In this document: positions 1 to 64,000 of the stretch, piece by piece
Position numbering within the stretch: the first letter of the stretch is position 1
How the letters are laid out: each line of letters opens with the position of its first letter
NCBI GenBank assembly: GCA_965222225.1
Contig: CBDCTK010000002.1
Location: 2,272,001-2,336,000, forward strand
Reading direction: 5' to 3'
Length of the DNA stretch: 64,000 nt
Source of the DNA: Candidatus Poribacteria bacterium
GTDB lineage: Bacteria; Poribacteria; WGA-4E; JAJDTR01
Notes under the pieces: generated by a model
Database searches by the model: none
Told to the model about the DNA's origin: nothing
The model's input: only the letters and a program-made list of their open reading frames with translations
Position numbers and translations under genes: made by a program

Positions 1-628
1 CGATGTCACCGTGATAGAAGGCCTCCTTTCCACCTTCAATCACCCGTCGGAAGGTGCGTGCAAGATCCTTTTGCACCATGACTTCACCGGGTAGCGGCGT
101 TCGTCCGCGAGCCATAATCACCTTTCTAGCGGTCGGCGCGAAATTGGGCGCGGCTCCCGCCATGAAGTCCGCGTTCTTGACCGTAACGGCGTAGCCGTTC
201 TCGGCAAGTTCAATCGCGGGCTTGAAAATGCCGGCGAGATCCATGTCTCCGTATCGTTCCAGCAGCGCCAGCCATCCGCCGCACGCCCCGGGCACCATAC
301 CCGACCTGATGCCAACCTGATTCGCCCGTGGCGTCGAGTAGGCCTCAAGTACCGCCCCATACGGACTCATGCCCATATAGTCCAGCACGCGCCGCGTCTT
401 CTCTTTGGCGCTATACATGATTAGGTAACCGTTGCCCGCCATGCCGGACATGTACGGTTCAACCACGTTCAGGGTCGATGCAACGGCGACCATGGCATCG
501 AAAGCGTTGCCGCCCTGAAGAAGGATACGCGCTCCTGCTAGGCTTGCCAGCGGATGGGCACTGGTGACCATACCTCTTGTGCCTGTCACTGTTGGACGAT
601 GCGTGAGACCGTGTGACGGAAATGCCAT
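1..628 (-). CDS. ggt: Gamma-glutamyltransferase, N-terminal part (runs off the window)
   Basis: Manual translation from ATG at 628 (GGAGAGG upstream): MAFPSHGLTHRPTVTGTRGMVTSAHPLASLAGARILLQGGNAFDAMVAVASTLNVVEPYMSGMAGNGY, the canonical GGT N-terminus. Confidence 0.92.
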   Translation of the reverse strand, partial: MAFPSHGLTHRPTVTGTRGMVTSAHPLASLAGARILLQGGNAFDAMVAVASTLNVVEPYMSGMAGNGYLIMYSAKEKTRRVLDYMGMSPYGAVLEAYSTPRANQVGIRSGMVPGACGGWLALLERYGDMDLAGIFKPAIELAENGYAVTVKNADFMAGAAPNFAPTARKVIMARGRTPLPGEVMVQKDLARTFRRVIEGGKEAFYHGDI

Positions 629-1094
629 ATTCTGTAACCTCTCCTTCAGTGTTTCCCGATTAAAGCCCGGTACCAAGTCCACAAATCCGGCGTTAGCCTT
701 AAATATAGGGGACATCGATGACTTGGAATAACTCAAGATGCCGTAATATACAAGTATCACGTCGCAAACCTCCTGTCAAGCACGAAAACTTTCGAGGAAA
801 GGTGGAAGCAGGGAAGATTAGAAGGATGTGAAACATGATGCGTGAAATCACCGGACAATGAATGGGGGTGCAAAGGAAATACGGAAAACTGATGATTTGA
901 TAATCGTCGATTCCCCAAGGATCGACGAAGATTCCACGCACGGATCTGGGATTTGAAATTGAGAAGTCAATTTGCTTATGCTATAATGGCACACGCCATT
1001 TTCAGGTGCCATCCGCGCGTAAATTCAAAATACGGTACAAACGTCTTTTTCACCAGCATTAGGATATTTCAAACAATCAAGGAAACAGAACTCC

Positions 1095-3128
1095 ATGAAA
1101 ACGAAAACGGTTCAATTCACTATTGTAATCTCTATCGTTCTCGCTTTTGTAATGGCGGCGGCTCTTCCTCAGGTTTCGCATTCGCAAGGGTATTCAATAC
1201 GGATAGCTCTCCCGGAAGCGTCCGAATCCACCGTGGACTATATCTTTGAGGCAATCGGGGTTCCCGGTGTTGAGTTTCTGGAAGTGACTGCCAGCAATGA
1301 CCTCGGGCATTACGCCGGGAACACTCGCAGCCCTGATGGAGAGAAAACCATCGGTTTTACACTGATTAACGGGATTTACTCGACTTACGATTTCCCCGAC
1401 TCCAACAATACGTATCTATATGGGCTCAACAATAGGGGTCAAGCCGTGGGATTCTACGAGGAATCGGACGAGGTGGCTCACGGTTTAATCGTGGCGGATG
1501 GCGAAATGACCCAATTCGATTTCCCGGGGGCATCGGAAACCTATATCTTTGGGATTAGCGAAATTGGGCAACTCGCCGGGAACATCGCCGATGCCTCCGG
1601 TGTCATTCACGGGTTCGTGGACGATGCGCAGCTAGATTTTCCCGGTGCAGCGAGGACGTATGCCGATCATATTAACTCCGCAGGGGTTTCCGTCGGGAGT
1701 TACGTAGATGCCGATGGAATACATCACGGTTACAAGCGCGATGCCGGCGGCAACTTTACCACTTTGGAGTATCACGGCACTCCATCCAATCTAGAATATC
1801 TTTACGTGAACGCCATCAACGATGCCGGTGTTATCGTGTACAGAGCCAAAGAGATTGGCGATGTCGATCGTTCTTATGTGATTCTGCCGGGGGGTACGCC
1901 GAAGGAGTTGCGAGCGCCCGGAGGTGTCAATACCGTTGGACGCGACGTTAACGCGAAGGGACAAGTTGTCGGTTACTATGATATGCCAGACGGGGAAAGA
2001 CGCGGATTTATCGCCAAGCCCGCGACTATGGGTTATGTGTTCGAGACAATCAAGGTCCCCGGCGTGGATTTTCTGGAGTTGACCTCAACAAATGATCTTG
2101 GGGATTACGCCGGCAACACTCGCGCCTCTGATGAAGCGAAGGTTGTCGGGTTTACGCTGATCGATGGCGTGTTTTCCACTTACGATGTCCCAGACTCCCT
2201 CTCCATAGGCTTCTACGGTCTCAACAACGCTGGGCAGACCGTGGGCTTCTTTCAAGACATGAGCGAGGTCGCCCACGGTGTGGTCCTGCAAGATGGCGAA
2301 TTGACGCAATTCGATTTTCCGGGAGCAGCCGAAACGGAAATCTTCGGTGTTAGCGAGGCGGGTCAACTGATTGGCGACATATCTGATGCGGCTGGCGCCA
2401 TCCACGGATTCGTGGGAGATGAACAGTTTGATGTGCCCGGAGCCATGACAACCTATGCCGACGATATGAATGCTGCGGATATCCTAGTTGGCAGCTACGT
2501 TGACGCGGACGGGATATATCACGGCTACATGCGCGACGCCGATGGTAGCTTTACCACTTTCGACACCACCGGTAACTTGTCGAACCTCTAGTATCTCTTC
2601 GTGAACGCCATCAGCGACGCTGGCGTCATCCTGTTCAGAGCCAAAGAGGTAAACGATGTCGAACGCTCTTATGTCCTCAGGCCGAACAGCGAGCCTACGG
2701 AATTGCGAGTCCCCGGCAGTGTCACCACCGTCGCGCGCGACATCGATACCGAGGGGGGTATAGTCGGTTACTATGACACTATGGACGGCAGCAGACACGG
2801 TTTCATTGCCAAACCCGCTCTGAGCGAGAGTGGGCAGAATGTCACCGGCATCTTCTTTACTACTCTCTCCAAAGGCTTGAACATGCTCTCAGTGCCCTTA
2901 CAGCCGCTTAGACCGATAAGGGCGCGCTGCCTATTGGGATGGCCGCAACAGTCAGGGAGAACGGGTTTCAAGCGGCGTCTATTTTTACCAACTGTCCACG
3001 CCATCTTTCCATCAGATGAAGCGGATGGTAATAATGAAATAGTATCTTTGCAAAGCAGGGAGAATCGGTTATTTGATGAATCGCCGATGAATTCGTATGA
3101 GCGGATTAGACTACGAACAAATCAGTAA
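1095..3128 (+). pseudogene. Secreted protein with two tandem ~260-aa beta-repeat (HAF-like) modules; in-frame TAG at 2589-2591 and apparent C-terminal truncation near 2925
   Basis: Signal peptide; internal duplication (YIFEAIGVPGVEFLEVT / YVFETIKVPGVDFLELT). Module 1 reads NLEYLYVNA, module 2 reads NL*YLFVNA. ORF 2601..3128 is the same frame and loses recognisable similarity after GLNMLSVPLQP. Confidence 0.8.
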
Positions 3129-4362
3129 TACTACAGAGATTAACAAACGCAGCGTCTCGGTATCTCGATTGCCAAAAGGCATTGTTCTGCGCGAGCGGTT
3201 GGGCATTGTTGCAAGTGAACACCTTGATGGTCAGATTGTGCACCGCGCCCGAGATCCCGAAGGCGGCTTATTTGAATGCCGGGCGACGATCGCGCCCAAT
3301 GGGGATTTTCTCCTGATGTTTCCCGATGGCGGTCACTACGGTGGGCAATCTGAAAAGGTCAACGATATGCTCGCCTACCGATCGTCCGACGGTGGGGCGA
3401 CTTGGCAAGGCCCCCACGTCGCCTTCGATATCGACTACAATCAGCACGGGTTTATCCCCCTCACTCCCCGCGGCACAGAACGGATTTATGCCTTCGGCAC
3501 GCAACCCGTCTGGGATAACGAGCGTATAAACGGCTTAAAAAAAGCCGATGGTCTGCACGAAAACGCGCCCATCGGCTTTCGATATTCGGATGATGACGGA
3601 CACACCTGGTCCGACCTCACGCTAATTGCTCCCACCAATGATCCCGGTTTCCGCGGGATGTCCGTTATGCGCATGTGCGAAACCGATGCCGGTACTTGGC
3701 TGCTCGGCTCACACGAAGCCGATTGGTCTTACAAACCGTTGATGACGCGGCAGTACATTTTGCGTTCCGAGGATGGCGGACAGACCTGGAACGTTGCTCC
3801 CTACAAACGCCGCGGCGGCTGGTGCGTCCCCCAATTCAATCGTATGGACGAGGGTCGGCCCATCAGCCTCGGAAACGGTCACGTTTTTCTGATGACTCGC
3901 ACCTGTGAAGGTCATCTCTGGGGGCTATGGAGCGAGGACGACGGTAGAACTTGGACTCACCCACAGCCGACGCCGCTCGTGCATCCCGACGCGCCACCGA
4001 TGCTGTTTCACTTGTCCGATGGCAAAACCCTCGTCGCTTTCCACCACAACCGATACAGCGATTTCAACTACACCGGTCTCAGCAGCGAAAAATCCGAGGT
4101 CATGAAAGATCGTTCGGAAATTTGGTTGGCAACGTCTACCGATGGCGGACACACGTGGAGTGAGCCGCGCTTTGTATTTGCCAACGCCTTGAGCGAAGCC
4201 TTCGCAAGACCGTTCCGAAACTTCCAGTGCTCCTACATGGATTGTGTCGTCAGCAACGGCATGCTGAACCTGTTTGTCCCTCACCGCTGGCAACGTGTTC
4301 TCCATCTTACCATTAAGGAAAGCCAGATTCAAAATCTGCTCACCGAGAGTGATTTGCGATAG
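3097..4362 (+). CDS. Sialidase/BNR (Asp-box) repeat protein
   Basis: Five Asp-boxes: SSDGGATW, SDDDGHTW, SEDGGQTW, SEDDGRTW, STDGGHTW. Confidence 0.85.
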   Translation: MSGLDYEQISNTTEINKRSVSVSRLPKGIVLRERLGIVASEHLDGQIVHRARDPEGGLFECRATIAPNGDFLLMFPDGGHYGGQSEKVNDMLAYRSSDGGATWQGPHVAFDIDYNQHGFIPLTPRGTERIYAFGTQPVWDNERINGLKKADGLHENAPIGFRYSDDDGHTWSDLTLIAPTNDPGFRGMSVMRMCETDAGTWLLGSHEADWSYKPLMTRQYILRSEDGGQTWNVAPYKRRGGWCVPQFNRMDEGRPISLGNGHVFLMTRTCEGHLWGLWSEDDGRTWTHPQPTPLVHPDAPPMLFHLSDGKTLVAFHHNRYSDFNYTGLSSEKSEVMKDRSEIWLATSTDGGHTWSEPRFVFANALSEAFARPFRNFQCSYMDCVVSNGMLNLFVPHRWQRVLHLTIKESQIQNLLTESDLR

Positions 4363-4391
4363 AGCAATCCATCAAGCGCGTGAATAACAAA

Positions 4392-4480
4392 GGGATTCTC
4401 TATCGCCCTAGGACTTCTATCGCACTGGGATTTCTACCGTCCTCGCTACTCACTCCGTTGATCTATTCGCTCGTTTGATC
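4392..4480 (-). repeat. Stack of partial or nested 37-nt hairpin elements
   Basis: Three GGGAT..CTATCGC starts and two ..TTGATC ends matching consensus GGGATCTCTATCGCNCTCNCTATYCGNTCGNTTGATC. Confidence 0.7.
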
Positions 4481-4534
4481 TCATCAGATTGTCGAGCCCT
4501 ACTTCGCCATCCACCTGCCGCAACCAGAGGATAT

Positions 4535-4940
4535 ATGTCTTTTGAACTGTACTTTTTAGTCTCATTCGTTACGGCAGGATCCGTCTCGTTTTGCGTTGTG
4601 AGTGTGTGCGAAGCGCCACTATCCATCCTCATGCGGCGCATCATTCAGAACGAAACCAGTCGCACGTTTACAAGGTATGTGAGATATGCGACCTATCTGG
4701 TTGGCATCTCACACGGCGTGACAGTAGATCCGCTAGGATTTGAACTCAGGGCACACATCTTTAAGCATGATTTCATTCACCATGTTTCCAATTACCCAGA
4801 GTGGTGGGTGTGGCTGATATGGATACTGACAATCATCATGCAATCCCTTACCGCAATAGCTTCTATAGTATTTAGTGTATTTAGTGTTTTTCATATTCGG
4901 CTTAATTGCATACATCACCGTTAAAGTGGGAGAAAAGTGA
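4535..4940 (+). pseudogene. Small 3-TM membrane protein, paralog 1, frameshifted by a 10-bp duplication
   Basis: MSFELYFLVSFVTAG... Removing GTATTTAGTG (4868-4877) restores ASIYLVFFIFGLIAYITVKVGEK*, colinear with paralog 2. Confidence 0.7.
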
Positions 4941-5460
4941 CACTTGAAATTAGGAGGAACAATGTTTTTTGAACTGGATTTCATAGTCTCGGTCATCGTA
5001 GCGGCAATCGTTTCTTTTGGCGTTATGATGGTGTTTGCACGCTTGATTTCTACCATCTTTGGGGACATCTTTCAGGACAAATTCCGCATAAACAGTGCGT
5101 TTATCAAGTACGTCAAATATGCCACCTTTTTGGTTGGTGTTTCGAGAGGCGCAATAGCATATCAGTTACGATTTAATATATGGTCACACTACGACACAAT
5201 TAAAGAGATTGCCCCGAACCTTGATTTTGATCGGGTTGCATTGCTGACTGCAACATACGTAACCATCATCGAAACGCTCCGAGCGCTTGCTTATATGTAT
5301 TTGGCGCTATTCTTAATAATCCTTATGGGACTTAGTAGTTAACTGCTTTTTGGTCGATTTGCTTGCTTTTCTCTTCTTAATGTACAATCATTTTAGACAG
5401 TGTTCGGAATCTTGATTCACACTAAAATACATCTCTATAAGAGAGAAATGGAGGCATATC

Positions 5461-5583
5461 ATGTTGACCAAGCGTTTGTACATGCTCGCGGGAGCATTGC
5501 GGGTTATCTGCGGGATTTTAATTTCCAACACTATGGGATTTTCAGCACACCATGATGTTGTCGTTGACAGAATATACCGATAG
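5461..5583 (+). CDS. Putative 40-aa passenger peptide inside the IS, convergent with the transposase
   Basis: GGAGG RBS; MLTKRLYMLAGALRVICGILISNTMGFSAHHDVVVDRIYR*; TTGCTT..TACAAT upstream; also present in copy 2 (22623..22745, minus strand). Confidence 0.4.
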   Translation: MLTKRLYMLAGALRVICGILISNTMGFSAHHDVVVDRIYR

Positions 5584-5601
5584 CCAAACAATTCATGTGG
5601 C

Positions 5602-6456
5602 TCAGGTGAAGCATTCATCAAAAAATCTTATGAAAATCTCATCATCTTTTCTGCGATTATATTTCCAGCAAGACTCCATGATATACAGTGGCAGCCACTT
5701 CTTGCTGTAGTGATGATGCGTTCCGTAGAATGACCTCTTGACACAAGCCCAAAACGACTCGATGGTGTTGGTGTGAGTTACGCCGTCCTCAGAAACATAT
5801 CTCTCTTGGTGATGGATAACATGTCTTTCGATATCTTCGTCCAGACTATTGTAAGAGCGAAATTCATCAGTCATAAGAATAGACTCATCGGGTGAGACAT
5901 TGCTAAGGATGAATTCTCTGATATTTTCACCAGATAGAACCTTCATGAATTTAGCAACCACCCGACCGCCTCTCTCGACTACGCCGATGACGGGAGATTT
6001 ATTTGTGCCTCTACCTCTCTTAGATTTTGCTCTGGGTTTGCCGCCGACATAGGTTTCGTCCGCTTCAACTATCCCTTTCAGCAATTCATCACTATCACTC
6101 ATTTTCTCACGGAGGCGCATTGCCATATACCAAGCGGACTTTTGATTCATGTCCAAGTCACGAGCAAGCTGACAACTCGATATGCTTTTCTTGGCATTGG
6201 AAAGAATTGAGATAGCCAAAAACCATTTCTGGAGAGGTATCTTGGTACCATGGAAGATGGTTCCTGCTGTAGCCGAAAAGCTAGATTCACAATCGTAGCA
6301 ATTCCAACCAGTAGTAATGTCGTTTTTGTTCTTGCGTCCAACTTTTTCACTGCCACAGTGGATACAGCAAACACCGTCCTTCCAACGTTTTTCCTCTATA
6401 AATCTGAGACAAGATTCTTGATTTGGAAACTCTTTCATAAGATTCAAAATGTCCAT
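5602..6456 (-). CDS. IS1595-family DDE transposase (ISXO2-like)
   Basis: N-terminal Zn ribbon (CIHC..CYDC), VEADETYVGG, MTDE, HTNTIESFW motifs. Confidence 0.95.
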   Translation of the reverse strand: MDILNLMKEFPNQESCLRFIEEKRWKDGVCCIHCGSEKVGRKNKNDITTGWNCYDCESSFSATAGTIFHGTKIPLQKWFLAISILSNAKKSISSCQLARDLDMNQKSAWYMAMRLREKMSDSDELLKGIVEADETYVGGKPRAKSKRGRGTNKSPVIGVVERGGRVVAKFMKVLSGENIREFILSNVSPDESILMTDEFRSYNSLDEDIERHVIHHQERYVSEDGVTHTNTIESFWACVKRSFYGTHHHYSKKWLPLYIMESCWKYNRRKDDEIFIRFFDECFT

Positions 6457-6665
6457 AGCAAACTCCTACGAGAAGAATAGTCACTATGGACATCTACGTG
6501 TGACGAAAAGATTTACGACAGGGTACCAAGTTTTATGTTTGTCGTCAGTCTAAAAGCTACAAGCTACTAATTCCGATCCTTATTGCATACATCATCGTTA
6601 CGGCGCGAGAGAAGAGTGACACCTGAGATTAGGACAATTCATGTTTAGCTCGACTTAGTAAAGTT

Positions 6666-6686
6666 GTAGGGTGGGCACCGCCCACC
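6666..6686 (+). repeat. GTAG-type REP palindrome
   Basis: GTAG-GGTGGGC-ACC-GCCCACC; relatives at 32098 and 55899. Confidence 0.7.
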
Positions 6687-6702
6687 ATCTCTTGTAGGGT
6701 GC

Positions 6703-6810
6703 GATAAAGAGAATGAATAATGAGAGCGATAGCGATCTTACCAGCCTTTGAAAGCACTAGCGCGATCAAGGGAGATCAAACGAATGAACAGCGAGTGGGA
6801 AAGAAATCTC
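6703..6810 (+). repeat. Two degenerate 37-nt hairpin elements (6703-6739, 6774-6810); the first replaces the centre of a REP
   Basis: GTAGGGTGC|37-mer|ACCAGCCTTTGAAA versus intact GTAGGGTGCGCACCGCGCACCAGCCTTTGAAA at 55899. Confidence 0.65.
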
Positions 6811-6833
6811 TGAAAAGCGTCGATAACCGCGTG

Positions 6834-8803
6834 TCATGGATAGAATTGGTAGGTCTCCACATTCAGCACGATGCTCAGGATACTCCAGATACTGCCCATG
6901 AGAAAGTCGCCCAAGACAAGCCCCAAGAAAAACGGGACCGCGCGGCGGTAACTTCGTATGCCGCCGTTTTTGAGGATGAGCCACTTTGCCACCGTGCACA
7001 CGATGAGCGGCACCAAGAGATCTCCCGGCAACTCTCCGCCGCCAGCTATCAAAAATCCCAGCGGGTGTAAAGGCATCCAAAAGACTCTGGAGCGCAAATA
7101 GGCGAGAAGCATCATCGCCGAGAAACCCGCACCCATGAACGTTACGCCCAGCCAGTCGGTGTTCGTGGGATAGTAGATCCAATCCTTCAACCACCCGTAC
7201 CACCGTCTTCCGTGCCCCAGTGCCCAGGGCCCGAAATAGCCCGAAGCCGCGCCATGATTATAGTACATGTGGAGTTGAATCCAGAAGGAGACAAGCACGC
7301 CAACGCCGGTGGCAATGAGAATCGCGGCAAACATCTTTCGATGAGAGAGATTGGCTTGATCCGCGATTTTGAATCCTTCTAATTGGTGAGGCATCTGCTG
7401 CGGGCGGTACTCGCTGTTGAAAAAGCACACGGTCAGCGATGTCAGGTTCTGGGGTCCCAGCCGTCGAGTGCCCAGCCATTGGCTGAGCATCGCGCGCGGT
7501 GCGTACCCGTAACAGGCGAACACCCCCGCCTCCGCGCGAAGCCGGGTCATTACGGTTGGCGCAATCAGGAAGAGCAGCCCGAACGTGGAAGCCACCCAGA
7601 ACGTCATACCCGCCCGTCGGAGCAGGATAGTCAGCACGATAAGCCCCACAACCAGCCCCCACACCGCGGCGCGATACGGAAGCGGCTCCTCCGAATCATC
7701 AACATCGATTCGCCAGCCCAACGCGCGCTTTACCACACGTATGAAGTGCCCCTTCCCGGTCCAAAAAACGAAAACGCAAAGCCCCAAGAAGCCGCCGAGA
7801 ATCTGCTCACGATGGAAAGGGAATCGCGGCAAAGCATCCCACCCCATAATGTCGCCCAGCGTAAGTTGAACCCGGTACAAGCCGCAAAAGAAAGTGGTGG
7901 AAAGAAGCATATCCAGAGGCATCAGGAATAGAATTCCGACCGCGTAGGGGTAAAGCGAGAGACGAATCAAATCACTGTCATCCGCGAAGAAACTCAAAGG
8001 ACCTTCGGTGACGGTGTAGTATGTACGTTTGACCGGGACAAATGGAACCTGCGGGAAGTGCGTATGCAGCCCGTTAAGCAGACCGATGCCCGCGGCGATG
8101 CCGAGACCTAACCACATCCCCCTATTTTGGAAAAACCCGCCTTTGGGTTTCGTCATTTCCAACGCGAGTTGGGCGATTGGGTAGGTTAACCGTTCGTGCT
8201 CCGTCCATTGGCGCCGCAGGATGGTGTTCAGGCACAGGAAATTGAACGCCAAAACCAGAAAAACCAACAACCACGCGAGCACTACCGGAGCCCACACCCT
8301 CAGATGGTGCTCCAGATAGAGGGTGGACTCACCCTCGTAGAAATCGCGCAAAGCCAGTTCGTCCGAGACGGTGAGCCATCGGGGGATATGCCGGATAAAC
8401 AGTTCCTGGAACTCATTTTCGGGCGTGGCAAACCAGAAGGCGTATCCCAAGATCGACAGTATCGCTTGCAGAATATCCCCGGCGGACATCGTTGTCGTAA
8501 TGCTCAACATCACGTAAAGCATCAAGAGCTCGCCGTGTCGAAGCGCGATGCTCGGGAGGAGTAGGCGAATCAAGGAATTGATTATCATCACCGCCGTCAA
8601 GATGAAGATGACGTTGGACAGCGGCACTATCCAAGTGGGAAAGGTATAACGCACCAGTTCCATCTGCAGCAGAAAATAGCAGTTGACGGGAACCAGGATT
8701 AGCGTGATGAGTAGTAGCCGCGGCGTAAGACCGGGGTTCTTCTGTTGTGGGATCTCTATCGCCCTCCCTATTCGGCCGGTTGATGGTTGAGATTATCGGA
8801 CAT
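6834..8803 (-). pseudogene. DUF6785/DUF6784-type multi-TM putative peptide transporter; first 35 codons disconnected by a 35-nt insertion (remaining ORF 6834..8663, 609 aa)
   Basis: RRQWTEHERLTYP, RLRAEAG, WMPLHPLG and PFFLGLVLGD motifs. Deleting 8750-8784 yields MSDNLNPQQKNPGLTPRLLLITLILVPVNCYFLLQ-MELVRY in frame. Confidence 0.75.
8749..8784 (-). repeat. 37-nt hairpin element inserted in a coding sequence
   Basis: GGGATCTCTATCGCCCTCCCTATTCGGCCGGTTGAT; no flanking duplication. Confidence 0.85.
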
Positions 8804-9122
8804 ATCTTTCAAAAACAGTGTCCAGTGGAGAGTCAAAAGTGTTTCAACTCGCCGCTGACCACTACTTTTCCGACAAGATTTCCTGGAGTAGGAGCGATCT
8901 CCCGGTCGCGACATCCTGTCGCAAGCAAAATTTGCCTCGGCAGAAGACGAGAAATAATTCGCGCTACTACACACGAATTGTGCAAGTTCCAAATGTATTA
9001 TTCTTGGTTGAATTGACTATAAAAGCCTTTCAACCTTCACTAACCACACTTTTGCGGCAGAATCTCCTTGAGAGAGTAAAACGTGAATAACAAAGGGACA
9101 AGGATCGGTGGGCAGTATGGAG

Positions 9123-9351
9123 GGGATTTCTATGGCAATTCTATCACATTCATTGTCCGTTCGCTTAATCCTTCGCGATTCGCTCAACTGATCGGTGCAA
9201 AGAGTATATTCAACCACCAAATCCAAGACACTCTTTGCTTTGCAGAGGTGTTCGTAGGGATTTGTCCAATCCTAGCACGTCTGTACGTTGTGATGAAGGG
9301 GTTGCATAACAACGAAGAATCTCTATCGCAGTCGATATTTGCTCCCTTGAT
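9123..9351 (-). repeat. Degenerate 37-nt hairpin elements (9123-9193 stack; 9317-9351)
   Basis: Partial matches to the consensus, ending TTAATC, CTGATC and TTGAT. Confidence 0.55.
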
Positions 9352-9444
9352 GGCAGCCAATAACTTTCCTTTATAATTACTATCTCATAGAATCCGTATT
9401 CCTTAGTCAAAAACAAACAGTAAAACAGAGTTAAGCGCCCGTGG

Positions 9445-9484
9445 CGGATTGTAGGGAACGCAGATCTGCGTTCCCTACAATCCG
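9445..9484. repeat. Perfect 40-bp palindrome (GTAG-REP-like; possible terminator of the giant gene)
   Basis: CGGATTGTAGGGAACGCAGA|TCTGCGTTCCCTACAATCCG, about 60 bp downstream of the stop at 9544. Confidence 0.75.
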
Positions 9485-9543
9485 AAATCTGTCGCAGATA
9501 AACGTAGACTTCTTCCTAGTCACTAATCACTAGCCACTGCTTC

Positions 9544-12500
9544 TCAATCCGCCGGCTGCGGCGCCAGTCCTGGCTCCGGAATTGCGGGCTGTTCGGTCGT
9601 ATCGTGCTCTTGGCGTCCACGCTCGTGGAATTCGCCTCGAACATCCGGACTGAGCGTCCGCCAGATGAGCAACTGTTTACGAATCAAATTCAAGAACCGA
9701 CGATTCACGCGCTTCCACGACGCTATCTCGCCGCTCTCGCGGGTTATATCAAGATTGATCTGGTACAGTTCCTCCTCTTCCCCGCCAACGGGCGATGTCA
9801 TGAACCGAATGGATTGGCTCACGCCCAAATCGTACGGCGCCAACCACACCATCATACTCACGGCGTACGATTCCTTTTCATTGTCTCCAGAATCCTCTAT
9901 GAACCGACTGAATCCAACCTGGTTCGTGTAGAAATCACTTGCCGACTCGTCCGCGTGCGCATCAAAGTAGTCGCGCATGAAAATGTTCAGACCGAGAGAT
10001 TCTTCCGACAGCACCGTGAACGGCAGGTTGAAATGCCATTCATCGCCCGTAGGTTCCGGCAGCTTCCATTTCCGTTCCAGATCGGGAACCGCCATTCGGC
10101 TCGCTTTAATCGCCGGGTATAGTGTACTACCCACCACCACTATCATTACGATAATCGTCGCCACGACCGTGGACATGGACGAGTAGTTTAGGGTCAGACC
10201 GGCTAACCATCCGAAATGTACCAGCAGCGTCGCCACGACTTGACCCATCAGGTAACCGAGCACCGCGCCGATAATCGCATAAACACACGCCTCCGCGAGG
10301 AACAGAAACGCGATATGCACCGGCGCCAATCCGACGGAACTGTAGATGCTAATCTCTCTTATCCTTTCGTAGACCGCGCCAAGCATGGTGTTTAACACAA
10401 TCAGTGATGCAATGAGAATCGGAATTAACAGGTTCCCCATGCCGGAGAAGGAGGTCATCCCGATTGAGCTATAAAGATAGGTGTTTTTGTCTCGAGCGAC
10501 GAAGAAATCAAGCGCGATCCGGCCCATCAGCGGCGCCATAATGAGATCGAGTTTGTCAACCGCCCCCGGAATCGGCGGGTCCTCGGGCTGGGGCTCCATG
10601 TTGACAGCCACGGAGCGCAGCGTGCCGCCTTGGTTGATAATCACCTGATACGGCAAGATGGCAATACTATCGGGCGTCAAATGGATGTACTTCTGCAACT
10701 CGCTTGTGCTGCTCTGATTTCCCTGTGCGCCGCGCGAACTTTGCTGTTTCATCAATTGTTGATCGATGGGTGTCAGTTCCTCCCCATCGTTGTCGGTCAA
10801 ATCCTTAAACCCGATTCCGAGCACCCCGGTCACGGTAAAATCCGCGCCGTAAACGGAGACGGTCGCTTTCCCCATGTCGGATTCGACAATTCCTAGCAGA
10901 TCTGCCACGCCCTTTGGTAGAACACAGGCATAGGGCCATCGGGTGGGCCATTCGTCTTGATCCGCGGGATTAAACCATTTGCCATAGTAGAGATAGCGAT
11001 TGATGCCGGTGATTCGTGGCTCGGCGGCGCTCATTCCAACTAGCATGTTGGCTGAGAAGGTATAGGGTTGACCGCTCAATGCGTCCTCCGGCGGCACGGG
11101 ATCTTTGAAGTTGGGGGTGCGCCTCAATTCAACAAACGATTGATCGCCTGTACCCGATGATTGATACCAAGCGCGAGGTCCTACCGCGTTGTGAACCATC
11201 AACACCGACGACGGCTGATAAACCTTCAATTCATCCCCGTCCTTCTTGACTATGTATGTGTTCCTATTGCCAGAGATTTCCCATCTGTCTTCACCCGTAA
11301 CCGGCTGAATTACCGTCTGAGGCGAAAGGAGGAACCCACGTCTATCGAATTCCTGATGCAAATTCGTGGAAATCTCCTCCTCCGCTAATTCGCCCTGAAG
11401 TTGTGAATCTATGCTGAACAGGAATGTCGGCTCGGCGCTGACGCTTGCAAGAGCTCCTGCTTCGCTCAACTGAGCAATGGCATCCTCAATCTCGTCCGAT
11501 GACGTGCCTCGCCTCTTCAGCATCAACCGATAATCAAGCTCGGGAAGTTGTGTTTTTCTCAGATCGTTCATAATCGAGCTGATGACTGGTGCTTCAAGCG
11601 GGCGCCAGTATTGATCTCGAATCAACATCCCGGTGTAACGCGGTGTCACGGCTGGCAAGTTCGTCTTGTTGGGGCGCATGAATGTTCGCACAGAGGTAAA
11701 CGAGATTACGGTAAAGGTCAAAATCACCAGCGTGGCGCATGTCAGAATGGTGCGGCCTTTCCGTTTTCGCATGTTGGACACGCCGAGGCTGAACGCCGCG
11801 GCGGACGCCGCCAGACGCCCCACGTCCGCTTTGTAGACTTTCGAGCTTTCCTGCCTAATTTTTTCGAGTTGCTCCTCAAATTTCCGCAAGATGATGACGA
11901 TCACGAATATGGTCAGCACAAGGACGACGAAGGCAATAAGAATGATGACGGGGGTGGTCGTAATCTGAAACGCGGGGTGCACCTGTGCCAAGAAGAAGAA
12001 CACAATGATGAAGATCGCAGCTGCGCCGCCAATCCGTTTGTGCACGTCGGGTGATGCAAAGAGCAGGCGCTCCATAAAGTAGGAGAACGGCAGGAGTAAG
12101 GCTAGATAGAACATGACCCCATTGACGACATCGTTGCCCGTTTTCTTGACATCCGGATAGGCGCGCGATTCGTATCCCCACGCCGCTCGCGCGAGTTTCA
12201 TTGCCGTGGAATATTCTTTCTTGGCGAGAGCCGTTTCTGCTTGGTCCAAGTGTTCGTGTGCAAAGAAATGGAGCTGATCTAACCGATCACTGCTGATACC
12301 GAACCGTTTGTAGAGACTCGTACGGTTCTCGTCGAGCCACCACATATCTCGGACGACGACGTAGGGCGTGACGCGGATGGAGCCGTTCTCGCGGACGACG
12401 AACCCCGAGCCGGTATAGAGTGCCGGGTTTTTGGCGCCGCTCTTGCCCGCTTTTATGAGCAGGAGTCGTTGGCCGATTTGGCCGTAAGACATTGCAATCT

Positions 12501-15500
12501 TTATACGTGCATCCGGCTCGGAATAGACGAGCGCAATCGGCTCGGTGGCGGATACGCCTTGTTGCTGCCACGGTTTGGACATACCGTATTTTTCCGGTGG
12601 ACTGTCACTTAAGCCGTCGAACACCTGCAGTTCTCGCAGTGTGCGCAGGTATCGCTGATCGACGAGATCGTAGATGGTTGTGGAAACGCACGGGAAAACG
12701 ATGACACGGCAGCCTCGTCGCCGGTTTTGAATCCGGAGTTTGTTGGATGTCAGCTTGGCACCGAAGTTACCCAAATCCGGCGCATAGACGATATCGCCGG
12801 AGTCGGAGTCAAGGAGGTAGGCATCAACTTCCTGCAGGCCTCCTATTCGGTGTGTTGCTCGCCCCTCCATCGCAAGTCCCGGCACATCAAATTGAGCTTT
12901 GTTGTTTCCCATGGCAACGAGGTCGCCGCGAACACCCATCATGGTCTTGTGTTTGCGTCGTATAGCGACAATCGGATAGGGAACCGGCGTGTTTGGCAGC
13001 GCGCTCTCTCGGGCATCGTACTCCACGACATCACCGAACAGGTTGCAGTAGAAGTTTCCCACTTTGGCGCCGGTAGGCATCTTGGGATCCAGCATGGCTT
13101 GAATGAGGATGCCGGTAAGCGTTTTCACCTGCTTGTGCAAATTACCGTCATAGGTGAGATCCATTCTGTCAATTGTATCTAACGGGGTGTCGGTCAGCAG
13201 TCGTCCATCTCCGATTGTGGCGAACGTGATGCCGGTTTTGCCTATCAACGTGGCGACTTCGCTGTCAAAGGCGATTTTGCCGGGGATGTAGGTTCGCCAC
13301 GTTTTGGCGCCGGTGGCGCCAATGGCGTTGACGAAGTTCGTTTCGCCTCCAAGCCCAACGATTTCGATTAACGTTTGGATATCTTCAATTTCGTCGGGGC
13401 TTAGTTGAGAGGAATCTTCGTGACGCAGGGCAAGCATCATCGGCAGCCGGTTGAGGAGGCGAATTGTGTTTTTGCGTGTACGCTGCCCCTCGCGCAGGTC
13501 GTCTTGGATAAATCGCTTGACTTCGTTGCGGATGTATTCCATGTCTTTGAGCATTTCGTCCGAGGGCTCGCCGCGGGTTTGCATCTGTTCAAACTGCATC
13601 TTCATCAAGCGGGAGACATCGGTCAGGGCAACCAGCGATTCGTAGTGGTCGGTAATCAGGGTCTCCAGCGATTTTCCTTCAATGGCTTTCTTCGTCTCAA
13701 TCTCGAAAGCGGCTTCCCATTGGCTGTTCATGACCGCTTGTCGAATTTGGTCGTCAGTAAAACTCCAGAGCTTGCCGATGCGTACGCCGAAGTCGACATC
13801 GTTGGCGTACTGCATGAGTTTATTGCCGATAGTGGCAAACTCTCGCCGCAGCACGAATTCGGGCTGCTGGTCGTAGAACCATCCCTTGTTGAATACGGCG
13901 AATTTGTCGCTCTGTGTGGAGAGATCGACTGAAATAAATAAGGAGGTGTAGTAGCGATTGAATAGGTCTTGAAGGGAGATGGCTTGCTCAACGGCGGCGA
14001 TATTTCGGTCATATTCCGATTTGCTGAATCGGGCAAGAATTGCGACGCGGGACTGGATATTGCGGATGCGTGAGTTTCGCAGGGTGAGCATGTTGTCGCG
14101 GAGCAGGATTTTTACGTCGTCCGGGAAGTCGCGGTCAAAGTTGTCCAGCCCGTTCCTCAGGTTCTGGAGTTCCACAATATCCTCACGCGCCTTCTGTTTG
14201 ACAAACTGGAGCAGCCTGCGTTCTTCAAGGTGGGCAACAATCTGATCGCGCGCTTCAAAGGCAGATTCCACTTCGTCACCCTCTAGGTAGTGACGCAACA
14301 CGAGTATCTCTTCCTCAAAATACGGACGATTTACCGACGCATGCCAATCCGACTCCAGTAAGGATTCCAGACGCACCCGCTCAAGTCGCGCGTTCCGCAT
14401 GGCAATTTCAAATATTCCCTGTTTATCCTTCGTCAACTCCTCAATCAGGATGGCATGGGATTCCTTTATCACTCCGCCACCGGCAGTCTCGTGAACATTC
14501 GCCAACTTCTGACGCAGTTGTGTCTGAATCCCCTTTAGTCGACTCAGAATGGCTTTACTGAGAAACAGCCCAAACGTCTCGTCGACATTATCAGGCATGT
14601 AGTCACGTTGCGTATGCAATCGGCTTATACTCGCCTTGATTGGTGATTCAAAATCCGCGTCCGGAGAAATTCTTTGAATGGCGTTCTCAAGTTGAAGTTT
14701 TTCTTGGGCAATATAATCGTCTAAGGTTCTATTCGCCTGCCTAGCGCGATGCACAACGTTACGCGCGTCCTTCATAGCATTCAAACCGTGGAAATCGAGG
14801 TGTCGGTCTAGCAGCCGTTCCGGGGCGTATTGGAGCGCGAATTTTCTGGAATCGGAAAACTCCCAATCTGCTAGGTATCCAGACAGCCGTTGCAAATCTT
14901 CGGCTTCGCGTGTGCCAGCCAGATCTGACGGAATCGGGAGATAATAGGCACCATCTTGCCCTTTTTCCGGTTTGAGGTAGGAATCATCCGGCTGTCGTCC
15001 GTAGCTTCCGCCGACACGTCCCACATTTAAATCGGCTTCCAATTGCTCCAACACCCACGCGTCCAACCGCGCCATAGGCAGCGCAACGTTGTCTACCAAC
15101 TCCAATTGTGCTTCTCGAGATGCCGCCAACGCCATGGTCTGAAGTCCATGCATTCGGTCAACGACCACGCGCAAAAATTGTGTGGTTTGCAATGCGTCTT
15201 TCTTGAATTTGACGAGATTGGTTTCAAGAGTGGACTTCTCCTCCTGCGTATACCCCTGCTTCTCGCGTTTTTTCACGACTCGACGGCGCCTTTTCTGCTT
15301 CTCTTTGAAGTCTCTTTGTTTGTTGCGCAATGAGTTGATCCGGTTGTACGTTGTTCCAACATCGGCTACCGTGGATTTCAGTGATTGAATGGCATCGTCA
15401 AGTTGGTGGACTTCGTAGAAGAATTCGGGGGGCAGATCGACAAGCACGCTGCGGTCAATCGAGAGAAGCAGTTTTCGACTCAACTCCTTGAACGGGCGGA

Positions 15501-17226
15501 GATCGAGTCCCAGCCCTTTTGCCATTCCACCCATGGTCGGAATCCCGGGGGCTTCGCCTGAATTGATGTTGAAGTCCGCCCTCGCGATAATGTCTTGACC
15601 TATTCCGAACATAAAGAAACGCATACCCGCAAGCCCTTGGAAGTGCCCGTCTGTGGCGACGAATAGCATGGAGCGTCCAGGACGGTATTCCTCTTTGCTG
15701 AGGATGCGCGCGACCTCCAAAAGCCCGGCAACTCCGCTGGTCGGATCGGCGCCCGGAGCAAGTGATGGGATTACGGACATGGAGTCGTAGTAGGCAGTGA
15801 CGACAACCATCTCGTCTTTCAAAATTGGGTCACTGCCTTCCAAGAATCCGCGGATGTTTTGTCCAATCCGGCGTTCCCACGTCATGGTAGAGTTCAGACG
15901 AACCATTAACGGCTGTGGTTGGGAATTCGGATTGGCGTTCTCTACATCGGCTTCGCCTAACAGCTTAAGTAACAGGTCCGCATCCGTTCTTGAAATCCAA
16001 AACCGCGGGATGTTGGCAGGGACGGTCAAGAATTTGTTCTCGGCTTCGCCGCGAATAGTGGTTTCGGGTTCTATGAACACAACCGCTTTCGCGCCAAGCA
16101 TGGCGGCATTTATCCACTGTGTGCCGGAATTGAAGTCTACAAGCAAAACGCTTCCGCGCGGAATGAAGAGACTGGATTCGGAGGAGGCAACGAACTCGCC
16201 CTCTTCATCAATTGAACCGTCGTTGTTATTGTCAACCCCATCGTAGGCATCGCCAGGTGTTTCGTCAACATACCCATCGACATCGTTATCAATGCCGTCA
16301 CTGTCCCAATAGACTATGTCGGCGAGTAATGGAATTTCACCATACTCGTCTATCTCGCTGTCTTCGTTGTTGTCAACTCCGTCTTCGGTTTTCTGCAGGT
16401 GGCTATTGAGCACATCGTCGGTGATACTTCCGACGGTAACGCGATGCCGGTGGGCAATGTTTTCCAGCGTATCGCCCTTCTGGACAGTGTACCAGAATCC
16501 ACCGATGTCTTTGCCGTTGAAGTCCTCCAGAGTGGCGTCGCCCCCGTAGAAGAGCGGGGCGCGTAAACCGCCAGTGGGAACGAAAACCGTGTTGTTCGTC
16601 GTTAGCGCAACTTCGTCGGGCTCGTCAATTTCGCCATCCCTGTCGTTATCTTGTCCATCAGTGGCTTGATCGCGCAGATATTGATTATGAGAATCTTCAA
16701 GAATGGAACGGGGCTCTACCTGATACGACTTGGCAATGGATTCCACGGTTTCGCCGTCTTGCACGAGGTGTTTGATCCCCGTGGGCAGTAGGGAGGTGCG
16801 GACGAGGTTGGGCCACACGGGCCATATTTTTACGGTCTTGAGTACCTCATCGTTTGAGGAAAGCACCTCCAGTCTTCCGTCGCCGTGGTCAACGGGAACA
16901 GCTATCCGAAATTCGCGGCTCTCGACGTTCTGTAAGCCGGTTTCGACGAACCGATCGAACACGTACTTGCTTGCGGCAGCCGCTTCGGGATAACCTGTGA
17001 CCCGACTCTCAAGGCTAGAGAGCCGCGCAATATCCTTTCGCATTCTGCCAATATCAACTTCATCCCGAATTTTAACCGCGATTTCAGAGAGACCGACGGT
17101 CGAATCCGTTTCCGCAGTCAGAGGTTTGGGCACAAAGGGCAATGTGATTAAACTAATGCATAAAATATAGAGAACCCTATTCTTGAGTACAGTCCGAAGT
17201 TTATGTTTGTTTCTGAGAGTTTTCAT
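9544..17226 (-). CDS. Giant (2560 aa) membrane protein: M28-peptidase-like domain with LysM and Asp-rich inserts, long helical insert, FtsX-like ABC permease C-terminus
   Basis: SRVTGYP, VTAYYDS, APGAD; two LysM-like motifs; four DGxDNx..DE repeats; SNMRKRKGRT; VYERIREISIYSSVGLAP (FtsX signature). Confidence 0.85.
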   Translation of the reverse strand: MKTLRNKHKLRTVLKNRVLYILCISLITLPFVPKPLTAETDSTVGLSEIAVKIRDEVDIGRMRKDIARLSSLESRVTGYPEAAAASKYVFDRFVETGLQNVESREFRIAVPVDHGDGRLEVLSSNDEVLKTVKIWPVWPNLVRTSLLPTGIKHLVQDGETVESIAKSYQVEPRSILEDSHNQYLRDQATDGQDNDRDGEIDEPDEVALTTNNTVFVPTGGLRAPLFYGGDATLEDFNGKDIGGFWYTVQKGDTLENIAHRHRVTVGSITDDVLNSHLQKTEDGVDNNEDSEIDEYGEIPLLADIVYWDSDGIDNDVDGYVDETPGDAYDGVDNNNDGSIDEEGEFVASSESSLFIPRGSVLLVDFNSGTQWINAAMLGAKAVVFIEPETTIRGEAENKFLTVPANIPRFWISRTDADLLLKLLGEADVENANPNSQPQPLMVRLNSTMTWERRIGQNIRGFLEGSDPILKDEMVVVTAYYDSMSVIPSLAPGADPTSGVAGLLEVARILSKEEYRPGRSMLFVATDGHFQGLAGMRFFMFGIGQDIIARADFNINSGEAPGIPTMGGMAKGLGLDLRPFKELSRKLLLSIDRSVLVDLPPEFFYEVHQLDDAIQSLKSTVADVGTTYNRINSLRNKQRDFKEKQKRRRRVVKKREKQGYTQEEKSTLETNLVKFKKDALQTTQFLRVVVDRMHGLQTMALAASREAQLELVDNVALPMARLDAWVLEQLEADLNVGRVGGSYGRQPDDSYLKPEKGQDGAYYLPIPSDLAGTREAEDLQRLSGYLADWEFSDSRKFALQYAPERLLDRHLDFHGLNAMKDARNVVHRARQANRTLDDYIAQEKLQLENAIQRISPDADFESPIKASISRLHTQRDYMPDNVDETFGLFLSKAILSRLKGIQTQLRQKLANVHETAGGGVIKESHAILIEELTKDKQGIFEIAMRNARLERVRLESLLESDWHASVNRPYFEEEILVLRHYLEGDEVESAFEARDQIVAHLEERRLLQFVKQKAREDIVELQNLRNGLDNFDRDFPDDVKILLRDNMLTLRNSRIRNIQSRVAILARFSKSEYDRNIAAVEQAISLQDLFNRYYTSLFISVDLSTQSDKFAVFNKGWFYDQQPEFVLRREFATIGNKLMQYANDVDFGVRIGKLWSFTDDQIRQAVMNSQWEAAFEIETKKAIEGKSLETLITDHYESLVALTDVSRLMKMQFEQMQTRGEPSDEMLKDMEYIRNEVKRFIQDDLREGQRTRKNTIRLLNRLPMMLALRHEDSSQLSPDEIEDIQTLIEIVGLGGETNFVNAIGATGAKTWRTYIPGKIAFDSEVATLIGKTGITFATIGDGRLLTDTPLDTIDRMDLTYDGNLHKQVKTLTGILIQAMLDPKMPTGAKVGNFYCNLFGDVVEYDARESALPNTPVPYPIVAIRRKHKTMMGVRGDLVAMGNNKAQFDVPGLAMEGRATHRIGGLQEVDAYLLDSDSGDIVYAPDLGNFGAKLTSNKLRIQNRRRGCRVIVFPCVSTTIYDLVDQRYLRTLRELQVFDGLSDSPPEKYGMSKPWQQQGVSATEPIALVYSEPDARIKIAMSYGQIGQRLLLIKAGKSGAKNPALYTGSGFVVRENGSIRVTPYVVVRDMWWLDENRTSLYKRFGISSDRLDQLHFFAHEHLDQAETALAKKEYSTAMKLARAAWGYESRAYPDVKKTGNDVVNGVMFYLALLLPFSYFMERLLFASPDVHKRIGGAAAIFIIVFFFLAQVHPAFQITTTPVIILIAFVVLVLTIFVIVIILRKFEEQLEKIRQESSKVYKADVGRLAASAAAFSLGVSNMRKRKGRTILTCATLVILTFTVISFTSVRTFMRPNKTNLPAVTPRYTGMLIRDQYWRPLEAPVISSIMNDLRKTQLPELDYRLMLKRRGTSSDEIEDAIAQLSEAGALASVSAEPTFLFSIDSQLQGELAEEEISTNLHQEFDRRGFLLSPQTVIQPVTGEDRWEISGNRNTYIVKKDGDELKVYQPSSVLMVHNAVGPRAWYQSSGTGDQSFVELRRTPNFKDPVPPEDALSGQPYTFSANMLVGMSAAEPRITGINRYLYYGKWFNPADQDEWPTRWPYACVLPKGVADLLGIVESDMGKATVSVYGADFTVTGVLGIGFKDLTDNDGEELTPIDQQLMKQQSSRGAQGNQSSTSELQKYIHLTPDSIAILPYQVIINQGGTLRSVAVNMEPQPEDPPIPGAVDKLDLIMAPLMGRIALDFFVARDKNTYLYSSIGMTSFSGMGNLLIPILIASLIVLNTMLGAVYERIREISIYSSVGLAPVHIAFLFLAEACVYAIIGAVLGYLMGQVVATLLVHFGWLAGLTLNYSSMSTVVATIIVMIVVVGSTLYPAIKASRMAVPDLERKWKLPEPTGDEWHFNLPFTVLSEESLGLNIFMRDYFDAHADESASDFYTNQVGFSRFIEDSGDNEKESYAVSMMVWLAPYDLGVSQSIRFMTSPVGGEEEELYQINLDITRESGEIASWKRVNRRFLNLIRKQLLIWRTLSPDVRGEFHERGRQEHDTTEQPAIPEPGLAPQPAD

Positions 17227-17558
17227 AATGTTTTATTTCGATCTTGATTAGCCTTTCAGGACAAAATCTCGCAAATGCCGGTGCGCCTTATACAACACCC
17301 GCTCCTTTGCGGCACTTAACGGCCTACCCATTTCAAGACGATGGAAAATCGGTGAATTGGTAATCAACGAAAGTTTTTCGTTCGCTTGCCCGAACGATTA
17401 TTTTATCATTTTCTTCCCGTGATTGTCTCCCTAAATTGCTAACATGTATTGTAGAGTGGGATCTGCAATCGTCAAATAGCAGATATCCCATCTAACTGTC
17501 CACCATTTCAGTGTCGGGAAAGCATTTCCCGCCTAAAGTGCCTCTATCAAAAAATCCA

Positions 17559-17590
17559 AAAACCGAGTTTTGGTGAAAAAACTCGGTCTC
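17559..17590. repeat. AACCGAGTTTT..AAAACTCGGT palindromic intergenic repeat
   Basis: Inverted repeat; second copy at 48758-48789. Confidence 0.6.
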
Positions 17591-17606
17591 TCTTCCATTT
17601 TCTGTG

Positions 17607-18000
17607 CTACTTGACAACCACCATCCGGCGCACCTGCGAGTAATTTCCTGCGCGAAGTTGGTAGAAGTAGACACCGCTTGCAACTGATTCCGCATTGTCG
17701 CTGCGGCCGTCCCAATATGCGGCGCGTCCCCTATCGGTGTAGAATCCCGTGGGTTGATGCCCCAGATTCAACTGTCGAACCAAGACACCCTTACTCTCAT
17801 AGATAGAAATTTGGACATCGGCATCGCTGGCGAGGCGGTACGGTATCCAGGTCTCCGGGTTAAACGGATTCGGGTAGTTTGGCAGGAGCATTGTCTCCCT
17901 CGGCGTCAGTGCTGCCAATAGGCTTTCCAAGAACCAAACTCCCCTCCGTGATGCCGCATCCGTGAGAGCCAAACCCTTCGTTTGTTCTAGCCACTGAATT
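17607..18000 (-). pseudogene. Orphan C-terminal FlgD-Ig/T9SS-like sorting domain (remnant of a secreted protein)
   Basis: QWLEQTKGLALTD..ETMLLPNYPNPFNPETWIPYRLA..WDGRSDNAESVASGVYFYQL; no upstream passenger domain or signal peptide. Confidence 0.75.
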
Positions 18001-18486
18001 GTCGCGGTTGGGCTTATGCCAATTCTCCAAAATGACAGAGCATTAATTAGGATGAATCAAGCGCCTGTTTGACGAATAGACAGTATAGCCATTTCCGATC
18101 ATAAGACGACTGTAGAACACGGATTCCATCGTGAGTGGATGGTGGCATAAGGTGGATTGGAGCCCCACAATCGTCCCGACAATGATGCGAATCATCGAAC
18201 CGGCAGCTTGACAAAGGTTGCCAACGGAGCGTCGATTCAAGCAACGCGCTGGCATTTTCTGAAATGTAGGTTTCCTTTGCTGGTGCGGGTTCTCCGGAAT
18301 CCTAATGCCGACAAAATGCCAACAAGAAAAAAAGTTGCGCTGCGATGGCGGTTTGTCCTGGTGCGAATGACATTGGCGATCGTTCTGGGTAAAAGAGGGT
18401 GGCGGGCAAAGCCGACCTTGCTCGGCCAGCGGAACTCATGCCCGATGCCTGCCGATGTCGTTCTATTGCTGTAGGGAGTTTGCTAT

Positions 18487-18536
18487 GGGATCTCTATCAG
18501 GACTTGCTATCGCCCTCCTTATTTGGTCGGTTGATC
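18487..18536 (-). repeat. Nested 37-nt hairpin elements
   Basis: GGGATCTCTATC | AGGACTTGCTATCGCCCTCCTTATTTGGTCGGTTGATC | GCAC. Confidence 0.75.
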
Positions 18537-18663
18537 GCACGCGACAACTAGTGGTCAGTGGCCAGTTATTGTAATCGACGCAATTCGGTTTTTAGCCGTC
18601 AAATTTAGTCCACGTCGGGGCAAGATGCCCCTCCCACCGGGTTGAAATGCGGATGGTGGGCAG

Positions 18664-18714
18664 GGGATCTATATCGCACTCGCTATCCGCTCGTTTGATC
18701 GGTGCGCACCCTAC
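18664..18714 (-). repeat. 37-nt hairpin element abutting a half REP
   Basis: GGGATCTATATCGCACTCGCTATCCGCTCGTTTGATC followed by GGTGCGCACCCTAC. Confidence 0.8.
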
Positions 18715-19372
18715 AACATACTGTCGCAGTTTATGCGTTACTACTTGAAAAGGGCGTCGAAGCTTGTCGTAGCTTGGCTTCGTGCATGATTTTTGCACCG
18801 TGATGAGCGTGCGATTCTGTGCGATTTTCTGCGACTATAAATTTGACCCCTCTCCCCGCGACGCTGAAACGACTGCCCAAATGCGTGTCAGGCGCTATAA
18901 CTGGACGCCGCCGAGATCCACTCGTTTTCCGACAAAGCCGGCGCGGACAAGGGGCAAGAACAGTTGAACAGGACAGAAGATTTAGAAACAGATTCGACAT
19001 TTTACTCTGTTGTTTTTTTCCTATTATCACGGCAATGAACCGCGCGCAAGGGTGACCGGATTGAGTTCGCGGCGAATCGCTCTGAAGGCATTTTCACTTC
19101 TCCAGTTAGCGCGGAAGCCTTTGACAACGCGGGTGCAGCGGATGCGCAGGTGAACAGAGTGCATACGAGACACATAGGAGTTTCGTCCCGGCGGCGTAGC
19201 GCCGGCAGGAGTAGGGTCGCGATCAACGTTAACCGGCTACATTATACTATACATGTGTATAGTTTTCAATTATAAAACGTGGGAATTATCGCAATCAATT
19301 TGAACGCATAGGGCAAACTCGCCTTGCTGCAGCAGTTTGATTCGCACACTTAACTCGGAAGAAGCGAATTGT

Positions 19373-20032
19373 TTAAGTGTCGTCGTCCGATGGAGCGTTC
19401 ACGCTTTCTTTGTTTCCGGATGTTGGCTCCTGTTCAACGGGTTTGCCTGCAGCAAGCATGACCGGTTGCGCCTCGGAAATCCTTTCGCTCTCTGTTCCGC
19501 CAAATTCCGCCACCAATATGGCTTTGGTTATCTGTTCCAGCGCTTCATTTGTAATCTTCAGCTTGTCGTCCAACCCAGTTGCCACTACGGTTTCGAGATC
19601 CACAGCCTCCGATGCGCGCGTTAGTAGTCTTTCATGAGCCATCCCAACCTCCTGCGTCAGTTTCGATAGCTTGAACACATGCTCCATCGTCTCCGATAAC
19701 TTGGTATATTCTGCCCCGTCGCTTTCTTGGATGGAATCCGTAAGTTTACTCGCATAGTTACGCATTATCCCAGCCACTTTGGTTTCGACATCCAACCATT
19801 TGCCGTTCGCTTCGCGCGCTTTGTCAAGTCTTTCCTGCGCGAGCTCATCTTTTGTCGGCTGATGCCAATCGTACTGCTTCGCCCAGCGGCGTATGGTGTT
19901 CGCATTTACCTGGACGGCAAGTTGGCGGCTGATTTCGGTAGCGGACACTCCTTGCAGCCACAGTCTCTTCGCCTCAGAAACGACTTTTTCAGGTGTTTTC
20001 GGTTTTCTTCGCTGCACGATGGCATTTTTCAT
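19373..20032 (-). CDS. HTH plus coiled-coil protein resembling a phage terminase small-subunit/DUF1804-type N-terminus
   Basis: EAKRLWLQGVSATEISRQL..NTIRRWAKQYDW pattern followed by a helical region. Confidence 0.6.
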   Translation of the reverse strand: MKNAIVQRRKPKTPEKVVSEAKRLWLQGVSATEISRQLAVQVNANTIRRWAKQYDWHQPTKDELAQERLDKAREANGKWLDVETKVAGIMRNYASKLTDSIQESDGAEYTKLSETMEHVFKLSKLTQEVGMAHERLLTRASEAVDLETVVATGLDDKLKITNEALEQITKAILVAEFGGTESERISEAQPVMLAAGKPVEQEPTSGNKESVNAPSDDDT

Positions 20033-20325
20033 GTTGTATGTCTCTCATTAGACATCTGTAGGTTGGACGTAAACTGGAAACGCATCGGGTTGCCGGTTCA
20101 AGCAGCGGTGATTGGTGCGCACACTCGAAGGTTGGTGATACCCGATTCGAAACGCGCAATGAATCGCGCTGCAACCAATTATCAGCTCACTCAAACTTCA
20201 ATTTAGGCAACGAATTAACGAGGTCCACCGTCTGCACACTGACAAGGGAGGAAACCGGCTACATATATCGGAGGCGGAAAACTACTTGGAATATCACTCC
20301 TACGTACTAACGTACTAAGCGTTGT

Positions 20326-20706
20326 TTAAATGTGGGTACTACTCAGTCTTGGGAGTTGCGGCATGAACGCTCTCTCCCTCAATATGGCGTATTCAACCTG
20401 CCTTGCCACATATCGCGGATTTATTTTTTCTCGTATATCCACCCCGATGCATGGGATCCCCTTTTCTTTCGCACGGTTTAGCTCCCAAGATACCCACTTT
20501 GAATGCTTAACGGAACCTGACCTCAGTAACAGCACGAAATCTGCTTTTTCCAGTTCAGTTTCTACCCTCTCCTGCTTATTCTCCGAATCGTTATCTATTA
20601 AGTCGATGAACGAGTCCCCAAACTTCGAGAGCACACACGACAGTTGGACGAGTGAATCTCTGTTGATAAAGTTGTCCCTCGTTGTGTAAGACACAAATAC
20701 ATTCAT
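20326..20706 (-). CDS. TIR domain protein
   Basis: VFVSY..D, then SKWVSWEL with the catalytic Glu; ATGA overlap with the upstream gene. Confidence 0.8.
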   Translation of the reverse strand: MNVFVSYTTRDNFINRDSLVQLSCVLSKFGDSFIDLIDNDSENKQERVETELEKADFVLLLRSGSVKHSKWVSWELNRAKEKGIPCIGVDIREKINPRYVARQVEYAILRERAFMPQLPRLSSTHI

Positions 20707-21158
20707 TTACCAAATACTCCGAACTCATAACATAACCACATCATAAGTCCTATAGCAATTAAAACATAGTAAAGTACCATTGACCAATTAAAAAGCGCTT
20801 TCCACCGCGATACTTCGATTGATTGTCGCGTGTAGGTTGTACAATTGTTCCGTTCAGCAATGGTAAACCTCCTGTCTTCCAATTGACTTCGTAATCGTTT
20901 TTGGAAATAGTATGCCGTGGCATCAGAAATCCAGAATCCTACGCAGATCAATAAACCGAGAAAAAACACGGCGTGATTTAGGGGATTTTCGGTGAATTTG
21001 ACTACTAAGCCTACTGCAATCCCGATAAAACCTACACAGAGTTTTTTATACTCAAAGCAACTCTTGCTTATTTGAAGAATGGCCTGGTGAAGTTGGTCTA
21101 CATCTTTCCAATCCAACTCATCTTCACAGGATGTTTTATGCTCATTAGATATATTCAT
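20703..21158 (-). CDS. 2-3 TM putative membrane effector
   Basis: QLHQAILQISKSCFEYKK, two TM segments, FWISDATAYYFQKRLR, C-terminal TM; low GC; lies within the TIR operon. Confidence 0.7.
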   Translation of the reverse strand: MNISNEHKTSCEDELDWKDVDQLHQAILQISKSCFEYKKLCVGFIGIAVGLVVKFTENPLNHAVFFLGLLICVGFWISDATAYYFQKRLRSQLEDRRFTIAERNNCTTYTRQSIEVSRWKALFNWSMVLYYVLIAIGLMMWLCYEFGVFGK

Positions 21159-21630
21159 TAGATATATTCATTAGGTAATTAAAGGGATTTTATTCTGGCC
21201 CATCTGCCTCAAGTGCTGTTAAATCCTCAACACCCGCCATAGCGGCGAGTGCACGTGTATAAACCCGTAACTGTTCCTGCAAATCTGCTAATTCTTCTCG
21301 AAATTCTCGGACTTTCTCGGGGTCTTCAAACGCGCATTCCAGACTTAGCTTGTGCCACTTAGCCGTGAATGGTCTTACCACCTGATTCAATACTACAACG
21401 GCTATCTTTGTAAACTCAAAGCAGCCGGGCCCCTTTCTTTTTATTACTTCTCTGGTTAGTGGGAACAAAGAATAGACGCTATCTAACGCAGTTTCCTCAT
21501 CACCAGAATCGGCCGGCAGCGGTTGAGTCGTGATCCGTGTCAATAGTTCAATATATAACTCCCAAGCCGCTTCTTTATCTAGGTCTTGTATCTTAAATTC
21601 CGCTTGCAAGAATTTGACGTTAATCTTTAA

Positions 21631-22879
21631 CGGAATTAGTAGCTTGTAGCTTTTAGACTGACGACAAACATAAAACTTGGTACCCTGTCGTAAATCTTTT
21701 CGTCACACGTAGATGTCCATAGTGACTATTCTTCTCGTAGGAGTTTGCTATGGACATTTTGAATCTTATGAAAGAGTTTCCAAATCAAGAATCTTGTCTC
21801 AGATTTATAGAGGAAAAACGTTGGAAGGACGGTGTTTGCTGTATCCACTGTGGCAGTGAAAAAGTTGGACGCAAGAACAAAAACGACATTACTACTGGTT
21901 GGAATTGCTACGATTGTGAATCTAGCTTTTCGGCTACAGCAGGAACCATCTTCCATGGTACCAAGATACCTCTCCAGAAATGGTTTTTGGCTATCTCAAT
22001 TCTTTCCAATGCCAAGAAAAGCATATCGAGTTGTCAGCTTGCTCGTGACTTGGACATGAATCAAAAGTCCGCTTGGTATATGGCAATGCGCCTCCGTGAG
22101 AAAATGAGTGATAGTGATGAATTGCTGAAAGGGATAGTTGAAGCGGACGAAACCTATGTCGGCGGCAAACCCAGAGCAAAATCTAAGAGAGGTAGAGGCA
22201 CAAATAAATCTCCCGTCATCGGCGTAGTCGAGAGAGGCGGTCGGGTGGTTGCTAAATTCATGAAGGTTCTATCTGGTGAAAATATCAGAGAATTCATCCT
22301 TAGCAATGTCTCACCCGATGAGTCTATTCTTATGACTGATGAATTTCGCTCTTACAATAGTCTGGACGAAGATATCGAAAGACATGTTATCCATCACCAA
22401 GAGAGATATGTTTCTGAGGACGGCGTAACTCACACCAACACCATCGAGTCGTTTTGGGCTTGTGTCAAGAGGTCATTCTACGGAACGCATCATCACTACA
22501 GCAAGAAGTGGCTGCCACTGTATATCATGGAGTCTTGCTGGAAATATAATCGCAGAAAAGATGATGAGATTTTCATAAGATTTTTTGATGAATGCTTCAC
22601 CTGAGCCACATGAATTGTTTGGCTATCGGTATATTCTGTCAACGACAACATCATGGTGTGCTGAAAATCCCATAGTGTTGGAAATTAAAATCCCGCAGAT
22701 AACCCGCAATGCTCCCGCGAGCATGTACAAACGCTTGGTCAACATGATATGCCTCCATTTCTCTCTTATAGAGATGTATTTTAGTGTGAATCAAGATTCC
22801 GAACACTGTCTAAAGTTATTGTACATTAAGAAAAGAAAAGCAAGCAAATCAACCAAAAAGCAGTTAACTACTAAGTCCC
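21631..22879 (+). mobile_element. IS1595-family insertion sequence, 1249 bp, copy 2
   Basis: Same terminal IRs as copy 1; 8-bp TSD ATCTTTAA at 21623-21630 and 22880-22887. Confidence 0.95.
21750..22604 (+). CDS. IS1595-family transposase
   Basis: Protein identical to 5602..6456. Confidence 0.95.
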   Translation: MDILNLMKEFPNQESCLRFIEEKRWKDGVCCIHCGSEKVGRKNKNDITTGWNCYDCESSFSATAGTIFHGTKIPLQKWFLAISILSNAKKSISSCQLARDLDMNQKSAWYMAMRLREKMSDSDELLKGIVEADETYVGGKPRAKSKRGRGTNKSPVIGVVERGGRVVAKFMKVLSGENIREFILSNVSPDESILMTDEFRSYNSLDEDIERHVIHHQERYVSEDGVTHTNTIESFWACVKRSFYGTHHHYSKKWLPLYIMESCWKYNRRKDDEIFIRFFDECFT

Positions 22880-22955
22880 ATCTTTAATGTTTCTAAGCCA
22901 TGGTCTGCGAGCCATCCTTTAAGGTCCATGCTTTTTCTCCTTTCGGTGAGCTTGA

Positions 22956-23516
22956 CTAGTGGGTTATATTACATATTTTACACTTGGTGTTATACTTCAT
23001 CATGTCTTGTGAATTCTTGATAAGTTCCGCCCTTGATGTCCTCGCATCAAAGGCGTCATCAATCCACTCTCCTAGTTGGCTAGATTTAGATGGATATGAG
23101 CGATAACGGGTATAGCAATTCTCTTCTCCTTCTTCCCAATTCGCTTTAAATCGTGGGGGAAGATGCGCACTGTTTCCTTGGCTGGGAAGTAGGATTCCAA
23201 TAAGACCATTCGGTAAGGTTGCCCCTTGAGTCAACGAACTCTTGATTTCCCAATCTACAAATCGCCGACTATGGGTGCAGCTACCTATCAGGACTATAGT
23301 GACTGTTGTGTCTTGCAGGTATTTCTTCCTGATTTGCCCCATAACATAGTCTGTGTTTGTGCTCTCAATAAAATCATCGTTGTCATTTGCCCCAAGCACG
23401 AACGGAGTGAATACCCGCGCTTGGTTGCCAAAGCAGTCAATAAAATCATCAACTTCAGTCTTATCCCCTTTATAATGAGAAATGAAAACCTTGCGACGCG
23501 TTCCATTGTATGGCAT
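22956..23516 (-). CDS. ThsB-like TIR domain protein (DUF1863-type)
   Basis: RRKVFISHY, IRKKYLQDTTVTIVLIG, SRRFVDWEIKSSL, NGLIGI; C-terminal CKICNITH. Confidence 0.85.
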   Translation of the reverse strand: MPYNGTRRKVFISHYKGDKTEVDDFIDCFGNQARVFTPFVLGANDNDDFIESTNTDYVMGQIRKKYLQDTTVTIVLIGSCTHSRRFVDWEIKSSLTQGATLPNGLIGILLPSQGNSAHLPPRFKANWEEGEENCYTRYRSYPSKSSQLGEWIDDAFDARTSRAELIKNSQDMMKYNTKCKICNITH

Positions 23517-23981
23517 GTTAATATGTGCTCCGACCTTGTGTTTGTTCGTTTAGGCTAGAACCGACCATAGCAAAATCCTTGACAACATGGCATGAAGCAT
23601 GCCATTGATAATCAATATAGTGTCTACTATTGTATCCTTTACGTATTTCGGCCAAAGCAGCCATGTTTCGTAAAATATGCGTCCTTTACGACGCTCTCGC
23701 TTGAAATCAAATTATGTTGAATCCCCACAAAATGCGGTTGTTCCGCTAAACGCATCTCGGGTATGATTCAAGAAGCTGGATGGTGCTCTTTTTCGAGTTT
23801 GCAAGGAATATCCAAATCCCTTGGGATGGCGCGCCTCGGTGGTCGGCATCATCCAACCAACGACTGGTGGTCGCTAACCGTCGTTGGCTGGACAACACGA
23901 CAAAATGATTTTGGCACAAAGCGAAAAATGGACGTTGTTTTTTTGCCAAATAACTTCTACTTATAGCCAACATCCAAACGA

Positions 23982-24854
23982 TCAGAATCTCCGTTTGAGT
24001 TTTCCCCAAGTGGTGGACAGTTTGCCTGCGGGATCGACTGCGAACGAGCCGCGCACATTCTTATTAATCTCATCCTCACTAAACGCCCAGTCGTAGACAC
24101 GGTAGATGGCGATTGAGCAATTGCAGGTACGCGCCGCTTCGGCGCGGCTATGCGAGAAAATACTGTGTAACGACATGTCGTGCTTTTTATTCCACTTAAC
24201 ACTTGGTCCCGTCTTTCCGACCTTTTCGCCGTCAATATACGAAGTGAAACTGCTCCCGCTTTCAAACACCATGTGCACCCAGTGCCACTCCTGTTCGCCA
24301 ATCCCTATCCCGTGAGTTCCTTTGGGCCAGTCGTCACGCAGGCCTACGGCACCTTGAGCGATGCTTATGCCGCCAAAATCTCCATTCCCCGAATCGTCCA
24401 GCCAAATCCGGAAGTTTTGCACGGACTCTCTCGGCGCCGCTTGAATTCCGACGAGATGATGTTCTCCCCCTAGCTTGGGGCCATTCATCTTCATGAGTAA
24501 GCCCATGGTGAAATCTTCAAGGTTCACGACGGGCGTCTTGGCGCCCGGCGCGGCGTTGCTGAAAGTCATACCGGATGCGTCGGCAGTGTACCACGCGGTG
24601 TCTTCCTTAAAGCCAAGAGCTTTAATCGAGATGACACCCTGTTCAAGAACGGGTATGAGGTTACTGTGCTCCAATTCCCCGCCCGCCTTACCGGCGTTTC
24701 GCCAGACCTTATCTTTCTTGTCTTGGTCGGTCTCGACAGGGTTAAAGTAGAGCACCGCTCCGGGTACCGACTGAGAAAATGCCGTTGAAATTGTCATCGC
24801 AATACCAACCATCATAATGCAAATAGCGATGGCACGCATTGTGTATTGTGTCAT
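23982..24854 (-). CDS. Secreted LamG/ConA-like jellyroll protein with a Poribacteria-type C-terminal tail
   Basis: GGAGGA RBS before ATG 24854; signal peptide; WHWVHMVF..YIDG; AVDPAGKLSTTWGKLKRRF. Confidence 0.8.
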   Translation of the reverse strand: MTQYTMRAIAICIMMVGIAMTISTAFSQSVPGAVLYFNPVETDQDKKDKVWRNAGKAGGELEHSNLIPVLEQGVISIKALGFKEDTAWYTADASGMTFSNAAPGAKTPVVNLEDFTMGLLMKMNGPKLGGEHHLVGIQAAPRESVQNFRIWLDDSGNGDFGGISIAQGAVGLRDDWPKGTHGIGIGEQEWHWVHMVFESGSSFTSYIDGEKVGKTGPSVKWNKKHDMSLHSIFSHSRAEAARTCNCSIAIYRVYDWAFSEDEINKNVRGSFAVDPAGKLSTTWGKLKRRF

Positions 24855-25334
24855 GCTGCTGTCCTCCGAATAAATCTGTTGGTTTCTGAACGTTTCAATG
24901 GGTAGATTATTGGTCACTGCTGTATCAAAATTGTACAACATAATGCTTATAAATTCAAGCGTATAAGCGCAACGAAGGGACTGGAAGAATGGAAGGGATG
25001 CAACGATTAGTGGTCAGGATGTGAGAGAAGAGATGATTTGTTTTCTTTCTAGCCGATGAATTGCATGACTACAAACCAATCGTAGCCGCGGAAAAGGGGA
25101 ATCGACACTCTTCCATCTCAAATGGAAGATAGAATCCTTTTGAACATCGTAGATTGCGCCCTAAGCCTACCACGCCGGTCATCGCTTCCAATCTTTCATC
25201 CTTCCAATTCTCTCCCTTCCATCCTTCCTTTCTTACATTTCTTCAAATTCGCATTTATTTGACGCGAACTCGGTTTTCTGTTATGCTAACCTTTGTCATT
25301 TTTCTAGCGTAATTCCATTAACATTTACCGCAGC

Positions 25335-26636
25335 ATGGACGAATCGTATCACCCAAAGGAGGGTAGATTCCCAATGTCTCTTGAAGAGCGCGCGGATCTT
25401 TTTAACCGAGCGGTGTTGGACGATGCAATGGATGAATACGGTCTGATACGCCACTCCCTAACCTATCCGGATCGAAAACCGATACCGTACGAGCTACTGG
25501 AAGGTGTCCGAGAAAACACCGAACAACGGAAGCGGTCAGGTCAGAAGTGGCATCCCCACGCCGGAACGCCGGCGTATGCCATGTATGAAGACGCCAATTA
25601 TGTCGGCAACCGCTACCTATTGTCACAGGCGTGGCGCTGGATGGCAATGAGGGACGAAACCGCCCGGCGAGATGCCGAGAAGGCGTATCACGCCACGATG
25701 TACGCCTATCACGAAGGCCGAAAGATTGATCCCGGCTACTGGCCCAAACCTTACGGTGGGCTAAGAGGAGACTACACGGTCGATAAGGTATACACCGAGA
25801 CTAGCGTGGATCAGGCTTACTCTCCCGTGATCGCACTATGGCGGTACTACCAGCATTTGGCAACCGACGACGAGAAACAGGCTATGGCAAAAGCCGTACA
25901 GGAGCACGGGCACTGGTGGATCCGGCACGACTACACCTACGACTACCTCGGAGAGGTGTGGAAGGTGTTCGAAGGTCGCATCGGCAGCCCGAGCGGCGCT
26001 TTGAAAATCCCCATCGGCATGCACATCGCCTATCAGATTACAGGGGATACGGTGTTGTTGGATGAGTGTGTGCGCATCGTGAGGCAGGCTGTGAAGGATG
26101 GCGGGTTGTCAATGCACCGAGGACCGCGCGGCGAGATTAAGGAGTTGTATCACTGGGCGGAGATGTACGACTATTTCATGCGCGAAACCGATCTGCAAGA
26201 CGAAGCCGAATGGGAACGTCTCATCCGCGAGTGCTGGCGGGCTGGCAAGAGCGCGGTTCAGGAGGATGGATTGTGTATCGGCATGGGGTTCTTCACGGGT
26301 GACGGCACCTTGGAGAAGTACGAACCGGGACCTATTGACGACGTGCACCACGGCTACTGGAAGACCGATGCGGGACATCCCGCCTCCACGGCGCAGATTG
26401 CCTGTTTGGCGATGCTCATCCATGAGCTGGGTTACGACGATGACGCCGCGGATGTCGGGGTAAGGTTACTGGAGAACATCACCGAAGCGCATACCGGCAA
26501 ACGATTTGCCTACACCAGCGCCGAACAGATGCCGCCCGAATCGCGGGAAAAGCCGGCGCAGGAGTTCTTCAACACTCGCACCGTGGTGTTTTGGCTGGAT
26601 GCGTACTGGCGCGGGAAGCTGCACGGGGCGTTATAA
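25335..26636 (+). CDS. Hypothetical protein, possibly alpha/alpha-toroid glycosidase-like (likely start 25374)
   Basis: 433-aa ORF, helical and aromatic-rich; AAGGAGG upstream of MSLEERA. Confidence 0.65.
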   Translation: MDESYHPKEGRFPMSLEERADLFNRAVLDDAMDEYGLIRHSLTYPDRKPIPYELLEGVRENTEQRKRSGQKWHPHAGTPAYAMYEDANYVGNRYLLSQAWRWMAMRDETARRDAEKAYHATMYAYHEGRKIDPGYWPKPYGGLRGDYTVDKVYTETSVDQAYSPVIALWRYYQHLATDDEKQAMAKAVQEHGHWWIRHDYTYDYLGEVWKVFEGRIGSPSGALKIPIGMHIAYQITGDTVLLDECVRIVRQAVKDGGLSMHRGPRGEIKELYHWAEMYDYFMRETDLQDEAEWERLIRECWRAGKSAVQEDGLCIGMGFFTGDGTLEKYEPGPIDDVHHGYWKTDAGHPASTAQIACLAMLIHELGYDDDAADVGVRLLENITEAHTGKRFAYTSAEQMPPESREKPAQEFFNTRTVVFWLDAYWRGKLHGAL

Positions 26637-26777
26637 GAATGGCTAAGAGCCGGTTGGAATACAGGGTGGTTAGGCAGCTTTTGGGCATTTGAGTTGCTAT
26701 ACATCTTGAAAAGTCCATCGACGATTTGATGATTGAAGATTTGACGCTGGGGCTTACAGAGATGCAGGAGAAATTGC

Positions 26778-27935
26778 ATGAAGATTACAGACGTTAAACC
26801 CATTCCGGTTTGGGTGGGAAGCAGAAATCAACTCGTGGTCAAGGTGGAGACCGACGAAGGCATCTACGGCTGGGGAGAATCAGGCGTATCAGGCAGAGAA
26901 CTGGCAGTGGCCGGCGTGATTAAGCACTACCGCGAGTTTCTCATCGGTCAAGACCCCATGTGTATCGGCGCGCTGTGGCAAGATATGTACCGCGGTCAGT
27001 ATTTCGAAGGCGGACGGGTGCTCACGGGCGCCATCTCCGCGGTTGACATCGCGCTCCACGATATCGCGGGCAAAGCGTTGGGCGTACCGGTGTACCAACT
27101 ACTAGGCGGAAAGCAGCGAGATCTCGTGCCGTGCTTTGCGACGACATTTGCTGCGCCCGGCCCCGGGCTGATTGACGAGGTAAAACTCCTGATTGAAAAA
27201 GGCTGGAACGTTATCCGCACCGTGCCGGGCCACCCGCCCGTAGAGGATGCGGCCATTTTCGAGCCGCGCGAATCGCTCGCCTTAACCGCGTCGTGGCTAA
27301 CCAAGGTGCGGGAGGAGGTGGGACCGGAGCCTGTGCTCGGCATTGATTACCATTGCCGTTTAAGCGTGGCGGAGGCGGCGTCGTTTTGTCAACGGATGCC
27401 GTCGGGCACCCTAGATTTCATTGAGGAACCGATTCGTGACGAAACGCCGGAGGCATACGAGTCGCTGCGGCAGATAGTTGACGTGCCTTTCGCTATCGGC
27501 GAGGAGTTTTCCAGCAAATGGGCTTTTCTGCCCTACATCGAACGAGGCATCACCAACTTTGCGCGTATTGACGTCTGCAACGTGGGAGGACTAACGGAAT
27601 CCATGAAGGTCGCAAGTCTGGCGGAATCTCACTACATTGACTTGATGCCGCACAACCCGTTGGGTCCCATCTGCACCGCCGCAACGGTACACTTGGCGGC
27701 GGCAATTCCCAACTTCGCTTGGCTGGAGGTGCGAAATTCGCCGACGGAGCCGACTGGTCCTCAGGATCTCGATCTATTTCCGGTGCAAATCACGCAGGAG
27801 GGGCCGAACCTTGTTGTGCCCAATCAACCGGGCTTGGGCGTCGAGTTCAATGAAGAACTAGCGATGGAGCAGACCTTTGAATTCTGGGAGGCGCCGCGGC
27901 TGCGACGGCGCGACGGCTCCTACACCAATTGGTAA
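26778..27935 (+). CDS. Mandelate racemase/muconate lactonizing family (galactonate dehydratase-like)
   Basis: VETDEGIYGWGE, AISAVDIALHDIAGKALGVPVYQLLGG, DYH, EEP, GEE, PHN. Confidence 0.92.
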   Translation: MKITDVKPIPVWVGSRNQLVVKVETDEGIYGWGESGVSGRELAVAGVIKHYREFLIGQDPMCIGALWQDMYRGQYFEGGRVLTGAISAVDIALHDIAGKALGVPVYQLLGGKQRDLVPCFATTFAAPGPGLIDEVKLLIEKGWNVIRTVPGHPPVEDAAIFEPRESLALTASWLTKVREEVGPEPVLGIDYHCRLSVAEAASFCQRMPSGTLDFIEEPIRDETPEAYESLRQIVDVPFAIGEEFSSKWAFLPYIERGITNFARIDVCNVGGLTESMKVASLAESHYIDLMPHNPLGPICTAATVHLAAAIPNFAWLEVRNSPTEPTGPQDLDLFPVQITQEGPNLVVPNQPGLGVEFNEELAMEQTFEFWEAPRLRRRDGSYTNW

Positions 27936-27968
27936 TACTATCGCTTCTACGCACTTCGCCTGTACGAG

Positions 27969-28021
27969 GATCAAGCGACCGGATAGGGAGCGCGATAGAG
28001 ATCCACTCCAATAGAGATTCC
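27969..28021 (+). repeat. 37-nt hairpin element plus a partial tail
   Basis: GATCAAGCGACCGGATAGGGAGCGCGATAGAGATCC. Confidence 0.8.
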
Positions 28022-28118
28022 TTCCGATTCCCGACAATACGATAATGCAACGACTCACTTTGACCTCTGCTCCACTGACCACTGGCAACTGACCACTGCT
28101 TCACTAAAGGAACTACTA

Positions 28119-29198
28119 ATGAACAAAGGGAAACGGGGTTGGAGCCACTCCAATCTATCCAAACCCGCGGCGGATATCGACATTCGCTACGGACACAACC
28201 TCTTGAAACAGGAGAGCGAGACCTGGCCCTCATACGCCGTTGTCTCAACACCGAGCGCCTTTAAGACGGCCCAATCTCACTTAGGGAAACAACCTGCCGG
28301 CGTAGGTTACGCTTCCTATCTGGATCACGGTCATCTGCAGGAAGTTACCGACGGGTTACCGGAGGAGGTCAACCTCATTGTCGGCGTCGGAGGGGGCACG
28401 GCGCTGGATGCGTCAAAATACGTGGCGCTCAAGCGGGATTTGCCGCTAATATTGGTTCCCACAATTTTATCAACCGGCGCCATCATTCACGGCGTCCTGG
28501 CGATATGGGATGGGCGCGTCATCGTTGGCGGCGGCAATAGCTGGCCCTGGATCGATTGCGAGCACGTTCTCATCGACTATGAAGTGGTTCTTAGTGCGCC
28601 AGCTCACCTTAACACCGCGGGACTGGGCGACATTCTTTGCAACTACGCCAAAATCGCCGAGTGGCAACGAAACCATAGACTCGGGCTTGAACCGCTGTAT
28701 GACGAAGGGGTCGTTTCTGGTGTGGAGGATTTTCACCAAGATTTCACCGATCACTTCCACGCCTCGCTTGACACCGAAGGGAAGCTTACACCGGAGAGCG
28801 TCCGGGTCATCGGCAAAGCGCTGCAAGAACGTGACGAACGGGAGCGATCCCTTGCGACCACGGTGCAGAGCGGCGACCATGACTTCGCGTTTGCTCTCGA
28901 ACTCCTGTGTGACAGGGGTTGGATTCACGGTGAACTGGTCGCTATGGGAGCGGTCATCATCGCTTGGTATTGTGACGCCGATCCTCAACGTCTTCTTTCG
29001 AGGCTTGACAAGTGTTTGGTGCGGTACCGCCCCTCGCAAATGGAAATCTCGCGCGACACCTTGCGCCGGGTGCTTGAGTACCTCCCCGTATACATGACAG
29101 ATCCGGTTCGAGGGGAGGGGAGCTCATCGATTCTTCGTCACGAACCGATCGTGGGAGCGAAATTTGATGAGATGTGGGGGTTTTTGGAAGAGAATTAA
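28119..29198 (+). CDS. Glycerol-1-phosphate dehydrogenase-like (AraM/EgsA) metal-dependent dehydrogenase
   Basis: GVGGGTALDASKY, PTILS, AGLGDIL, SGDH, HGELVAMG. Confidence 0.8.
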   Translation: MNKGKRGWSHSNLSKPAADIDIRYGHNLLKQESETWPSYAVVSTPSAFKTAQSHLGKQPAGVGYASYLDHGHLQEVTDGLPEEVNLIVGVGGGTALDASKYVALKRDLPLILVPTILSTGAIIHGVLAIWDGRVIVGGGNSWPWIDCEHVLIDYEVVLSAPAHLNTAGLGDILCNYAKIAEWQRNHRLGLEPLYDEGVVSGVEDFHQDFTDHFHASLDTEGKLTPESVRVIGKALQERDERERSLATTVQSGDHDFAFALELLCDRGWIHGELVAMGAVIIAWYCDADPQRLLSRLDKCLVRYRPSQMEISRDTLRRVLEYLPVYMTDPVRGEGSSSILRHEPIVGAKFDEMWGFLEEN

Positions 29199-29330
29199 TT
29201 GAGATAATTCAATCGTATTTTTAGGACCTTGGTCTTGATGATTGTACAATCTCTAACAGCGGATTTGGCTGTCTTTCTTTATCAGATACGTCAGCTAGAT
29301 TGTGGATTGTTTTGAAAGGAGCTAGATTCC

Positions 29331-31820
29331 ATGAAAGATTATCAACCTCTCGATTTGTCTGCGTTGTGTAACGCCGGTCTGGATATACTGAACGATGGCG
29401 CGAGTGTGCCAATCGGAGAGCAGACGCTTCGCGGCTTGCCGTTCATCGTCGGCTCAGCCGATCCGGAGCGCGGCGGGGTCTGTCTCATCGCTTTCGATGC
29501 CAAGCGCGGGAATGTGACTATCCCTATCAATCAATCCGCCCGTCGCGTGATTATCGCGCATACCTTGCTTGAGTCGGAACTATCGGAAGGAGGGGCGTTG
29601 GCAAAGCCGATTGCAGACTACGTCTTCCGGATATCGTGCGGCGATGAGGTTCGCGTACCCATCCGTGAGAGATTTGAGATTGCCGTTCCCTCCTATGGCG
29701 GTTTGCCGTTCCGTGCACTTCCGGACCAACTGGATTCACTCTACCCGCGCAATGAGGGAAAATGGAGAGACGCCGGACACCGACAGACCGAGGTAACGCA
29801 AGGCAGACCGCGCGGTTTCTTTCTTTGGTCATGGGAAAATCCACATCCCGATACCCCCATCAAATCGCTGGAGGTCATCCCGACCGGAACACGTTTTGTC
29901 ATCGGAGCAATCACACTCGGACATGTAGACGAACATCCCTTTGTACGGCAGGGCCGTCGCGAAACGCGCATTATCCTAACCAACCCGGAGGACGCGGAAA
30001 AACCGTTCGACCTTGATGTGGAGGTAGATCGAGGGCTCGCAACCTATGTCCACGCCTTGCCGGAGGCTTCTGCGGATGATTTTGTCGACGATTCCTTCAA
30101 AGGCTGGGGCGAGGCACAGAACTCGAAATCTAGCCCCGCCTACACCGAGATTGCGGCGCTCCCCTCTGCGACGGTGACGGTTAAGCAAGGGGAGGAGGAG
30201 GTCGGTAAGGTTAAATGGAGGGATGTGCAAGAAAAAGGTTCCGTCGAGATACCGCGGATGCGCGTGGAACTGCTTGACCGCGGCAGAAATTGGGTGCACG
30301 TCACTGTTCTTGATGAAGAAACCGACAAGCCCGTGCCGTGCCGAGTTCATTTCCGATCGCCCGAAGGCATCGCTTATCAGCCGCACGGTCACCACAATCA
30401 GGTCAACTCGAATATGGAGACTTGGCACATTGATGTAGGCGGCGATGTACGCATGGGACAGATTACTTACGCTTATATAGACGGCACCTGCCAAGGCTGG
30501 CTGCCGCGCGGCGAGGTCATCGTCGATGTCGCACGCGGGTTTGAATACGAGCCGCTTCGGACGCGAGTAAAGGTTGAACCGGGGCAGCGCGAACTCACAC
30601 TGCGCCTCAAACGCTGGATCAACATGAACGAACAGCAATGGTTTAGCGGGGATTCGCATGTTCACTTCCTCTCCACGCAGGGCAGCCATACAGAGTCGCA
30701 GGGCGAAGACCTGAACGTGGTCAACTTGCTGCAATCGCAGTGGGGAAGCCTCTTCACAAACACCGAGGAATTTACGGGCAAGGCGAGCGTCCTGCAGGAC
30801 GGCAATAACATTGTCTATATCACGCAGGAGAACCGCCAACACTTCCTCGGACATTTAATCCTTTTGGGGCTTAAGAAACCGGTCATGCCGTGGTGTAGTG
30901 ATGGCGCCGGAGAAGCCGAACCCGGCGGAACGTTGGAAGTCACTATGAGTGACTGGGCGGACCAGTGCCATGCGCAAGGCGGTACCGTGATTATCCCGCA
31001 TCACCCGAATCCGAACGGCGAACCGGCGGCGCTAATTGCCACCGGCAGAGCGGACGGCGTCGAAATGCTGCGCCACGATCCGTTCAATCACCTTGAGTAC
31101 TACCGTTACCTAAACTGTGGCTATCGTTTACCGTTAGTTGGCGGCACAGACAAGATGTCGAGCGATGTACCGGTAGGCATTTATCGCACGTACGCTCGCC
31201 TCTCTGAAGACGAGGAATTTAATTACGACAACTGGTGCAAGAACGTCGCCCGCGGACGCACGTTCCACAGCGGCGGTCCCATCATCAACCTGACCGTAGA
31301 AGGCAATCAGATAGGCGACACGGTACAGATGTCCGGTCCCGGCACAGTTGAAGTCGAGGCATGGGCGGAGAGCATCTTCCCGATTCACACGCTTGAGCTC
31401 GTCCAAGCCGGGCGCGTGGTGGCATCAACAGAAGACGCGAAGGGCGCCCGACGATTGGAATTGAAGGCGAAGGTGAAGGCGCCTGGACATACGTGGGTGG
31501 CGGCAAGGTGCGGCGGTCCCAACTATACGAGCGTCCAGCACCATGACGGTTGGCAGCGCGGCATATTTGCGCACACCTCCCCGGTCTATATCGCTTGCGG
31601 CGGCGAATGGTGGATGTTCGACAAAGACGCGGCGCAATATATGCTTACGCTCATTGACGGCTGTCTGACCTACATCCGCGAGACCGCCCCGCTACACGAG
31701 CAAGGCACGGCGACACACCATCACGGCGAGCCGGATCACGCTGCCTACCTCGAACGTCCCTTTATCGAAGCGCGCGAGGCAATCCATCAACGCATGCACA
31801 AGCTGGGTATGCCTCACTAA
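29331..31820 (+). CDS. CehA/McbA-family PHP-like metallohydrolase
   Basis: SGDSHVH, QENRQHFLGH, PHHP, YYRYLNCGYRLPLVGGTD, AHTSPVY. Confidence 0.85.
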   Translation: MKDYQPLDLSALCNAGLDILNDGASVPIGEQTLRGLPFIVGSADPERGGVCLIAFDAKRGNVTIPINQSARRVIIAHTLLESELSEGGALAKPIADYVFRISCGDEVRVPIRERFEIAVPSYGGLPFRALPDQLDSLYPRNEGKWRDAGHRQTEVTQGRPRGFFLWSWENPHPDTPIKSLEVIPTGTRFVIGAITLGHVDEHPFVRQGRRETRIILTNPEDAEKPFDLDVEVDRGLATYVHALPEASADDFVDDSFKGWGEAQNSKSSPAYTEIAALPSATVTVKQGEEEVGKVKWRDVQEKGSVEIPRMRVELLDRGRNWVHVTVLDEETDKPVPCRVHFRSPEGIAYQPHGHHNQVNSNMETWHIDVGGDVRMGQITYAYIDGTCQGWLPRGEVIVDVARGFEYEPLRTRVKVEPGQRELTLRLKRWINMNEQQWFSGDSHVHFLSTQGSHTESQGEDLNVVNLLQSQWGSLFTNTEEFTGKASVLQDGNNIVYITQENRQHFLGHLILLGLKKPVMPWCSDGAGEAEPGGTLEVTMSDWADQCHAQGGTVIIPHHPNPNGEPAALIATGRADGVEMLRHDPFNHLEYYRYLNCGYRLPLVGGTDKMSSDVPVGIYRTYARLSEDEEFNYDNWCKNVARGRTFHSGGPIINLTVEGNQIGDTVQMSGPGTVEVEAWAESIFPIHTLELVQAGRVVASTEDAKGARRLELKAKVKAPGHTWVAARCGGPNYTSVQHHDGWQRGIFAHTSPVYIACGGEWWMFDKDAAQYMLTLIDGCLTYIRETAPLHEQGTATHHHGEPDHAAYLERPFIEAREAIHQRMHKLGMPH

Positions 31821-31920
31821 TTGCCTGAGAGTACTGAGGTGAATCATAAGTTATACCATTTCGATTGATTAACAGCGCATATGATTTTTAATCATATCAT
31901 TCTCTTTCTCCGTGGGCGGG

Positions 31921-32118
31921 GATCAAGCGAGCGAATAGCGAGTGCGATAGAGATCCCCTTGCCCCGCATCGGTAAGATTTGATTAACGCTATTAATGCAC
32001 TCCAAATATAGAGAAATGGTATAAGTAGGGGATAACAAGGGATTTTTATCGAGATCCTTATTCAATCGCTCGATCGCTGCTAGCGCTTTCGGAGGCTGGT
32101 GCGCGGTGCGCACCCTAC
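31921..32118. repeat. Intergenic mosaic: two opposed 37-nt elements (31921-31957, 32039-32075) and a GTAG REP (32098-32118)
   Basis: GATCAAGCGAGCGAATAGCGAGTGCGATAGAGATCCC; GGGATTTTTATCGAGATCCTTATTCAATCGCTCGATC; GGTGCGCGGTGCGCACCCTAC. Confidence 0.8.
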
Positions 32119-32173
32119 AGGGTGTTACATCTGTAACCAAAATGTGTAGATCCCAATTAGGTAGGAGGAATGA

Positions 32174-33343
32174 GTGATAACCAAATTCGACTATTTTTAC
32201 GGAGGCCATGTGGAAATGGAAAACCTGGGCTTTCAAGGCCTCCCCGTTGACGACAGGGTGGAGTCGGACGCCCACCTCAATACGGTCATCGACGAATCTC
32301 GGTCTATCGCCGAGTTGATGGACGGATTGAACTTTGACACGCTCTGGCTCGCAGAGCACCACTTCCAGCGAGAGGGCTACGGCTGCGTCCCAAACATACC
32401 GATGTTAAGCCTATATCTCGCACAAACCACCAAGAACCTGAAGTTCGGCGGCTTTTTTAATACCATTCCTGCGTGGCATCCACTTCGGTTGGCGGAAGAT
32501 TTCGCCACGGCAGACATCATGACGGGTGGCAGGGTTAAGTTCGGGCTTGGTCGCGGCTACATCAATCGCGAGGTAGAAACGCTGGGCTCACCGCTTGATG
32601 ATGACCAAGAGAACCGTGAGAAGTTTGAAGAACAGGTCGAGATTATCTTCAAGGCTTGGAATGAGCAGTCCTTCTCGCATCACGGCAAATTTTATGATTT
32701 GCCGCCGAAGGTTATCTACCGTGAGCAGGAATTGGACGAGATTACGCTCGTACCGCGTCCCGTGAATCGACCTGTCGCGTGTTGGCAGCCCATATTCAGC
32801 GCCAGTCCGCGCGGCATAGACTTCATGGTGAAGCACGGGATTAAGGGCGTCGTACCGTCGGGCGGACGCGCTCACAAGATTGCAACGCAGTGGAGAGAAT
32901 CGCTATCCCGCGCCGGGCGCGACACACAGCTTGGAGAGGAACTCGCGCTCGTCCTACAGATACACATTGCCGATACCCAAGAGAAAGCGATTCGGGAAGC
33001 CACGGTTTGGTTTGAAGAGCAACTCAAGGTACTGGCGCCGTTAGGACGGATGCCGCAACTCTCCAGAGATCAGATTTTGGCGACGTACGATCCGGAAACA
33101 GCGGGGAGCGCCGGACTACCAACTGTGTACGATTTGGTTCGTGACCGCGCATGGATCTGTGGACCGCCGGAGCACGTGTACGAAAAACTCTGCGAGATTC
33201 AGGAGGAGTTCCCCGGTCTGGAGCGCGTGTGCATCGGTGCCGGCGCGCTAGCGATTCCGCCCAGCGCAATTAGGAAAGACATTGAGTGGTTCGGCAGGGA
33301 AGTCTTGCCGAAGTTTCAAAGCACAACTAACCTCACGGCTTAA
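32174..33343 (+). CDS. LLM-class flavin-dependent oxidoreductase
   Basis: WLAEHHF, HPLRLAEDFATAD, GRVKFGLGRGY; AGGAGG RBS. Confidence 0.9.
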   Translation: MITKFDYFYGGHVEMENLGFQGLPVDDRVESDAHLNTVIDESRSIAELMDGLNFDTLWLAEHHFQREGYGCVPNIPMLSLYLAQTTKNLKFGGFFNTIPAWHPLRLAEDFATADIMTGGRVKFGLGRGYINREVETLGSPLDDDQENREKFEEQVEIIFKAWNEQSFSHHGKFYDLPPKVIYREQELDEITLVPRPVNRPVACWQPIFSASPRGIDFMVKHGIKGVVPSGGRAHKIATQWRESLSRAGRDTQLGEELALVLQIHIADTQEKAIREATVWFEEQLKVLAPLGRMPQLSRDQILATYDPETAGSAGLPTVYDLVRDRAWICGPPEHVYEKLCEIQEEFPGLERVCIGAGALAIPPSAIRKDIEWFGREVLPKFQSTTNLTA

Positions 33344-33372
33344 ACCAAAATTCGTACGCAAAAAGGAGCTAA

Positions 33373-34173
33373 ATGATAACTCAATACAGAGCGAATCACA
33401 CCAAAGCTGCCCTGCTTAGGGGTGAGACCATCACTGTCCCGGAAATTATCCGCGTATGTGACCCTATCGTCGTTGAATTAATTGCTGAAGCAGGGTTCAC
33501 CTGCGTTTGGATAGATATGGAGCACTCACACCTCAATTTGGACAGGCTATCGAACATGATTTTGGCGGCGCGAACTGTCGACCTTGATGTGATTGTACGC
33601 ATTCCCCATGGGCCATACAATCAGGTGATGAAACCCTTGGAATTGGGTGCTAGTGGTCTGATTTGGCCACACTGCAAGAGCGCGGATGAGGCAAGGCAGT
33701 TCGTCCGTATGGCGAAGTTTCGACCGCTCGGTTTGCGCGGTATGGGTGGCGGCAGAGATTCCCGATTCGGGAAGATGGTGCGTAAAGATTTTTTCGATCA
33801 AGCCAATGAACACACGCTACTCGGCGTAATGATTGAAGACGAGGAAGCGGTAGATGATGTGGAGGCTATAGCTGCCGTTGAGGGAATTGACCTTTTATTC
33901 ATAGGACCGGGAGATCTTCGGCACAGCTACGGAGTAGAACGTGAAGGAGGGGACCAGATTGACCACCCCAGGATTCTTGAGGCATTCGACAAAGTCGGCG
34001 AAGCCTGCCGCGCTCACGGAAAGGCGATGGGTACAGCCGTGGGGCCCGGCGAACCTATGCGCGCCGTTTTTGAGAGGGGAACTCGCTGGTTTAACTGTTG
34101 TCACGATGTCACGGCGTTGACGGACGGCTATGGGCAGGCATTGCGTGCCACGAATGACATCGTGAAGCCTTAA
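33373..34173 (+). CDS. HpcH/HpaI aldolase family
   Basis: WIDMEH, PLGLRG, MIED, FIGPGDL. Confidence 0.9.
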   Translation: MITQYRANHTKAALLRGETITVPEIIRVCDPIVVELIAEAGFTCVWIDMEHSHLNLDRLSNMILAARTVDLDVIVRIPHGPYNQVMKPLELGASGLIWPHCKSADEARQFVRMAKFRPLGLRGMGGGRDSRFGKMVRKDFFDQANEHTLLGVMIEDEEAVDDVEAIAAVEGIDLLFIGPGDLRHSYGVEREGGDQIDHPRILEAFDKVGEACRAHGKAMGTAVGPGEPMRAVFERGTRWFNCCHDVTALTDGYGQALRATNDIVKP

Positions 34174-34236
34174 GACGATTTTAATATCTACAATCCATCC
34201 GATTCGACGACGGAATCCGGTTTACATGCGGGTAAA

Positions 34237-36612
34237 ATGCAAGGAACCCCTCTCATGAATCCCCCACAGCGCGCACCCTACAAGAAACCGAATTCAATGA
34301 CGACTTTACAGAAACTAATTATTTCTTTGACGGTGGTCATCACAATGGAGACCTTATACGCCAACTCATCAGCGTTCGGAGAACACAAACTCAAAATCCT
34401 GCATAACGGCGCGGGATCGCTCACGGTGAAGATTGATGACCGATGGGGACGCAATCATCAACCGTACGACGGTCGTGGGACGATGATAGCAAACGGAGAA
34501 AAGGGAGATGCCGGAATTTGCGTTGTCGGCGTCAACCCGCTCGACCGACAGAAGGATTGGACGACATCCTGTGCCTTCTCGGCTGCGCCCAATGTTGACC
34601 GCTCGTTCAACGCCATGCTCACCATTGGGCGATCGATTGAGGCAACCTTTGATGCCGAAACTTTCCACTATATCGGCTTGCACTGTTACTTGGATAAGGA
34701 CGGTTATCCACAAGGCTGGATACATACACAGGAATCCACGGAACCCGTGCCGACCATGAGCTTTGAGCCGGGTGTCAAGGCTGCGTACAACGGGAAGGAT
34801 AGGTTCACCTTTCAATTCTTCGCGGCAAAGCGAAATCCCGTCAGCCCCCAAATCCTCACCGTTATCTTTAGTAACGGCAGCGCCGAATCACGTTGCGTGC
34901 TTGATGCCAAAACCATCCGCCCCGCCCCGTACCGTCCATGGTTTGTCGCTTACGGGACTCCCAATCTTTTCTACTGCGGTCCGCCGCAATGGACAATCCA
35001 TTCTGTCGATTATGACGCGGATCCCTACGTCCCCGAGCCGACCATTCTCGCGGATGCCCCCGCCATTGTCCCGGCGCCCAAGGAAATTCGCTGGTCAGAG
35101 CCGAAATCGTGGTTCACGCTTAATCAGGAGGTAGCGGTCGATGCGGGCAAACAGGTTGAAAGCCCTGCTGTCGACTCTATACGCCGTCAGATTATGGAGC
35201 GTTGCGGGGTTGCATTAAAGGGGCAGGGAAATCGTACCATCGCGGTTGGGGAACGAGGAGAGGGTAATGCGCGTCTTGATCGGTTTTGTCTTGAAGAAGG
35301 CATCTCTCCACCAGCCAATCACGAAGGCTACACGCTGGTCGTGCAACCCGATTTTGTAGCCGTCGTGGGATCTTCTACCGCTGGGACGTACTACGGCGTA
35401 CAAACGCTGGTACAAATGGCAATGGAAGATGTGGACACAGGCTGGCGGATACCGTGCGGCATCGTGACGGATTGGCCCGATTTTCCGTTCCGAGGCGTCT
35501 ATATTCAACATTCCGATATGGGGGAGGTGCGCGCCTTCTCGGAGAAGAAAATCAACGCCGTTGTGTTTGAAGGTTTTCTCAACTTTTTCGATCCCGATTC
35601 CCTCGATTCCGCCCGCCAACTCTTTGACGAATGTCGGCAGTACGGCATTGAGCCTATTCCCATGATACAAGGGTTCGGACACGGCGATGGAGTTATCAGG
35701 CACGACCCGAACTGGGCGGAGGGAATCTATGTCCAAAATGAGAGACTTGTATTTGCCAAGGGGATGAATCCGCCATCTGTCCCGCTTACACAACCAAATG
35801 TTATGCGCACGGAGCACACCGATATCCTCATCACCGACGAACGCGGAAACAGATACGAGGAGGGAACTGATTACGTTGTTATCCCGGGGGATATCGATCC
35901 GTACCAGCCTCCGGGTAAGCCGTTTGCCGTTGAACGCTTAGCGAACGGCAAAATTCCCGACGACGGAACGGTCTTCGCGTCATACGATTACGCGCCGCTG
36001 CGGGCAAAGAGTCGCTACGACCTCAGTTTCTGTCCAAGTGAACCGGCAACCTACGAGTGGCTCCGTGAGTTGGTAGAAAGCGCCGTTCGCGAGCTGAAGC
36101 CCCGTTATGTGATGATTGGCAGAGATGAACCCATGCGGATGAACACCGACTCACGCTGCCTTACAAGTGGAAAAACCAATGCCGAACTCTTCGCGTGGGA
36201 CGTGCAGCGTATGGTACAATTTGCGACAGTCGCGGATCCGACCGTTGAAGTATTGATGTGGGCGGATGCGGTCAATCCTTACCGGAACGCCTTTAGCCAC
36301 ACGACCAACCCAACCGGACCGGCTATCGACCTGTTGCCTCGACAGGTGATTGTGATGCCTTGGTTTTACGGCAACTTTGAAAGACACACCATGGCAAACT
36401 CGGTTGAGTTCTTTCATCGACACGGTTTTCGTACCGTAGGCGGTGCGTCAAGACATGTTATAAACCCCGCACACTGGGCGGAGGTGGCTTGGGAATTTCG
36501 CGGGCAAGAACAGGGGATGCAAGGACTGCTGCTGACGCCGTGGGAGAATCCGGAAGGAGATTTTTCGCTGTTTGCGAGCCACGCGTGGACACACATCACA
36601 TCTCAGCGATGA
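34237..36612 (+). CDS. Secreted GH20-like (beta-hexosaminidase-type) protein (likely start 34297)
   Basis: IVPAPKE, EGYTL, YYGVQTLVQ, DWPDFPFRG, GFGH, IGRDE catalytic pair, LMWAD. Confidence 0.8.
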   Translation: MQGTPLMNPPQRAPYKKPNSMTTLQKLIISLTVVITMETLYANSSAFGEHKLKILHNGAGSLTVKIDDRWGRNHQPYDGRGTMIANGEKGDAGICVVGVNPLDRQKDWTTSCAFSAAPNVDRSFNAMLTIGRSIEATFDAETFHYIGLHCYLDKDGYPQGWIHTQESTEPVPTMSFEPGVKAAYNGKDRFTFQFFAAKRNPVSPQILTVIFSNGSAESRCVLDAKTIRPAPYRPWFVAYGTPNLFYCGPPQWTIHSVDYDADPYVPEPTILADAPAIVPAPKEIRWSEPKSWFTLNQEVAVDAGKQVESPAVDSIRRQIMERCGVALKGQGNRTIAVGERGEGNARLDRFCLEEGISPPANHEGYTLVVQPDFVAVVGSSTAGTYYGVQTLVQMAMEDVDTGWRIPCGIVTDWPDFPFRGVYIQHSDMGEVRAFSEKKINAVVFEGFLNFFDPDSLDSARQLFDECRQYGIEPIPMIQGFGHGDGVIRHDPNWAEGIYVQNERLVFAKGMNPPSVPLTQPNVMRTEHTDILITDERGNRYEEGTDYVVIPGDIDPYQPPGKPFAVERLANGKIPDDGTVFASYDYAPLRAKSRYDLSFCPSEPATYEWLRELVESAVRELKPRYVMIGRDEPMRMNTDSRCLTSGKTNAELFAWDVQRMVQFATVADPTVEVLMWADAVNPYRNAFSHTTNPTGPAIDLLPRQVIVMPWFYGNFERHTMANSVEFFHRHGFRTVGGASRHVINPAHWAEVAWEFRGQEQGMQGLLLTPWENPEGDFSLFASHAWTHITSQR

Positions 36613-36782
36613 TAGGGGTTCGCGTCCTCCTGTTTGTAGTAGCACAGTTCATTGTGCGTTCCGAGGGAATAACGATCGTTATTCCCTTCTAGATACCTGC
36701 AATCCATCGCACAACTACGACGAAGTTATGTAAGTCCTAGCAGAGTTACACAATCCACTACATCAACACTGGAGCAATCAAC

Positions 36783-37189
36783 ATGCCCGTAATCAGAACC
36801 AGCGAAAAGAAGATGGGACAGGACAATCGGCCGGAATGGTGCGGTGTAACCAATGCCGGCGTTTTCCAGGTGCCGACTGAGAATGGCCGTGCTGACGCCC
36901 ATTACCACGATTGCAACGAATACTGGTTGATTTTCCGTGGCAAAGCCACAATCATGACCGAAGGCGAGACCTTCAAGGCGAGACCTTCTATGTGAAACCC
37001 GGCGACATTGTCTGTACCAAAGCGGGAGACGAGCATGATATACTTGAGGTCTACGAATCTTTGGAGGCGTTCTACTTTGAAGATGCGACGCCCGAAGACG
37101 GCCGCGTCGGCCATCTGCATCGTGACGCGGAGAAAGCCAAAGGTCATCCGGTTCCGAATCTCCCAATACCCGAGGATTTTCCACAATGA
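36783..37189 (+). pseudogene. Cupin-domain protein frameshifted by a 14-bp tandem duplication
   Basis: AAGGCGAGACCTTC twice (36961-36988). Removing one copy joins HYHDCNEYW..TEGETF to YVKPGDIVCTKAGDEH. Confidence 0.85.
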
Positions 37190-38250
37190 ACAAACCCCTT
37201 GAATGTATTCAAATCGGCGTAGGTGGACAGGGACGGCACTGGTGTGAGGCGGTAGTGCCTCGTCTTATGGATCTGGGCTTAGCAGTGCCCATTGCCGCTG
37301 TCGACATCAATGCGGACATTCTCCCCAACGCCAAGACGTATTTGGGGCTTAGCGACGATCAGCTTTACACCAGCGCGGAGCAAGCGCTCGCGGAGCACAA
37401 GCCCGATTTCATCAACATTGTCGTTCCTCCCGCCCATCACGAGGAGATGGCAAATCTCGCAGTGGAACACGGATGCCACATTTTATCCGAAAAGCCGATA
37501 GCCGACACGATGGCGGCGAGCTGCCGTATCTACCACAGGGTCGAGAAGGCGGGACTGAAAATGGCTGTTACCATGACCCACCGGTTCGACCAAGACAAGC
37601 AGACCTTGGAGCGCGAAATCAAGAGCGGAAAGTACGGCAAACTCAGCAGCCTGATTGGGCGCAATTCTTGGGATTGCCGCAAGTACGGTAGCTGGGGACA
37701 CTTCCGTCACGACATTCCCGACACCCTTCTGATAGAGGGTACCGTTCATCATTTCGATATTATCCGTGCACTCAGCGGCGCAGATGCCAAGACGGTGTAC
37801 GCCGTTACGTGGAACCCACCCTGGGGAGAATTCGCGGGTGATTCTAACGGCTTAATCATCATAACCATGGCAAACGGCGTTCAAGTGTTTTACGAAGGAA
37901 ACAAGACGAGCGCGACCGCCACTAACAACTGGAGGCGCGAATATTTCCGGGCGGAATGCGATCTTGCTACACTGGAACTCGACAACCGCGAGTTGCGGGT
38001 CATGAGCGACCTCAGCGGTGAACGTGTTGTAGACAATAAACCGCTCTTGGAGCAATCGGCATGGTGCAATCCGTGGCTCGGAGAAACGTTCGTACACTGG
38101 CTCAACGGTGGCGATGCGCCGCCAAACTCGCTGGATGACAACATTCAGTGTTGCGCTCTGCTGTTTGCTGCCATCGAATCTTCTCATACCGGAAATGTCA
38201 TTGACGTGCAGGACTTCCTCCAAACAAACTTGAAGGCCGTTGCGGACTGA
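37186..38250 (+). CDS. Gfo/Idh/MocA oxidoreductase
   Basis: IGVGGQG, HILSEKP, EGTVHHFD. Confidence 0.9.
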   Translation: MNKPLECIQIGVGGQGRHWCEAVVPRLMDLGLAVPIAAVDINADILPNAKTYLGLSDDQLYTSAEQALAEHKPDFINIVVPPAHHEEMANLAVEHGCHILSEKPIADTMAASCRIYHRVEKAGLKMAVTMTHRFDQDKQTLEREIKSGKYGKLSSLIGRNSWDCRKYGSWGHFRHDIPDTLLIEGTVHHFDIIRALSGADAKTVYAVTWNPPWGEFAGDSNGLIIITMANGVQVFYEGNKTSATATNNWRREYFRAECDLATLELDNRELRVMSDLSGERVVDNKPLLEQSAWCNPWLGETFVHWLNGGDAPPNSLDDNIQCCALLFAAIESSHTGNVIDVQDFLQTNLKAVAD

Positions 38251-38308
38251 GATTTGAACGTTTAGCACTAGATAAACGCGAGATTCTATGTGAAAATCTT
38301 AAAAAACA

Positions 38309-39428
38309 ATGTCAGAAGACTCTGAGATTCGCAATCTTTTCGACGCGCAGATAGAACACTTTCCAGATAAGAGTGCCCGATGGTTGTTCGAAGACAGAGA
38401 GAATGTCCGTGGATTATTGGAAATTGTCGCAGGCGAACTAGTTGAGTTAATCGACTTTAGCCAAATTGTGCAGGTTAATCGAAGCTTCATTCCGGACAAT
38501 CTGCGGGAACAAGAGTCTGATATGGTGTTTAGCGTGCCGTTTCAGAGCGAATCTAAAACGGACGAACTGCTGATTTATATCCTCATTGAACACCAATCCA
38601 CCGTTGACCCGATAATGGGGTTCCGAGTGCTCTTTTATTATGACACAGATTTGGGATTCTCAGCGACGGGAGTGGGAATCACAATCTGTTCCCAAAGGGA
38701 AGTGGCGTTTCCGTCCGATTCTCCCAATCGTGTTTTACACGGGTGAGCAGAGATGGACCGCCCCGCTGACCCTTGATGCGAAAATGGACATCCCCGATGT
38801 GCTCTCTCGATTTGTTCCTAAATTCGACACCCTGTTTCTAGGCGTCAAGGAAACAGACGAATCGGAATTAACGAAAGCCGACCATCCGCTTGGATGGTTG
38901 CTCACCGTGCTTCAGAAGGAACATGCAACTGTCGAAGCACTCAGCGACGCATTGATTGAAGCGTTATCGCATATCAACACCCTTGATGAAGCGAGCGCAC
39001 AGCAGAGGCGACGGGCAATTTCCTATTTGCTGCTCTTAATCCTGCACCGCCGACCATTTGAAGAACAAACAGAATTGACCCATCTTCTTGGGCAACACGT
39101 CCGACAACCGTCAGATAGAGAGGAGGTAGAACTCATGGCACAGACAATGGCTGAGCATCTCATCGAACAAGGCAAAGTTCAAGGTATTGAGCAGGGAATC
39201 GAGCGAGGAATTGAACAGGGAAAAGCTCAAGGCATTGAACAAGGGAAAATTCAGGAGAAACAGGCTGATGTTCTAAAAATCCTGCGACTCCGATTTCAAG
39301 CTGTTCCCGAATCCCTTGCCGGCGAGATTAACTTGATACGGAGCCTGTCACGTCTTGATACGCTCCTTGAGCAAGCGGTAACCGCAAAGACACCAGACGA
39401 AATTGACTTACACAATCACCACAGCTAA
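38309..39428 (+). pseudogene. Rpn/YhgA-like recombination-promoting nuclease (putative transposase) with a +1 frameshift near 38640
   Basis: ESDMVF..LIEHQS..MGFRVLFY continues in another frame as MTQIW..PILPIVFYTG..GIEQG repeats. Confidence 0.85.
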
Positions 39429-39559
39429 AATCTTTCTCAACTAATCCATCCCGTTTTCGGGAAAAGCCACTTTGGGAAATTTCTTTGCAATATCGGATGC
39501 AGTTTATCTAAATTGACCAAGAAAGTCCTTATTACATACCCTTTGAAAGGAGACATCGG

Positions 39560-40609
39560 ATGAGGTGGACCTTACCAACCATTGCTCTGATGGTAGGCAT
39601 GGTTGATGCTACCTATAGCGAAATCAAAGATATTCAATGGAAAATTGGCCCCAACATCCCCGAGTTTAGAAAAGGGGGCTGTGCGACTGCTTTAGGAGGT
39701 AAGATTATCAGCGTATTCGGAATGCGGCAGCCTTGGGGAGAGATGGAAACTATGTACATCTATGACCCGGCGCAGGATTGGTGGCTCAGAGGGCCGAACG
39801 CCCCTATCGGACAAACCTATGTCCAAGGCACAATGTGCGAAGGTGCCTTCTTCGCCATCGGCGGTCGTATGCGTGGGGTACGTCCACACTGCTACAGTCT
39901 TGAGGACAAAGGAAACGGGGAGTACCTCTGGACACAGATGCCCGATTTGAACGAATCGCGGGGCTGGGCGCCCAGTGTTGCAATCGGATCAAAGATTTAT
40001 GTCTGCGGAGGTTCAAAGGGAAACCACGGCCCGACGATGAATTCGGTCGAGATGTTGGACACCGCCGAACCAAACCCGCAGTGGAAGATTGTTACTTCAA
40101 TACCGGGAAGGTCGCGCGGGTGGTTAGGCGCTGCCGCCGTGAAGGGACAAATCTACGTCATTGGCGGATCTCATGCTTTTGATCCCAAGCCCGAACGAGG
40201 CGATCTCAGAACACGTCTCGCAGAAGTTCTCGTCTATGATCCACAGACGGGAGCGTGGGATACCAAGAGACCACTTCCCTACCCGCTCTCCGGCATGGAT
40301 TGCTGCGTATATAAGGATCGATACATCATTGTGGCGGGCGGTGCCGGGCTTGTCGCCAGTTATAACGAGGAGATGATGAGAGCCTACACGGAAGTCCGGG
40401 AACACAAGTCTTACTTCACCCCCTTTATTCTGGTGTATGACACGGAATCCGACGAGTGGAGCCGCCTGCCGAGTTTGCTTCCGGTGCCGACAAACGATAT
40501 CCGAATCGTGTTACTTGGCAACAAACTTTACGCATTAGGCGGCGAAAACATTGAACCGGCGACGAGCAACACGACACCCTGGTTCCGCATCGGTGAAATT
40601 GTCGAATAA
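39560..40609 (+). CDS. Kelch-repeat protein with signal peptide
   Basis: Repeated IYVxGG...YDP...W units. Confidence 0.85.
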   Translation: MRWTLPTIALMVGMVDATYSEIKDIQWKIGPNIPEFRKGGCATALGGKIISVFGMRQPWGEMETMYIYDPAQDWWLRGPNAPIGQTYVQGTMCEGAFFAIGGRMRGVRPHCYSLEDKGNGEYLWTQMPDLNESRGWAPSVAIGSKIYVCGGSKGNHGPTMNSVEMLDTAEPNPQWKIVTSIPGRSRGWLGAAAVKGQIYVIGGSHAFDPKPERGDLRTRLAEVLVYDPQTGAWDTKRPLPYPLSGMDCCVYKDRYIIVAGGAGLVASYNEEMMRAYTEVREHKSYFTPFILVYDTESDEWSRLPSLLPVPTNDIRIVLLGNKLYALGGENIEPATSNTTPWFRIGEIVE

Positions 40610-40664
40610 CCTCAGCCCATCTATACAATGCCCTAGGCAAAACCGCCCATAGGAGACAATCGGA

Positions 40665-41627
40665 ATGATTCGCGTTATCAAGCCAGAGGGGTTTGGCAAC
40701 ATCCAGTTGGAAGAGGTGCCGATTCCGGAGATTGAGAGCCGCCAAGTATTGGTACGAACCCACACCACGTTAATCAGCCGCGGTTCCGAGCTATTCCGTC
40801 GGTACATTCGAGAGGAAGCGGTTTCCCCTGCGATCATGGGATACTCCCTTACCGGCAATGTCGAAAAAATCGGTCGCGATGTCACGGAGTACCAAGTCGG
40901 GCAACGAGTGATGGTCGCAGCTCCGCACGCCCAGTATGTTGTCGGCGATGCCGATTCGACGAGAGGCCACCTTTTTCCCCTTCCCGACGATGTGTCCTTT
41001 GAGGAAGGGACATTCCTATTGCTCTCCACGGAGGCAACAGCTTGGGCGGCATCGTCCGGCATCAAGAAGGCGGACACGGTTGTCATTCTCGGACAGGGAG
41101 TGGTCGGAAGTTTGATGATGCAGATAATGAGAGGATACGAGCCTGCCAGAATCATCACCGTAGACGCGCTTCCGTTGAGGTGCGAAATCTCCAAAGAATT
41201 GGGAACTGATATCGTTATCAATGCTTCGGATGAAAATCCGGTCGAGTCCGTTCGTCACCTAACCAATGGGAAGGGGGCGGATCTCGTAGTCGATTGCGTA
41301 GGCGGGTACGCAGGGATCGAATCGTTTGAGCAAGCACAGGAAATGGTACGCGCAAGAGGCACAATCCAACTCATCGCGGTCTATCAACAGGCGCCGCTCC
41401 CGCTACACGCCGCCAAAATCATGCACAAGCGCCTTGTGGCTGGCAACTTGTCGGATGAGCCGCTAACGCAAAGGGCTTTCCAGGCGCTAGAAAAGATTCG
41501 CACCGGCGAGATACAGGCCGCCAAAATGATTACCCATCGCTTCCCCTTCAGGCAGGCGAAAGAAGCGTTTGATTTCTTGTGGAGTTCGCCGGGTGAAGCG
41601 CTCGGTGTACTGCTAACTTGGAGATGA
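40665..41627 (+). CDS. MDR/zinc-binding dehydrogenase family
   Basis: ISRGSE, MGYS, GQGVVG, GADLVVDCVG, ITHRF. Confidence 0.88.
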   Translation: MIRVIKPEGFGNIQLEEVPIPEIESRQVLVRTHTTLISRGSELFRRYIREEAVSPAIMGYSLTGNVEKIGRDVTEYQVGQRVMVAAPHAQYVVGDADSTRGHLFPLPDDVSFEEGTFLLLSTEATAWAASSGIKKADTVVILGQGVVGSLMMQIMRGYEPARIITVDALPLRCEISKELGTDIVINASDENPVESVRHLTNGKGADLVVDCVGGYAGIESFEQAQEMVRARGTIQLIAVYQQAPLPLHAAKIMHKRLVAGNLSDEPLTQRAFQALEKIRTGEIQAAKMITHRFPFRQAKEAFDFLWSSPGEALGVLLTWR

Positions 41628-41676
41628 TTCACGCTACCGAGAAACTCCTTCCGATACACACAAGATTGGAGAGAAA

Positions 41677-42816
41677 GTGAAGATTACAAATATCGAAACT
41701 TATCCTATCTGGAATAGGAGCTGGAACTTTGTTTTCGTGGTCGTGGATACCGACGAGGGCATTTATGGCGTTGGCGAAGCCGGTAGTCCGGGGCGAGAAC
41801 AAGCGCTAATGGGTCTCATTGAACACTTTAAACCTATGCTTATCGGGCAGGATCCCGGTCGAATCGAGCATATTTGGCAAAGCCTCTTTCGAGGCCTTTT
41901 CTTTCCCGCCCAGCGCCTTGAGAGCGCGGCAATCTCCGCCATCGATATGGCGCTTTGGGATATAAAGGGGAAAGCGCTTGGCGTACCCGTCTATGACCTG
42001 CTTGGCGGCAGAGTGCGTGACAAAGTGGTTTGTTATCCCCATAACGTCGGGCATCAGATGGAGATCGCACCCTTGGTGGAATCCTGCCTCGAAACGAAGA
42101 CGGCGGGCTGGAAGTTTGTACGCTTCGGGTTGCCTAACGATGGAGAGACGCTTGAACCGAGGCCAGTTATTCTCACGTCCATCAAGCAGTTTCAGGCGGT
42201 CCGCGAAGCTATCGGTGATGAAATCGAGATCTGTTTCGACGTTCACACTCGGCTCGACCTGCCTGATGCGCTTTGGCTGTGTAAAGAGGTTGAGCAGTTC
42301 CACCCGTTCTTCATTGAAGATCCGTTACGCGCGGAGAACCCCGACTCGTTTAAGACGCTGCGCCCCCGCACGACCGTGCCTCTTGCCGCCGGGGAGCAGT
42401 TTTGCTCCAAGTGGGAGTTCCGTCAGCTTATTGAAGAGGAATGGATAGACTACGCGCGCATTGACCTTTGCCACGCCGGCGGCTTGACCGAAGCCAAGAA
42501 GATTGCCGGATGGTGCGAGACGCATTACATAAAGCTGGCGGTGCACAATCCGATGGGGCCCATCTCAACAGCCGCGTGTTTACACCTGAACCTTGCCTGC
42601 CCCAATTTCGGCGTACAGGAGCAAGCTACTCCTCCCGGAACCATTCTCACTGATTTGATTCCAGGGCAACCCGTGTGGGAGGACGGATACCTGCTACCCC
42701 CAACTGCCCCCGGTCTTGGGATTGAATTTAACCGAGAAGCCGCGCCGAAAGAGGCATCACATATGAGTGAGATGCCTCGACTTTGGCGGCTTGATGGCTC
42801 GGTCACAAATTGGTAA
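41677..42816 (+). CDS. Mandelate racemase/muconate lactonizing family
   Basis: Paralog of 26778; DVH, EDP, GEQ, HNP. Confidence 0.92.
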   Translation: MKITNIETYPIWNRSWNFVFVVVDTDEGIYGVGEAGSPGREQALMGLIEHFKPMLIGQDPGRIEHIWQSLFRGLFFPAQRLESAAISAIDMALWDIKGKALGVPVYDLLGGRVRDKVVCYPHNVGHQMEIAPLVESCLETKTAGWKFVRFGLPNDGETLEPRPVILTSIKQFQAVREAIGDEIEICFDVHTRLDLPDALWLCKEVEQFHPFFIEDPLRAENPDSFKTLRPRTTVPLAAGEQFCSKWEFRQLIEEEWIDYARIDLCHAGGLTEAKKIAGWCETHYIKLAVHNPMGPISTAACLHLNLACPNFGVQEQATPPGTILTDLIPGQPVWEDGYLLPPTAPGLGIEFNREAAPKEASHMSEMPRLWRLDGSVTNW

Positions 42817-42825
42817 GAATTGAGT

Positions 42826-42918
42826 GATCAAGCGAACGATCAGCTGAGCGGATAGCGAAGGCGATAGAGATCCCCTTGCCCCGCATTGGAGAGATTTGAT
42901 TGACGCCAATAATGCACT
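42826..42918 (+). repeat. 37-nt hairpin element (42838-42874) with a partial copy and a 3' flank shared with 31958-32000
   Basis: GATCAGCTGAGCGGATAGCGAAGGCGATAGAGATCCC, then CTTGCCCCGCAT..GATTTGATT..AATGCACT. Confidence 0.8.
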
Positions 42919-42976
42919 GTGAATTTTGGGAAATGGCATAACCACTCCTGTCTCGGTAAATAGCCAAGGTGAATGA

Positions 42977-44827
42977 ATGGTCAACGAGAGACGAATTATT
43001 TCCTGTCGTGCCGAACCTGCAGATCCCTTTGTTTGCGGCGATCTAGTAACCTGCGCCCTCGTCATCCGTGTCGCGGAAGACATCCTTCCGGACGGCAACA
43101 TCCGCTTCTACTTCACCGAATCGCCCTACTATCAAAGTCCGCCGAACTACGGACTGCCGGCAAAAGGATTCGTCTTTTTCGCGCGTCTACACTTTCAGAC
43201 GGACAATCCCCAAGGAATGGGATACATTACCGCAGAAACCAAGTCAGGGCAATCCGTCACAATCGAGTTGGCTCCGGGGCGTTGTTTCTTCACGATAGTC
43301 TGTGAGAAGGGGTTGACCGCCGGGGAGGCACTTGTTGTTACAATCGGCGATAAGCGCGCGGGTGGCCCCGGGATTGAAGTCGCACATCACCCAACCTATG
43401 GTGACTGGCAATTGGTCTGCGATCTGGATCGCGAGGGTATTGGCAACTTTGTACGACAGGACTTGATGCCCCACATGCGTGTCATCACTGCCCCTCCCAG
43501 CCACGTGTTGGCTCGGGCGAAGTCAAAAACACAGCCGGAGACGCCCGCCGATTTACAGATTACGGTGACCGACCGATTTGGAAACCACGTGGAAGATTTT
43601 CGAGGAACCTTTCGCCCCTTGGAGAATGAAGCGAACCACACGGCGAGAAACGAGTTTAGCTTAGAACCCAAAGATATCGGCTCAAAGTGTTGGCAGAATG
43701 CCGCCGTCTTTCACGAAGAAGGAATACACCGTGTCAAAGTCGAGTCGGTTGGCTTGCCGGGGGACGCACCACTGCGCGGTGTAAGCCCTCCCGTGGTTTG
43801 TGATTCGCGGGAGGACGATTACCAGCTTCTTTGGGGCGACATCCACGGTCACTCCTACTGTTCCGACGGCACCCACTCTCCCGAACATTACTACGGCTAC
43901 GGTCGAGATGTCGGCTATCTCGATTTCTGCGCGCTAACCGATCACGACACCTTCAGCCATGGGTTATGGCAGGGCCTGATGGATTCGGCCGAGAATGCAA
44001 ATGAACCCGGCAGATTCACAACCTTTCTGGGATATGAGTGGTTCGGGGAGTGGCCCCAGTCGATTTGTGTCCTTTTCAAGAACGCCGTTGGCGGATATTA
44101 TCCGGGCAATCTGAAAACCAGCCGCCATCCACAAGACCTGATTGGTCTGATTAAGGACGAAGATGCGATGATCGTCCGCCACGACATGCCGCCGCCGGGA
44201 AACCGCTGGGAACAACTGGATTCTTCCGGTCTATTGGAACGTCTGGTTGAAATCTATTCGCCGTTTCATTCCAGTGAGACCGCGCACAGCCCCGGCGCCC
44301 GAGGCGCGTTGGACGATGGAAATAGCATTCAAGCTGCCCTTGGTGACGGGTTGCACTTCGGCTTTGTGGGCTGCTCCGACACACACATTTCAATGCCGGG
44401 ACGTCGGCAAGGAGTATCCAAAGGCATGCCGGGCTATCGGGCGGGCATCTACGGACTGACGGCGGTGTATGCCGCAGAGAACACGCGGGAAGCGGTTTTC
44501 GATGCTCTTCTAACCCGACGCTGTTACGCGGCAACCGATCGCATCTACCTCGACTTTCAGGTCAACAATCAGCCGATGGGATCGGAGCTGCATCTCCGCG
44601 AACCGCGAGTCATCATGGCGCGCGCCGCCGGCACCTTTCCCTTCGCCCAAGTTCAGCTTATCAAGAATAACACTGTCATTCACAGCACAGCCCAAGGCGC
44701 CTTAGAAACTGAGTTCGAGTATGTTGATAAAACGGAAATCTGTCCAAACGACTATTACTATCTTCGGATAACCCAAAAAGACGGCAGCATGGCATGGTCA
44801 AGCCCCGTGTGGGTCAATCCGTTGTAG
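42977..44827 (+). CDS. DUF3604/CehA-McbA-like PHP metallohydrolase
   Basis: WGDIHGHS..SDG, ALTDHD, GYEW, SDTH, AWSSPVW. Confidence 0.85.
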   Translation: MVNERRIISCRAEPADPFVCGDLVTCALVIRVAEDILPDGNIRFYFTESPYYQSPPNYGLPAKGFVFFARLHFQTDNPQGMGYITAETKSGQSVTIELAPGRCFFTIVCEKGLTAGEALVVTIGDKRAGGPGIEVAHHPTYGDWQLVCDLDREGIGNFVRQDLMPHMRVITAPPSHVLARAKSKTQPETPADLQITVTDRFGNHVEDFRGTFRPLENEANHTARNEFSLEPKDIGSKCWQNAAVFHEEGIHRVKVESVGLPGDAPLRGVSPPVVCDSREDDYQLLWGDIHGHSYCSDGTHSPEHYYGYGRDVGYLDFCALTDHDTFSHGLWQGLMDSAENANEPGRFTTFLGYEWFGEWPQSICVLFKNAVGGYYPGNLKTSRHPQDLIGLIKDEDAMIVRHDMPPPGNRWEQLDSSGLLERLVEIYSPFHSSETAHSPGARGALDDGNSIQAALGDGLHFGFVGCSDTHISMPGRRQGVSKGMPGYRAGIYGLTAVYAAENTREAVFDALLTRRCYAATDRIYLDFQVNNQPMGSELHLREPRVIMARAAGTFPFAQVQLIKNNTVIHSTAQGALETEFEYVDKTEICPNDYYYLRITQKDGSMAWSSPVWVNPL

Positions 44828-44849
44828 GCACTGCGGCGCGAGACAACGG

Positions 44850-45650
44850 ATGCCGATTGTATCTCAAGCGGACAATACCTACGGAGTCAAAGTGGCAAGC
44901 AATTTGGAAGGGCGAGTGGCTCTAGTTACCGGTGGAGGCGCGGGAATCGGCAGAGCCGCGGCGTTGGCGCTGATTCGAGAAGGCGCAAAGGTCGCTATCG
45001 CCGATCTCAATCGGAAAGCCGGCGAGAGAGCATTAAGAATGATAAAATCTGCCGGTGGCGAAGGCATCTTTATTGAAGCCGACGTGTCCGATGCAGCCGA
45101 GGTCAAGAAGATGGTAAGGGCAACCGCTAATACCTATGGACGCTTGGATTGTGCCGTCAATAACGCCGGCATTTTTCGGGGAATCAACTCATCAACGCAC
45201 AGGTGTACCGAGAAGATATGGGATGCGGTCATGCACGTCAATCTTAAGGCGGTATGGTTGTGCATGAAGTACGAACTCCCGCAGATGCTCAAACAGGGCA
45301 ATGGGGTAATCGTCAATATGTCGTCGATTGCCGGCTTGGTCGGCTTAGAGGAGATGTCCGCATATGCAGCCAGCAAGCACGGCGTCGTTGGACTGACCAA
45401 ATCTGCCGCCCTGGAATACGCCCGGCAGGGCATACGAATTAACGCGGTGTGTCCCGGTAGCATCAATAGACCCACAGTCCGCGGGGACAAGGTCTGGACA
45501 GTGGAGAAACCGGACAACGGGCTCCATCCGATGGGCAGATTCTGCACCTCGGAGGAAGTTGCGGAGGCCGTCGTATGGCTATGCTCGGATGCCGCTTCGT
45601 TTGTCACCGGGCACACGCTGGTTGTGGATGGCGGTCGAATTGCTCAATAG
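44850..45650 (+). CDS. Short-chain dehydrogenase/reductase
   Basis: TGGGAGIG, NNAG, YAASK. Confidence 0.93.
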   Translation: MPIVSQADNTYGVKVASNLEGRVALVTGGGAGIGRAAALALIREGAKVAIADLNRKAGERALRMIKSAGGEGIFIEADVSDAAEVKKMVRATANTYGRLDCAVNNAGIFRGINSSTHRCTEKIWDAVMHVNLKAVWLCMKYELPQMLKQGNGVIVNMSSIAGLVGLEEMSAYAASKHGVVGLTKSAALEYARQGIRINAVCPGSINRPTVRGDKVWTVEKPDNGLHPMGRFCTSEEVAEAVVWLCSDAASFVTGHTLVVDGGRIAQ

Positions 45651-45753
45651 CGAAACTTGAGTTCCTAGGCCGTAACCTCACGGGTATAAGTCGCCCCTGC
45701 CTGCTCAATGCAACATAGTTTACGGTCAGACTTTCAGTTGACGAGGTCTTAGG

Positions 45754-46484
45754 GTGGTCGGACAATTCAAGAACAATGTGGCTCTCGTGACCGGAGGAAG
45801 TTCAGGAATTGGTAGGGCTTCGGCGCTCGCATTCGCCAAAGAAGGCGCAACGGTCGCCATTGCGGACTTAGCTGTTGAGGGAGGCAAAGAAACAGAATCC
45901 ATCATCAGAGAATCCGGCGGTACCGCTATTTTCACAGAAGTGGATGTGTCCAAGGCGAGTGAAGTTGAAGCGATGATCGACACGGTTGTCGGAACCTATG
46001 GCAGATTGGACTACGCCCACAATAACGCCGGAATCTTGGGAAAGTTGGCGCCTACTGCCGAGTGCACGGAAGAAAACTGGGAAAACGTCATCAACACGAA
46101 CCTCAAAGGGGTTTGGTTGTGTATGAAATACGAAATTGCCAAGATGCGCGGGCGCGCCATTGTCAACACCTCATCGGTTTTCGGATTAAAAGGGGTCTGA
46201 ACTTGCCCGCCTACATTGCGAGCAAACATGGGGTCATCGGAGCAACAAAAGCCGCTGCAGCCGAATATGTACATCGGGGTATTCGGATTAATGCGGTGTG
46301 TCCGGATGCCATTCGCACACCGATGCAGGAACGCCTAATGGGGGTGCCCTTTGGACGTCCGCCCGAGGAGGTCGCACAAGCCGTGGTGTGGCTGTGTTCG
46401 GATGCCAGCTCCGCTACAACGGGCGAAACGCTGACATATCGACAATGGACGCGGCGGATTGCCGAGAGTCAACAGAAAATCTAA
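45754..46484 (+). pseudogene. SDR paralog frameshifted near 46195
   Basis: TGGSSGIG and NNAG in one frame; YIASKHG and INAVCP in the next. Confidence 0.85.
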
Positions 46485-46980
46485 CGTCTCGTGCGCCCGC
46501 CTCTGTGGAAGTCCTTTACCAAAACGTAATGATAGCGGCCATATGTTTCGAGGTTGACTGGACGCTGAATCGCATATGCCAATGCCTGTCGCCGGCTGGC
46601 CCGTTGTGAAGCTTGAGCGAGACAGCCAGCCGATACTTACTCCCGATGTACCGGTACTTGTTGAACCGGGCGGACGAATTGGGGTAAACTATCACCTACC
46701 TCAGCTGCAGGCGGGAGCGCGCTGTCAGTCCATCCTATTCTGTGACCACTCAGCGGCTCACTACTGTCAACTTAACCCCTACTGGGAGGGCGAGATTAAA
46801 GGAACGTGGCAGGTCATTGAAGAATCTACGCACCTTGATTCGTAACGTAGCAATTCATTGCGCATATAGACGGGGCTTTATTCCCTACCAAAGCCACGCA
46901 GCACGAAATAGTTGGAAAAACTCTCGGCTTAACTTCTTGCGTAAGCCCTATTCAAACTAACACCGTACAGGGGACAAGCG

Positions 46981-47667
46981 ATGAGACTGATATTGATAGG
47001 CTCCGAATACGCGGGCAAAACAACACTGGCTAACGAAATCACCGCGTGGCTTAAACAGACAACGGGCGGTGGTCGAACCTTCCACGATCACTTCACCATT
47101 CCTCCATCCGAACTGCCGGAAGCCGAGCAGGAAGAATTCCTGGAAATGTCGCCCGAACTTCAAGCAATGTTCCAACGCTATTCGCGCGAATACCATCTTC
47201 TCCCGTCGTTTTACGCCGACCCCGACCACATGTTAGTCGGCTTCCACATCGAAGAGGCGGTTTATGCGCCTCTGTATTACAGCTACGGTGGTTCAGACGA
47301 CTTCTCGGCGGCGGCGCGGGCAATGGAGCAGCGAATCTTGGAACAGGCTCCCGACACCGTACTCATCTTGCTCAAGGCTTCGCCGGAAGTGATTGCAAAA
47401 CGGATGTGGGAAACCCCACACCAACACACCGTCCTCCAAGAACAAGACATTGAGCATGTTCTTCAGCGGTTCGAGGAGCAATACCAACAATCGCTGTTGA
47501 GCGGGAAGTTTGTGCTTGATACGACTTCGGTGACGGTGGACGAAACGCTCGCGGAATTCGCTGCCCGGATAGATCCGTTTCTCTCACAGACCGATCGCCT
47601 GAGAATGATGACCCACCAAGCCTTACAACAGAACAAAGAATTTTTTAAGCTACCCACTGATTCGTAA
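46981..47667 (+). CDS. P-loop NMP-kinase-like protein, paralog 1
   Basis: LILIGSEYAGKTT; LLKASPEVIAKR; LDTT. Confidence 0.75.
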   Translation: MRLILIGSEYAGKTTLANEITAWLKQTTGGGRTFHDHFTIPPSELPEAEQEEFLEMSPELQAMFQRYSREYHLLPSFYADPDHMLVGFHIEEAVYAPLYYSYGGSDDFSAAARAMEQRILEQAPDTVLILLKASPEVIAKRMWETPHQHTVLQEQDIEHVLQRFEEQYQQSLLSGKFVLDTTSVTVDETLAEFAARIDPFLSQTDRLRMMTHQALQQNKEFFKLPTDS

Positions 47668-47833
47668 CCGGATTCGCCTTATTCTGCACCACGGACATGT
47701 AAAGACAGTGACCCGTGTCAGCGGCCAGTTGCCAGTAAACCCAACAATCTTACTGACCACAGGCCTCTGGATACTGTTTCGCATGTCGTCGTGTACACAC
47801 TTCAGACAAAAATATCCTACAGGAGCAAACATC

Positions 47834-48673
47834 ATGCACACGCCACGCATTGATGACCGTGATTGGTCCGCATTGAGCCTCGGCGAGCGTATCCGCCAAA
47901 TTGAGGTCGAAGGCTACCTACTATTGCCGGATCTCCTAACACCCGAACATGTCGCCCGGTTAAAGACAGAAACCGCGAAACTGAAAACACGTCCTGTCGA
48001 TTACAGCGTCCACCAGCAGGGCTGCCCCGACATTCAATTCATCGGTGGCGCAATTACTGAGTTGGCTGCGCATCCTCCCACCCTCGCCTTTTTGCGAGAG
48101 CTTTTCGGCGATGAGGTCATTGTAATGTCGTATGGATACGCGCGTTCCGAGCCGGGACACCCGGGAATCAGTCTCCATACCGACGGACAGCCCTACGGCT
48201 CTGCGATATTCGGCTATGGGGGCAGTGTTCCCGCCATGGTTCGGGTGCTGTACTACTTGGACGATCTTACCACGGAAGTCTCGCCATTCCGGGTCGTGCC
48301 CCGATCTCACCTCTCCCTACACGCGGACGGCAACCCGTACAAGCGTTACGAGTCCCATCCCGAAGAGGTAATGGTTCCCGCGAAGGCTGGCTCCGCGGTG
48401 CTAATCAATCACAAGGTCTTCCACGGCAATTTCCCCAACATCGGCGACAGGGCGCGTAGGATGTTGGCGATAGCCTATCGCCCGGCGTGGGCAGGCCCCA
48501 TCAAAGAGGTATCCACTTGGGATGAGTCGGAGGTGGCGCAATTGCCCGACAACTTACGCCCCTTGTATGGAGATTGTAACACTCGACATGCGGATTTCCA
48601 CGGCGGAAATAAACCACCCAACATGGCGCGTGAAGCGCTAGGCTTGAATCCGAGCCGCTGGGAACGCATGTAA
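47834..48673 (+). CDS. Phytanoyl-CoA dioxygenase (PhyH) family Fe/2OG dioxygenase
   Basis: AGGAG RBS; EGYLLLPD, LHTD, VPRSH, VFHG..N..R. Confidence 0.88.
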   Translation: MHTPRIDDRDWSALSLGERIRQIEVEGYLLLPDLLTPEHVARLKTETAKLKTRPVDYSVHQQGCPDIQFIGGAITELAAHPPTLAFLRELFGDEVIVMSYGYARSEPGHPGISLHTDGQPYGSAIFGYGGSVPAMVRVLYYLDDLTTEVSPFRVVPRSHLSLHADGNPYKRYESHPEEVMVPAKAGSAVLINHKVFHGNFPNIGDRARRMLAIAYRPAWAGPIKEVSTWDESEVAQLPDNLRPLYGDCNTRHADFHGGNKPPNMAREALGLNPSRWERM

Positions 48674-48875
48674 AGCCCAAATACGACTTTCGCAAATACG
48701 TTGAAACAAGATAAAATCATGCACTCATTTCAAGAGGAAGTGCGAAGGTGATGCCTCGAAACCGAGATTTTTCTTCAAAACTCGGTTTCTTTTGCAGGCT
48801 GTCTTGGTCTCAAGAACCCAAAATGCGTAAGTCTTACCAAATTCACATTGACGCCAGAATATTGAGGAGCACAAC

Positions 48876-49655
48876 ATGAAACTTATTCTCGTAGGCTGCG
48901 AGTATTCCGGAAAGACGACGTTGCAACTGTTGATTTCCGCATGGCTGCAGCGCATCACCGGTTCGCATCGTCCATTTTTCCATGATCACTTTGGTCTGCC
49001 TTCGGGCGAACGTCCGCCGATTAACTCTCAATACCCCGTGGTGATTCAAGAAGAGGTGATGGCGCTGAGTCCCAAACTCAAGGAGATGTTCCAGCGCTAC
49101 GTGATTGAATATCACCTTGGCTCCTCCTTTTATGAATATCCCGACCACGGCTTGGTAGGCTTCCACATTGAGGAAGCGGTGTACGCACCGTTATACTATG
49201 GTTACGGTGGCCCCGGCGAGTATGCCGATCGGCGCGTGCTCGCCCGATGGATTGAGGCAGACATCATGGAAAAGGCGCCCGAGACCGTGCTCGTACTGCT
49301 TAAAGCGTCGGCAGAGGTCATTGCGAAACGAATGCGCGAAAACCCGCACCCGAAAGGACTTCTGCAAGAACAAGATATCGAACACGTCCTCCGCCGATTT
49401 GAGGAGGAATACAACAGTTCGCTCATTCGGAAGCGGTTCGTTCTAGATACCAGCGAGGCGACGATAGACGATACATTCTCTGAATTCGTGACCACCATAC
49501 AACTGCATCTGACAGACGACGATCGGTTGCGAATCTTGGGTGGGGCGACTCCCACCCGGCGCGCCGCGGTAGATGCGGACATCCGGTACTTTCGGCGTGA
49601 GGATTTGCGTCGCATTCTATCGATTGGCTCCCCTTCAAAACAAGGGGACGGATAA
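48876..49655 (+). CDS. P-loop NMP-kinase-like protein, paralog 2
   Basis: LILVGCEYSGKTT; shares FHDHF and LVGFHIEEAVYAPLYY with 46981. Confidence 0.75.
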   Translation: MKLILVGCEYSGKTTLQLLISAWLQRITGSHRPFFHDHFGLPSGERPPINSQYPVVIQEEVMALSPKLKEMFQRYVIEYHLGSSFYEYPDHGLVGFHIEEAVYAPLYYGYGGPGEYADRRVLARWIEADIMEKAPETVLVLLKASAEVIAKRMRENPHPKGLLQEQDIEHVLRRFEEEYNSSLIRKRFVLDTSEATIDDTFSEFVTTIQLHLTDDDRLRILGGATPTRRAAVDADIRYFRREDLRRILSIGSPSKQGDG

Positions 49656-49749
49656 CGTGGGTTCGAAAATTGAAGAACGGCACTATTTCAGAATAGCTGG
49701 TTAACGAACACTCTGAACTACGCCAACTGAATGTTGGGACACCGCGAAC

Positions 49750-51309
49750 ATGACAGAACAAACGAAAGACGAGGATAAATCCCAAGCGCAACTCATCAAT
49801 GAATTGCAACTCATCCGCTGGCGCGTGGGGAAATTTGAACAAGACGAACTCCGGTACAAGCAGTTCTTGGAGGAATACGAGGAGACGGTGACGGAGCATT
49901 TCGACATCTATTACCATTCCCACGACATGGTTGTTTCTGTCGATATGCAGACGGAAAAAGTCCTCCAGTGTAACAAGGCTGTGATTGAAACATTGGGCTA
50001 CGGCAGAGCGGAGATTGTTGGACATCCCGTTTTTCAGTTGTATCATCAAGACTATGTCGAAGATGCGAAGGAACTGTTTCGTGTTATCACGGAGACCGGT
50101 GAAATACGCGACGCCGAACAGACGTTGTGGAAAAGGGATGGGGGCAAAATCAGCGTGAGTTTGAATGCCACAAGCATCCGCAATGAAAACGAGAATCCAA
50201 CTTCGATGCTATTTGATTGGCGCAACATCACCCGGCGTGCGGTGGAAATCGGCGATTTACGCTCCGAAAATCGCCAACTCAAGGAGCATCTGCGTTCCAA
50301 CAGACCCGAACATCCCGAAGTGTTTTCCGACATTGTTACCCAAGATCCGGCGATGTACTCAATTTTTCACCAAGTGGAATCCATCGCAGTCACCGGACAG
50401 CCTGTATTGATAACGGGGGAAACGGGGGTTGGCAAGGAGAAGATTGCGGAGGCTATCCACCAACTGAGCGGGAGATTAGGGGAATTTGTCCCGGTCAATA
50501 TCGCCGGACTTGATGACCTGATGTTTTCGGACACCTTTTTTGGTCACAGAAGGGGTGCATTCACCGGCGCCGATTCGGCGCGCCACGGCTTGATTGAACA
50601 AGCGTCGGGCGGCACGCTATTCCTTGATGAGATTGGTGACCTCGGTATGGAATCACAAACGAAGCTCCTACGCTTTTTACAGGATGGAGAATACCGTCAT
50701 CTGGGTGAAGACGCCCCAATTGGAAGCAACGTTAGGATCGTTGCGGCAACCAATCAAACAATTGAATCGCTCACGGGAAGTGGGAACTTTCGCAGCAACC
50801 TCTACTATCGCCTCGAAACCCATCATATTCATCTGCCTCCGCTGCGTGAGCGCAAGGGGGACATTCCTTTGCTCGTATCCCATTTCCTCAAACGAGCCGC
50901 CGAAAGGCTCGGAAAGAAAATACCCGTCCCACCACCGGAACTCTTTACGTTGCTTTCGACCTACCACTTCCCCGGAAACATCAGGGAGCTTGAGGGGATG
51001 GTGAATGATGCCGTTAGCGGGCACGAAGGCGGCGTACTCTCCACCGAACCCTTCCGCCGGAAAATTGACGAGCACACTTCTGTTTCCCCCAGAGATGGGG
51101 CGCTTAAAGTTGGCGCGGTTACGTTCTCGGATACCCTGTCTTTGCTGCAGGAGCTCCCGGCGCTGAAAGAAATTCAAGACCTGGTGATTGCCGAAGCTCT
51201 CCAGCGCGCAGACGGCAATCAAACGATTGCGGCTCGACTCTTGGGCATGTCAAAACAGGCGTTGAACAATCGTTTAAACCGTGCGCGAAATTCAACGAAC
51301 GGAGGCTGA
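49750..51309 (+). CDS. PAS-domain sigma54-dependent transcriptional activator (Fis HTH)
   Basis: PAS; GETGVGKE; GAFTGA; LFLDEIGD; PGNIREL; [11 protein letters not shown]. Confidence 0.93.
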
Positions 51310-51388
51310 AACGGTGTTTGCTTTTCCAAGCCACTCTTTTCTCTTTGATTCTTCTGTCTTTGCCTCGCAACTGCCGCGCCCAAAAGAG

Positions 51389-51502
51389 GTCAACATTTGT
51401 GAATTTGTCCACTTTTGTTTACATTTGCCCAAGCCCTTAGATGGTAAGGGTTCAAACGCCTCTTGAGCCGAGTTTTCCCGAATTACGTCAACAAACGTTG
51501 AC
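51389..51502. promoter_or_regulatory. Three GTCAAC-N4-GTTGAC-like sites, putative activator UAS
   Basis: GTCAACatttGTGAAT (51389), GTCCACttttGTTTAC (51407), GTCAACaaacGTTGAC (51487), about 115-230 bp upstream of the sigma54 site. Confidence 0.6.
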
Positions 51503-51616
51503 TGCCTTTGTACTTCGCTCATCTACTTCTCCTCTCCAGCGCGAAAAGCCCCTGAACCCCCACTGTACCTAGGCGCAGCGCCTTCACCAACGCCAAATTG
51601 ATGCCCGTTTTCGCTT

Positions 51617-51633
51617 TTGGCATAGGGCTTGCT
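51617..51633 (+). promoter_or_regulatory. Sigma54 (-24/-12) promoter
   Basis: TTGGCATAGGGCTTGCT with GG at 51619-20 and GC at 51631-32, canonical spacing. Confidence 0.8.
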
Positions 51634-51767
51634 GTAATACATCAACGAAACGTGAGTCGATAGCCGTTCCACGATAAGCGAACGGTTATCGCAAGCGAGA
51701 GGAGCATTCGGTTTCCTCCGCGATTCAACCTATAACCAGTATCATTGAGACGAAAGGATAGGGAAAC

Positions 51768-52535
51768 ATGTCTTCCGTCAAGAAACGCCGGTTATGCATC
51801 ATCGCTTTGGTTGCTGCGGTTTGCGTTTCTCTAGGCACAGTCCTGATGATTCGGGCAAGCGCACCTGTTGAATCCAAGACAGTTTACCTCTTGCCGGAGC
51901 CTAATCCGGCGCGCGCCGAAATTCTCAAGCGTGCTTTGCAACCGCCAAAACGCGCTTACACATCGAAGGCGTCTAATAAAGCGGTAACGACGGAGGACAC
52001 AACTGACGAGAACCTTGAAGTCGACAGCGGCGAGTCATCAAGCCAAGAAAGCGATTTTGAGGATGAAGACCTCGAATCCATGCTCGCGGCACTCGACGAG
52101 GAAACCGTCGAACGGAACAGCGATTTCCCGCCGGTTCCCGACGATTTTCCGTTTACGCCGGTCTGGCTACGCCGCCCTGGATATAAAAAAGGGGACATGC
52201 CTAACCACGAGCTAATATACCGTGTGTTGATAAAACTCTGGAATCAGGGAGATCGTGGGTTTCAAGACGGTATTTTCAGTAACGCCGATGCTAAGGTCTA
52301 TCCTATTTATCCAGATGTGCTGTATGTCCAATGGGACGATACAGAGGTTACTGACGAATGGGGAAATTCCCGGAATGTCAGGTATATCGTAACCTCCACT
52401 GGTACTCACAAGCGAGATTTTGAGCTAGAGGATTTCATCACTGGCGCATGGAGAACCAAGTATCCTGACACTAAAATTGTCGCGTACGATGATGCCGGAT
52501 ATGACCCCTACACGTTTCTCACTGAAGACGATTAA
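51768..52535 (+). CDS. Hypothetical membrane-anchored protein with an acidic linker
   Basis: N-terminal TM, D/E-rich spacer, C-terminal globular domain. Confidence 0.75.
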   Translation: MSSVKKRRLCIIALVAAVCVSLGTVLMIRASAPVESKTVYLLPEPNPARAEILKRALQPPKRAYTSKASNKAVTTEDTTDENLEVDSGESSSQESDFEDEDLESMLAALDEETVERNSDFPPVPDDFPFTPVWLRRPGYKKGDMPNHELIYRVLIKLWNQGDRGFQDGIFSNADAKVYPIYPDVLYVQWDDTEVTDEWGNSRNVRYIVTSTGTHKRDFELEDFITGAWRTKYPDTKIVAYDDAGYDPYTFLTEDD

Positions 52536-52561
52536 CATCTTTTAACAGAAGGAGAAATATC

Positions 52562-52930
52562 ATGAAAAAAATCACGCTGTTCGCTATTCCAGCCATATTG
52601 CTGACCTTCACAATCGTGAAAATCGCATATTCATGGAGCATTTACCAAGGAGCAGGATTCACAAATAGCGGTAGTGCGCCTAGGACGTATGCAGACGCTT
52701 ATTCCTCTACTTACGGCCTTACTGATGGTGCGTGGGAGGTGTATGCAAAAGTAAATCACCAGGGGCCCAAGCGTAGTGGAAGTTTTGCTCAGGGTGGCGC
52801 CGTCTTTACTGCCCATAAACATGTGGACAATGCTGACCTACCTGCTTTTGCCTATTCTAAGGTGGAGGGATGGCCCACCAACGGCGGCGATTATGTAGAT
52901 ATCGACGATGATGCACATTATAATCCCTAA
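52562..52930 (+). CDS. Small secreted beta-rich protein
   Basis: AAGGAG RBS; signal peptide ending AYS; G/A/Y/S-rich. Confidence 0.75.
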   Translation: MKKITLFAIPAILLTFTIVKIAYSWSIYQGAGFTNSGSAPRTYADAYSSTYGLTDGAWEVYAKVNHQGPKRSGSFAQGGAVFTAHKHVDNADLPAFAYSKVEGWPTNGGDYVDIDDDAHYNP

Positions 52931-52944
52931 GGATTGCCTTTGTT

Positions 52945-52984
52945 CTCTATTAAACGCCTTGGCGTATCGAGGCGTTTAATAGAG
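52945..52984 (+). terminator. 15-bp-stem hairpin after the small secreted protein
   Basis: CTCTATTAAACGCCT-N10-AGGCGTTTAATAGAG; no long U tract, so it may be a stabiliser or attenuator. Confidence 0.6.
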
Positions 52985-53008
52985 GGTATTAGACCTTGGA
53001 GACAACAA

Positions 53009-53995
53009 ATGTTTACGCTTACAACTCCTCGCTATTTTACGCTAGTTGCTGGCTTTGCTGTTATCCTATTGTCTTTAGGATGCAGTGACGAACCGGTCGA
53101 CAACATCAGAGACCCATCCCCCCCGGGAAGTACCGACGCCCCCTCCACGATTTACTTCCCCATGTCTACCGGTAACCGCTGGGTTTACCGAAATCCCGAC
53201 GGCTCCGAATGGGCGCGCGAGGTCGCCCAGTCGGAAATTATTGAGCACGATTCCTACTATTCTTTCACCTATAATCCGCCACTAGCAGGGGAGCATCCCG
53301 ATTTTATCAAATCGCCTACCTATGTCGTTGCACCAGACGGCATTTTCCTCCTAAACAAGAAAAACGACATAAACGACGCTGTTTGGCAAACTGTTCTGCT
53401 TAGCCAAGGCGATTTCTCGGGCTGGTCCAGAGGGCACAAATTCAGTAACGGCGTTTGGAGCATACGAAGACAGCATGACGACATTTTAGTCTACCTTTTT
53501 TATTCCCAAATACGCGTCACAGAGCACAGTGATTTTACTCTGCTGCATTTCCCGCCCGATGACCCCCAGCGGAGAAAAGTAATTCATATGACGATAACTG
53601 GAAACGAAAACCTTAACCCTGAAGCTTACGTCCACGGTTTTGAAGCCAAAGTGTGTATATGGGGAAATACGTCTTTCGAGCCCGTGGTAACGACGTCCAT
53701 AGGCGGATTCGAGAACTGCCTGAAAATTGAATGCGACGTCGAGACAACGCCTGTCAAAACGCTGGTGTACAAACCAGGTGAGTTACGGGCCAACAAAACT
53801 GCAGAAGCAAACAACGCGTTCCTAGAGCTTTTAGAAGATGAGCTTAACAGCGAACTAACAAAGCTTCTCCCGAGTCTAATGCAAACCCTGAATTTGCAAA
53901 CGATGTGGCTCGCCCCAGGTGTCGGTCCCGTCAAAATCGAAACTCCTAACGGCATCGCCGAATTGATTGACTACGACATCAAGCCAGCACAGTAA
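53009..53995 (+). CDS. Putative lipoprotein
   Basis: GGAG RBS; lipobox LSLGC; YFPMSTGNRWVY; WLAPGVGPVK. Confidence 0.75.
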   Translation: MFTLTTPRYFTLVAGFAVILLSLGCSDEPVDNIRDPSPPGSTDAPSTIYFPMSTGNRWVYRNPDGSEWAREVAQSEIIEHDSYYSFTYNPPLAGEHPDFIKSPTYVVAPDGIFLLNKKNDINDAVWQTVLLSQGDFSGWSRGHKFSNGVWSIRRQHDDILVYLFYSQIRVTEHSDFTLLHFPPDDPQRRKVIHMTITGNENLNPEAYVHGFEAKVCIWGNTSFEPVVTTSIGGFENCLKIECDVETTPVKTLVYKPGELRANKTAEANNAFLELLEDELNSELTKLLPSLMQTLNLQTMWLAPGVGPVKIETPNGIAELIDYDIKPAQ

Positions 53996-54039
53996 GCTAC
54001 TTTACCAGTAGAAACCATAGAAGTCTTCCCTACCCCCTT

Positions 54040-54250
54040 TCACTTGCCATATTTGAACCGCCCAATAGCATTTGTTCTGCGAGTTCGGCACGGGTATAAC
54101 GTACAAGTATCTTAGGGTCACGCCACCGCCCGGCAGTTTGCATATCAACAAGCGTAGCCCCAGTTTGCGCAACAACATCGCCGAACCAACCCGCAGGGAG
54201 TGTCCCGAGATAAACCCACCAATACCCGATGCCATACCTGTTCGCGCCCA
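54040..54250 (-). pseudogene. Tyrosine recombinase 3' remnant C
   Basis: FISGHSLRVGSA / AQTGATLVDMQTAGRWRDPK..YTRAELAE / AIGRFKYGK* across two frameshifts. Confidence 0.85.
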
Positions 54251-54445
54251 CGTTCCATTCTTTTGTACTTCATATAACGTCTCGGACGCTCGTCCATCAT
54301 TTGACCAAACAGCATGAATCAAGCAGTTACAGTGAGATTTCTGTTGATTAACGAGTGCAAAACAGATAAAATGGCTTTCGTCTATCTCCAAAATGAGCAT
54401 CATACCTCGAAGCGATAATGTACCAGATTCACGATAAACCCAACC

Positions 54446-55876
54446 ATGGCAGCAAAACCGCCAAACATCCTGTGGATATGCACCGATCAGCAACGCCATG
54501 ACACTATCGGTGCCTTAGGAAATCCTCACATCCGTACACCGGCGCTTGATAGCCTCGTCGCCGAGGGCGTCGCCTTTACTTCAGCCTACTGCCAGACACC
54601 GATCTGTACGCCCAGCCGCGCCTCTTTCCTGACCGGTCGATACCCCAGCCGCCTGGGCGTCAATAGCAACAGCAATGCCCGATTTCCCGATGACGCACGG
54701 TTAGTCACCCGCACGTTGGCGGATGCCGGTTACGACTGCGGCATGGCGGGCAAACTTCACCTATCCACAGTTACGCGCCGTGTAGAACCACGCCCCGACG
54801 ATGGCTATCGCGTCTTTAGGTGGTCGCATCACCCCCGCCCGGAAACCTACTGGGAAGTTCAACACCACGCCTATCACCAGTGGCTTGAGGAGCAGGGCGT
54901 GGACTGGTTCGATTACTATCCGACTCGACCTTGGGCGGAAAAGGCACATGCGTCGGTTGGCGCCGGCATTGAGACCCAATACCACCAGACAACCTGGTGC
55001 GCAAACGAAGCTATAGCCTTCATGTCCGAACCGCGCGAAGGTCCCTGGCTGATGAGTGTCAACCCGTTCGACCCGCATCCGCAGGGAGCGTTCTTCAGCG
55101 CGCCGCAAGAATATCTCGACAAGTATAACCCTTCCTTGCTGCCCGGTCCCCACTTTCGAGAGAGCGACTTGGCAAACCAAGCCCGGCTGCGGGACGTCGA
55201 CTTCCAATCCACCGCAACGCGGCCGGAAGAATACCCGACGCGCGAGATGCAGGCGGCGTATTACGCCTCGATCGAGCTGATAGACGCGCAAGTAGGGCGG
55301 ATGCTTGAAGCGCTAGAGCGCAGTGGACAACGCGAGAACACCGTCGTCATCTTCATGAGCGATCATGGGGAGATGTTGGGCGACCACGGGTTGACGCGCA
55401 AGGGTTGCCGTTTCTATGAAGGGTTGGTGCATGTTCCGCTCATCATTTCGTCTCCAAGCCGGTTCCGGCAGGGCGTCCGAAGCGGCGCGCTGGTGGAGTT
55501 GATTGATATCGTGCCTACCTTGCTCCAACTCGCGGGACTTGACGTGCCGGTCGACGTACAGGGGTGGTCGTTATTGCCAATTTTGACAGGGGAATCCGCC
55601 GCGGATAGTCACCGCGATGTCGTGCGTTGCGAATACCGCGACGCCCTTGACATGCCCGGCAAGAGCCATGCCGACATGATCTTCGACGGGCGCCACAAGC
55701 TGGTCGTTTACCACGGCACCGGGCTGGGCGAACTTTACGATCTGAAGGAAGACCCGCACGAGTTTGACAACCTGTGGGACAGCGTGGAAGCGGCAAAAAT
55801 CAAACAGGAATTGCTTATCCGCTTATTTGATGACGTGGTGTTGGCGGCTAATGAAGGCCAACCCCGAATCGCATAA
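54446..55876 (+). CDS. Formylglycine-dependent sulfatase
   Basis: PNILWICTDQ, CTPSRASFLTG, GKLH, SDHGE. Confidence 0.93.
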   Translation: MAAKPPNILWICTDQQRHDTIGALGNPHIRTPALDSLVAEGVAFTSAYCQTPICTPSRASFLTGRYPSRLGVNSNSNARFPDDARLVTRTLADAGYDCGMAGKLHLSTVTRRVEPRPDDGYRVFRWSHHPRPETYWEVQHHAYHQWLEEQGVDWFDYYPTRPWAEKAHASVGAGIETQYHQTTWCANEAIAFMSEPREGPWLMSVNPFDPHPQGAFFSAPQEYLDKYNPSLLPGPHFRESDLANQARLRDVDFQSTATRPEEYPTREMQAAYYASIELIDAQVGRMLEALERSGQRENTVVIFMSDHGEMLGDHGLTRKGCRFYEGLVHVPLIISSPSRFRQGVRSGALVELIDIVPTLLQLAGLDVPVDVQGWSLLPILTGESAADSHRDVVRCEYRDALDMPGKSHADMIFDGRHKLVVYHGTGLGELYDLKEDPHEFDNLWDSVEAAKIKQELLIRLFDDVVLAANEGQPRIA

Positions 55877-55898
55877 TCTTTACTCTACTCGTACATAT

Positions 55899-56022
55899 GT
55901 AGGGTGCGCACCGCGCACCAGCCTTTGAAAACGCCCGTCAGCAGGTTTGGATCAAGCGACCGATTAGGGAGTTGAATCTTCTATCGCCCTCTTTATTCAG
56001 TCGATTGATCGATAGAGATCCC
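55899..56022. repeat. GTAG REP (55899-55919) plus a 37-nt element (55950-56022) carrying an inverted second copy (55974-56010)
   Basis: GATCAAGCGACCGATTAGGGAGTT | GAATCTTCTATCGCCCTCTTTATTCAGTCGATTGATC | GATAGAGATCCC. Confidence 0.85.
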
Positions 56023-56155
56023 CTTGCCCCGCTGACGTTGCGCGGAGACAAGGCTTCTAACTCCGCTCCACACAAGATTCTTTACCCTGTCCACGTAATC
56101 ATTGTCATTGCACCTGAATTTTAGAGACGTGGTATAACAACAATGGAGAAACAGC

Positions 56156-57019
56156 ATGACCCAACCCCTGCGTATTGTATCAATCGGCGCGCATCCGGCT
56201 GATATATTCGATCAATCCGGCGGCACTATGGCTCACCATACGAGTCGAGGCGATTATGTCGCCTGCGTCGTATTGACTCATGGCGCTCGCGTGCACGACG
56301 CCGTCATTAGCGACGCCATGTTTCATCGTGAGGAGATTCCGGATCAAGCCGAATTGATGAAGTTAATGGAAGATCGATCGGATGTCAAGGCAGAGGAAGT
56401 GCGCGCCGCATGCAATATCGTGGGAGTCAAGGACATCTACTTCTTTGGAGCGGACGATGCGGTACTCCTTGTCACGGAGGACATGGTCAGACGCTTGGCG
56501 AGACTGTTACGCGAGTTGCGCCCCGATGTCGTTTTGACCCATTTCCCCAAAGAAAACGACGCGCTCACCAACGCGCACGCCATCGCAGGGCAAATCGTCA
56601 TGCACGCCATTTCCCTCGCTGGCAGCGTGGATCCCGGCGATCGGCATCCCCCCCACCGCGTGGCGGCAGTCTTTTTCTTTGGCTCGGGCGCGGCTGCAGT
56701 ACCCGCCAACGTATGGCGATCGGAGGGCGGGTTTTACAACGATGTATTCATTGACATCACGGATGTTGTGGACAAGAAACTCGCGGCATTGGACTGCTTG
56801 GTGAGTCAGGGTTATAGCGGAGCTTACGCCCGCAAGCGGATTGAAACCAGTGACGGCGCGTTCGGCGTAGCGGGCGGATGCGCTTACGCGGAAGGTTTCA
56901 TCTCCATGAAGGCTGAGACCCACTACTATCTGCCGGTTACGGAACATGCGCTTGAAACAGCTCGTTCATCCGACCACGAGCTGATAAAGCAACGATCCTA
57001 TCGAATCCCGGTTGATTGA
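56156..57019 (+). CDS. PIG-L/LmbE-family deacetylase
   Basis: IGAHPAD, RPDVVLTH, FIDITDVVDKKLAAL, YAEGF. Confidence 0.88.
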   Translation: MTQPLRIVSIGAHPADIFDQSGGTMAHHTSRGDYVACVVLTHGARVHDAVISDAMFHREEIPDQAELMKLMEDRSDVKAEEVRAACNIVGVKDIYFFGADDAVLLVTEDMVRRLARLLRELRPDVVLTHFPKENDALTNAHAIAGQIVMHAISLAGSVDPGDRHPPHRVAAVFFFGSGAAAVPANVWRSEGGFYNDVFIDITDVVDKKLAALDCLVSQGYSGAYARKRIETSDGAFGVAGGCAYAEGFISMKAETHYYLPVTEHALETARSSDHELIKQRSYRIPVD

Positions 57020-57211
57020 AGATTCTTTGATATAGTAATTAGCATTCATATTCGCACATATATGAATTGTAAGAAACTTCCAAGAATAAACTTACACTTC
57101 TATTTAGATCTGACCCGCTCCTGCCGGATTAACAAATCCAGCAAATCTTTATCTAGCTATTCAGCTTCCATTCTTTCGCTCTGGAGGAGTTCAAAGGAAT
57201 GAATATTGACC

Positions 57212-57383
57212 GATCAACTGAGTGGATAACGAAGGCGATAGTAAATCTTGATAGCGAATCCCGATAGAGATCCCCGCCGCTTTCACTTCCCATAGAAGAA
57301 CCGCGCCTTATTTTTTGAGTTAAGATCCGGAGCGATCCCACGAACTAGCAACTGAGCGATTAGCGAAGGCGGTAGAAGATACC
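57212..57383 (+). repeat. 37-nt element with two stacked extra tails (57212-57274) and a degenerate copy (57346-57383)
   Basis: GATCAACTGAGTGGATAACGAAGGCGATAGTAAATCTT | GATAGCGAATCCC | GATAGAGATCCC. Confidence 0.75.
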
Positions 57384-57454
57384 GCACTATGAGCAGATCC
57401 GCAAATCGCAAAAATCTAAACTTTTGTGTTTTTTCCCTTCAAGGAGATTTATTG

Positions 57455-57622
57455 ATGACAGTACGCACTTTGTTTTGGGTTATTCTCGAAATCGGTGTTG
57501 ACATTCTTCTTTTGTACATCGTGCTTTCCAACAGCACCGCGTGGTTCCGAAAAGTCGTCAAATGGATTATAGCAGGAATCATCGTTTTGGACATCCTCGG
57601 CATCATCGACTACACTGTCTGA
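57455..57622 (+). CDS. 55-aa two-TM membrane protein
   Basis: AAGGAG RBS; two hydrophobic helices. Confidence 0.55.
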   Translation: MTVRTLFWVILEIGVDILLLYIVLSNSTAWFRKVVKWIIAGIIVLDILGIIDYTV

Positions 57623-57865
57623 AGATTCCTCAAGGGGCTTATAGGATGATTCCATGGACTCGGGCCTTACCAGAGAGAAACAGAGTGAGTCGCGCGAGTG
57701 CTGCCGACAGGTGAAAGTTCCGTCGGTCTATTTCCCGCCACATTTGCAATTCCATTGCCATGGCCGGGGCGTCTCCGCGAACTTCAATGGGAGAGCGCAG
57801 TTCAGCTGTGTCGTCATGGCAAGCCGCCGGGAGAGTTCGTCAACCTGACCGTCATCACTGGCTGC

Positions 57866-58707
57866 CTAGTCATCAGTATCACGCTGGTGTCTTTCCGCAT
57901 CACGCTCAACTTGCTCCCGATTTCGATAATCTCCAGGAAAGTATGTCCATACAGGGAGCGCTGGCAACCGCAGAGAGATAGAAGTCCAATCAGAATAAGA
58001 ATAACGCGCAAAAAACGAGATATCAACAAGCCGCTTATCCGGCGGGGCGGGGTCAAAGGACATCACATATCCTATCGGACGACATGCAATCTCACAAAGG
58101 CCGCGACTTTTCTCGAAAGTAGCATTTGCGATGCTTGTCATATCCTCCAACGTACTGCAATCTATTTCATCTGGATTCATCTTCAACATTCCCGCTCCAG
58201 CTATGTAGCGGCTACGCACACCCCATTAAAAAAAGCATAGATCCGAAGATCCGGATTTAAGTACCGTTCATTTTTGTAAAGCACGAACTTGACCAAATCT
58301 GGATGGTTATACGAAAACTGTGTGTCATTAATAGAAAAAAACATACACACGATTTGCTTAATCACCCGCAGAGGAAAGATATGAAAAGTGTAGTACAGCG
58401 ATGGTGCGCCTTGTGCGTTCTCAAGCATTTCCATTCCTTGACGCGCCCAAACGGCAAAAGCATCCCCATACCACTTCCCTGTATCATTATTGCATGGTTC
58501 GCAGAGACTATGTGCGCCAACCCCATTCTGCGACATAGTCCATTTTGGTTCTAAGTAGCGGTCGGGGTCTTCGCCGATTAGTTTAAATACTTCTTTGTAT
58601 ACCGTCCGGCAGTTGTTAAACGCCGCCGCAGGGGGCACATGATCAAACGATAATTTTGTACAATCGCGACAAATGCGACACGTGCCAAAGACTGGCTTGC
58701 GAGCCAT
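57866..58707 (-). pseudogene. HNH-like endonuclease, frameshifted near 58225
   Basis: CRIC..DHVPP..LCEPCNN; C-terminal half continues in the adjacent frame (57866..58219); AGGAGG RBS. Confidence 0.7.
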
Positions 58708-58850
58708 TCAACCTCCTAGACTTCATGAATCCAACGAGGAAGTTAAGGTGCGCCGGGGGATATTTGTAAAACCGTAGACTTGCCATTCAACTACAGCTTT
58801 CTTTATTCTATCCCACATTCCTCGTTCCACCGTCATTCATTTACTATAAA

Positions 58851-58970
58851 AGCACCCCGCTCCGCCAGTTCCGCCGGCGCATAATGCGCCGGCATCTTCG
58901 GATCTGCCCACCTGCCCGCTGTCTGCATATCCACAACTGACGCCCCGGCACGTGCCAGCGACACTGCTGA
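58851..58970 (-). pseudogene. Tyrosine recombinase 3' remnant B
   Basis: SAVSLARAGASVVDMQTAGRWADPKMPAHYAPAELAERGA. Confidence 0.88.
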
Positions 58971-59146
58971 CCGGGCCACCCATAATCGGCTACAACACCC
59001 GTATCGCTTTCGACAAGGGCAAGGGGGTCTACGGTTGCCAATCCCTCCAGCAGCCCTTATCGCACGTTAGACCGGTGAATAAAGCGGTAAAGCGAGTCCC
59101 ATATTTTACAACCGCATCATCGGGAACTATACCGCGACACCACGCT

Positions 59147-59788
59147 TCACCTATCTTCCGCTTTCAGGTGGCGGCCGTATTCCTCTTTCCATCGCTTCCA
59201 CGGCCCATGATCGTAAATTGCACCATTATCATCGACCCGCCACCAGTACACCTTCCCGTTGGCGTCCGCAAAAATTGCAACAGTCTGATAGCGTGATTGA
59301 GGAAGATTCGGAGGACGTACTGCTCGCTGATACGCTTCAAGTTCGACGATGTCGCGGATTGCCGACAACACGCCACTTCGGGTTTGCGGAGCACGCTTGA
59401 TTTCATATTCACCAAAGGGGCGTGGAGACACAATCCATCTGTCGCTTTCCCTCTCCCGGGGGAATAGCAAGTCTGGGTGAGGCAGTGTAGCCGGCGACGG
59501 CGGTCGTGAATGATACGTCTTAGCCCAGACGTAAACTGTGCCGCCGTTGCCGTCGGACACGGCGCGCGTATGTGCTCCACTCTCTTTGATGACTTCCGAA
59601 ATATGACAATCAATCCATAAATTCATAATACTCCAAGGCGCGGGCGGCGGGTGGATACCGGCGGTCGTTTCAGCCGGTTGAAATACGATTGCTGAAGGTG
59701 ATTGAACCTCCCCATAATAAGGTGTACAGCCCAATGATACACACACGGAAATGAACGCTACTATTAACGTCAATTTTATTCCAATCAT
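59147..59788 (-). CDS. Putative lipoprotein
   Basis: AAGGAG RBS; MIGIKLTLIVAFISVCVSLGC lipobox. Confidence 0.7.
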   Translation of the reverse strand: MIGIKLTLIVAFISVCVSLGCTPYYGEVQSPSAIVFQPAETTAGIHPPPAPWSIMNLWIDCHISEVIKESGAHTRAVSDGNGGTVYVWAKTYHSRPPSPATLPHPDLLFPRERESDRWIVSPRPFGEYEIKRAPQTRSGVLSAIRDIVELEAYQRAVRPPNLPQSRYQTVAIFADANGKVYWWRVDDNGAIYDHGPWKRWKEEYGRHLKAEDR

Positions 59789-59972
59789 CCCAATGTTCTC
59801 CTTATTCCTAACAGTAGACATCTTTCCAAAATAATCTCGGAGCCCGATGGCATCCACCTCTGCCCTAATTGGCTTGGGAATGACATCAATCGTCGGAACA
59901 CCGATGCCACCCGACTTCTGTCCACCACATGGATTAATTAGGAAAGATGTCCAGTGTTGTCTTCAACATCGC

Positions 59973-60341
59973 TTACTTGCCATCTTTGAACCAAGCGATA
60001 GCGCCCCGTTCCGCCAGCTCCGCCCGTGCATAATGCGCCGGCATCTTCGGATCTGACCACCTACCCGCCGTTTGCATATCCACCACCGACGCCCCCGCCT
60101 GAGCCAGTGACACCGCAGACCCCACACGAAGCGAGTGTCCAGAGATGAATCCCTCCACGCCCGCCTCGGCAGCCCAGCGCTTAATCGCGTTCCGCGCTCC
60201 GTTCACCGAAAGCCTATCTGGTGTGATATGCTTCTGCCAGCCCACTCTCCGGAACAGAGCCCCCTCCTCTATGCCCCCAGCCTTACAATATCTCCGGATA
60301 GCCTTGTGAGTGGGCGCTCCGACATACAGCGTAGCCCCCTC
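59973..60341 (-). pseudogene. Tyrosine recombinase 3' remnant A (122 codons)
   Basis: EGATLYV..GALFRRV..AIKRWAAEAGVEGFISGHSLRVGSA..MPAHYARAELAERGAIAWFKDGK*. Confidence 0.9.
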
Positions 60342-60449
60342 ACTTCAGCACGATACTTGTTCCTTTCCCAAGTGTTAACCACGCCATTCCCATATCCATT
60401 CACGCTTCCTCATTTTCGTCCAAGCTGTGATTTCTACTATCGCCATTTG

Positions 60450-61052
60450 TTAGTCTTCGCTCCGTATAAACTTTGATGTGAGAAAACACACATCCTCCTC
60501 TGTCAGCTTTGGAAATTCCCTGCGAATTTCTTCTTTACTGATATCTCGGAATGACGGCTGACGTTCGCGTAGTCTTCGTATACAGTATCTGTCCTCCTCA
60601 AGTCGTGGTCTGACGAGCTCCAGCACACGTTCGTAACTTTTCACCTCCGTATAATACCATTTAGGCTTAATCCGCTTCTTTTCCATGTAATACAAAGAAA
60701 AGTAGCAAGCGACGCCTTCTTCCAAATTGGTAGCGTCTTCAATGCGTACCGGTGCCAGCAAATGAACCGTTTCATGTGCCATTTGAAAACATGCCTTCGA
60801 CATCTTCTGCGCAGCCGATGAGCTAAGCCTAATTATGATTTTCTTGCCTTCAAACCCCTCCGGATACCTGATTTCGGGATCATCGCCCGCGAATTCAATG
60901 CCAAGAATTGTGTACGAACAGTCCCGCCGTTCGAACAGGTTCTCTGCCATTTCAAGCATGAGGCCCAGTCGCCGTCGCAACTTTTGTGCATATTTACCAT
61001 TGGTTCCAGCAGGGTGTGCAACAAACAGTTCCTCAATGTTTAACTTTGGCAT
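60450..61052 (-). CDS. Putative zinc metallopeptidase-like protein (HExxH)
   Basis: FQMAHETVHLL..NLEEGVA; start MPKLNIEEL after GAGG. Confidence 0.65.
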   Translation of the reverse strand: MPKLNIEELFVAHPAGTNGKYAQKLRRRLGLMLEMAENLFERRDCSYTILGIEFAGDDPEIRYPEGFEGKKIIIRLSSSAAQKMSKACFQMAHETVHLLAPVRIEDATNLEEGVACYFSLYYMEKKRIKPKWYYTEVKSYERVLELVRPRLEEDRYCIRRLRERQPSFRDISKEEIRREFPKLTEEDVCFLTSKFIRSED

Positions 61053-61479
61053 AGATTCGTTTCCTCTTCCAGTGTTTTGAGTTTCGTGGGCATGTGAGTC
61101 CACGGGACACTTATTGCGCATAACTGTAATTAACACGCCTTTCAAATCAAAGGAAATTAACGATGAATATCAACTTGTTGTTAAGCCACAGGGTCAAGTG
61201 TTTATTTTTCGTTGTGCCAATGCTCCTGTCCATTGGTGTTTTCGGCGTTTTTTCGAGGCGTTCTGGTGGTCTTACCCTCAAGCAACCTCAAACTCTTGAA
61301 TTTCAGCCCATTGCTTTCGCTTTCATGTGAAATTATGCTATCATCATCGGGTGCTTTTGTCCGTTTAAGGCAATCAAACGCCAATCTACACCAAAACACG
61401 CTTTACTGTTGCAAATCACTTTCACGCGCACTGCGGCAATCCTATCCCTTGCCGTCGATGTCTGAACTGTTACAGAAGA

Positions 61480-61662
61480 ATGTTTATGTCCGCTCAAATC
61501 ATATTTTCGGCAGATGATCCAGCCGCGTTGATCAAACTCAACTCCGAGGGCTGGAGTTTACGGCGACTCGCCGCGCGTTTCGGCGTATCGCACATGACGA
61601 TTCAACGACTTCTCCGTCGCCGGTTCCCGTACTTCAATCTTTATCGCGGCGATATCGTCTAA
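61480..61662 (+). CDS. Small HTH protein (possible remnant)
   Basis: EGWSLRRLAARFGVSHMTIQRLL. Confidence 0.45.
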   Translation: MFMSAQIIFSADDPAALIKLNSEGWSLRRLAARFGVSHMTIQRLLRRRFPYFNLYRGDIV

Positions 61663-61832
61663 ATCGCCGACCTTGCGAACAAAAGCGCACTGGTGGTAAT
61701 CGACCGCATTCCCGGACGATGCCTTGATGTACCCCTGGACGCCCTCACCGTATCGAAGAACAACGACGCCACGAGTATCAATACCAGATGAATCGCCACG
61801 CTCAACAGAAAAGTATTCATGCGATTTCTCAT
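61659..61832 (-). CDS. 57-aa single-TM ORF coupled to the upstream gene
   Basis: ATGA overlap at 61829-61832; MRNRMNTFLLSVAIHLVLILVASLFF; possibly frameshifted. Confidence 0.4.
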   Translation of the reverse strand: MRNRMNTFLLSVAIHLVLILVASLFFDTVRASRGTSRHRPGMRSITTSALLFARSAI

Positions 61833-62158
61833 TTGATTCTCCCTTCACCTAGAGTTGCCAACCGATACCTGTTCTTGTCCCAGGTGCGTACCGCGCCGTT
61901 CCCGTATTCATTCACGCTCATTTCCGCCCCTGGTTCGCCATCTTTGCCTTTCACGCTAACCAACCCGCCCATTGTGCCGGGGAATATCCACACCGCACCA
62001 TCCGGATTCTCCACGACTAACTCTGTGCAGGTTATCTTCCCAAAGCTAACATCCGATTGGCTTTGCGCTCCCACTGGCGAGAACGAACCCACCACCATCG
62101 TTAGAATTGCCCCGACAACACCACCAATCACCGCCGCATAGATCAATTCTCGTTTCAT
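61829..62158 (-). CDS. Secreted Gly-rich beta-strand protein, paralog 2 (109 aa)
   Basis: GGAGG RBS; MKRELIYAAVIGGVVGAILTMVVGSFSPVGAQSQSD..FGKITC. Confidence 0.75.
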   Translation of the reverse strand: MKRELIYAAVIGGVVGAILTMVVGSFSPVGAQSQSDVSFGKITCTELVVENPDGAVWIFPGTMGGLVSVKGKDGEPGAEMSVNEYGNGAVRTWDKNRYRLATLGEGRIK

Positions 62159-62178
62159 CTGTTTTCCTCCTTTTTTGC

Positions 62179-63135
62179 CTACTTCCCATCTTTGAACCGG
62201 GCGATTGCGCCCCGTTCCGCCAGTTCTGCCTTTGCATAATGCGCCGGCATACTCGGTGATTTCCAACGCCCCGCCGTCTGCATGTCCACGACTGACGCCC
62301 CGGCTTGCGCCAGCGACACCGCCGAACCGACCCGGAGTGAGTGTCCGCTGATGAATCCTTCCACGCCCGCTTCGGCAGCCCAACGTTTTATCGCCTCGCG
62401 TACCCCCTTCGTTGACAGTCTGCCTTTGCCCAGATGTTGACGGAATCTCACTCTCCGGAACAGAGCTCCGCGCTCAATCCCCGACTTCCGCAGGTAACGT
62501 TTAATCACACGCCTTGTGGATTCGCAGATATACAACGCCTCGCCCTTGCCTTCCTGATCCGTCTTACTGGCTTTCAAGGGTAGCACACTCCCTTTGATGT
62601 CCCCGACATTGACCGACACAACCTCCGAGATACGCAACAGACAATCGCTCATGAGGCTGATCATGGCAGAATCCCTCAACCCCGCAAGCGTCCGGCTCGC
62701 TTCGGCGAATGAGCAGACCCGATCCACTTCCTTCCATGTCAACCCGTCAACTTGACCGCGTCCCCTGTCCTTGCCCTCGCGTCGAATCCCCGCCAGTGTT
62801 CGCTCCGTGATTGCGCCAACCACCTCTTTTTGATTCCGGTTCTTTGCGCTCCACTTGATCGCGGCAACCGCTTGACTGATTGTGGCGGGCGATTTGCCCT
62901 GCCGGTGCAACTGCGTGATATAGTCCGCCAGTACCGCGTCATTCAATCCGTGATTGCCGTTGCCGGCGCTGTCGATACGAAACCCGTTCTCGGCAACCGA
63001 CAGCCACGCCTCAAGTTCTTTGAGCGCCCTTCGGTACGCCTTGTGCGTGTTCTCCGCGACGCCGGCTCTAATCAACTCCTCCGTTTCAATACTGATAGCC
63101 AGTGCGCTATCCTGTCTCACTGCCAACTCATTCAT
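62179..63135 (-). CDS. Cre-like tyrosine recombinase/integrase
   Basis: N-terminal core-binding domain (NTHKAY); LRISE, SKTDQ, GHSLR, GRW, HY catalytic residues all present. Confidence 0.93.
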   Translation of the reverse strand: MNELAVRQDSALAISIETEELIRAGVAENTHKAYRRALKELEAWLSVAENGFRIDSAGNGNHGLNDAVLADYITQLHRQGKSPATISQAVAAIKWSAKNRNQKEVVGAITERTLAGIRREGKDRGRGQVDGLTWKEVDRVCSFAEASRTLAGLRDSAMISLMSDCLLRISEVVSVNVGDIKGSVLPLKASKTDQEGKGEALYICESTRRVIKRYLRKSGIERGALFRRVRFRQHLGKGRLSTKGVREAIKRWAAEAGVEGFISGHSLRVGSAVSLAQAGASVVDMQTAGRWKSPSMPAHYAKAELAERGAIARFKDGK

Positions 63136-63141
63136 GATTCA

Positions 63142-63696
63142 TCACCTAAGGCGTGTCGTTACTCCGTTCTTGTCCCTCGCGCCAACCATTCCACCGTATT
63201 TAGTAATCAACATTAACGCGGATGATTCCCCATCTCCGCCAAACACGCCGACAGCCCCACCGTGTGGATTCGTTTCCATAACCGCACTTCCTCCGTCCTT
63301 GCCACGCACGATAACGCGCCCGCCATGTTCGTCGGTCGTCAAATACACGTTCAACCGCACTACCCCAATGTCGTTGTCGTCGGTTCTACCTACGCCGATA
63401 GAATTACTACCTATAACCGAGACGGATCCTTCGCTACCGTGTATGTCCACCCCGGCTGCTGTCATTTCTGTGCGGAGACTGCCACCTCCTACTATGACGC
63501 CCGTCGAATCTATCACTGTCGTGAGACTAGGCACTCCGTAGCCTCCGACCAGTCGCAAGCGGCGGCAGGTTATCTCGCCGAAGTTACCATCCGATTGGCT
63601 CTGTGCTCCCAGTGGAGAGAACGAGCACACCACCAGCGTTAGAACTGTCCCGACAACACCGCCTATCACTGCATACAACGCCTCTTTCCTTCGCAT
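63142..63696 (-). CDS. Secreted Gly-rich beta-strand protein, paralog 1 (184 aa)
   Basis: AAGGAG RBS; MRRKEALYAVIGGVVGTVLTLVVCSFSPLGAQSQSD..FGEITC; ends 6 bp before the recombinase start. Confidence 0.78.
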   Translation of the reverse strand: MRRKEALYAVIGGVVGTVLTLVVCSFSPLGAQSQSDGNFGEITCRRLRLVGGYGVPSLTTVIDSTGVIVGGGSLRTEMTAAGVDIHGSEGSVSVIGSNSIGVGRTDDNDIGVVRLNVYLTTDEHGGRVIVRGKDGGSAVMETNPHGGAVGVFGGDGESSALMLITKYGGMVGARDKNGVTTRLR

Positions 63697-63876
63697 CGTA
63701 AATCTCCTTTTGAGTTCGCTTCTGAAGCCAACGATTAACTTACTGTCGATAAAATTGGTATTATACACAATGACATAGTGTTATATGAAACTTTCCCTCG
63801 ATAGTATTTCCATTGATAAACCAGCATATTCCCATTATAATACATCATTCCTAATTGTCTAGGGAGGTCATACACC

Positions 63877-64000
63877 ATGCAAAAAACGTCTCAGAAGCAA
63901 ACTTCTCAGCGTCTACCTTCCCGAACCCCTTATCCGAGAATTATCCGAAGTCGGTGAGGCACTCGACCGTGCCATGTCCAATGTCGCGGCAGAGATGATT
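63877..64000 (+). pseudogene. Ribbon-helix-helix (CopG-like) regulator, out of frame at an A6 run; partial
   Basis: GGAGG RBS and ATG. The shifted frame reads KRLRSKLLSVYLPEPLIRELSEVGEALDRAMSNVAAEMI. Confidence 0.5.

Follow-up and report, generated by a model that had tools for sequence, protein, structure and literature searches.

REP/BIME sequences and REPINs, with their RAYT enzymes (TnpA-REP, HUH Y1), are close to the element described here. Like the element, they are short (20-40 nt), intergenic, clustered, hairpin-forming and present in hundreds of copies, their structure is kept by compensating changes, and their occurrence among related genomes is patchy. A passage of PMC3116915 describes REPs as insertion targets, as they are here. 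Unlike a REP, the element lacks its own GTAG or CGTC tag and flanks no RAYT gene. While the stem of a REP is a GC-rich palindrome, that of the element is built of 2-bp steps split by obligatory purine-purine oppositions, and would therefore be missed by palindrome or RNAMotif-type REP rules of the kind found in a part of PMC6006769. Unlike REPIN doublets, neighbouring copies of the element are mostly direct (271 direct versus 74 inverted pairs of adjacent copies less than 300 bp apart).

The ends of IS200/IS605 elements and of their gene-less derivatives (PATEs), which TnpA moves as single strands, share several traits with the element: on one strand, an imperfect hairpin is recognised by its shape and has conserved single-stranded arms at its side; no target sequence is duplicated; and there is a link to the replication strand. 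However, IS200/IS605 left and right ends are distinct, whereas the element is one hairpin of only 30-37 nt, and IS200/IS605 TnpA cuts and pastes with nucleotide precision, unlike the junctions of the element. The cleavage motifs of IS608 and ISDra2 were also compared with the element. A search of the genome found no TnpB, and none of its IS200-type copies has the element at its flanks.

The small dispersed repeats SDR4-6 of Nostocaceae, reportedly described by Elhai et al. in 2008, are 21-27 nt long. By description, they are like the element in being very small, proposed to be mobile, without a known enzyme and inserted into other short repeats; according to a passage of PMC5861425, HIP1 is the insertion site of SDR5. 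They belong, however, to a different phylum and have a different sequence. Integron attC sites are recognised as a folded single strand, with the sequence free and the pairing and unpaired bases conserved, as in the element. In contrast to attC, the element has no complementary R''/R' core pair, and its 5' arm only loosely matches RYYYAAC, with no 3' partner; attC sites are longer and stand in cassette arrays, whereas the element is dispersed and much shorter, with no integron integrase context shown. IS1397/ISKpn1, IS621 and other IS110 members prefer REP hairpins, partly at the loop, as does the element. Such insertion sequences are autonomous units of 1-1.5 kb with a transposase, while the element has 35 nt and no gene. 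Insertion sequences that target REPs are mentioned in general terms in a passage of PMC3116915.

Sequence, copy number and boundaries of the element

The window (the whole 64,000-nt stretch of DNA analysed) belongs to the 5.7 Mb genome of a Poribacteria sponge symbiont. The original prediction was a dispersed 37-nt repeat of about 15 or more copies in both orientations. The repeat is real, and stronger than first claimed: covariance model R1 found 14 copies in the window, every one between long ORFs, and a position-weight scan found 1097 copies in the genome versus 0 in the reversed genome. The 12-nt tail motif occurred 19 times in the window, a number reached in 0 of 100 shuffles and to be compared with an expectation of 4.67. 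Of the copy starts listed earlier, 4392, 9123 and 18487 are extra tail units adjoining full copies. The copies are as follows (CM, covariance model; PWM, position-weight scan).

4392..4463, minus strand: full copy 4427-4463, then two extra tail units 4392-4426 (CM 45.0 bits; tail matches 4393-4404 and 4427-4438)
6703..6739, plus strand: degenerate copy, 2 of 4 pairs kept (CM 42.8 bits; PWM 25.1 bits)
6774..6810, plus strand: degenerate copy, 3 of 4 pairs (CM 43.2 bits; PWM 36.8 bits)
8749..8785, minus strand: full copy, 4 of 4 pairs kept (CM 52.1 bits; PWM)
9123..9197, minus strand: copy 9134-9170 with extra tail 9123-9134; truncated head 9171-9197 abuts its 5' side (CM 37.7 bits; sequence reading)
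9316..9352, minus strand: copy, 3 of 4 pairs kept (CM 45.5 bits; PWM)
18487..18536, minus strand: copy 18500-18536 with second tail unit 18487-18498 (CM 47.6 bits; tail motif, sequence reading)
18664..18700, minus strand: full copy lying at the tip of a GTAG REP-B-type hairpin, REP arms on both sides (CM 53.8 bits; equals a 60-nt filled REP-B)
27969..28021, plus strand: full copy 27969-28005 with tail-like unit 28010-28021, inside a GTAG REP (CM 55.0 bits; orthologous-spacer comparison)
31921..31957, plus strand: full consensus-like copy in a REP-A hairpin apex (CM 58.8 bits; filled REP-A list)
32039..32075, minus strand: diverged copy (CM 44.1 bits; PWM)
42826..42874, plus strand: full copy 42838-42874, preceded without a gap by a truncated 12-nt head (42826-42837) (CM 53.4 bits; junction type as in 39 genome cases ending at position 12)
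55950..56022, plus strand: copy split into a head (55950-55974) and a tail (56011-56022) (read by eye; tail match 56011-56022)
55974..56010, minus strand: reverse copy nested between head and tail of the split copy (CM 46.4 bits)
57190..57274, plus strand: full copy 57212-57248 with a truncated head before it (57190-57211) and two more tail units after it (to 57274), nested like a Russian doll (CM 50.9 bits; sequence reading; tail match 57263-57274)
57346..57382, plus strand: degenerate copy with diverged head, 4 of 4 pairs kept (by eye; under the PWM and CM thresholds)

The conserved block profile showed raised information content across the 37 nt only. The predicted 37-nt block is better described as a 30-nt core (positions 1-30, GATCAA + NN-GA-NN-GRATA-NN-GA-NN + GC-GATAG) with a variable, lineage-dependent tail of 5-7 nt (positions 31-37). 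In a second genus, positions 1-30 were kept and the tails were different. Of 3614 pairs of same-core copies, 1082 have their left boundary at position 1; on the right, the shared stretch stops at 30 for 1056 pairs and at 31 for 624. Only 281 of the 1097 copies have GTAG in the 16 nt upstream, and there it is part of a host REP.

Among the genomes searched, the element was found in two Poribacteria genera only. By genus, it was present in 9/9 g1, 4/4 g4, 0/10 g3 and 0/7 g6 genomes; in the phylum sample, it was present in 17 of 151 genomes (family f2, 0/100). It is kept in all 10 species of its genus, the source genome included. Comparison with Rfam gave no family match and a literature search found no paper on the element, in agreement with the original view that it is not a described family. 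The element is a new, non-canonical REP-like mobile element of Candidatus Poribacteria.

Fold of the purine strand

Covariation had been predicted for pairs 7:23, 8:22, 11:19 and 12:18. Among 302 distinct full copies, exactly these were the four best-linked column pairs, with mutual information of 1.13 bits (11:19), 0.91 (8:22), 0.63 (7:23) and 0.41 (12:18), followed by 0.19 for the next pair; they led likewise among 1084 copies taken with their flanks. At these four pairs, alignment A1 was 89.1% paired versus 55.9% when shuffled, and alignment A3, from the second genus, 93.4% versus 63.9%, with 0 of 500 shuffles reaching the observed value in either. Alignment A2 (66 distinct copies) was 93.2% paired, and pairing of about 93% compares with 56-64% in shuffles. 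The covariation score was 0.88-0.97 in the true register and at most 0.25 when partners were slid by 1-3 columns.

The G.A 'mismatches' and the G.A loop closure had also been called near-invariant, and this was confirmed in 960 distinct copies, where the purine oppositions G9.A21, A10.G20, G13.A17 and A6.G24 were kept in 864-911. The 5'-Y-GA-R-3' context was found in 463/874 and 484/893 copies. In the fold, two sequence-free 2-bp Watson-Crick steps alternate with the fixed A6.G24, G9.A21/A10.G20 and G13.A17, the last of which closes a 3-nt loop. Taken together, the strong compensatory pairing around fixed purine-purine oppositions demonstrated that selection maintains a hairpin fold in the purine strand, as expected of the structure-selected element that was proposed.

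Across the 960 copies, the four pairs comprised 3147 Watson-Crick, 448 G:T, 87 A:C and 158 other cells. Tolerance of G:T but not of A:C identifies the purine strand as the one that folds, and the prediction of a fold on one strand holds; the G:T excess could partly come from strand-biased C-to-T mutation instead of selection. In addition, ATC(2-4) is able to pair with GAT(26-28), with G1 opposite A29, so that a single 29-nt hairpin may take in the entire core. Since this outer helix is invariant, it is compatible with pairing rather than proof of it; departures at pair 4:26 were mostly T:G (50/70). A point against the overall reading is the marginal stability predicted for the hairpin: DNA nearest-neighbour energies were weak (-0.8 to -3.6 kcal/mol, z about 0), no better than those of shuffles, and RNA energies were weak as well (-3.8 to -8.5 kcal/mol; z-scores -1.2 to +0.1).

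Insertion sites, mobility and orientation

The element is mobile: it multiplies within genomes, and its presence differs between species. When orthologous spacers of related species were compared, 35 extra nt stood in unique DNA in one species (G007) only. A nested copy of 36 nt, 36 extra nt in REP-D and 34 in a hairpin upstream of cas1 were likewise found in such comparisons, all absent from the source genome. Such presence/absence differences of 34-36 nt and the nested insertions bear out the predicted spread. Between congeneric species, the copy content of orthologous spacers was wholly different. Insertions add 33-36 nt with no target duplication, 1-3 nt of junction ambiguity and a loss of 0-4 target bases. 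Neither a de novo insertion nor an intermediate of transposition was observed, and contigs break at the repeats.

The insertion sites are preferentially an unpaired G or GA at or near a hairpin apex, in GTAG-type REPs, in CRISPR repeats, which are invaded by the element, or in its own hairpin. REP-A was found empty in 14 cases and filled in 16, with inserted copies of diverse stem variants, and REP-B empty in 171 and filled in 24. In single-insert filled REPs, the purine strand lay on the GTAG strand in 40/40. A truncated head precedes 248 of 936 copies, ending at position 23 (89), 12 (39), 19 (38) or 17 (32), and repeated self-insertion produces head-head-tail-tail arrays. In the window, the copy at 18487..18536 has an orthologue with a different stem variant at locus L101 of a relative, where the orthologue of 18664..18700 holds a further nested 36-nt copy. 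The GTAG REP around 27969-28005 is intact in the orthologous spacer of G005. The copy at 31921..31957 and its REP-A belong to a repeat of about 175 nt (31848-32022) with many dispersed matches (query positions 5349-5523).

Only 33 of 933 copies lay inside crude ORFs, which make up 76% of the genome, and copies were distributed over intergenic types proportionally to length, with no preference for the 5' or 3' side of genes. Relative to tandem neighbour genes, 312 copies were co-oriented and 292 anti-oriented. On the other hand, orientation followed GC skew (277 plus/94 minus in negative-skew regions, 116 plus/259 minus in positive-skew regions; by cluster, 195/68 versus 77/177, odds ratio 6.6). 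Empty REP-B copies had the same bias (53/17 versus 15/42), and the orientation bias of the genome's GTAG REPs equals that of the element. Because orientation tracks GC skew as in these REPs and ignores neighbouring genes, the data favour action on single-stranded DNA. With about 1,100 intergenic, clustered and strand-biased copies, the element is indeed REP-like, as first suggested. In most copies, its purine strand is located on the C-rich strand, which is the leading-strand template if the skew has its usual meaning; on that reading it is opposite to the lagging-strand template of IS200/IS605. IS608, according to a published passage, prefers the lagging-strand template, unlike the purine strand of the element.

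Candidate mobilising activities

We consider that the element is probably a non-coding, non-autonomous mobile DNA element, selected for its fold and moved by a trans-acting protein on single-stranded DNA. The fold would be the signal by which such a protein recognises strands that replication leaves single; copies that lost the fold would have no descendants, which would produce the compensatory pattern. The foremost candidate is a RAYT-like enzyme of the HUH Y1 type that acts in trans, though it is a tentative one that falls well short of probable; as the analysis found no cognate gene, this step is unproven. Five Y1_Tnp loci are present in the genome, none of them in the window. At four of them, as at the Y1 genes studied in relatives, the flanks hold different REP families of their own or none, and element copies near Y1 loci are secondary insertions into those REPs. 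The fifth (L005), a gene fragment, does have the element on its flanks, but its intact orthologues in five relatives do not. None of the three Y1 classes tested followed the element's distribution across 41 genomes. The HUH/RAYT link of the original prediction was therefore not shown, and none of the HUH/RAYT genes examined is the element's partner. The fuzzy junctions also count against this explanation, as does the location of the purine strand on the C-rich strand. A search of the genome found no IS110-family transposase.

Alternatively, copies could arise without a dedicated enzyme by template switching (copy choice) at replication, in which a polymerase stalled at the hairpin jumps via 1-3 nt of microhomology (G, GA, GAT), copies another copy and returns, yielding nested arrays and small target losses. 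We regard this as unlikely. It would account for the junction ambiguity and the 0-4 lost bases, for new copies that begin exactly at the G, GA or GAT of the interrupted copy, for insertion at hairpin apices with a strand bias, and for the failure of the Y1, TnpB and IS110 searches to find an enzyme. However, it leaves unexplained the sharp left end that copies share at position 1, insertion in unique, non-hairpin DNA far from any copy, the restriction to two genera and the strict retention of non-Watson-Crick G.A, since quasi-palindrome correction should perfect arm complementarity. It is still less likely that the fold acts in RNA, as a motif that binds a protein or stabilises transcripts, or through spread by an RNA intermediate. 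Structured RNAs commonly contain tandem G.A pairs, and G.U-type wobble is tolerated here. With RNA parameters, the minimum-energy structure was the fold plus the outer helix in 5/6 copies, and the fold made up 0.45-0.76 of the ensemble; contigs from RNA libraries cover the region, although such contigs cannot show transcription. Against RNA stand the random orientation relative to genes, which tracks GC skew instead, the lack of Rfam matches, a single reverse transcriptase gene, located beside a type I restriction gene, and DNA-level insertion of copies into each other, REPs and CRISPR repeats.

Movement of the folded single strand by a tyrosine recombinase, as integron integrases act on attC, which they recognise by shape and not by sequence, seems equally improbable. 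The candidate is a 2.1-kb unit of ORF1 and a Phage_integrase-family gene (Pfam 5e-16), with five copies of 83-100% identity in the source genome. Its subfamily (at least 70% identity) occurs in 9/9 g1, 3/4 g4 and 1/7 g6 genomes, with no match of at least 70% among those listed for other genera; this association is confounded by kinship because it is based on two clades. Yet G035 has the gene without the element, and in G015, which does have the element, the gene is matched only in part. The ends of the unit are not element copies, two of the five units have no element nearby while the others hold it within inserted repeat mosaics, and one gene copy is interrupted by an in-frame insertion. We give similarly little credence to a chromosomal function for which the host keeps the copies, such as a strand-oriented binding site for an architectural or replication-associated protein, as proposed for REP/BIME, with mobility secondary. 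The orientation bias of about 70-75% with GC skew, the high conservation of unpaired purines and the retention of the element throughout its genus fit such a role. On the other hand, congeneric species share none of the copy content of their orthologous spacers, the family was not found in most of the Poribacteria searched, one recombinase gene is interrupted by copies, as are CRISPR repeats and other REPs, and copy density tracks intergenic length.

Copy number, core and fold of the element

A weight matrix trained on 302 distinct full copies of the element (ungapped matches, cut-off 12 bits) found 1097 copies in G000, the genome that contains the window at 2272001-2336000 of its contig C2 (5.70 Mb in two contigs, 50% G+C), or one per 5 kb, and none in the reversed genome. 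Within the window the matrix returned 14 copies, and a covariance model built on 23 copies returned the identical fourteen. The 12-nt tail motif with up to two mismatches occurred 19 times in the window versus 4.67 expected, a count reached by none of 100 shuffles, and with up to one mismatch it occurred 656 times in the whole genome. Every one of the 14 copies in the window lay between long ORFs; genome-wide, 33 of 933 copies fell inside crude ORF calls, which span 76% of the sequence.

Because information content was raised solely across the 12 nt of the tail motif and the 25 nt preceding it, the 37-nt frame of the original prediction is right as a frame. The conserved unit is shorter. Among 3614 pairs of copies sharing an identical 17-nt stem region, identity started at position 1 in 1082 and at position 0 in 505, and ended at position 30 in 1056, at position 31 in 624 and at positions 36-37 in just 575. 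In the second element-bearing genus (g4), positions 1-30 were unchanged and the tail was TCTTCTC or T-runs, not AGATCCC. The 30-nt core thus reads GATCAA, then NN-GA-NN-GRATA-NN-GA-NN, then GC-GATAG.

To describe the fold, we ranked all 666 column pairs of the 302 distinct copies by mutual information. The four highest were 11:19 (1.13 bits), 8:22 (0.91), 7:23 (0.63) and 12:18 (0.41), with the fifth-ranked pair at 0.19, and these are exactly the four pairs that had been predicted to covary. Adding 20 nt of flank on either side of 1084 copies left the same four on top and brought out no additional long-range covarying pair in those flanks. Each of the four comes in three or four kinds, Watson-Crick or wobble, and the covariation score, 0.88-0.97 in the true register, fell to 0.25 or less when the partners were shifted by 1-3 columns.

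Pairing of the helix in three alignments of element copies
A1, 23 copies: 89.1% paired versus 55.9% when shuffled; 0 of 500 shuffles as high
A2, 66 distinct copies: 93.2% paired
A3, 34 distinct copies of the second genus (six loci from g4, ten others putatively g4): 93.4% paired versus 63.9% when shuffled; 0 of 500 shuffles as high

Among the 3840 pair cells of 960 distinct copies, 3147 were Watson-Crick, 448 G:T, 87 A:C and 158 other. Wobble is thus accepted on the purine strand only (G:T versus A:C), and the purine strand is therefore the folding strand. The purine oppositions were retained in most of the 960 copies (A6.G24 in 864, G9.A21 in 874, A10.G20 in 906 and G13.A17 in 911), as had been claimed for the G9.A21/A10.G20 mismatches; in A2 they were standard pairs in 0.4% of cases, and we describe them as never forming such pairs. 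In the tandem sheared G.A helix motif, 5'-GA-3' faces 5'-GA-3' in the favoured context 5'-Y-GA-R-3'. The Y..R context around the GA steps was present in about 53-54% on each side, and the sequence pattern of the element fits a tandem sheared G.A hairpin.

The minimum free energy structure calculated with RNA parameters was this hairpin plus the outer pairs A2-T28, T3-A27 and C4-G26 in five of six copies. These outer pairs are almost invariant; of the 70 changes at position 4, 50 are to T and so make T:G, and 823 of the 960 copies have G1 opposite A29. It is therefore possible to read the 30-nt core as a single 29-nt hairpin, with two to three paired steps alternating with a pair of purine-rich oppositions. 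The outer step, near-invariant as it is, is compatible with pairing and not proven. An alternative outer helix between GATC (1-4) and GATC (32-35) was rejected, as 4:32 was unpaired in 37 of 64 copies. Predicted energies were -0.8 to -3.6 kcal/mol with DNA parameters, not below those of shuffles, and -3.8 to -8.5 kcal/mol with RNA parameters (z from -1.2 to +0.1). Because this stability is low, we take the fold as one read by a partner and not as self-stable, though G.A pairs may be rated too low by these parameters.

Insertion into hairpins, orientation and distribution

Four clean presence/absence differences between species show that the element is mobile. A 35-nt insertion in unique spacer DNA was present in only one relative (G007) among five species compared. 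In relatives, a 36-nt copy was nested within the orthologue of the copy at 18664 of the window (L101), another 36-nt copy lay in a REP-D hairpin whose G000 counterpart is empty (L103), and a net 34-nt insertion occupied an 11-bp hairpin upstream of cas1, again with an empty G000 counterpart (L213). At four clean empty/filled sites between species no target duplication was found, the junctions of the four insertions had 1-3 shared ambiguous bases, and the target flanks varied. The orthologous spacers at 31820-32173 of the window were too rearranged for empty sites to be called.

The genome holds, besides the element, at least five GTAG-tagged REP families, with examples in the window at 6668-6692, 18640-18663, 18701-18720 and 55900-55925, and each appears to be tied to a different Y1 gene.

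GTAG-tagged REP families of the genome
REP-A: GTAGGCGGGGCA..
REP-B: GTAGGGTG[CG]GCA.., about 170 copies
REP-C: GTAGGAGCGATCTCC..
REP-E: GTAGTAGGCA..
REP-F: GTAGGAGGGAAT..

In G000, 14 REP-A hairpins were empty (23 nt) and 16 carried a single insert (55-58 nt), while 171 REP-B hairpins were empty and 24 filled. Filled hairpins of both families had 36-37 nt in place of 2-4 tip bases, and the purine strand lay on the GTAG strand in 40 of 40 single inserts. The inserts in filled REP-A hairpins were of many differing stem variants. Copy flanks were complementary over at least 4 bp in 87 of 685 cases versus 29 of 685 with shuffled partners. A composite of about 175 nt at 31848-32022 of the window, consisting of a REP-A hairpin with an element in its tip and flanks, recurs at many places in the genome with 80-92% identity and was also found in all congeners searched.

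The element also occurs within itself: 248 of 936 copies lay directly 3' of a truncated element head, and leftovers of the interrupted copy followed downstream. The truncated heads ended after position 23 (89), 12 (39), 19 (38), 17 (32), 18 (17) or 10 (16), and most of these breakpoints directly precede a G or GA that is unpaired in the older hairpin. Such self-insertion, when repeated, accounts for the head-head-tail-tail arrays, for the tandem tails at 4392-4463, 18487-18536 and 57212-57274 of the window, and for the split copy at 55950-56022 with a reverse copy inside it.

A CRISPR array lies at about 2705500-2707750 of contig C2 (L230:3500-5750), adjoined by a cas1 gene at 2702926-2704113 (L230:926-2113; Pfam 1e-69). 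Its 37-nt repeat begins GTAGCAACC and ends GAAAG, and several of the repeats carry element copies in the loop, including a 12-copy cluster. A reading of the element itself as an orphan CRISPR repeat was rejected: its copies are scattered, differ in sequence and point both ways, unlike a regular array of identical units with unique spacers near cas genes, and the CRISPR repeat proper of the genome is another 37-mer, which the element has invaded.

The orientation of the element was unrelated to neighbouring genes, with 312 copies co-oriented and 292 opposed between tandem genes, and the copies in tandem, divergent and convergent spacers were proportional to spacer length. It followed GC skew, with 277 plus and 94 minus copies in regions of negative skew and 116 and 259 in regions of positive skew (195/68 versus 77/177 when counted by cluster, odds ratio 6.6). 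The GTAG strand of empty REP-B hairpins had the same bias (53/17 versus 15/42). With an orientation that follows skew independently of genes, the element therefore resembles the REPs of this genome and something acting on DNA strands. Genes in positive-skew regions were 834 plus versus 529 minus; if a surplus of G denotes the leading strand, which the genes suggest, the folding strand is mostly on the leading-strand template. The IS608 paradigm predicts the other template strand, which we count against a simple IS200-type mechanism. Along contig C2 the GC skew changes sign many times and does not form two arms, and the repeat orientation flips along with it, which suggests many inversions or assembly joins after the bias arose.

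An exact-pattern scan of one genome per species returned at least 101 stretches, and 80 of the 80 matches listed were from Candidatus Poribacteria. Among 41 relatives, the element was present in 9 of 9 genomes of g1 (the genus of G000) and 4 of 4 of g4, which belongs to another family, with six hits in one genome of g2; it was found in none of the genomes of g3 (0/10), g6 (0/7), g5 (0/3) and g7 (0/3). Within 151 genomes of the phylum 17 had a match, family f2 had 0 of 100, and viral contigs had no exact pattern match. Sporadic hits in g2, g6 and g12 were confined to a few small contigs, are not counted as presence and may be binning errors. Contigs of three DNA runs and one RNA-library run break at element repeats, and none of them joined across a copy.

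Candidate enzymes and known repeat classes

The original prediction named HUH transposases among the enzymes that recognise folded single strands. No cognate Y1 gene was found: none of the Y1 genes examined had the element as its own conserved flank, and none of the three Y1 classes compared was co-distributed with it across genomes. G000 has five Y1_Tnp loci, two of which (L001 and L005) have flanking element copies. L001 looked like a REPtron, that is, a Y1 (RAYT) gene with the same repeat inverted around it, for it encodes an intact Y1 with subclass 1.2 motifs (YIKNQ..HH) and has inverted element copies on either side. The conserved inverted repeat that belongs to L001 is another one, however, and the element copy beside L001 interrupts it. 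This repeat is an inverted multi-copy GCCCC-loop-GGGGC hairpin with a conserved tail (CTATA; ACATGT/ACAGGT-TATAG) (L001:1325-1337 and 1880-1905; around 1390-1500 and 1990-2090 in the loci L053-L058), and is common to subclass-1.2 Y1 genes of g6, g4 and G000, at least three genera, including element-free genomes. Table 1 of PMC6006769 gives no REPs for subclass 1.2, and the subclass-1.2 Y1 with its GCCCC/GGGGC repeat may be an unrecognised REP-RAYT pair. L005, a Y1 fragment with inverted flanking copies, has intact orthologues in five relatives without copies, which argues against it as the REPtron of the element. Of the other loci, L003 is a broken Y1 flanked by a GTAG REP, L004 is flanked by another GTAG REP, and L002 had no flanking repeat. 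Other Y1 classes of the relative G001 and four g4 genomes have element copies nearby, which sit within the GTAG REPs of those genes. As for distribution, subclass-1.2 Y1 genes were present in 7/7 genomes of g6, 5/10 of g3 and 2/4 of g4, RYCYENP-type genes in 6/7 of g6 and 6/9 of g1, and L005-type genes in 4/7 of g6 and 2/4 of g4, so that none of the three classes matches the presence of the element in all of g1 and g4 and its absence from g6 and g3.

Neither IS110 nor TnpB genes were found in the G000 genome. Its one reverse transcriptase, a 671-aa RT-domain protein encoded at 4499560-4501572 of contig C2, has an HsdR-like type I restriction gene as its immediate neighbour and probably belongs to a defence island. 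The only gene found to track the element roughly is a tyrosine recombinase, which together with an uncharacterised ORF of some 340 aa forms a 2.1-kb two-gene unit present in five copies with 81-90% DNA identity.

The recombinase unit and its relatives
Contig C2, 458879-461202, and four paralogous places: the 2.1-kb unit
Window, 62182-63117: paralogue, 61% identical
Window, 59976-60365: fragment

The close recombinase subfamily was present in 9/9 genomes of g1, 3/4 of g4 and 1/7 of g6. The unit is not bounded by element copies, and in the unit copy at 460 kb the element is inserted in frame inside the recombinase gene.

Among known classes, the element is REP-like in the broad sense that had been proposed, being short, extragenic, present in high copy and hairpin-forming with a covarying, conserved structure. 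Unlike the repeats of REPtrons, which have a 5' GTAG/GTGG (or CGTC) tag at the hairpin foot, its consensus 5' arm is GATCAA. Among 1097 copies, 281 do have a GTAG no more than 16 nt upstream (peak at -8); these tags are part of host REPs, and the element is indeed non-GTAG. Palindrome-associated transposable elements (PATEs) derived from IS200/IS605 have distinct left- and right-end hairpins matching a resident IS and insert on the 3' side of a set tetra- or pentanucleotide, whereas the element has a single hairpin and varying target flanks, and the genome has no TnpB and no Y1 gene bounded by the element as IS ends. A MITE has terminal inverted repeats matching an IS and makes a target-site duplication; the element has neither, as the four clean sites lack a duplication and its arms are not mutual inverted repeats. 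Integron attC sites have paired R''/R' and L''/L' boxes, extrahelical bases and cassette arrays beside intI. The element is dispersed, its 5' arm has no complementary partner at the 3' end (A2), and the multi-copy tyrosine recombinase of the genome is not bounded by it. Comparison with Rfam 15, as originally suggested, gave no match at gathering score in the window and none at E up to 1 in 31850-32100. Taken together, the element behaves as a REP-like element and lacks the defining features of a REP-RAYT system, an IS200/IS605 derivative, a MITE, a CRISPR repeat or any Rfam family. We found no published account of the element, of Poribacteria REPs or of G.A-containing REPs, the small dispersed repeats of Elhai et al. 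2008 standing outside the comparison; the supplementary figures of PMC6006769 on subclass 2.6 and class 3, with their 'atypical secondary structures', may bear on the novelty of the element.

Implications and other features of the window

It is conceivable, if on balance doubtful, that the element represents a new class of ultra-small mobile element of about 35 nt with a 30-nt core, whose sole cargo is a G.A-based hairpin, which parasitises hairpin tips (of REPs, CRISPR repeats and itself) and which is moved by an unrecognised enzyme or mechanism, neither a cognate RAYT nor an IS200-type transposase. That its mechanism is new we regard as a real chance, well on the lower side of even. REP catalogues rest on searches for GC-rich palindromes with a GTAG tag; as this family shows, repeats that are abundant and selected for structure can slip through when obligatory purine-purine oppositions interrupt their helices. 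Its roughly 1,000 copies, in which four pairs vary independently, form an unusually clean natural data set for asking which features of a hairpin an enzyme of single-stranded DNA recognises, and the presence of one small repeat inside others explains the mosaic head-head-tail-tail arrays. In this uncultivated sponge-symbiont lineage the element damages CRISPR repeats and fragments short-read assemblies. Should the mobilising activity come to light, an enzyme able to set 35 nt of single strand into the tips of hairpins would hold mechanistic and possibly practical interest.

Two other features of the window were recorded.
Window, 5319-6575: IS1595-family transposase element, with ORF 5602-6456 on the minus strand (DDE_Tnp_IS1595, 1e-36)
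Window, 9544-17226, minus strand: one 2560-aa ORF

In two related metagenome runs, contigs join 5318 to 6576 and omit the 1257 nt of the IS1595-family element, and depth at 5319-6575 was several times higher; this IS appears to be active or to have moved recently.

Follow-up and report, generated by a model that had tools for sequence, protein, structure and literature searches.

How a gene comes to be separated from its own start codon, and whether it survives the event, are the questions raised by a locus in the genome of a bacterium from the Poribacteria. The window considered here is the whole stretch of DNA that was analysed, 64,000 nt of contig CBDCTK010000002.1. A gene for a membrane protein with DUF6785 and DUF6784 domains (Pfam) has its body at 6834..8748 on the minus strand, comprising 637 codons from 8747 and a stop. 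The first canonical in-frame start of this gene is the ATG at 8663-8661, which opens a 609-aa ORF (6834..8663). Further upstream on the same strand stands another ATG (8803-8801), followed by six codons, then by extra bases and finally by the frame of that ORF. The frame of ATG 8803 meets a TAG stop within the extra bases (8768..8770, minus strand), and the ORF reading in it (8768..8992) ends with MSDNLNHQPAE. Deleting 35 nt fuses the frame of ATG 8803 with that of the gene body.

The stretch between the extra bases and ATG 8663 is genuine coding sequence, since it is the 22 residues encoded upstream that complete the DUF6785 profile. Without the upstream stretch the Pfam match covers profile positions 23-498 (448.6 bits), and with it positions 1-498 (468.3 bits). 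The extended product has a second match, to DUF6784 (99.6 bits), and both are above the curated cut-offs. Orthologs of the gene are 94-95% identical and stop-free.

A clean insertion in codon 7

The extra bases are a 35-nt REP-like element with a single hairpin, inserted in codon 7 of the gene, 3' of a CA and without duplication of the target. A sequence-only reading of the locus had proposed a clean insertion separating ATG 8803 from its gene, and this is confirmed by empty sites in seven of nine same-genus genomes, where the uninterrupted start has its ATG 21 nt before a CAA codon, and in both of two more distant relatives (G010 and G013). A start of the orthologs at MELVRY is excluded, as the ATG lies upstream in the genomes with empty sites. 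The empty site reads ..AACCA|ACAAC.., which assigns the inserted bases to 8749-8783. The length of 35 nt given in the earlier reading thus holds, but its interval of 8750-8784 shifts by one nucleotide, within the ambiguity that it had allowed, and the restored residue 7 is Q (CAA) in the orthologs instead of the P it had predicted. Its claim that no target-site duplication is present is borne out: both A's that flank the insert already exist in the empty sites, leaving no duplication of even 1 nt.

The inserted unit (8749..8783, minus strand) consists of one hairpin and a conserved tail and corresponds to positions 2-36 of a family consensus of 37 positions. The target dinucleotide CA lies directly 5' of it (8784..8785, minus strand), corresponds to consensus positions 0-1 and is found in empty sites too. 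Upstream remains the orphaned 5' end of the gene (8784..8803, minus strand; ATG 8803-8801, six and two-thirds codons), which is colinear with the starts of the orthologs. Alignments of this left flank with the empty-site genomes score 44-61, compared with a maximum of 25 for shuffled sequences. The filled site is common to three species, represented by G000 (the genome of the window), G008 and G002.

An extragenic family of hairpin repeats

Within the window, the 35-mer has one match at up to 3 mismatches, against an expectation of 0; at up to 8 mismatches, the whole genome has 469. Chance does not account for this resemblance. G000 contains 655 canonical copies (up to 3 core mismatches) and 1182 hairpin heads. 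Each of the ten genomes of the genus carries 383-880 copies, other genera have 3, 18-28 or 0, and a reversed control pattern yields 0. The copies are extragenic: only 78 of the 655 (12%) lie inside crude ORFs, compared with 80% of random positions.

Several further copies occur in the window. A canonical one, in the 37-nt frame, is found at 4427..4463 (minus strand), copies with 0 core mismatches at 27969..28005 and 31921..31957 (both plus strand), and another copy at 42838..42874 (plus strand). The copy at 9316..9352 (minus strand) is shared with G005, while in four other congeners the form at this place is shorter and not clean. Two copies lie within GTAG-type hairpin repeats. One of these is just downstream of the gene (6703..6739, plus strand); beside it, a second degenerate head begins at 6774. 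For the other (18664..18700, minus strand), the ortholog in G005 has a second copy nested inside. A GTAG-type REP hairpin is also present in the intergenic region upstream of the gene (8888..8911, plus strand), and repeats of the same family flank a broken RAYT gene elsewhere. GTAG is seen at fixed offsets upstream of the heads (-16, -9, -8 and -4; 279 counts per 1182 heads) because such copies sit inside a host GTAG REP.

The orientation of copies is linked to local GC skew (odds ratio 0.24, p = 1e-18). Whichever of the four classes of flanking-gene orientation is taken, this link is kept (p < 0.004 in each), as it is with one copy taken per 400-nt or 5-kb cluster. The strand that tolerates G:T pairs is mostly on the C-rich strand, in a genome with a patchy skew profile. 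Neighbouring copies within 400 nt are direct in 132 cases and inverted in 31, and direct arrays show periods of 23 and 38 nt.

Structure and target rule

Four base pairs (6:22, 7:21, 10:18 and 11:17) are present in 95-96% of the 655 copies. For 6:22, 10:18 and 11:17 the mutual information is 0.45-1.15 bits, compared with at most 0.10 for the other column pairs in a matrix from which pair 7:21 is absent. G:T or T:G combinations number 204, 24, 22 and 83 at 6:22, 7:21, 10:18 and 11:17, respectively, and A:C is rare. Enclosed by these pairs is a tandem mismatch, with G.A at 8:20 (611 of the 655 copies) and A.G at 9:19 (627 copies). The stem thus covaries, and does so with an asymmetry between the strands. 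Covariation supports one hairpin only, not distinct left and right subterminal hairpins. Fold energies of three copies, computed for both strands, range from -3.6 to -5.7 kcal/mol (z of -0.16 to -1.7) and are no better than those of shuffled sequences. As predicted folding is this weak, it is the covariation that carries the structure, and the strand presumably folds in vivo. Rfam gives nothing over the element; the four matches elsewhere in 8500-9500 are weak, with E of 0.23 or more.

At the left edge of the consensus, 593 of 655 copies have G at position 0 and 19 have C, and 641 have A at position 1. In the logo of the left flank the order is G, C/G, G, A, and a target motif exists on the 5' side only. 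Logos beside the stem show GATCAA, not GTAG, and the 37-nt consensus has GATC at either end. At position 9 the insert at 8749..8783 has G, a base seen there in 4 of 655 copies, against A in 645.

Movement seen by comparing genomes

Comparison of the ten genomes placed 121 copies in syntenic stretches, 19 of which have a near-empty counterpart, giving 17 loci. The net gain is +34 to +36 nt at 15 of the 17, and the element thus moves as a unit of 34-36 nt. Where the target is non-repeat DNA, all three insertions, the one at 8749..8783 among them, are exactly +35 and follow CA, GA and CA, with these dinucleotides kept in the empty sites. None of the three clean targets has homology to the tail of the element. 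Mobility as a discrete unit, as proposed in the earlier reading, is therefore upheld in three of three insertions into non-repeat DNA, each of exactly 35 nt and without duplication. The remaining targets include loops of GTAG-type hairpins (7 of 17 loci) and sites in or beside another copy (3 of 17), as judged from junctions read by eye. Hairpin-loop and nested junctions are 1-2 nt off a clean 35-nt insertion.

Fate of the interrupted gene

The three filled alleles agree in position, in orientation and in belonging to a rare subtype (49 of 655 copies; 7 of 655 under a strict definition). G000 and G002 moreover have a derived left flank in common, which matches at 17 of 22 positions at the junction (shuffle p of about 0.03). 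The left flank of G008 has no significant alignment with that of G000, homology not being recognisable beyond about 7 nt. These agreements point to an old insertion that probably took place once. The filled genomes do not form a clade, though: as one clade they have p = 0.06 on the gene itself and are rejected on a neighbouring 7.7-kb gene (AU test, p = 4e-49). A single insertion thus needs extra events: interspecies recombination or precise excision may later have spread the filled site or removed it.

A different account, somewhat unlikely but the most serious of the alternatives, holds that the insertion killed the gene in G000 too recently for decay to be visible, and that the filled genomes represent independent insertions at a hot spot. 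That these genomes are not a clade suits the hot spot, which has against it the threefold agreement in position, orientation and rare subtype as well as the derived left-flank bases common to G000 and G002. Death of the gene would fit a frame that in G000 is open from 8792 and offers no ATG, GTG or TTG before 8663, the same being true of G008. The protein family also has 44 matches in the G000 genome, and loss of one paralog might be tolerable. Furthermore, the ratio of private nonsynonymous to synonymous changes is 3.6 times as high in G000 (13:30) as in the seven genomes with empty sites (10:84; Fisher p = 0.0066). Constraint is accordingly somewhat relaxed in G000, where a recent loss of function is conceivable. 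Against a dead gene stands the ORF of 636-637 codons in G000, G008 and G002, free of stops and frameshifts in all three despite dS of 0.49-0.59 between the filled genomes, for which dN/dS is 0.042-0.058. Codons 7-28, upstream of ATG 8663, differ between G000 and G008 by four synonymous and 0 nonsynonymous codon changes, and codons 1-28 between G002 and G009 by three synonymous and 0 nonsynonymous changes. Purifying selection acts on the gene, its 28 codons before that ATG included. In addition, an in-frame ATG has arisen in G002, upstream of the two nested copies there.

The gene was therefore probably not killed by the insertion. The earlier view of the element as mutagenic holds in so far as the start codon is cut off and a TAG lies in its frame; it is tempered by the intact ORF, by a dN/dS of about 0.04-0.06 and by the occurrence of the filled site in two other species. 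The new start of translation is probably in or close to the element, most likely inside it or just after it. A candidate region for a ribosome-binding site and start lies within the insert (8751..8768, minus strand), where a Shine-Dalgarno-like GGGAGGG (8768-8762) precedes an in-frame ATC (8753-8751). This ATC is 9 nt after GGAGG, and G008 and G002 retain these bases. Judged by these bases, the insert might have supplied a new ribosome-binding site with ATC as the start codon.

The likely mover

The most likely engine would be a transposase of the HUH (Y1) class that works on single strands and is supplied in trans, as in IS200/IS605 and REP/RAYT systems. The propagating form would be a folded single strand, in which four covarying pairs around a tandem G.A/A.G are followed by a conserved tail. 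As filled and empty orthologous sites show, insertion is 3' of (G/C)A, and the landing site is often the loop of a GTAG-type REP hairpin or the tail of a further copy.

Five matches to PF01797 (Y1) were found in G000, one of them an intact IS200-like gene of 157 aa. This gene has family copies on both sides in inverted orientation. Such an arrangement was considered as a RAYT-like signature and not upheld as a specific one, as the conserved flank differs and co-distribution is absent: across 30 or more Poribacteria loci the conserved flanks of the gene are another repeat, and the family copies beside it in G000, G001 and G005 lie inside that repeat. The gene is present in family-free genomes (9 of 19 g3 genomes) and was not found in two of the four g4 genomes that carry family copies. 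In G000 the best true RAYT is disrupted by a TAG, and the NF047646 RAYT has GTAG-type REPs on its flanks. G008, with 644 family copies, has no better than a 47.6-bit match. TnpB was not found in G000, and no long parent element with split ends was found, the many matches being explained as a group by nested arrays. Among the Poribacteria genomes compared, the family could not be linked to any enzyme, and the distributions of Y1 genes do not track its copies. An HUH/Y1-type mechanism is nevertheless the best fit to the behaviour of the element. The earlier reading had argued against DDE transposition and for HUH or site-specific insertion; the lack of duplication, the (G/C)A target, the strand-specific hairpin and the orientation by GC skew agree with it, and the tie to an enzyme is the part that did not materialise.

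It is unlikely, if conceivable, that the mover was of another kind, namely a site-specific recombinase (tyrosine, serine or DEDD/IS110-like, the last being known to target REPs), or repair or replication by the host, for instance template switching at hairpins or gene conversion between repeats. Consistent with such processes are the lack of a Y1 gene that tracks the family, the hairpin-loop junctions that are untidy by 1-2 nt and the direct arrays with 23- and 38-nt periods, which could grow by slippage. The orientation bias is a further point in their favour. By the IS608 rule, with which published work is consistent, the orientation of the active strand is predicted to be opposite to the bias seen, provided that the G:T-tolerant strand is active and the G-rich strand is leading. 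These processes fit poorly, however, with three unique-DNA insertions that are exactly 35 nt in every case and lack homology to the tail of the element, with a target motif confined to the 5' side, and with covariation whose G:T asymmetry suggests that selection acts on a folded single strand.

Movement as a classical terminal-inverted-repeat MITE by a DDE transposase is very improbable. GATC at both ends of the consensus can be read as a 4-nt inverted repeat, and an active-looking IS1595-type element with many identical copies in the genome lies at 5325-6575, but no clean case has a target-site duplication, the G and A at the left of the consensus are part of the target and not of the insert, orientation is strand-biased, and there is no visible similarity to IS ends.

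Taken jointly, the best explanation, which can be called reasonably probable, is that a REP-like 35-nt unit, likely moved by an HUH enzyme, inserted once and long ago in a gene that survived. A bolder form of it, rather doubtful as a whole, would make the unit a self-sufficient REP parasite that requires no GTAG and no REPIN doublet. Cutting and joining would take place on a single strand 3' of (G/C)A, with a preference for exposed loops of other REP hairpins and for its own tail, and the unit could leave seamlessly. One stuck copy, at an off-consensus CA, would have rebuilt the 5' end of the gene, its GGGAGGG acting as ribosome-binding site and the in-frame ATC as start codon.

Relation to known systems

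The family is REP-like mobile DNA of a novel form. Like the repeats of REP/REPIN-RAYT systems, it consists of short imperfect palindromes in hundreds of copies that are strongly extragenic and would be recognised as a folded single strand. A further likeness is the presence in the genome of Y1 genes of the RAYT class, one of them flanked by bona fide GTAG-type REPs. A study on Escherichia coli REPs describes an irregular stem as required for activity (PMC8266576); on that description, its counterpart here would be the fixed tandem G.A. In contrast to REPs, the hairpin has no GTAG of its own on the 5' side. Unlike REPINs, neighbouring copies are mostly direct and single units insert alone, instead of as inverted doublets. 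Bertels and Rainey treat REP singlets as immobile remnants and record that no singlet excision was found (PMC3116915), whereas the lone hairpin moves here. REPtrons differ as well, since no cognate RAYT was identified for the family.

As with IS200/IS605 elements such as IS608 and ISDra2, there is no target duplication, and insertion is 3' of a short motif outside the element. The seamless excision known from IS200/IS605 would explain the patchy distribution of the insertion. In contrast to these elements, the unit has one hairpin and no distinct left and right ends, measures only 35 nt and comes from a genome without TnpB. The comparison extends to the transposase-less derivatives of IS200/IS605, the PATE-type MITEs. 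Dependence on a hairpin and strand specificity are also shared with IS200/IS605, and a link to replication direction may be, going by two articles on such elements (PMC6006769; PMC8266576).

Very small mobile repeats without a known transposase also exist in cyanobacteria. They are the small dispersed repeats (SDR), reportedly described by Elhai and colleagues in 2008. Their phylum and sequence differ from those of the present family. According to a secondary account, SDR5 inserts precisely at a fixed position inside the short repeat HIP1 (PMC4390886). IS110/IS1111-type elements (e.g., ISPpu9) reportedly resemble the family in using REP hairpins as landing sites without duplication; these are kilobase elements with their own DEDD transposase, unlike the non-coding 35 nt seen here.

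No published work on REP-like repeats in Poribacteria was found. How REPs spread is still argued, and movement of REPs or REPINs has hardly ever been caught (PMC3116915). The present case offers filled and empty sites, exact to the base, for a lone 35-nt hairpin in several species of an uncultivated sponge-symbiont phylum, and its insertions are rare base-exact evidence for independent movement of such tiny repeats. It adds a rule for the target, a structure that covaries in a strand-specific way and a possible link to the direction of replication. The element also provides concrete substrates for Y1 enzymes and shows repeats landing in repeats. A gene that outlives the loss of its start codon bears on the calling of starts and pseudogenes in metagenome-assembled genomes (MAGs) rich in repeats. 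If the bolder form of the explanation is true, a mobile repeat has rebuilt the 5' end of a gene that was kept for a species-level span of time.

Support from sequencing runs

An assembly or sequencing artefact, suggested by a MAG-like assembly of 2 contigs and by the misjoins that repeats commonly cause, has a negligible likelihood in view of the element at the identical junction in two other species, of 16 runs that hold the filled form at at least half of the sampled words (20 holding rows from 9 studies), and of contigs from four runs that bridge or abut the insert with 0-3 differences. Two of the four runs are RNA libraries, whose contigs cross the insert (8300-8822 in X15, 8732-9053 in X17) and bear on its presence only, not on a transcript start; DNA carry-over is possible. 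A joint that skips 8749-8783 was not seen in the contigs of the four runs (2 RNA libraries and 2 others), contigs being prone to drop rare variants. As a separate observation, depth in all four runs has a spike over 8898-8958, in the upstream region of the GTAG-type REP.

Boundaries of the inserted unit

The minus-strand gene for a DUF6785/DUF6784 membrane protein is interrupted near its 5′ end. An ATG (8803-8801) and six codons are followed by extra bases and then by the frame of a 609-aa ORF (6834..8663), and the frame of ATG 8803 stops at a TAG (8770-8768) within the extra bases. As the sequence-only reading proposed, removal of 35 nt joins both frames. Homologs of the gene are present in all 41 genomes searched, and the orthologs in the nine congeners (G001-G009) are 94-95% identical over residues 1-637 (2-637 in G008) and free of stops. 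In seven of the nine (G001, G003, G004, G005, G006, G007 and G009) the start is uninterrupted, with an ATG 21 nt 5′ of a CAA codon upstream of MELVRY; the orthologs of two more distant relatives (G010 and G013) also begin upstream of the first hydrophobic stretch. The seven empty sites read ..AACCA/ACAAC.. across the junction, shifting the boundaries by one base, from the proposed 8750-8784 to 8749-8783, and replacing the proposed seventh residue, P, with Q. Both junction A's already exist in the empty sites and nothing was therefore duplicated, in agreement with the earlier claim that a target-site duplication is missing.

The ORF from 8663 matches Pfam DUF6785 from profile position 23 onwards (448.6 bits), while the stop-to-stop frame back to 8792 covers positions 1-498 (468.3 bits), with DUF6784 following at the C-terminus. 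Because the match reaches position 1 once it is included, the stretch between the insert and ATG 8663 is genuinely coding. The insert is no assembly artefact, since 16 runs contain half or more of the stretch's sampled words and two other species carry an element at this site; the 20 rows holding the stretch come from nine studies. Contigs from RNA libraries of two studies also span the insert, which speaks to its presence only.

A hairpin family with a target rule

The insert belongs to a family that is abundant in G000, the genome holding the window. With up to 8 mismatches allowed, the 8749-8783 copy has 469 matches there; a degenerate core is represented by 655 copies when up to 3 are allowed (362 plus-strand, 293 minus-strand), and the hairpin head by 1182 when up to 1 is allowed. 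With a limit of 2 mismatches, each of the ten genomes of the genus contains the core 383-880 times, against 3 times for the sister genus, 18-28 for the four genomes of one other genus-level group (g4), and 18 and 1 for two genomes of another (g6). It was not found in the remaining 44 of the 61 genomes searched, and a reversed control pattern gave no match in any genome searched.

Conservation extends across 37 positions. Each of the column pairs 6:22, 7:21, 10:18 and 11:17 occurs as several pair types and is standard or wobble in 95-96% of the 655 copies; mutual information, computed for three of these four stem pairs (6:22, 10:18 and 11:17), is 0.45-1.15 bits against at most 0.10 for other column pairs in the matrix. 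A fixed tandem mismatch separates the stem pairs (G.A in 611 and A.G in 627 copies). G:T or T:G is frequent at the four pairs (204, 24, 22 and 83 copies) and A:C is rare, so selection for the hairpin acts on a single strand. By nearest-neighbour energies the hairpin does not stand out (z -0.16 to -1.7), and the case for it therefore rests on covariation.

Syntenic DNA for most of the window was taken from the nine congeners and a counterpart was sought where both flanks meet; junctions are our own reading of the printed alignments. Such a counterpart exists for 19 of 121 copies, or 17 loci after orthologous and twice-fetched rows are merged, and 15 of these differ by a net +34 to +36 nt. All three loci in non-repeat DNA (this gene, one in G006 and one in G004) differ by exactly +35 nt, three clean cases that uphold the claim of mobility as a discrete unit. 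The empty sites already contain the dinucleotides directly 5′ of these inserts (CA, GA and CA), which makes consensus positions 0-1 target sequence outside the mobile DNA. Position 0 is G in 593 and position 1 is A in 641 of the 655 copies, and the off-consensus C at position 0 in two cases was taken over from the target. Of the 17 loci, seven occupy the loop of a GTAG-plus-hairpin repeat and three lie within or beside another family copy; a copy nested in another is also present in G002 at the DUF6785-gene site, and in G005 in the ortholog of the 18664-18700 copy. Junctions in such structured targets are 1-2 nt off a clean insertion, through either the mechanism or later change.

On a crude longest-ORF map, 78 of 655 copies fall within ORFs, against 80% of random positions. 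Neighbours within 400 nt are direct in 132 cases and inverted in 31, and 116 of the 1182 heads are nested directly behind a preceding head. Some copies sit within long open frames without breaking them, as in three examples on the 5.6-Mb contig (G000:C2:2921271-2921308, 701597-701634 and 2910569-2910606; loci L139, L140 and L141). One copy falls near residue 1287 of a 2418-aa TamB/AsmA-like protein; another is nested in a GTAG-type REP, close to the N-terminal end of an Eco57I-type methylase ORF. As read from the printed consensus, four of the unit's six frames are free of stops.

Copies show no orientation preference relative to flanking genes (192 co-oriented, 179 opposed). Their orientation tracks local GC skew (odds ratio 0.24, p = 1e-18), a proxy only for replication direction with a patchy profile along the contig. 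The association is present in all four classes of flanking-gene orientation. It survives when only one copy is kept in every 400 nt (n = 497, p = 2e-14) or every 5 kb (n = 287, p = 1.5e-7), and keeps its sign at one in every 20 kb (n = 77), where p is 0.11. Along the whole contig the skew switches sign many times, pointing to numerous inversions, perhaps driven by insertion sequences, or to assembly joins.

Effect on the gene

The sequence-only reading took the insertion to be mutagenic. It does cut off the start and place a TAG in the original frame, but the gene's ORF stays open in all three filled genomes (636-637 codons) and dN/dS is low, at 0.042-0.058 between filled genomes versus 0.021-0.034 in three empty-site pairs. 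Over the 28 codons from the insert to ATG 8663, G000 and G008 differ at seven; five of these changes are synonymous, and the two nonsynonymous ones fall among the first six codons. G002 and G009 differ at three, all synonymously. The stretch, coding for the first hydrophobic helix, therefore remains under constraint, which implies continued translation provided that the insertion predates the codon changes.

Non-AUG starts are weak. The frame runs open across the element in both G000 and G008 and contains no ATG, GTG or TTG. The element carries GGGAGGG, with an in-frame ATC 9 nt after GGAGG, and we infer that this is the likeliest candidate start region. Private changes in G000 number 13 nonsynonymous to 30 synonymous, versus 10:84 in seven empty-site genomes (p = 0.0066), showing some relaxation on its own branch. 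That the gene is simply dead in G000 is less likely, though it deserves some weight.

History of the insertion

G008 and G002 carry the element at the same right junction and in the same orientation as G000; the G002 insert, 70 nt in total, is one copy with another nested inside it. All three filled copies belong to a subtype that, counted in G000 alone, comprises 49 of 655 copies (7 under a strict definition). The shared position, orientation and rare subtype favour one origin. The 22 nt left of the G002 insert match the orphaned start of G000 at 17 positions up to the junction (shuffle p about 0.03) and have two derived bases in common with G000, against all seven empty sites. The original ATG of G002 is lost and a new in-frame ATG lies upstream of both copies.

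In G008 the match left of the insert is limited to about 7 nt. A tree of the neighbouring 7.7-kb gene groups G000 with G005 and G008 (100/100) and G002 with G009 and G001 (100/99), and holding the filled genomes as one clade is rejected (AU p = 4e-49). On the DUF6785-gene tree, G005 falls with the other clade (L004/L103-L104); its different placement on the two genes indicates recombination between species here and implies a breakpoint between them. The distribution is best explained by a single insertion and later recombination, or later seamless excision from some lineages; the rival reading is recurrent insertion at a hot spot in the filled genomes, set against the rare subtype common to all three copies.

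The gene adjoins a 2560-aa ORF (9544-17226, minus strand), and its family has strongly multiplied: G000 contains 44 matches, and most relatives 14-32. Tandem heptamer repeats upstream (8815-8835 and 9515-9540) vary in copy number between species (L002-L010), and run contigs carry 7-nt insertions within them at 8821, 8823 and 9532. They may resemble the heptamer repeats of heterocystous cyanobacteria.

Mechanism and candidate enzymes

Five results fit a single-strand HUH-type route: target DNA is not duplicated, the target motif lies 5′ of the element and is not part of it, the folded form is strand-specific, copies land in hairpin loops, and orientation is tied to replication-linked skew. Such a route, as in IS200/IS605 and REP/RAYT systems, is described in PMC8266576 and PMC6006769. 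Four findings weigh against it: no enzyme could be linked to the family, the orientation bias runs contrary to the IS608 expectation, junctions in structured targets are untidy, and the predicted folding is weak. A recombinase from a different class, or else some repair or replication process, is a less likely alternative. The same five results argue against a DDE-type MITE. The earlier preference for HUH or site-specific insertion over DDE transposition thus agrees with the footprint, but no enzyme is linked to the family.

Several classical-looking REP families occur in G000, with GTAG followed by a GC-rich palindrome. Examples lie at 6664-6685, at 8888-8911 (GTAG-type, just upstream of the interrupted gene) and at 9449-9480, a perfect palindrome with about 24 loci in G000 and very high depth in four of four runs.

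Pfam Y1_Tnp gives five hits in G000. The best is an intact 157-aa protein (locus L018, G000:C2:3078872-3082216) that exceeds the cut-off of 55 for the NCBIfam IS200 model, at 65.8 bits, and stays below that of 80 for the REP-transposase model, at 30.6 bits; its PDB relatives, with weak E-values, are the ISDra2 and IS608 transposases. Family copies flank this gene in G000 on both sides in inverted orientation, but the family was rejected as its cognate flank: a different hairpin repeat, also inverted on both sides, flanks the gene across the Poribacteria loci inspected, its stem varying with the gene's clade (L018, L023-L045). In G000, G001 and G005 a family copy sits inside this flank repeat. 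Gene and repeat look like a second REP/RAYT-like pairing, with a transposase scoring as IS200 and not RAYT. The best true RAYT in G000 (NF047646, 133.9 bits; G000:C2:3088913-3089326) is broken by a TAG and flanked by GTAG-type REPs, one with a family copy in its loop. Neither gene follows the family's distribution over 61 genomes, and a search for TnpB found none; we therefore infer the enzyme class from the footprint and assign no gene.

The family functions like a REP or a minimal IS200/IS605-type element, but lacks some defining features of both. Unlike REPs, it has no GTAG of its own and no inverted doublets; unlike IS200/IS605 elements, it has a single hairpin in place of two distinct ends. 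No transposase gene was identified as its cognate. Bertels and Rainey describe single REPs as immobile remnants, with no singlet excision in ~56 million reads (PMC3116915), whereas here the lone hairpin is the inserted unit. Cyanobacterial small dispersed repeats (Elhai et al., 2008), as described in secondary sources, may be the nearest analogue. Literature listings under REP, transposase, repeat and mobile-element terms contained no paper on such repeats in Poribacteria.

The window also holds two copies of a 1251-bp insertion sequence (5325-6575 and 21631-22881), inverted relative to each other and 100% identical, which encodes a 284-aa IS1595/ISXO2-type transposase. Since at least 29 further near-identical copies exist in G000, it looks recently active.

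Follow-up and report, generated by a model that had tools for sequence, protein, structure and literature searches.

Cre-like recombinase modules, their relics and two insertion sites in a genome of Candidatus Poribacteria

Genes and insertions at the locus

The window analysed here is a stretch of 64,000 nucleotides from the genome of a bacterium of Candidatus Poribacteria, which is a sponge symbiont. Its right-hand part contains an intact gene of a Cre-like tyrosine recombinase (R), three pieces of the same gene, members of a second gene family (S) and several orphan genes. The features are, with positions counted from the first letter of the window:

49670–54333, no strand: island A, an insertion of 4.66 kb, the flanks of which are adjacent in 9/9 genomes of the same genus
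54072–54229, minus: relic 3, R residues 256–308 with a frame break, at the right end of island A (tblastn)
54446–57019, plus: sulfatase and PIG-L deacetylase genes, conserved core (Pfam; synteny in 9/9 relatives)
57021 to about 64170, no strand: island B, an insertion of 7.15 kb between the PIG-L and epimerase genes (comparison with empty sites)
57039–57072, no strand: lox-like inverted repeat (13-8-13), lying precisely on the boundary of island B on the PIG-L side
57866–58707, minus: Cys-rich orphan gene behind relic 2, frameshifted (alignment with a 307-aa homologue)
58848–58970, minus: relic 2, R residues 271–311 (tblastn, DNA repeats)
59147–59857, minus: orphan lipoprotein-like gene behind relic 1, starting 118 nt past the relic stop
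59973–60341, minus: relic 1, R residues 197–318, open frame, another R lineage (tblastn, Pfam PF00589)
60351–60406, minus: remnant of an S-gene 3' end, 56 nt, fused 5' of relic 1 (repeat family D4, tblastn)
60450–61145, minus: orphan gene with HExxH motif, cargo of the putative newest module (no family match)
61829–62158, minus: S_B, second S-family gene, starting 20 nt past the R stop
62179–63135, minus: R, intact Cre-like tyrosine recombinase, 318 aa (Pfam PF00589 and PF02899)
63142–63696, minus: S_A, Gly-rich beta-hairpin repeat protein, predicted to be membrane-anchored (family of 24 ORFs, AlphaFold2 model)
63760–63861, minus: two sigma-70-like promoter matches 5' of S_A, 11/12 and 10/12 (consensus match only)

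The first-pass annotation had described one intact recombinase followed by three co-oriented relics of its 3' end, and this was confirmed by tblastn with the R protein and by DNA repeats, families D1 and D2 supporting all three relics at 75–85% identity. Relic 1 is 73% identical to R over 59976–60341 (E 7e-52), matches PF00589 with E 1.6e-8 and retains an open frame of 123 codons, while relic 2 is 85% identical (E 9e-15). Relic 3, initially placed at 54040–54250, is real and shorter, consisting of two pieces (54176–54229, residues 256–273, 78% identity; 54072–54173, residues 275–308, 59% identity) with the frame break between them. All three lie on the minus strand and, as noticed before, none has a 5' part, since only about 10, 170 and 100 nt remain before the next unrelated feature of relics 1, 2 and 3, respectively. 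The motif DPK of the relics, as opposed to SPS of the intact gene, is visible in the translations, and the derivation of the relics from sister elements is supported by the lineage of relic 1, which is 86–90% identical to a pseudogene lineage at 4357 kb of the genome and 54% identical to intact R (nt 589–750). The S remnant adjoining this relic is 80% identical to 61863–61918 (family D4), and its position directly upstream indicates an internally deleted whole module rather than a crossover scar.

The sulfatase and PIG-L genes had been listed as further cargo of the recombinase. This is not the case: in 9/9 Poribacteria genomes of the same genus they keep their order and flanks and encode proteins with 86–96% identity, while the sulfatase gene follows the counterpart of 46.9–49.66 kb of the window within 78–1365 nt in all nine. 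As these are core genes, relic 3 belongs to a separate insertion and, judging from gene order, the window carries two insertions on either side of the pair, not one platform. The increase of decay with distance holds within island B, where the intact copy is nearest to one edge and the more eroded copies are farther from it. Tandem, co-oriented stacking of R-bearing DNA at one chromosomal hot spot is likewise supported in island B.

Besides relic 3, island A holds three orphan genes and the gene of a sigma-54 activator; its block 49756–53987 was found elsewhere in genomes G005 and G009, being dispersed and multicopy and having no link to R there. Island B extends about 170 nt beyond the window end and holds R with relics 1 and 2. 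The gap between the PIG-L and epimerase genes occupies only 55, 64, 82 and 82 nt in G005, G006, G007 and G009, 541 nt in G002, 7.15 kb in the genome studied and 1.0, 1.8, 4.3 and 8.5 kb in G004, G008, G001 and G003, respectively. The empty sites in sister genomes are clean, with homologous spacers of 55–82 nt, and occupied and empty genomes are interleaved in a local three-gene tree (sister pairs G000/G005, G003/G006 and G001/G009). Three clades share homologous island pieces at this site, which is equally compatible with one ancient island and several clean losses. The islands of G001 and G003 also hold S genes and R relics, together with a second, displaced epimerase 3' end (the last 145–165 nt; identity to the resident copy 74% and 89%, respectively), which starts near the same codon (246–250) in both genomes and separates a newer insert from the older S-R part. 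Since the epimerase 3' end was displaced by newer inserts in these two relatives, the target should be sought within the epimerase gene or next to it rather than in R; by analogy with known arrays, the displaced tails are a classical signature of accretion at the 3' end of a gene. No displaced epimerase fragment is present in island B of the genome studied. Within each island the modules are strictly co-oriented.

The recombinase, its companion gene and the cargo

R matches PF00589 with E 2.1e-18 and also PF02899, its best match in PDB being Cre of P1 (E 1.4e-12 over residues 70–315). The active-site positions of Cre are aligned with LLRISE, GHSLRVG, RW and HY of R (the R/H-x-x-R/W/Y motifs), and by its sequence R qualifies as a member of the tyrosine recombinase superfamily of the simple Cre-like type. 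The LLRI(S/A)E, GHSxRVG, W and Y motifs are common to both proteins, their size is similar and R has no arm-binding domain, whereas R differs from Cre in that it is encoded by a chromosomal multicopy gene, decayed in most copies and linked to an S gene. Its family in this genome comprises 7 intact genes, 4 longer pseudogenes and 13 short fragments. Assignment of R, a multicopy gene, to the single-copy housekeeping XerD (81 bits against the NCBIfam equivalog cut-off of 330) or XerC (73 bits against 335) was rejected, as was its assignment to integron integrases (77 bits against the cut-off of 220 for NF040815, the XerA/integron-integrase model). A distant separate Xer-like gene with 27–30% identity to R is present once per genome in the genus set.

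The stop codon of S_A lies 7 nt ahead of the R start, and at every R1-type locus an S gene ends within about 20 nt of the R start; R and S travel together as a multicopy, frequently decayed module. In the AlphaFold2 model S_A has an N-terminal helix and beta hairpins, and no match to it was found in Pfam, NCBIfam or PHROGs. The first 108 nt of S_B are 84% identical to S_A (DNA repeat family D3), and the sigma-70-like matches upstream of S_A represent a probable promoter of a predicted S_A-R-S_B operon. There are 24 ORFs of the S family in this genome; a search of 151 Poribacteria genomes detected the family in 119 of them, with an expansion in this genus, and its proteins combine a conserved head and tail with a hypervariable repeat middle. 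R copies with 81% DNA identity adjoin S genes that are too diverged for DNA matching. Whole blocks may be present or absent: an S-R-Y-S island of 5.9 kb in G005 corresponds to 152 nt in the genome studied. The S array at 5496–5502 kb contains a clear segmental duplication, a 5' fragment of a sulfatase gene included.

As to the cargo, the HExxH gene is single-copy in the genome and has no family match in Pfam, NCBIfam or PHROGs; no family match was obtained for the lipoprotein-like gene either. The Cys-rich gene had been labelled as an HNH nuclease, which found no support among the families of the same three collections. Residues 1–161 and 166–280 of its 307-aa homologue sit in two frames, which suggests that the older cargo of island B is also decaying. 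The same layout is repeated in G004, where S is followed by an R relic (residues 281–318) and then by a Cys-rich gene, so that two diverged Cys-rich copies each stand behind an R relic starting near residue 270–281. G003 and G008 retain pieces of the Cys-rich gene and of a TM ORF at the island B site, with 85–87% identity, approximately the divergence of core genes.

Fragment census and the search for recombination sites

The first-pass annotation had proposed recombination within the integrase gene, which leaves 3' scars. An att site inside R, either SSV-like or, as in an integron-like platform, in its 3' part, would imply that each event leaves a scar and stacks cargo, and the geometry of island B (intact gene, cargo, relic, cargo, relic, all co-oriented) is in line with it, as are the two Cys-rich copies behind similar relics and another locus, where an unrelated ORF of 220 aa continues in frame into the last 13 R codons and is followed by an S gene. 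However, a census of R-family relics in 10 genomes of the genus revealed 17 3'-only and 17 5'-only fragments, i.e. no excess of the former, which is the outcome that the annotation itself had named as speaking against its model. With equal frequencies in the genus, three 3'-only relics out of three at this locus are approximately a 1-in-8 outcome. Neither was a common breakpoint found, as 3' relics start at scattered positions between residues 180 and 296 and 5' relics end between residues 30 and 131; these breakpoints are not complementary, and no N/C fragment pairs flank an element. The S remnant upstream of relic 1, the position of relic 3 in another insertion and the conserved core flanks around sulfatase and PIG-L contradict the proposal too. 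Moreover, a crossover of two whole genes would yield two hybrid whole genes, not scars. Taken together with the searches described below, this makes a crossover site inside R extremely improbable.

The four putative junctions share no 9-mer and no direct-repeat att core, no palindrome or motif recurs beside R genes and relics, and no tRNA or shared junction core turned up at the insertions. The region 49000–64000 gave 0 matches to attC or any other Rfam family at E up to 1, and no attC-like DNA family was found. R again differs from Cre in its target, the only lox-like candidate being the single 13-8-13 repeat at the island edge; this repeat is the only one in island B, its arms have no second copy in 48000–66000, and by our estimate about 0.24 such repeats are expected by chance per island. 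Excision joints of island B were not seen in short public Logan contigs, where no joint was informative.

SSV-type ("suicidal") archaeal integrases, with attP located inside the int ORF (PMC7253208), are the nearest precedent for the idea of a crossover in the integrase. Here, too, fragments of the integrase border integrated DNA. In the SSV split, the complementary N and C fragments meet at one fixed point and remain on either side of the element, whereas here the breakpoints are scattered and non-complementary, and the host is a bacterium, not an archaeon. Integrons are resembled in that small genes, unrelated to each other and for the most part orphan, are lined up in one orientation behind a tyrosine recombinase, but R falls below the IntI cut-off, no attC was found among Rfam matches and the cargo is separated by recombinase relics instead.

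Origin of the stack

Three other readings should be weighed. The last 40–370 nt of R might be retained as a 5' adaptor, serving as a promoter, leader or recombination handle for the downstream gene, in which case units of tail plus cargo would be selected, and perhaps moved, as cassettes. In an uncontrolled count of 21 R ends (20 relics and the intact gene), 15 are followed by a close co-oriented ORF of at least 60 aa and 12 by one of at least 100 aa, with starts from −23 to +145 nt relative to the end of the last R codon; the cargo is diverse and orphan (1/11 proteins with a Pfam match), and relic 1 keeps its open frame. Close co-oriented neighbours are, however, common in bacteria anyway; 6/21 ends lack a close downstream ORF, no promoter-like match was found inside the relic tails, and homology among R copies ends right with the stop codon, as one would expect of an ordinary coding gene, which leaves the adaptor quite unlikely. 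It is very unlikely that R was domesticated to vary S surface proteins, as in the vsa/vpma-Xer systems of Mycoplasma, so that the arrays would be switching products and not mobile elements. The architecture of S proteins, the vicinity of S arrays and R, the wide distribution of S with its expansion in the genus and the similarity of R copies beside strongly diverged S genes would fit such a role. The vsa/vpma systems, however, employ inverted gene copies with a common conserved 5' recombination site, while S genes in the arrays are co-oriented, so that their recombination would lead to deletions, not inversions. Each S gene also has its own start codon; conservation begins at the ribosome-binding site and start codon, nothing being conserved further 5' across the seven alignable S 5' regions (7/18); most R copies adjoining S are dead, and species differ in the presence of entire S-R blocks.

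The third reading dispenses with any site-specific process: segments would have been duplicated, paralogous modules would have undergone homologous recombination through their conserved parts, and deletions would have occurred at random in a genome rich in repeats. It accounts for the equal numbers of 5'-only and 3'-only relics, their scattered breakpoints, the duplication at 5496–5502 kb, the failure to find an att core and the dispersal of the island A block without R. We nevertheless consider it unlikely, because the same intergenic site is filled in about half of the genus and cleanly empty in sister genomes, the displaced epimerase copies of two genomes start at nearly the same codon, and modules within each island are strictly co-oriented.

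With moderate confidence we regard island B as a tandem stack of at least three S-R-cargo modules, accumulated beside the epimerase gene by conventional site-specific accretion, the older recombinases of which were eroded by deletion. A module consists of S, R and a small cargo of orphan genes (one or a few), every gene pointing away from the epimerase gene. On this reading, the newest one, adjoining the epimerase gene, includes S_A, intact R, S_B, a short ORF with HTH and the HExxH gene. Of the middle module, only 56 nt of S, R residues 197–318 and the lipoprotein gene are left, and of the oldest one only R residues 271–311, the frameshifted Cys-rich gene and an AT-rich tail, while relic 3 is what remains of another R copy at the second site, upstream of sulfatase. 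Circular modules would be integrated by R, acting in cis or in trans, within the epimerase 3' end or next to it, each newcomer pushing older modules outward. Ordinary deletions would then remove the junction-facing 5' halves of redundant older recombinases, and the 3' tails may persist because they directly adjoin downstream cargo genes that were retained; the loss of the 5' halves in all three local relics might be explained in this way.

The closest parallel to such a stack is provided by ICE/IME/CIME arrays, which arise by site-specific tandem accretion of integrative elements at the 3' end of a gene. Common to both are a site filled or empty among relatives, co-orientation, the intact recombinase nearest to the target gene and the displaced target 3' ends, as in G001 and G003. 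Here, however, the modules have only 1–3 kb and are devoid of genes for conjugation or mobilisation, a search for att repeats gave none, and the island of this genome lacks a displaced target fragment. Based on these comparisons of sequences, one can assume that the intact recombinase and the relics, at two hot spots of insertion, are leftovers of small mobile modules, not scars of a new mechanism of gene capture.

Recombinase R, its relics and the two islands

The minus-strand gene at 62179–63135 encodes a complete tyrosine recombinase of 318 aa (hereafter R), which is matched by PF00589 (E 2.1e-18) and PF02899, the N-terminal SAM-like domain of Pfam. Among solved structures P1 Cre is the closest (E 1.4e-12 over residues 70–315), and the motifs LLRISE, GHSLRVG, RW and HY align with active-site positions of Cre; the scores of R fall far under the curated cut-offs of the XerC, XerD and XerA/integron-integrase models. 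Recombination activity of R is putative. The presence of an intact recombinase followed by three co-oriented 3′ relics, pointed out in the first-pass annotation, was confirmed by tblastn, and DNA repeat families also recovered all three relics. They are listed here together with the neighboring members of S, a family of membrane-anchored Gly-rich repeat proteins.

63142–63696, minus strand: S_A, S paralogue with the stop 7 nt before the start of R
62179–63135, minus strand: intact R
61829–62158, minus strand: S_B, S paralogue on the other side of R
60351–60406: 56-nt remnant of an S gene directly upstream of relic 1, 80% identical to 61863–61918
59976–60341, minus strand: relic 1, residues 197–318 of R, 73% identity (tblastn, whole genome)
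58848–58970, minus strand: relic 2, residues 271–311, 85% identity (tblastn, whole genome)
54072–54229, minus strand: relic 3, residues 256–273 and 275–308 separated by a frame break, 78% and 59% identity (tblastn)

Besides the window's gene, one more intact copy of the same type was found in this genome, at 4354 kb, making two in all. A second subtype, with 56% identity to the R of the window, is represented by five intact copies (contig coordinates):

C2 460276–461199
C2 1313887–1314774
C2 3335643–3336530
C2 3989323–3990210
C2 4161171–4162058

Each of them is preceded by a conserved gene of 330–380 aa other than S. A conserved stretch of ~60 nt follows 4 of the 5, and dispersed short repeats flank the copies. 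Four longer pseudogenes and 13 short fragments complete the family in this genome. In the public genome collection the nearer homologues of R belong to Candidatus Poribacteria, and distant ones (40–47% identity) to other phyla. We presume that the genomes with R homologues are linked to sponges from the organism labels of sequencing runs and general knowledge, not from genome titles.

When the window was compared with nine genomes from its genus (G001–G009), these features fell at two sites. At site A the block at 46.9–49.66 kb is followed by the sulfatase gene within 78–1365 nt in all nine relatives; here 4.66 kb intervene (island A, ~49670–54333), containing a sigma-54 activator, three orphan genes and relic 3 at the right end. 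G005 and G009 also have the gene block of this island, at other places and with no R. Site B lies between the PIG-L and NAD-dependent epimerase genes, where island B (~57021–64170, with the right end ~170 nt past the window) contains R, relics 1 and 2 and all orphan genes between them.

Gap between the PIG-L and NAD-dependent epimerase genes
G005: 55 nt
G006: 64 nt
G007: 82 nt
G009: 82 nt
G002: 541 nt
G004: 1.0 kb
G008: 1.8 kb
G001: 4.3 kb
G003: 8.5 kb
This genome (island B): 7.15 kb

Thus, the sulfatase and PIG-L genes, regarded earlier as cargo, are core residents in the nine same-genus genomes, and the single ordered platform suggested for the whole region therefore gives way to two islands, with relic 3 in island A and R with relics 1 and 2 in island B. 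In the tree of three flanking genes, genomes with occupied and empty site B pair as sisters (this genome with G005, G003 with G006 and G001 with G009). S genes and R relics were also found within the islands of G001 and G003, where displaced extra copies of the epimerase 3′ end (last 51–55 codons) are located:

L098:2782–2934 (G003)
L099:6701–6865 (G001)

These copies comprise the last 145–165 nt of the gene, beginning at codon 246–250, and their identity to the resident copy is 74% in G001 and 89% in G003. Each of them separates a newer insert beside the intact gene from an older S–R part. As far as sequence comparison can tell, such an arrangement is the textbook sign that elements have integrated one after another, site-specifically, at a gene 3′ end, and the hot spot at site B is one that behaves as a putative integration site. 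Two old parts of island B, the tail of the Cys-rich gene and a 77-aa TM ORF, persist at this site also in G003 and G008 with 85–87% identity, which is close to the divergence of core genes, so that the oldest layer is probably of about the same age as the genus. Immediately to the right of the window (L003:2512–8652), downstream of the epimerase gene, five paralogous genes of TolB-like beta-propeller lipoproteins stand in a row, and their copy number varies among the relatives.

Family S and the S–R module

S proteins have a membrane helix at the N-terminus. The FGxITC motif and the tail are conserved, and the number of Gly-rich beta-hairpin repeats varies. There are 24 ORFs of this family in the genome, and it was found in 119 of the 151 Poribacteria genomes searched (up to 33 matches per genome), with expansion in this genus. 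No match was obtained in Pfam, NCBIfam and PHROGs, the ESM Atlas returned unnamed clusters only, and the AlphaFold2 model (mean pLDDT 65) had no match in PDB by Foldseek at E up to 0.001. Every occurrence of the window-type R begins just after an S stop, and among the 80 loci kept S adjoins R in seven, all in Poribacteria. An independent example of insertion was found in G005, where a 5.9-kb S-R-Y-S block occupies the site at which this genome has 152 nt.

Several other loci with these genes were observed. At L001 (C2 5496–5502 kb) six co-oriented S genes form an array with four short 5′ relics of R (49–116 nt) just after S stops; part of this array is a segmental duplication, which includes a 5′ fragment of a sulfatase gene. 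At L002:3895–4557 (C2 4354895–4355557, minus strand) the last 13 codons of R form the in-frame end of a 220-aa membrane-protein ORF (…AERGAIARFKDGK), with an S gene and an intact R directly after it. In another Poribacteria genome an R gene adjoins an element of ~1.05 kb (L036:10917–12004), probably an insertion sequence, present in this genome in >25 copies, each ~87.5% identical.

Read on the minus strand from the epimerase gene, island B begins with a promoter-like region, S_A, intact R, S_B, a 60-aa HTH ORF and the HExxH gene, continues with the S remnant, relic 1 and a lipoprotein gene, and ends with relic 2, a frameshifted Cys-rich gene and an AT-rich tail, after which PIG-L follows. This order would correspond to three S–R–cargo modules, the decay being stronger the farther a module lies from the epimerase gene. 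The Cys-rich gene (57866–58707) had been labeled as an HNH nuclease, an assignment that no family library supports; residues 1–161 and 166–280 of its 307-aa homologue are encoded in two frames. The same layout (S, R relic with residues 281–318, Cys-rich gene) was found on another contig in G004, and base-level alignment of the relic-plus-Cys-rich-gene units of the two genomes showed divergence too high to place the upstream breakpoint. Relic 1 is 86–90% identical to the 4357-kb pseudogene over nt 589–810, versus just 54% to intact R over nt 589–750. It belongs to the lineage of this pseudogene, and the modules are hence separate arrivals that do not derive from the end of the intact gene itself. 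In the mosaic test, identity of intact R to its closest paralogue was fairly even along the gene (60–87%), and thus gave no sign of a swapped 3′ end.

Fragment census and the search for a recombination site

R fragments were counted by a profile search of the ten genomes, with neighboring pieces grouped by hand and with full-length pseudogenes, three internal-deletion loci and the distant Xer-like gene present once per genome left out. Two further loci of each kind in this genome are BLAST-only.

R fragments in ten genomes of the genus
This genome: 3′-only 5, 5′-only 4
Other nine genomes: 3′-only 12, 5′-only 13
Total: 3′-only 17, 5′-only 17

The 3′ fragments begin at residues 180–296 and the 5′ fragments stop at residues 30–131, so the breakpoints are not complementary. 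In the first-pass annotation, equal numbers with random breakpoints were named as the outcome that would refute the mechanism proposed there and point to ordinary decay, and this is the outcome obtained. It also rules out a split of R of the SSV type, for which PMC7253208 gives the precedent.

Inverted repeats of the lox-like 13-8-13 format (up to 2 mismatches) were sought in both islands and at four further R loci. None was common to the scanned loci, and island B contains a single one:

57039–57072: lox-like inverted repeat lying exactly on the border of island B with PIG-L

Its arms do not recur in 48000–66000, and the islands of G001, G003, G004 and G008 have no equivalent repeat where they meet PIG-L. 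The four putative junctions have no 9-mer in common, and scans for attC-like or other Rfam matches, tRNA genes and tandem repeats were empty. The 7 intact R genes of this genome have 7 unrelated inverted repeats within 400 nt, with no motif in common. Three of 29 R ends, none of them in the window, are followed within 260 nt by differing perfect palindromes with arms of 9–10 nt (chance estimate ~0.3). In 48000–64000 there are five perfect palindromes whose arms reach 8 nt or more, versus 1.8 in shuffles, and none recurs. A 21-nt palindrome at the catalytic-Tyr codons was rejected as a site: it is perfect in relic 2 only, the relic boundaries lie elsewhere, and the palindrome is largely forced by the A-H-Y-A codons.

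Contigs of four public runs covering 48000–64000, which are too short to show absence, gave no trustworthy excision or circle joints in island B; the joints listed have sides of 21–36 nt and agree with paralogues or dispersed repeats. A single contig, from a ~90% alike relative, spans an empty site A. Short dispersed repeats at ~48758–48792, 55898–55950 and 57191–57275 have very high summed contig depth and produce false joints; their copies, also present at empty sites of relatives, resemble a REP-like genome-wide repeat. A perfect inverted repeat with 15-nt arms and a 10-nt loop (52945–52984) overlaps the annotated start of a lipoprotein-like gene (52934), 15 nt past the preceding stop codon at 52930, and may be a regulatory hairpin.

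Proposed origin of the stack and its implications

The explanation that we are inclined to accept is a conventional one: a decaying tandem stack of small integrative S–R–cargo modules would have formed at the hot spot beside the epimerase gene, and a stray relic would have been left at a second site. Recombination at an att site within the R gene, leaving 3′ scars and stacking cargo in an integron-like order, seems very improbable in view of the fragment census. Of 21 R ends, 15 have a co-oriented ORF close behind them, which in 12 cases reaches 100 aa or more (a count with no matched control); no promoter match was found inside R tails.

A Poribacteria-specific stacking of cassettes was also considered, in which the conserved R tail, perhaps with the S head and tail, would serve as recombination handles, so that gene ends take the place of attC in an integron-like system and a Cre-like enzyme acting in trans would put orphan genes behind the promoter-bearing S–R operon. 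It is compatible with the many loci where orphan genes stand directly behind R tails, with the one ORF that continues in frame into such a tail, and with the clean presence or absence of the hot spot content among species. We consider this scheme unlikely.

If the reading as a decaying module stack is true, the locus is an ordinary decaying genomic island, and its methodological lesson is that same-end gene relics in a row can arise without a special mechanism. A literature search found no paper on “Poribacteria” together with “tyrosine recombinase”. The module itself, a Cre-like recombinase with a phylum-wide surface-repeat protein, would then be a so far undescribed small unit that spreads and stacks in genomes of sponge symbionts. 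S–R modules would be a source of natural Cre relatives, and they may help to explain gain and loss of orphan genes in uncultured symbionts.
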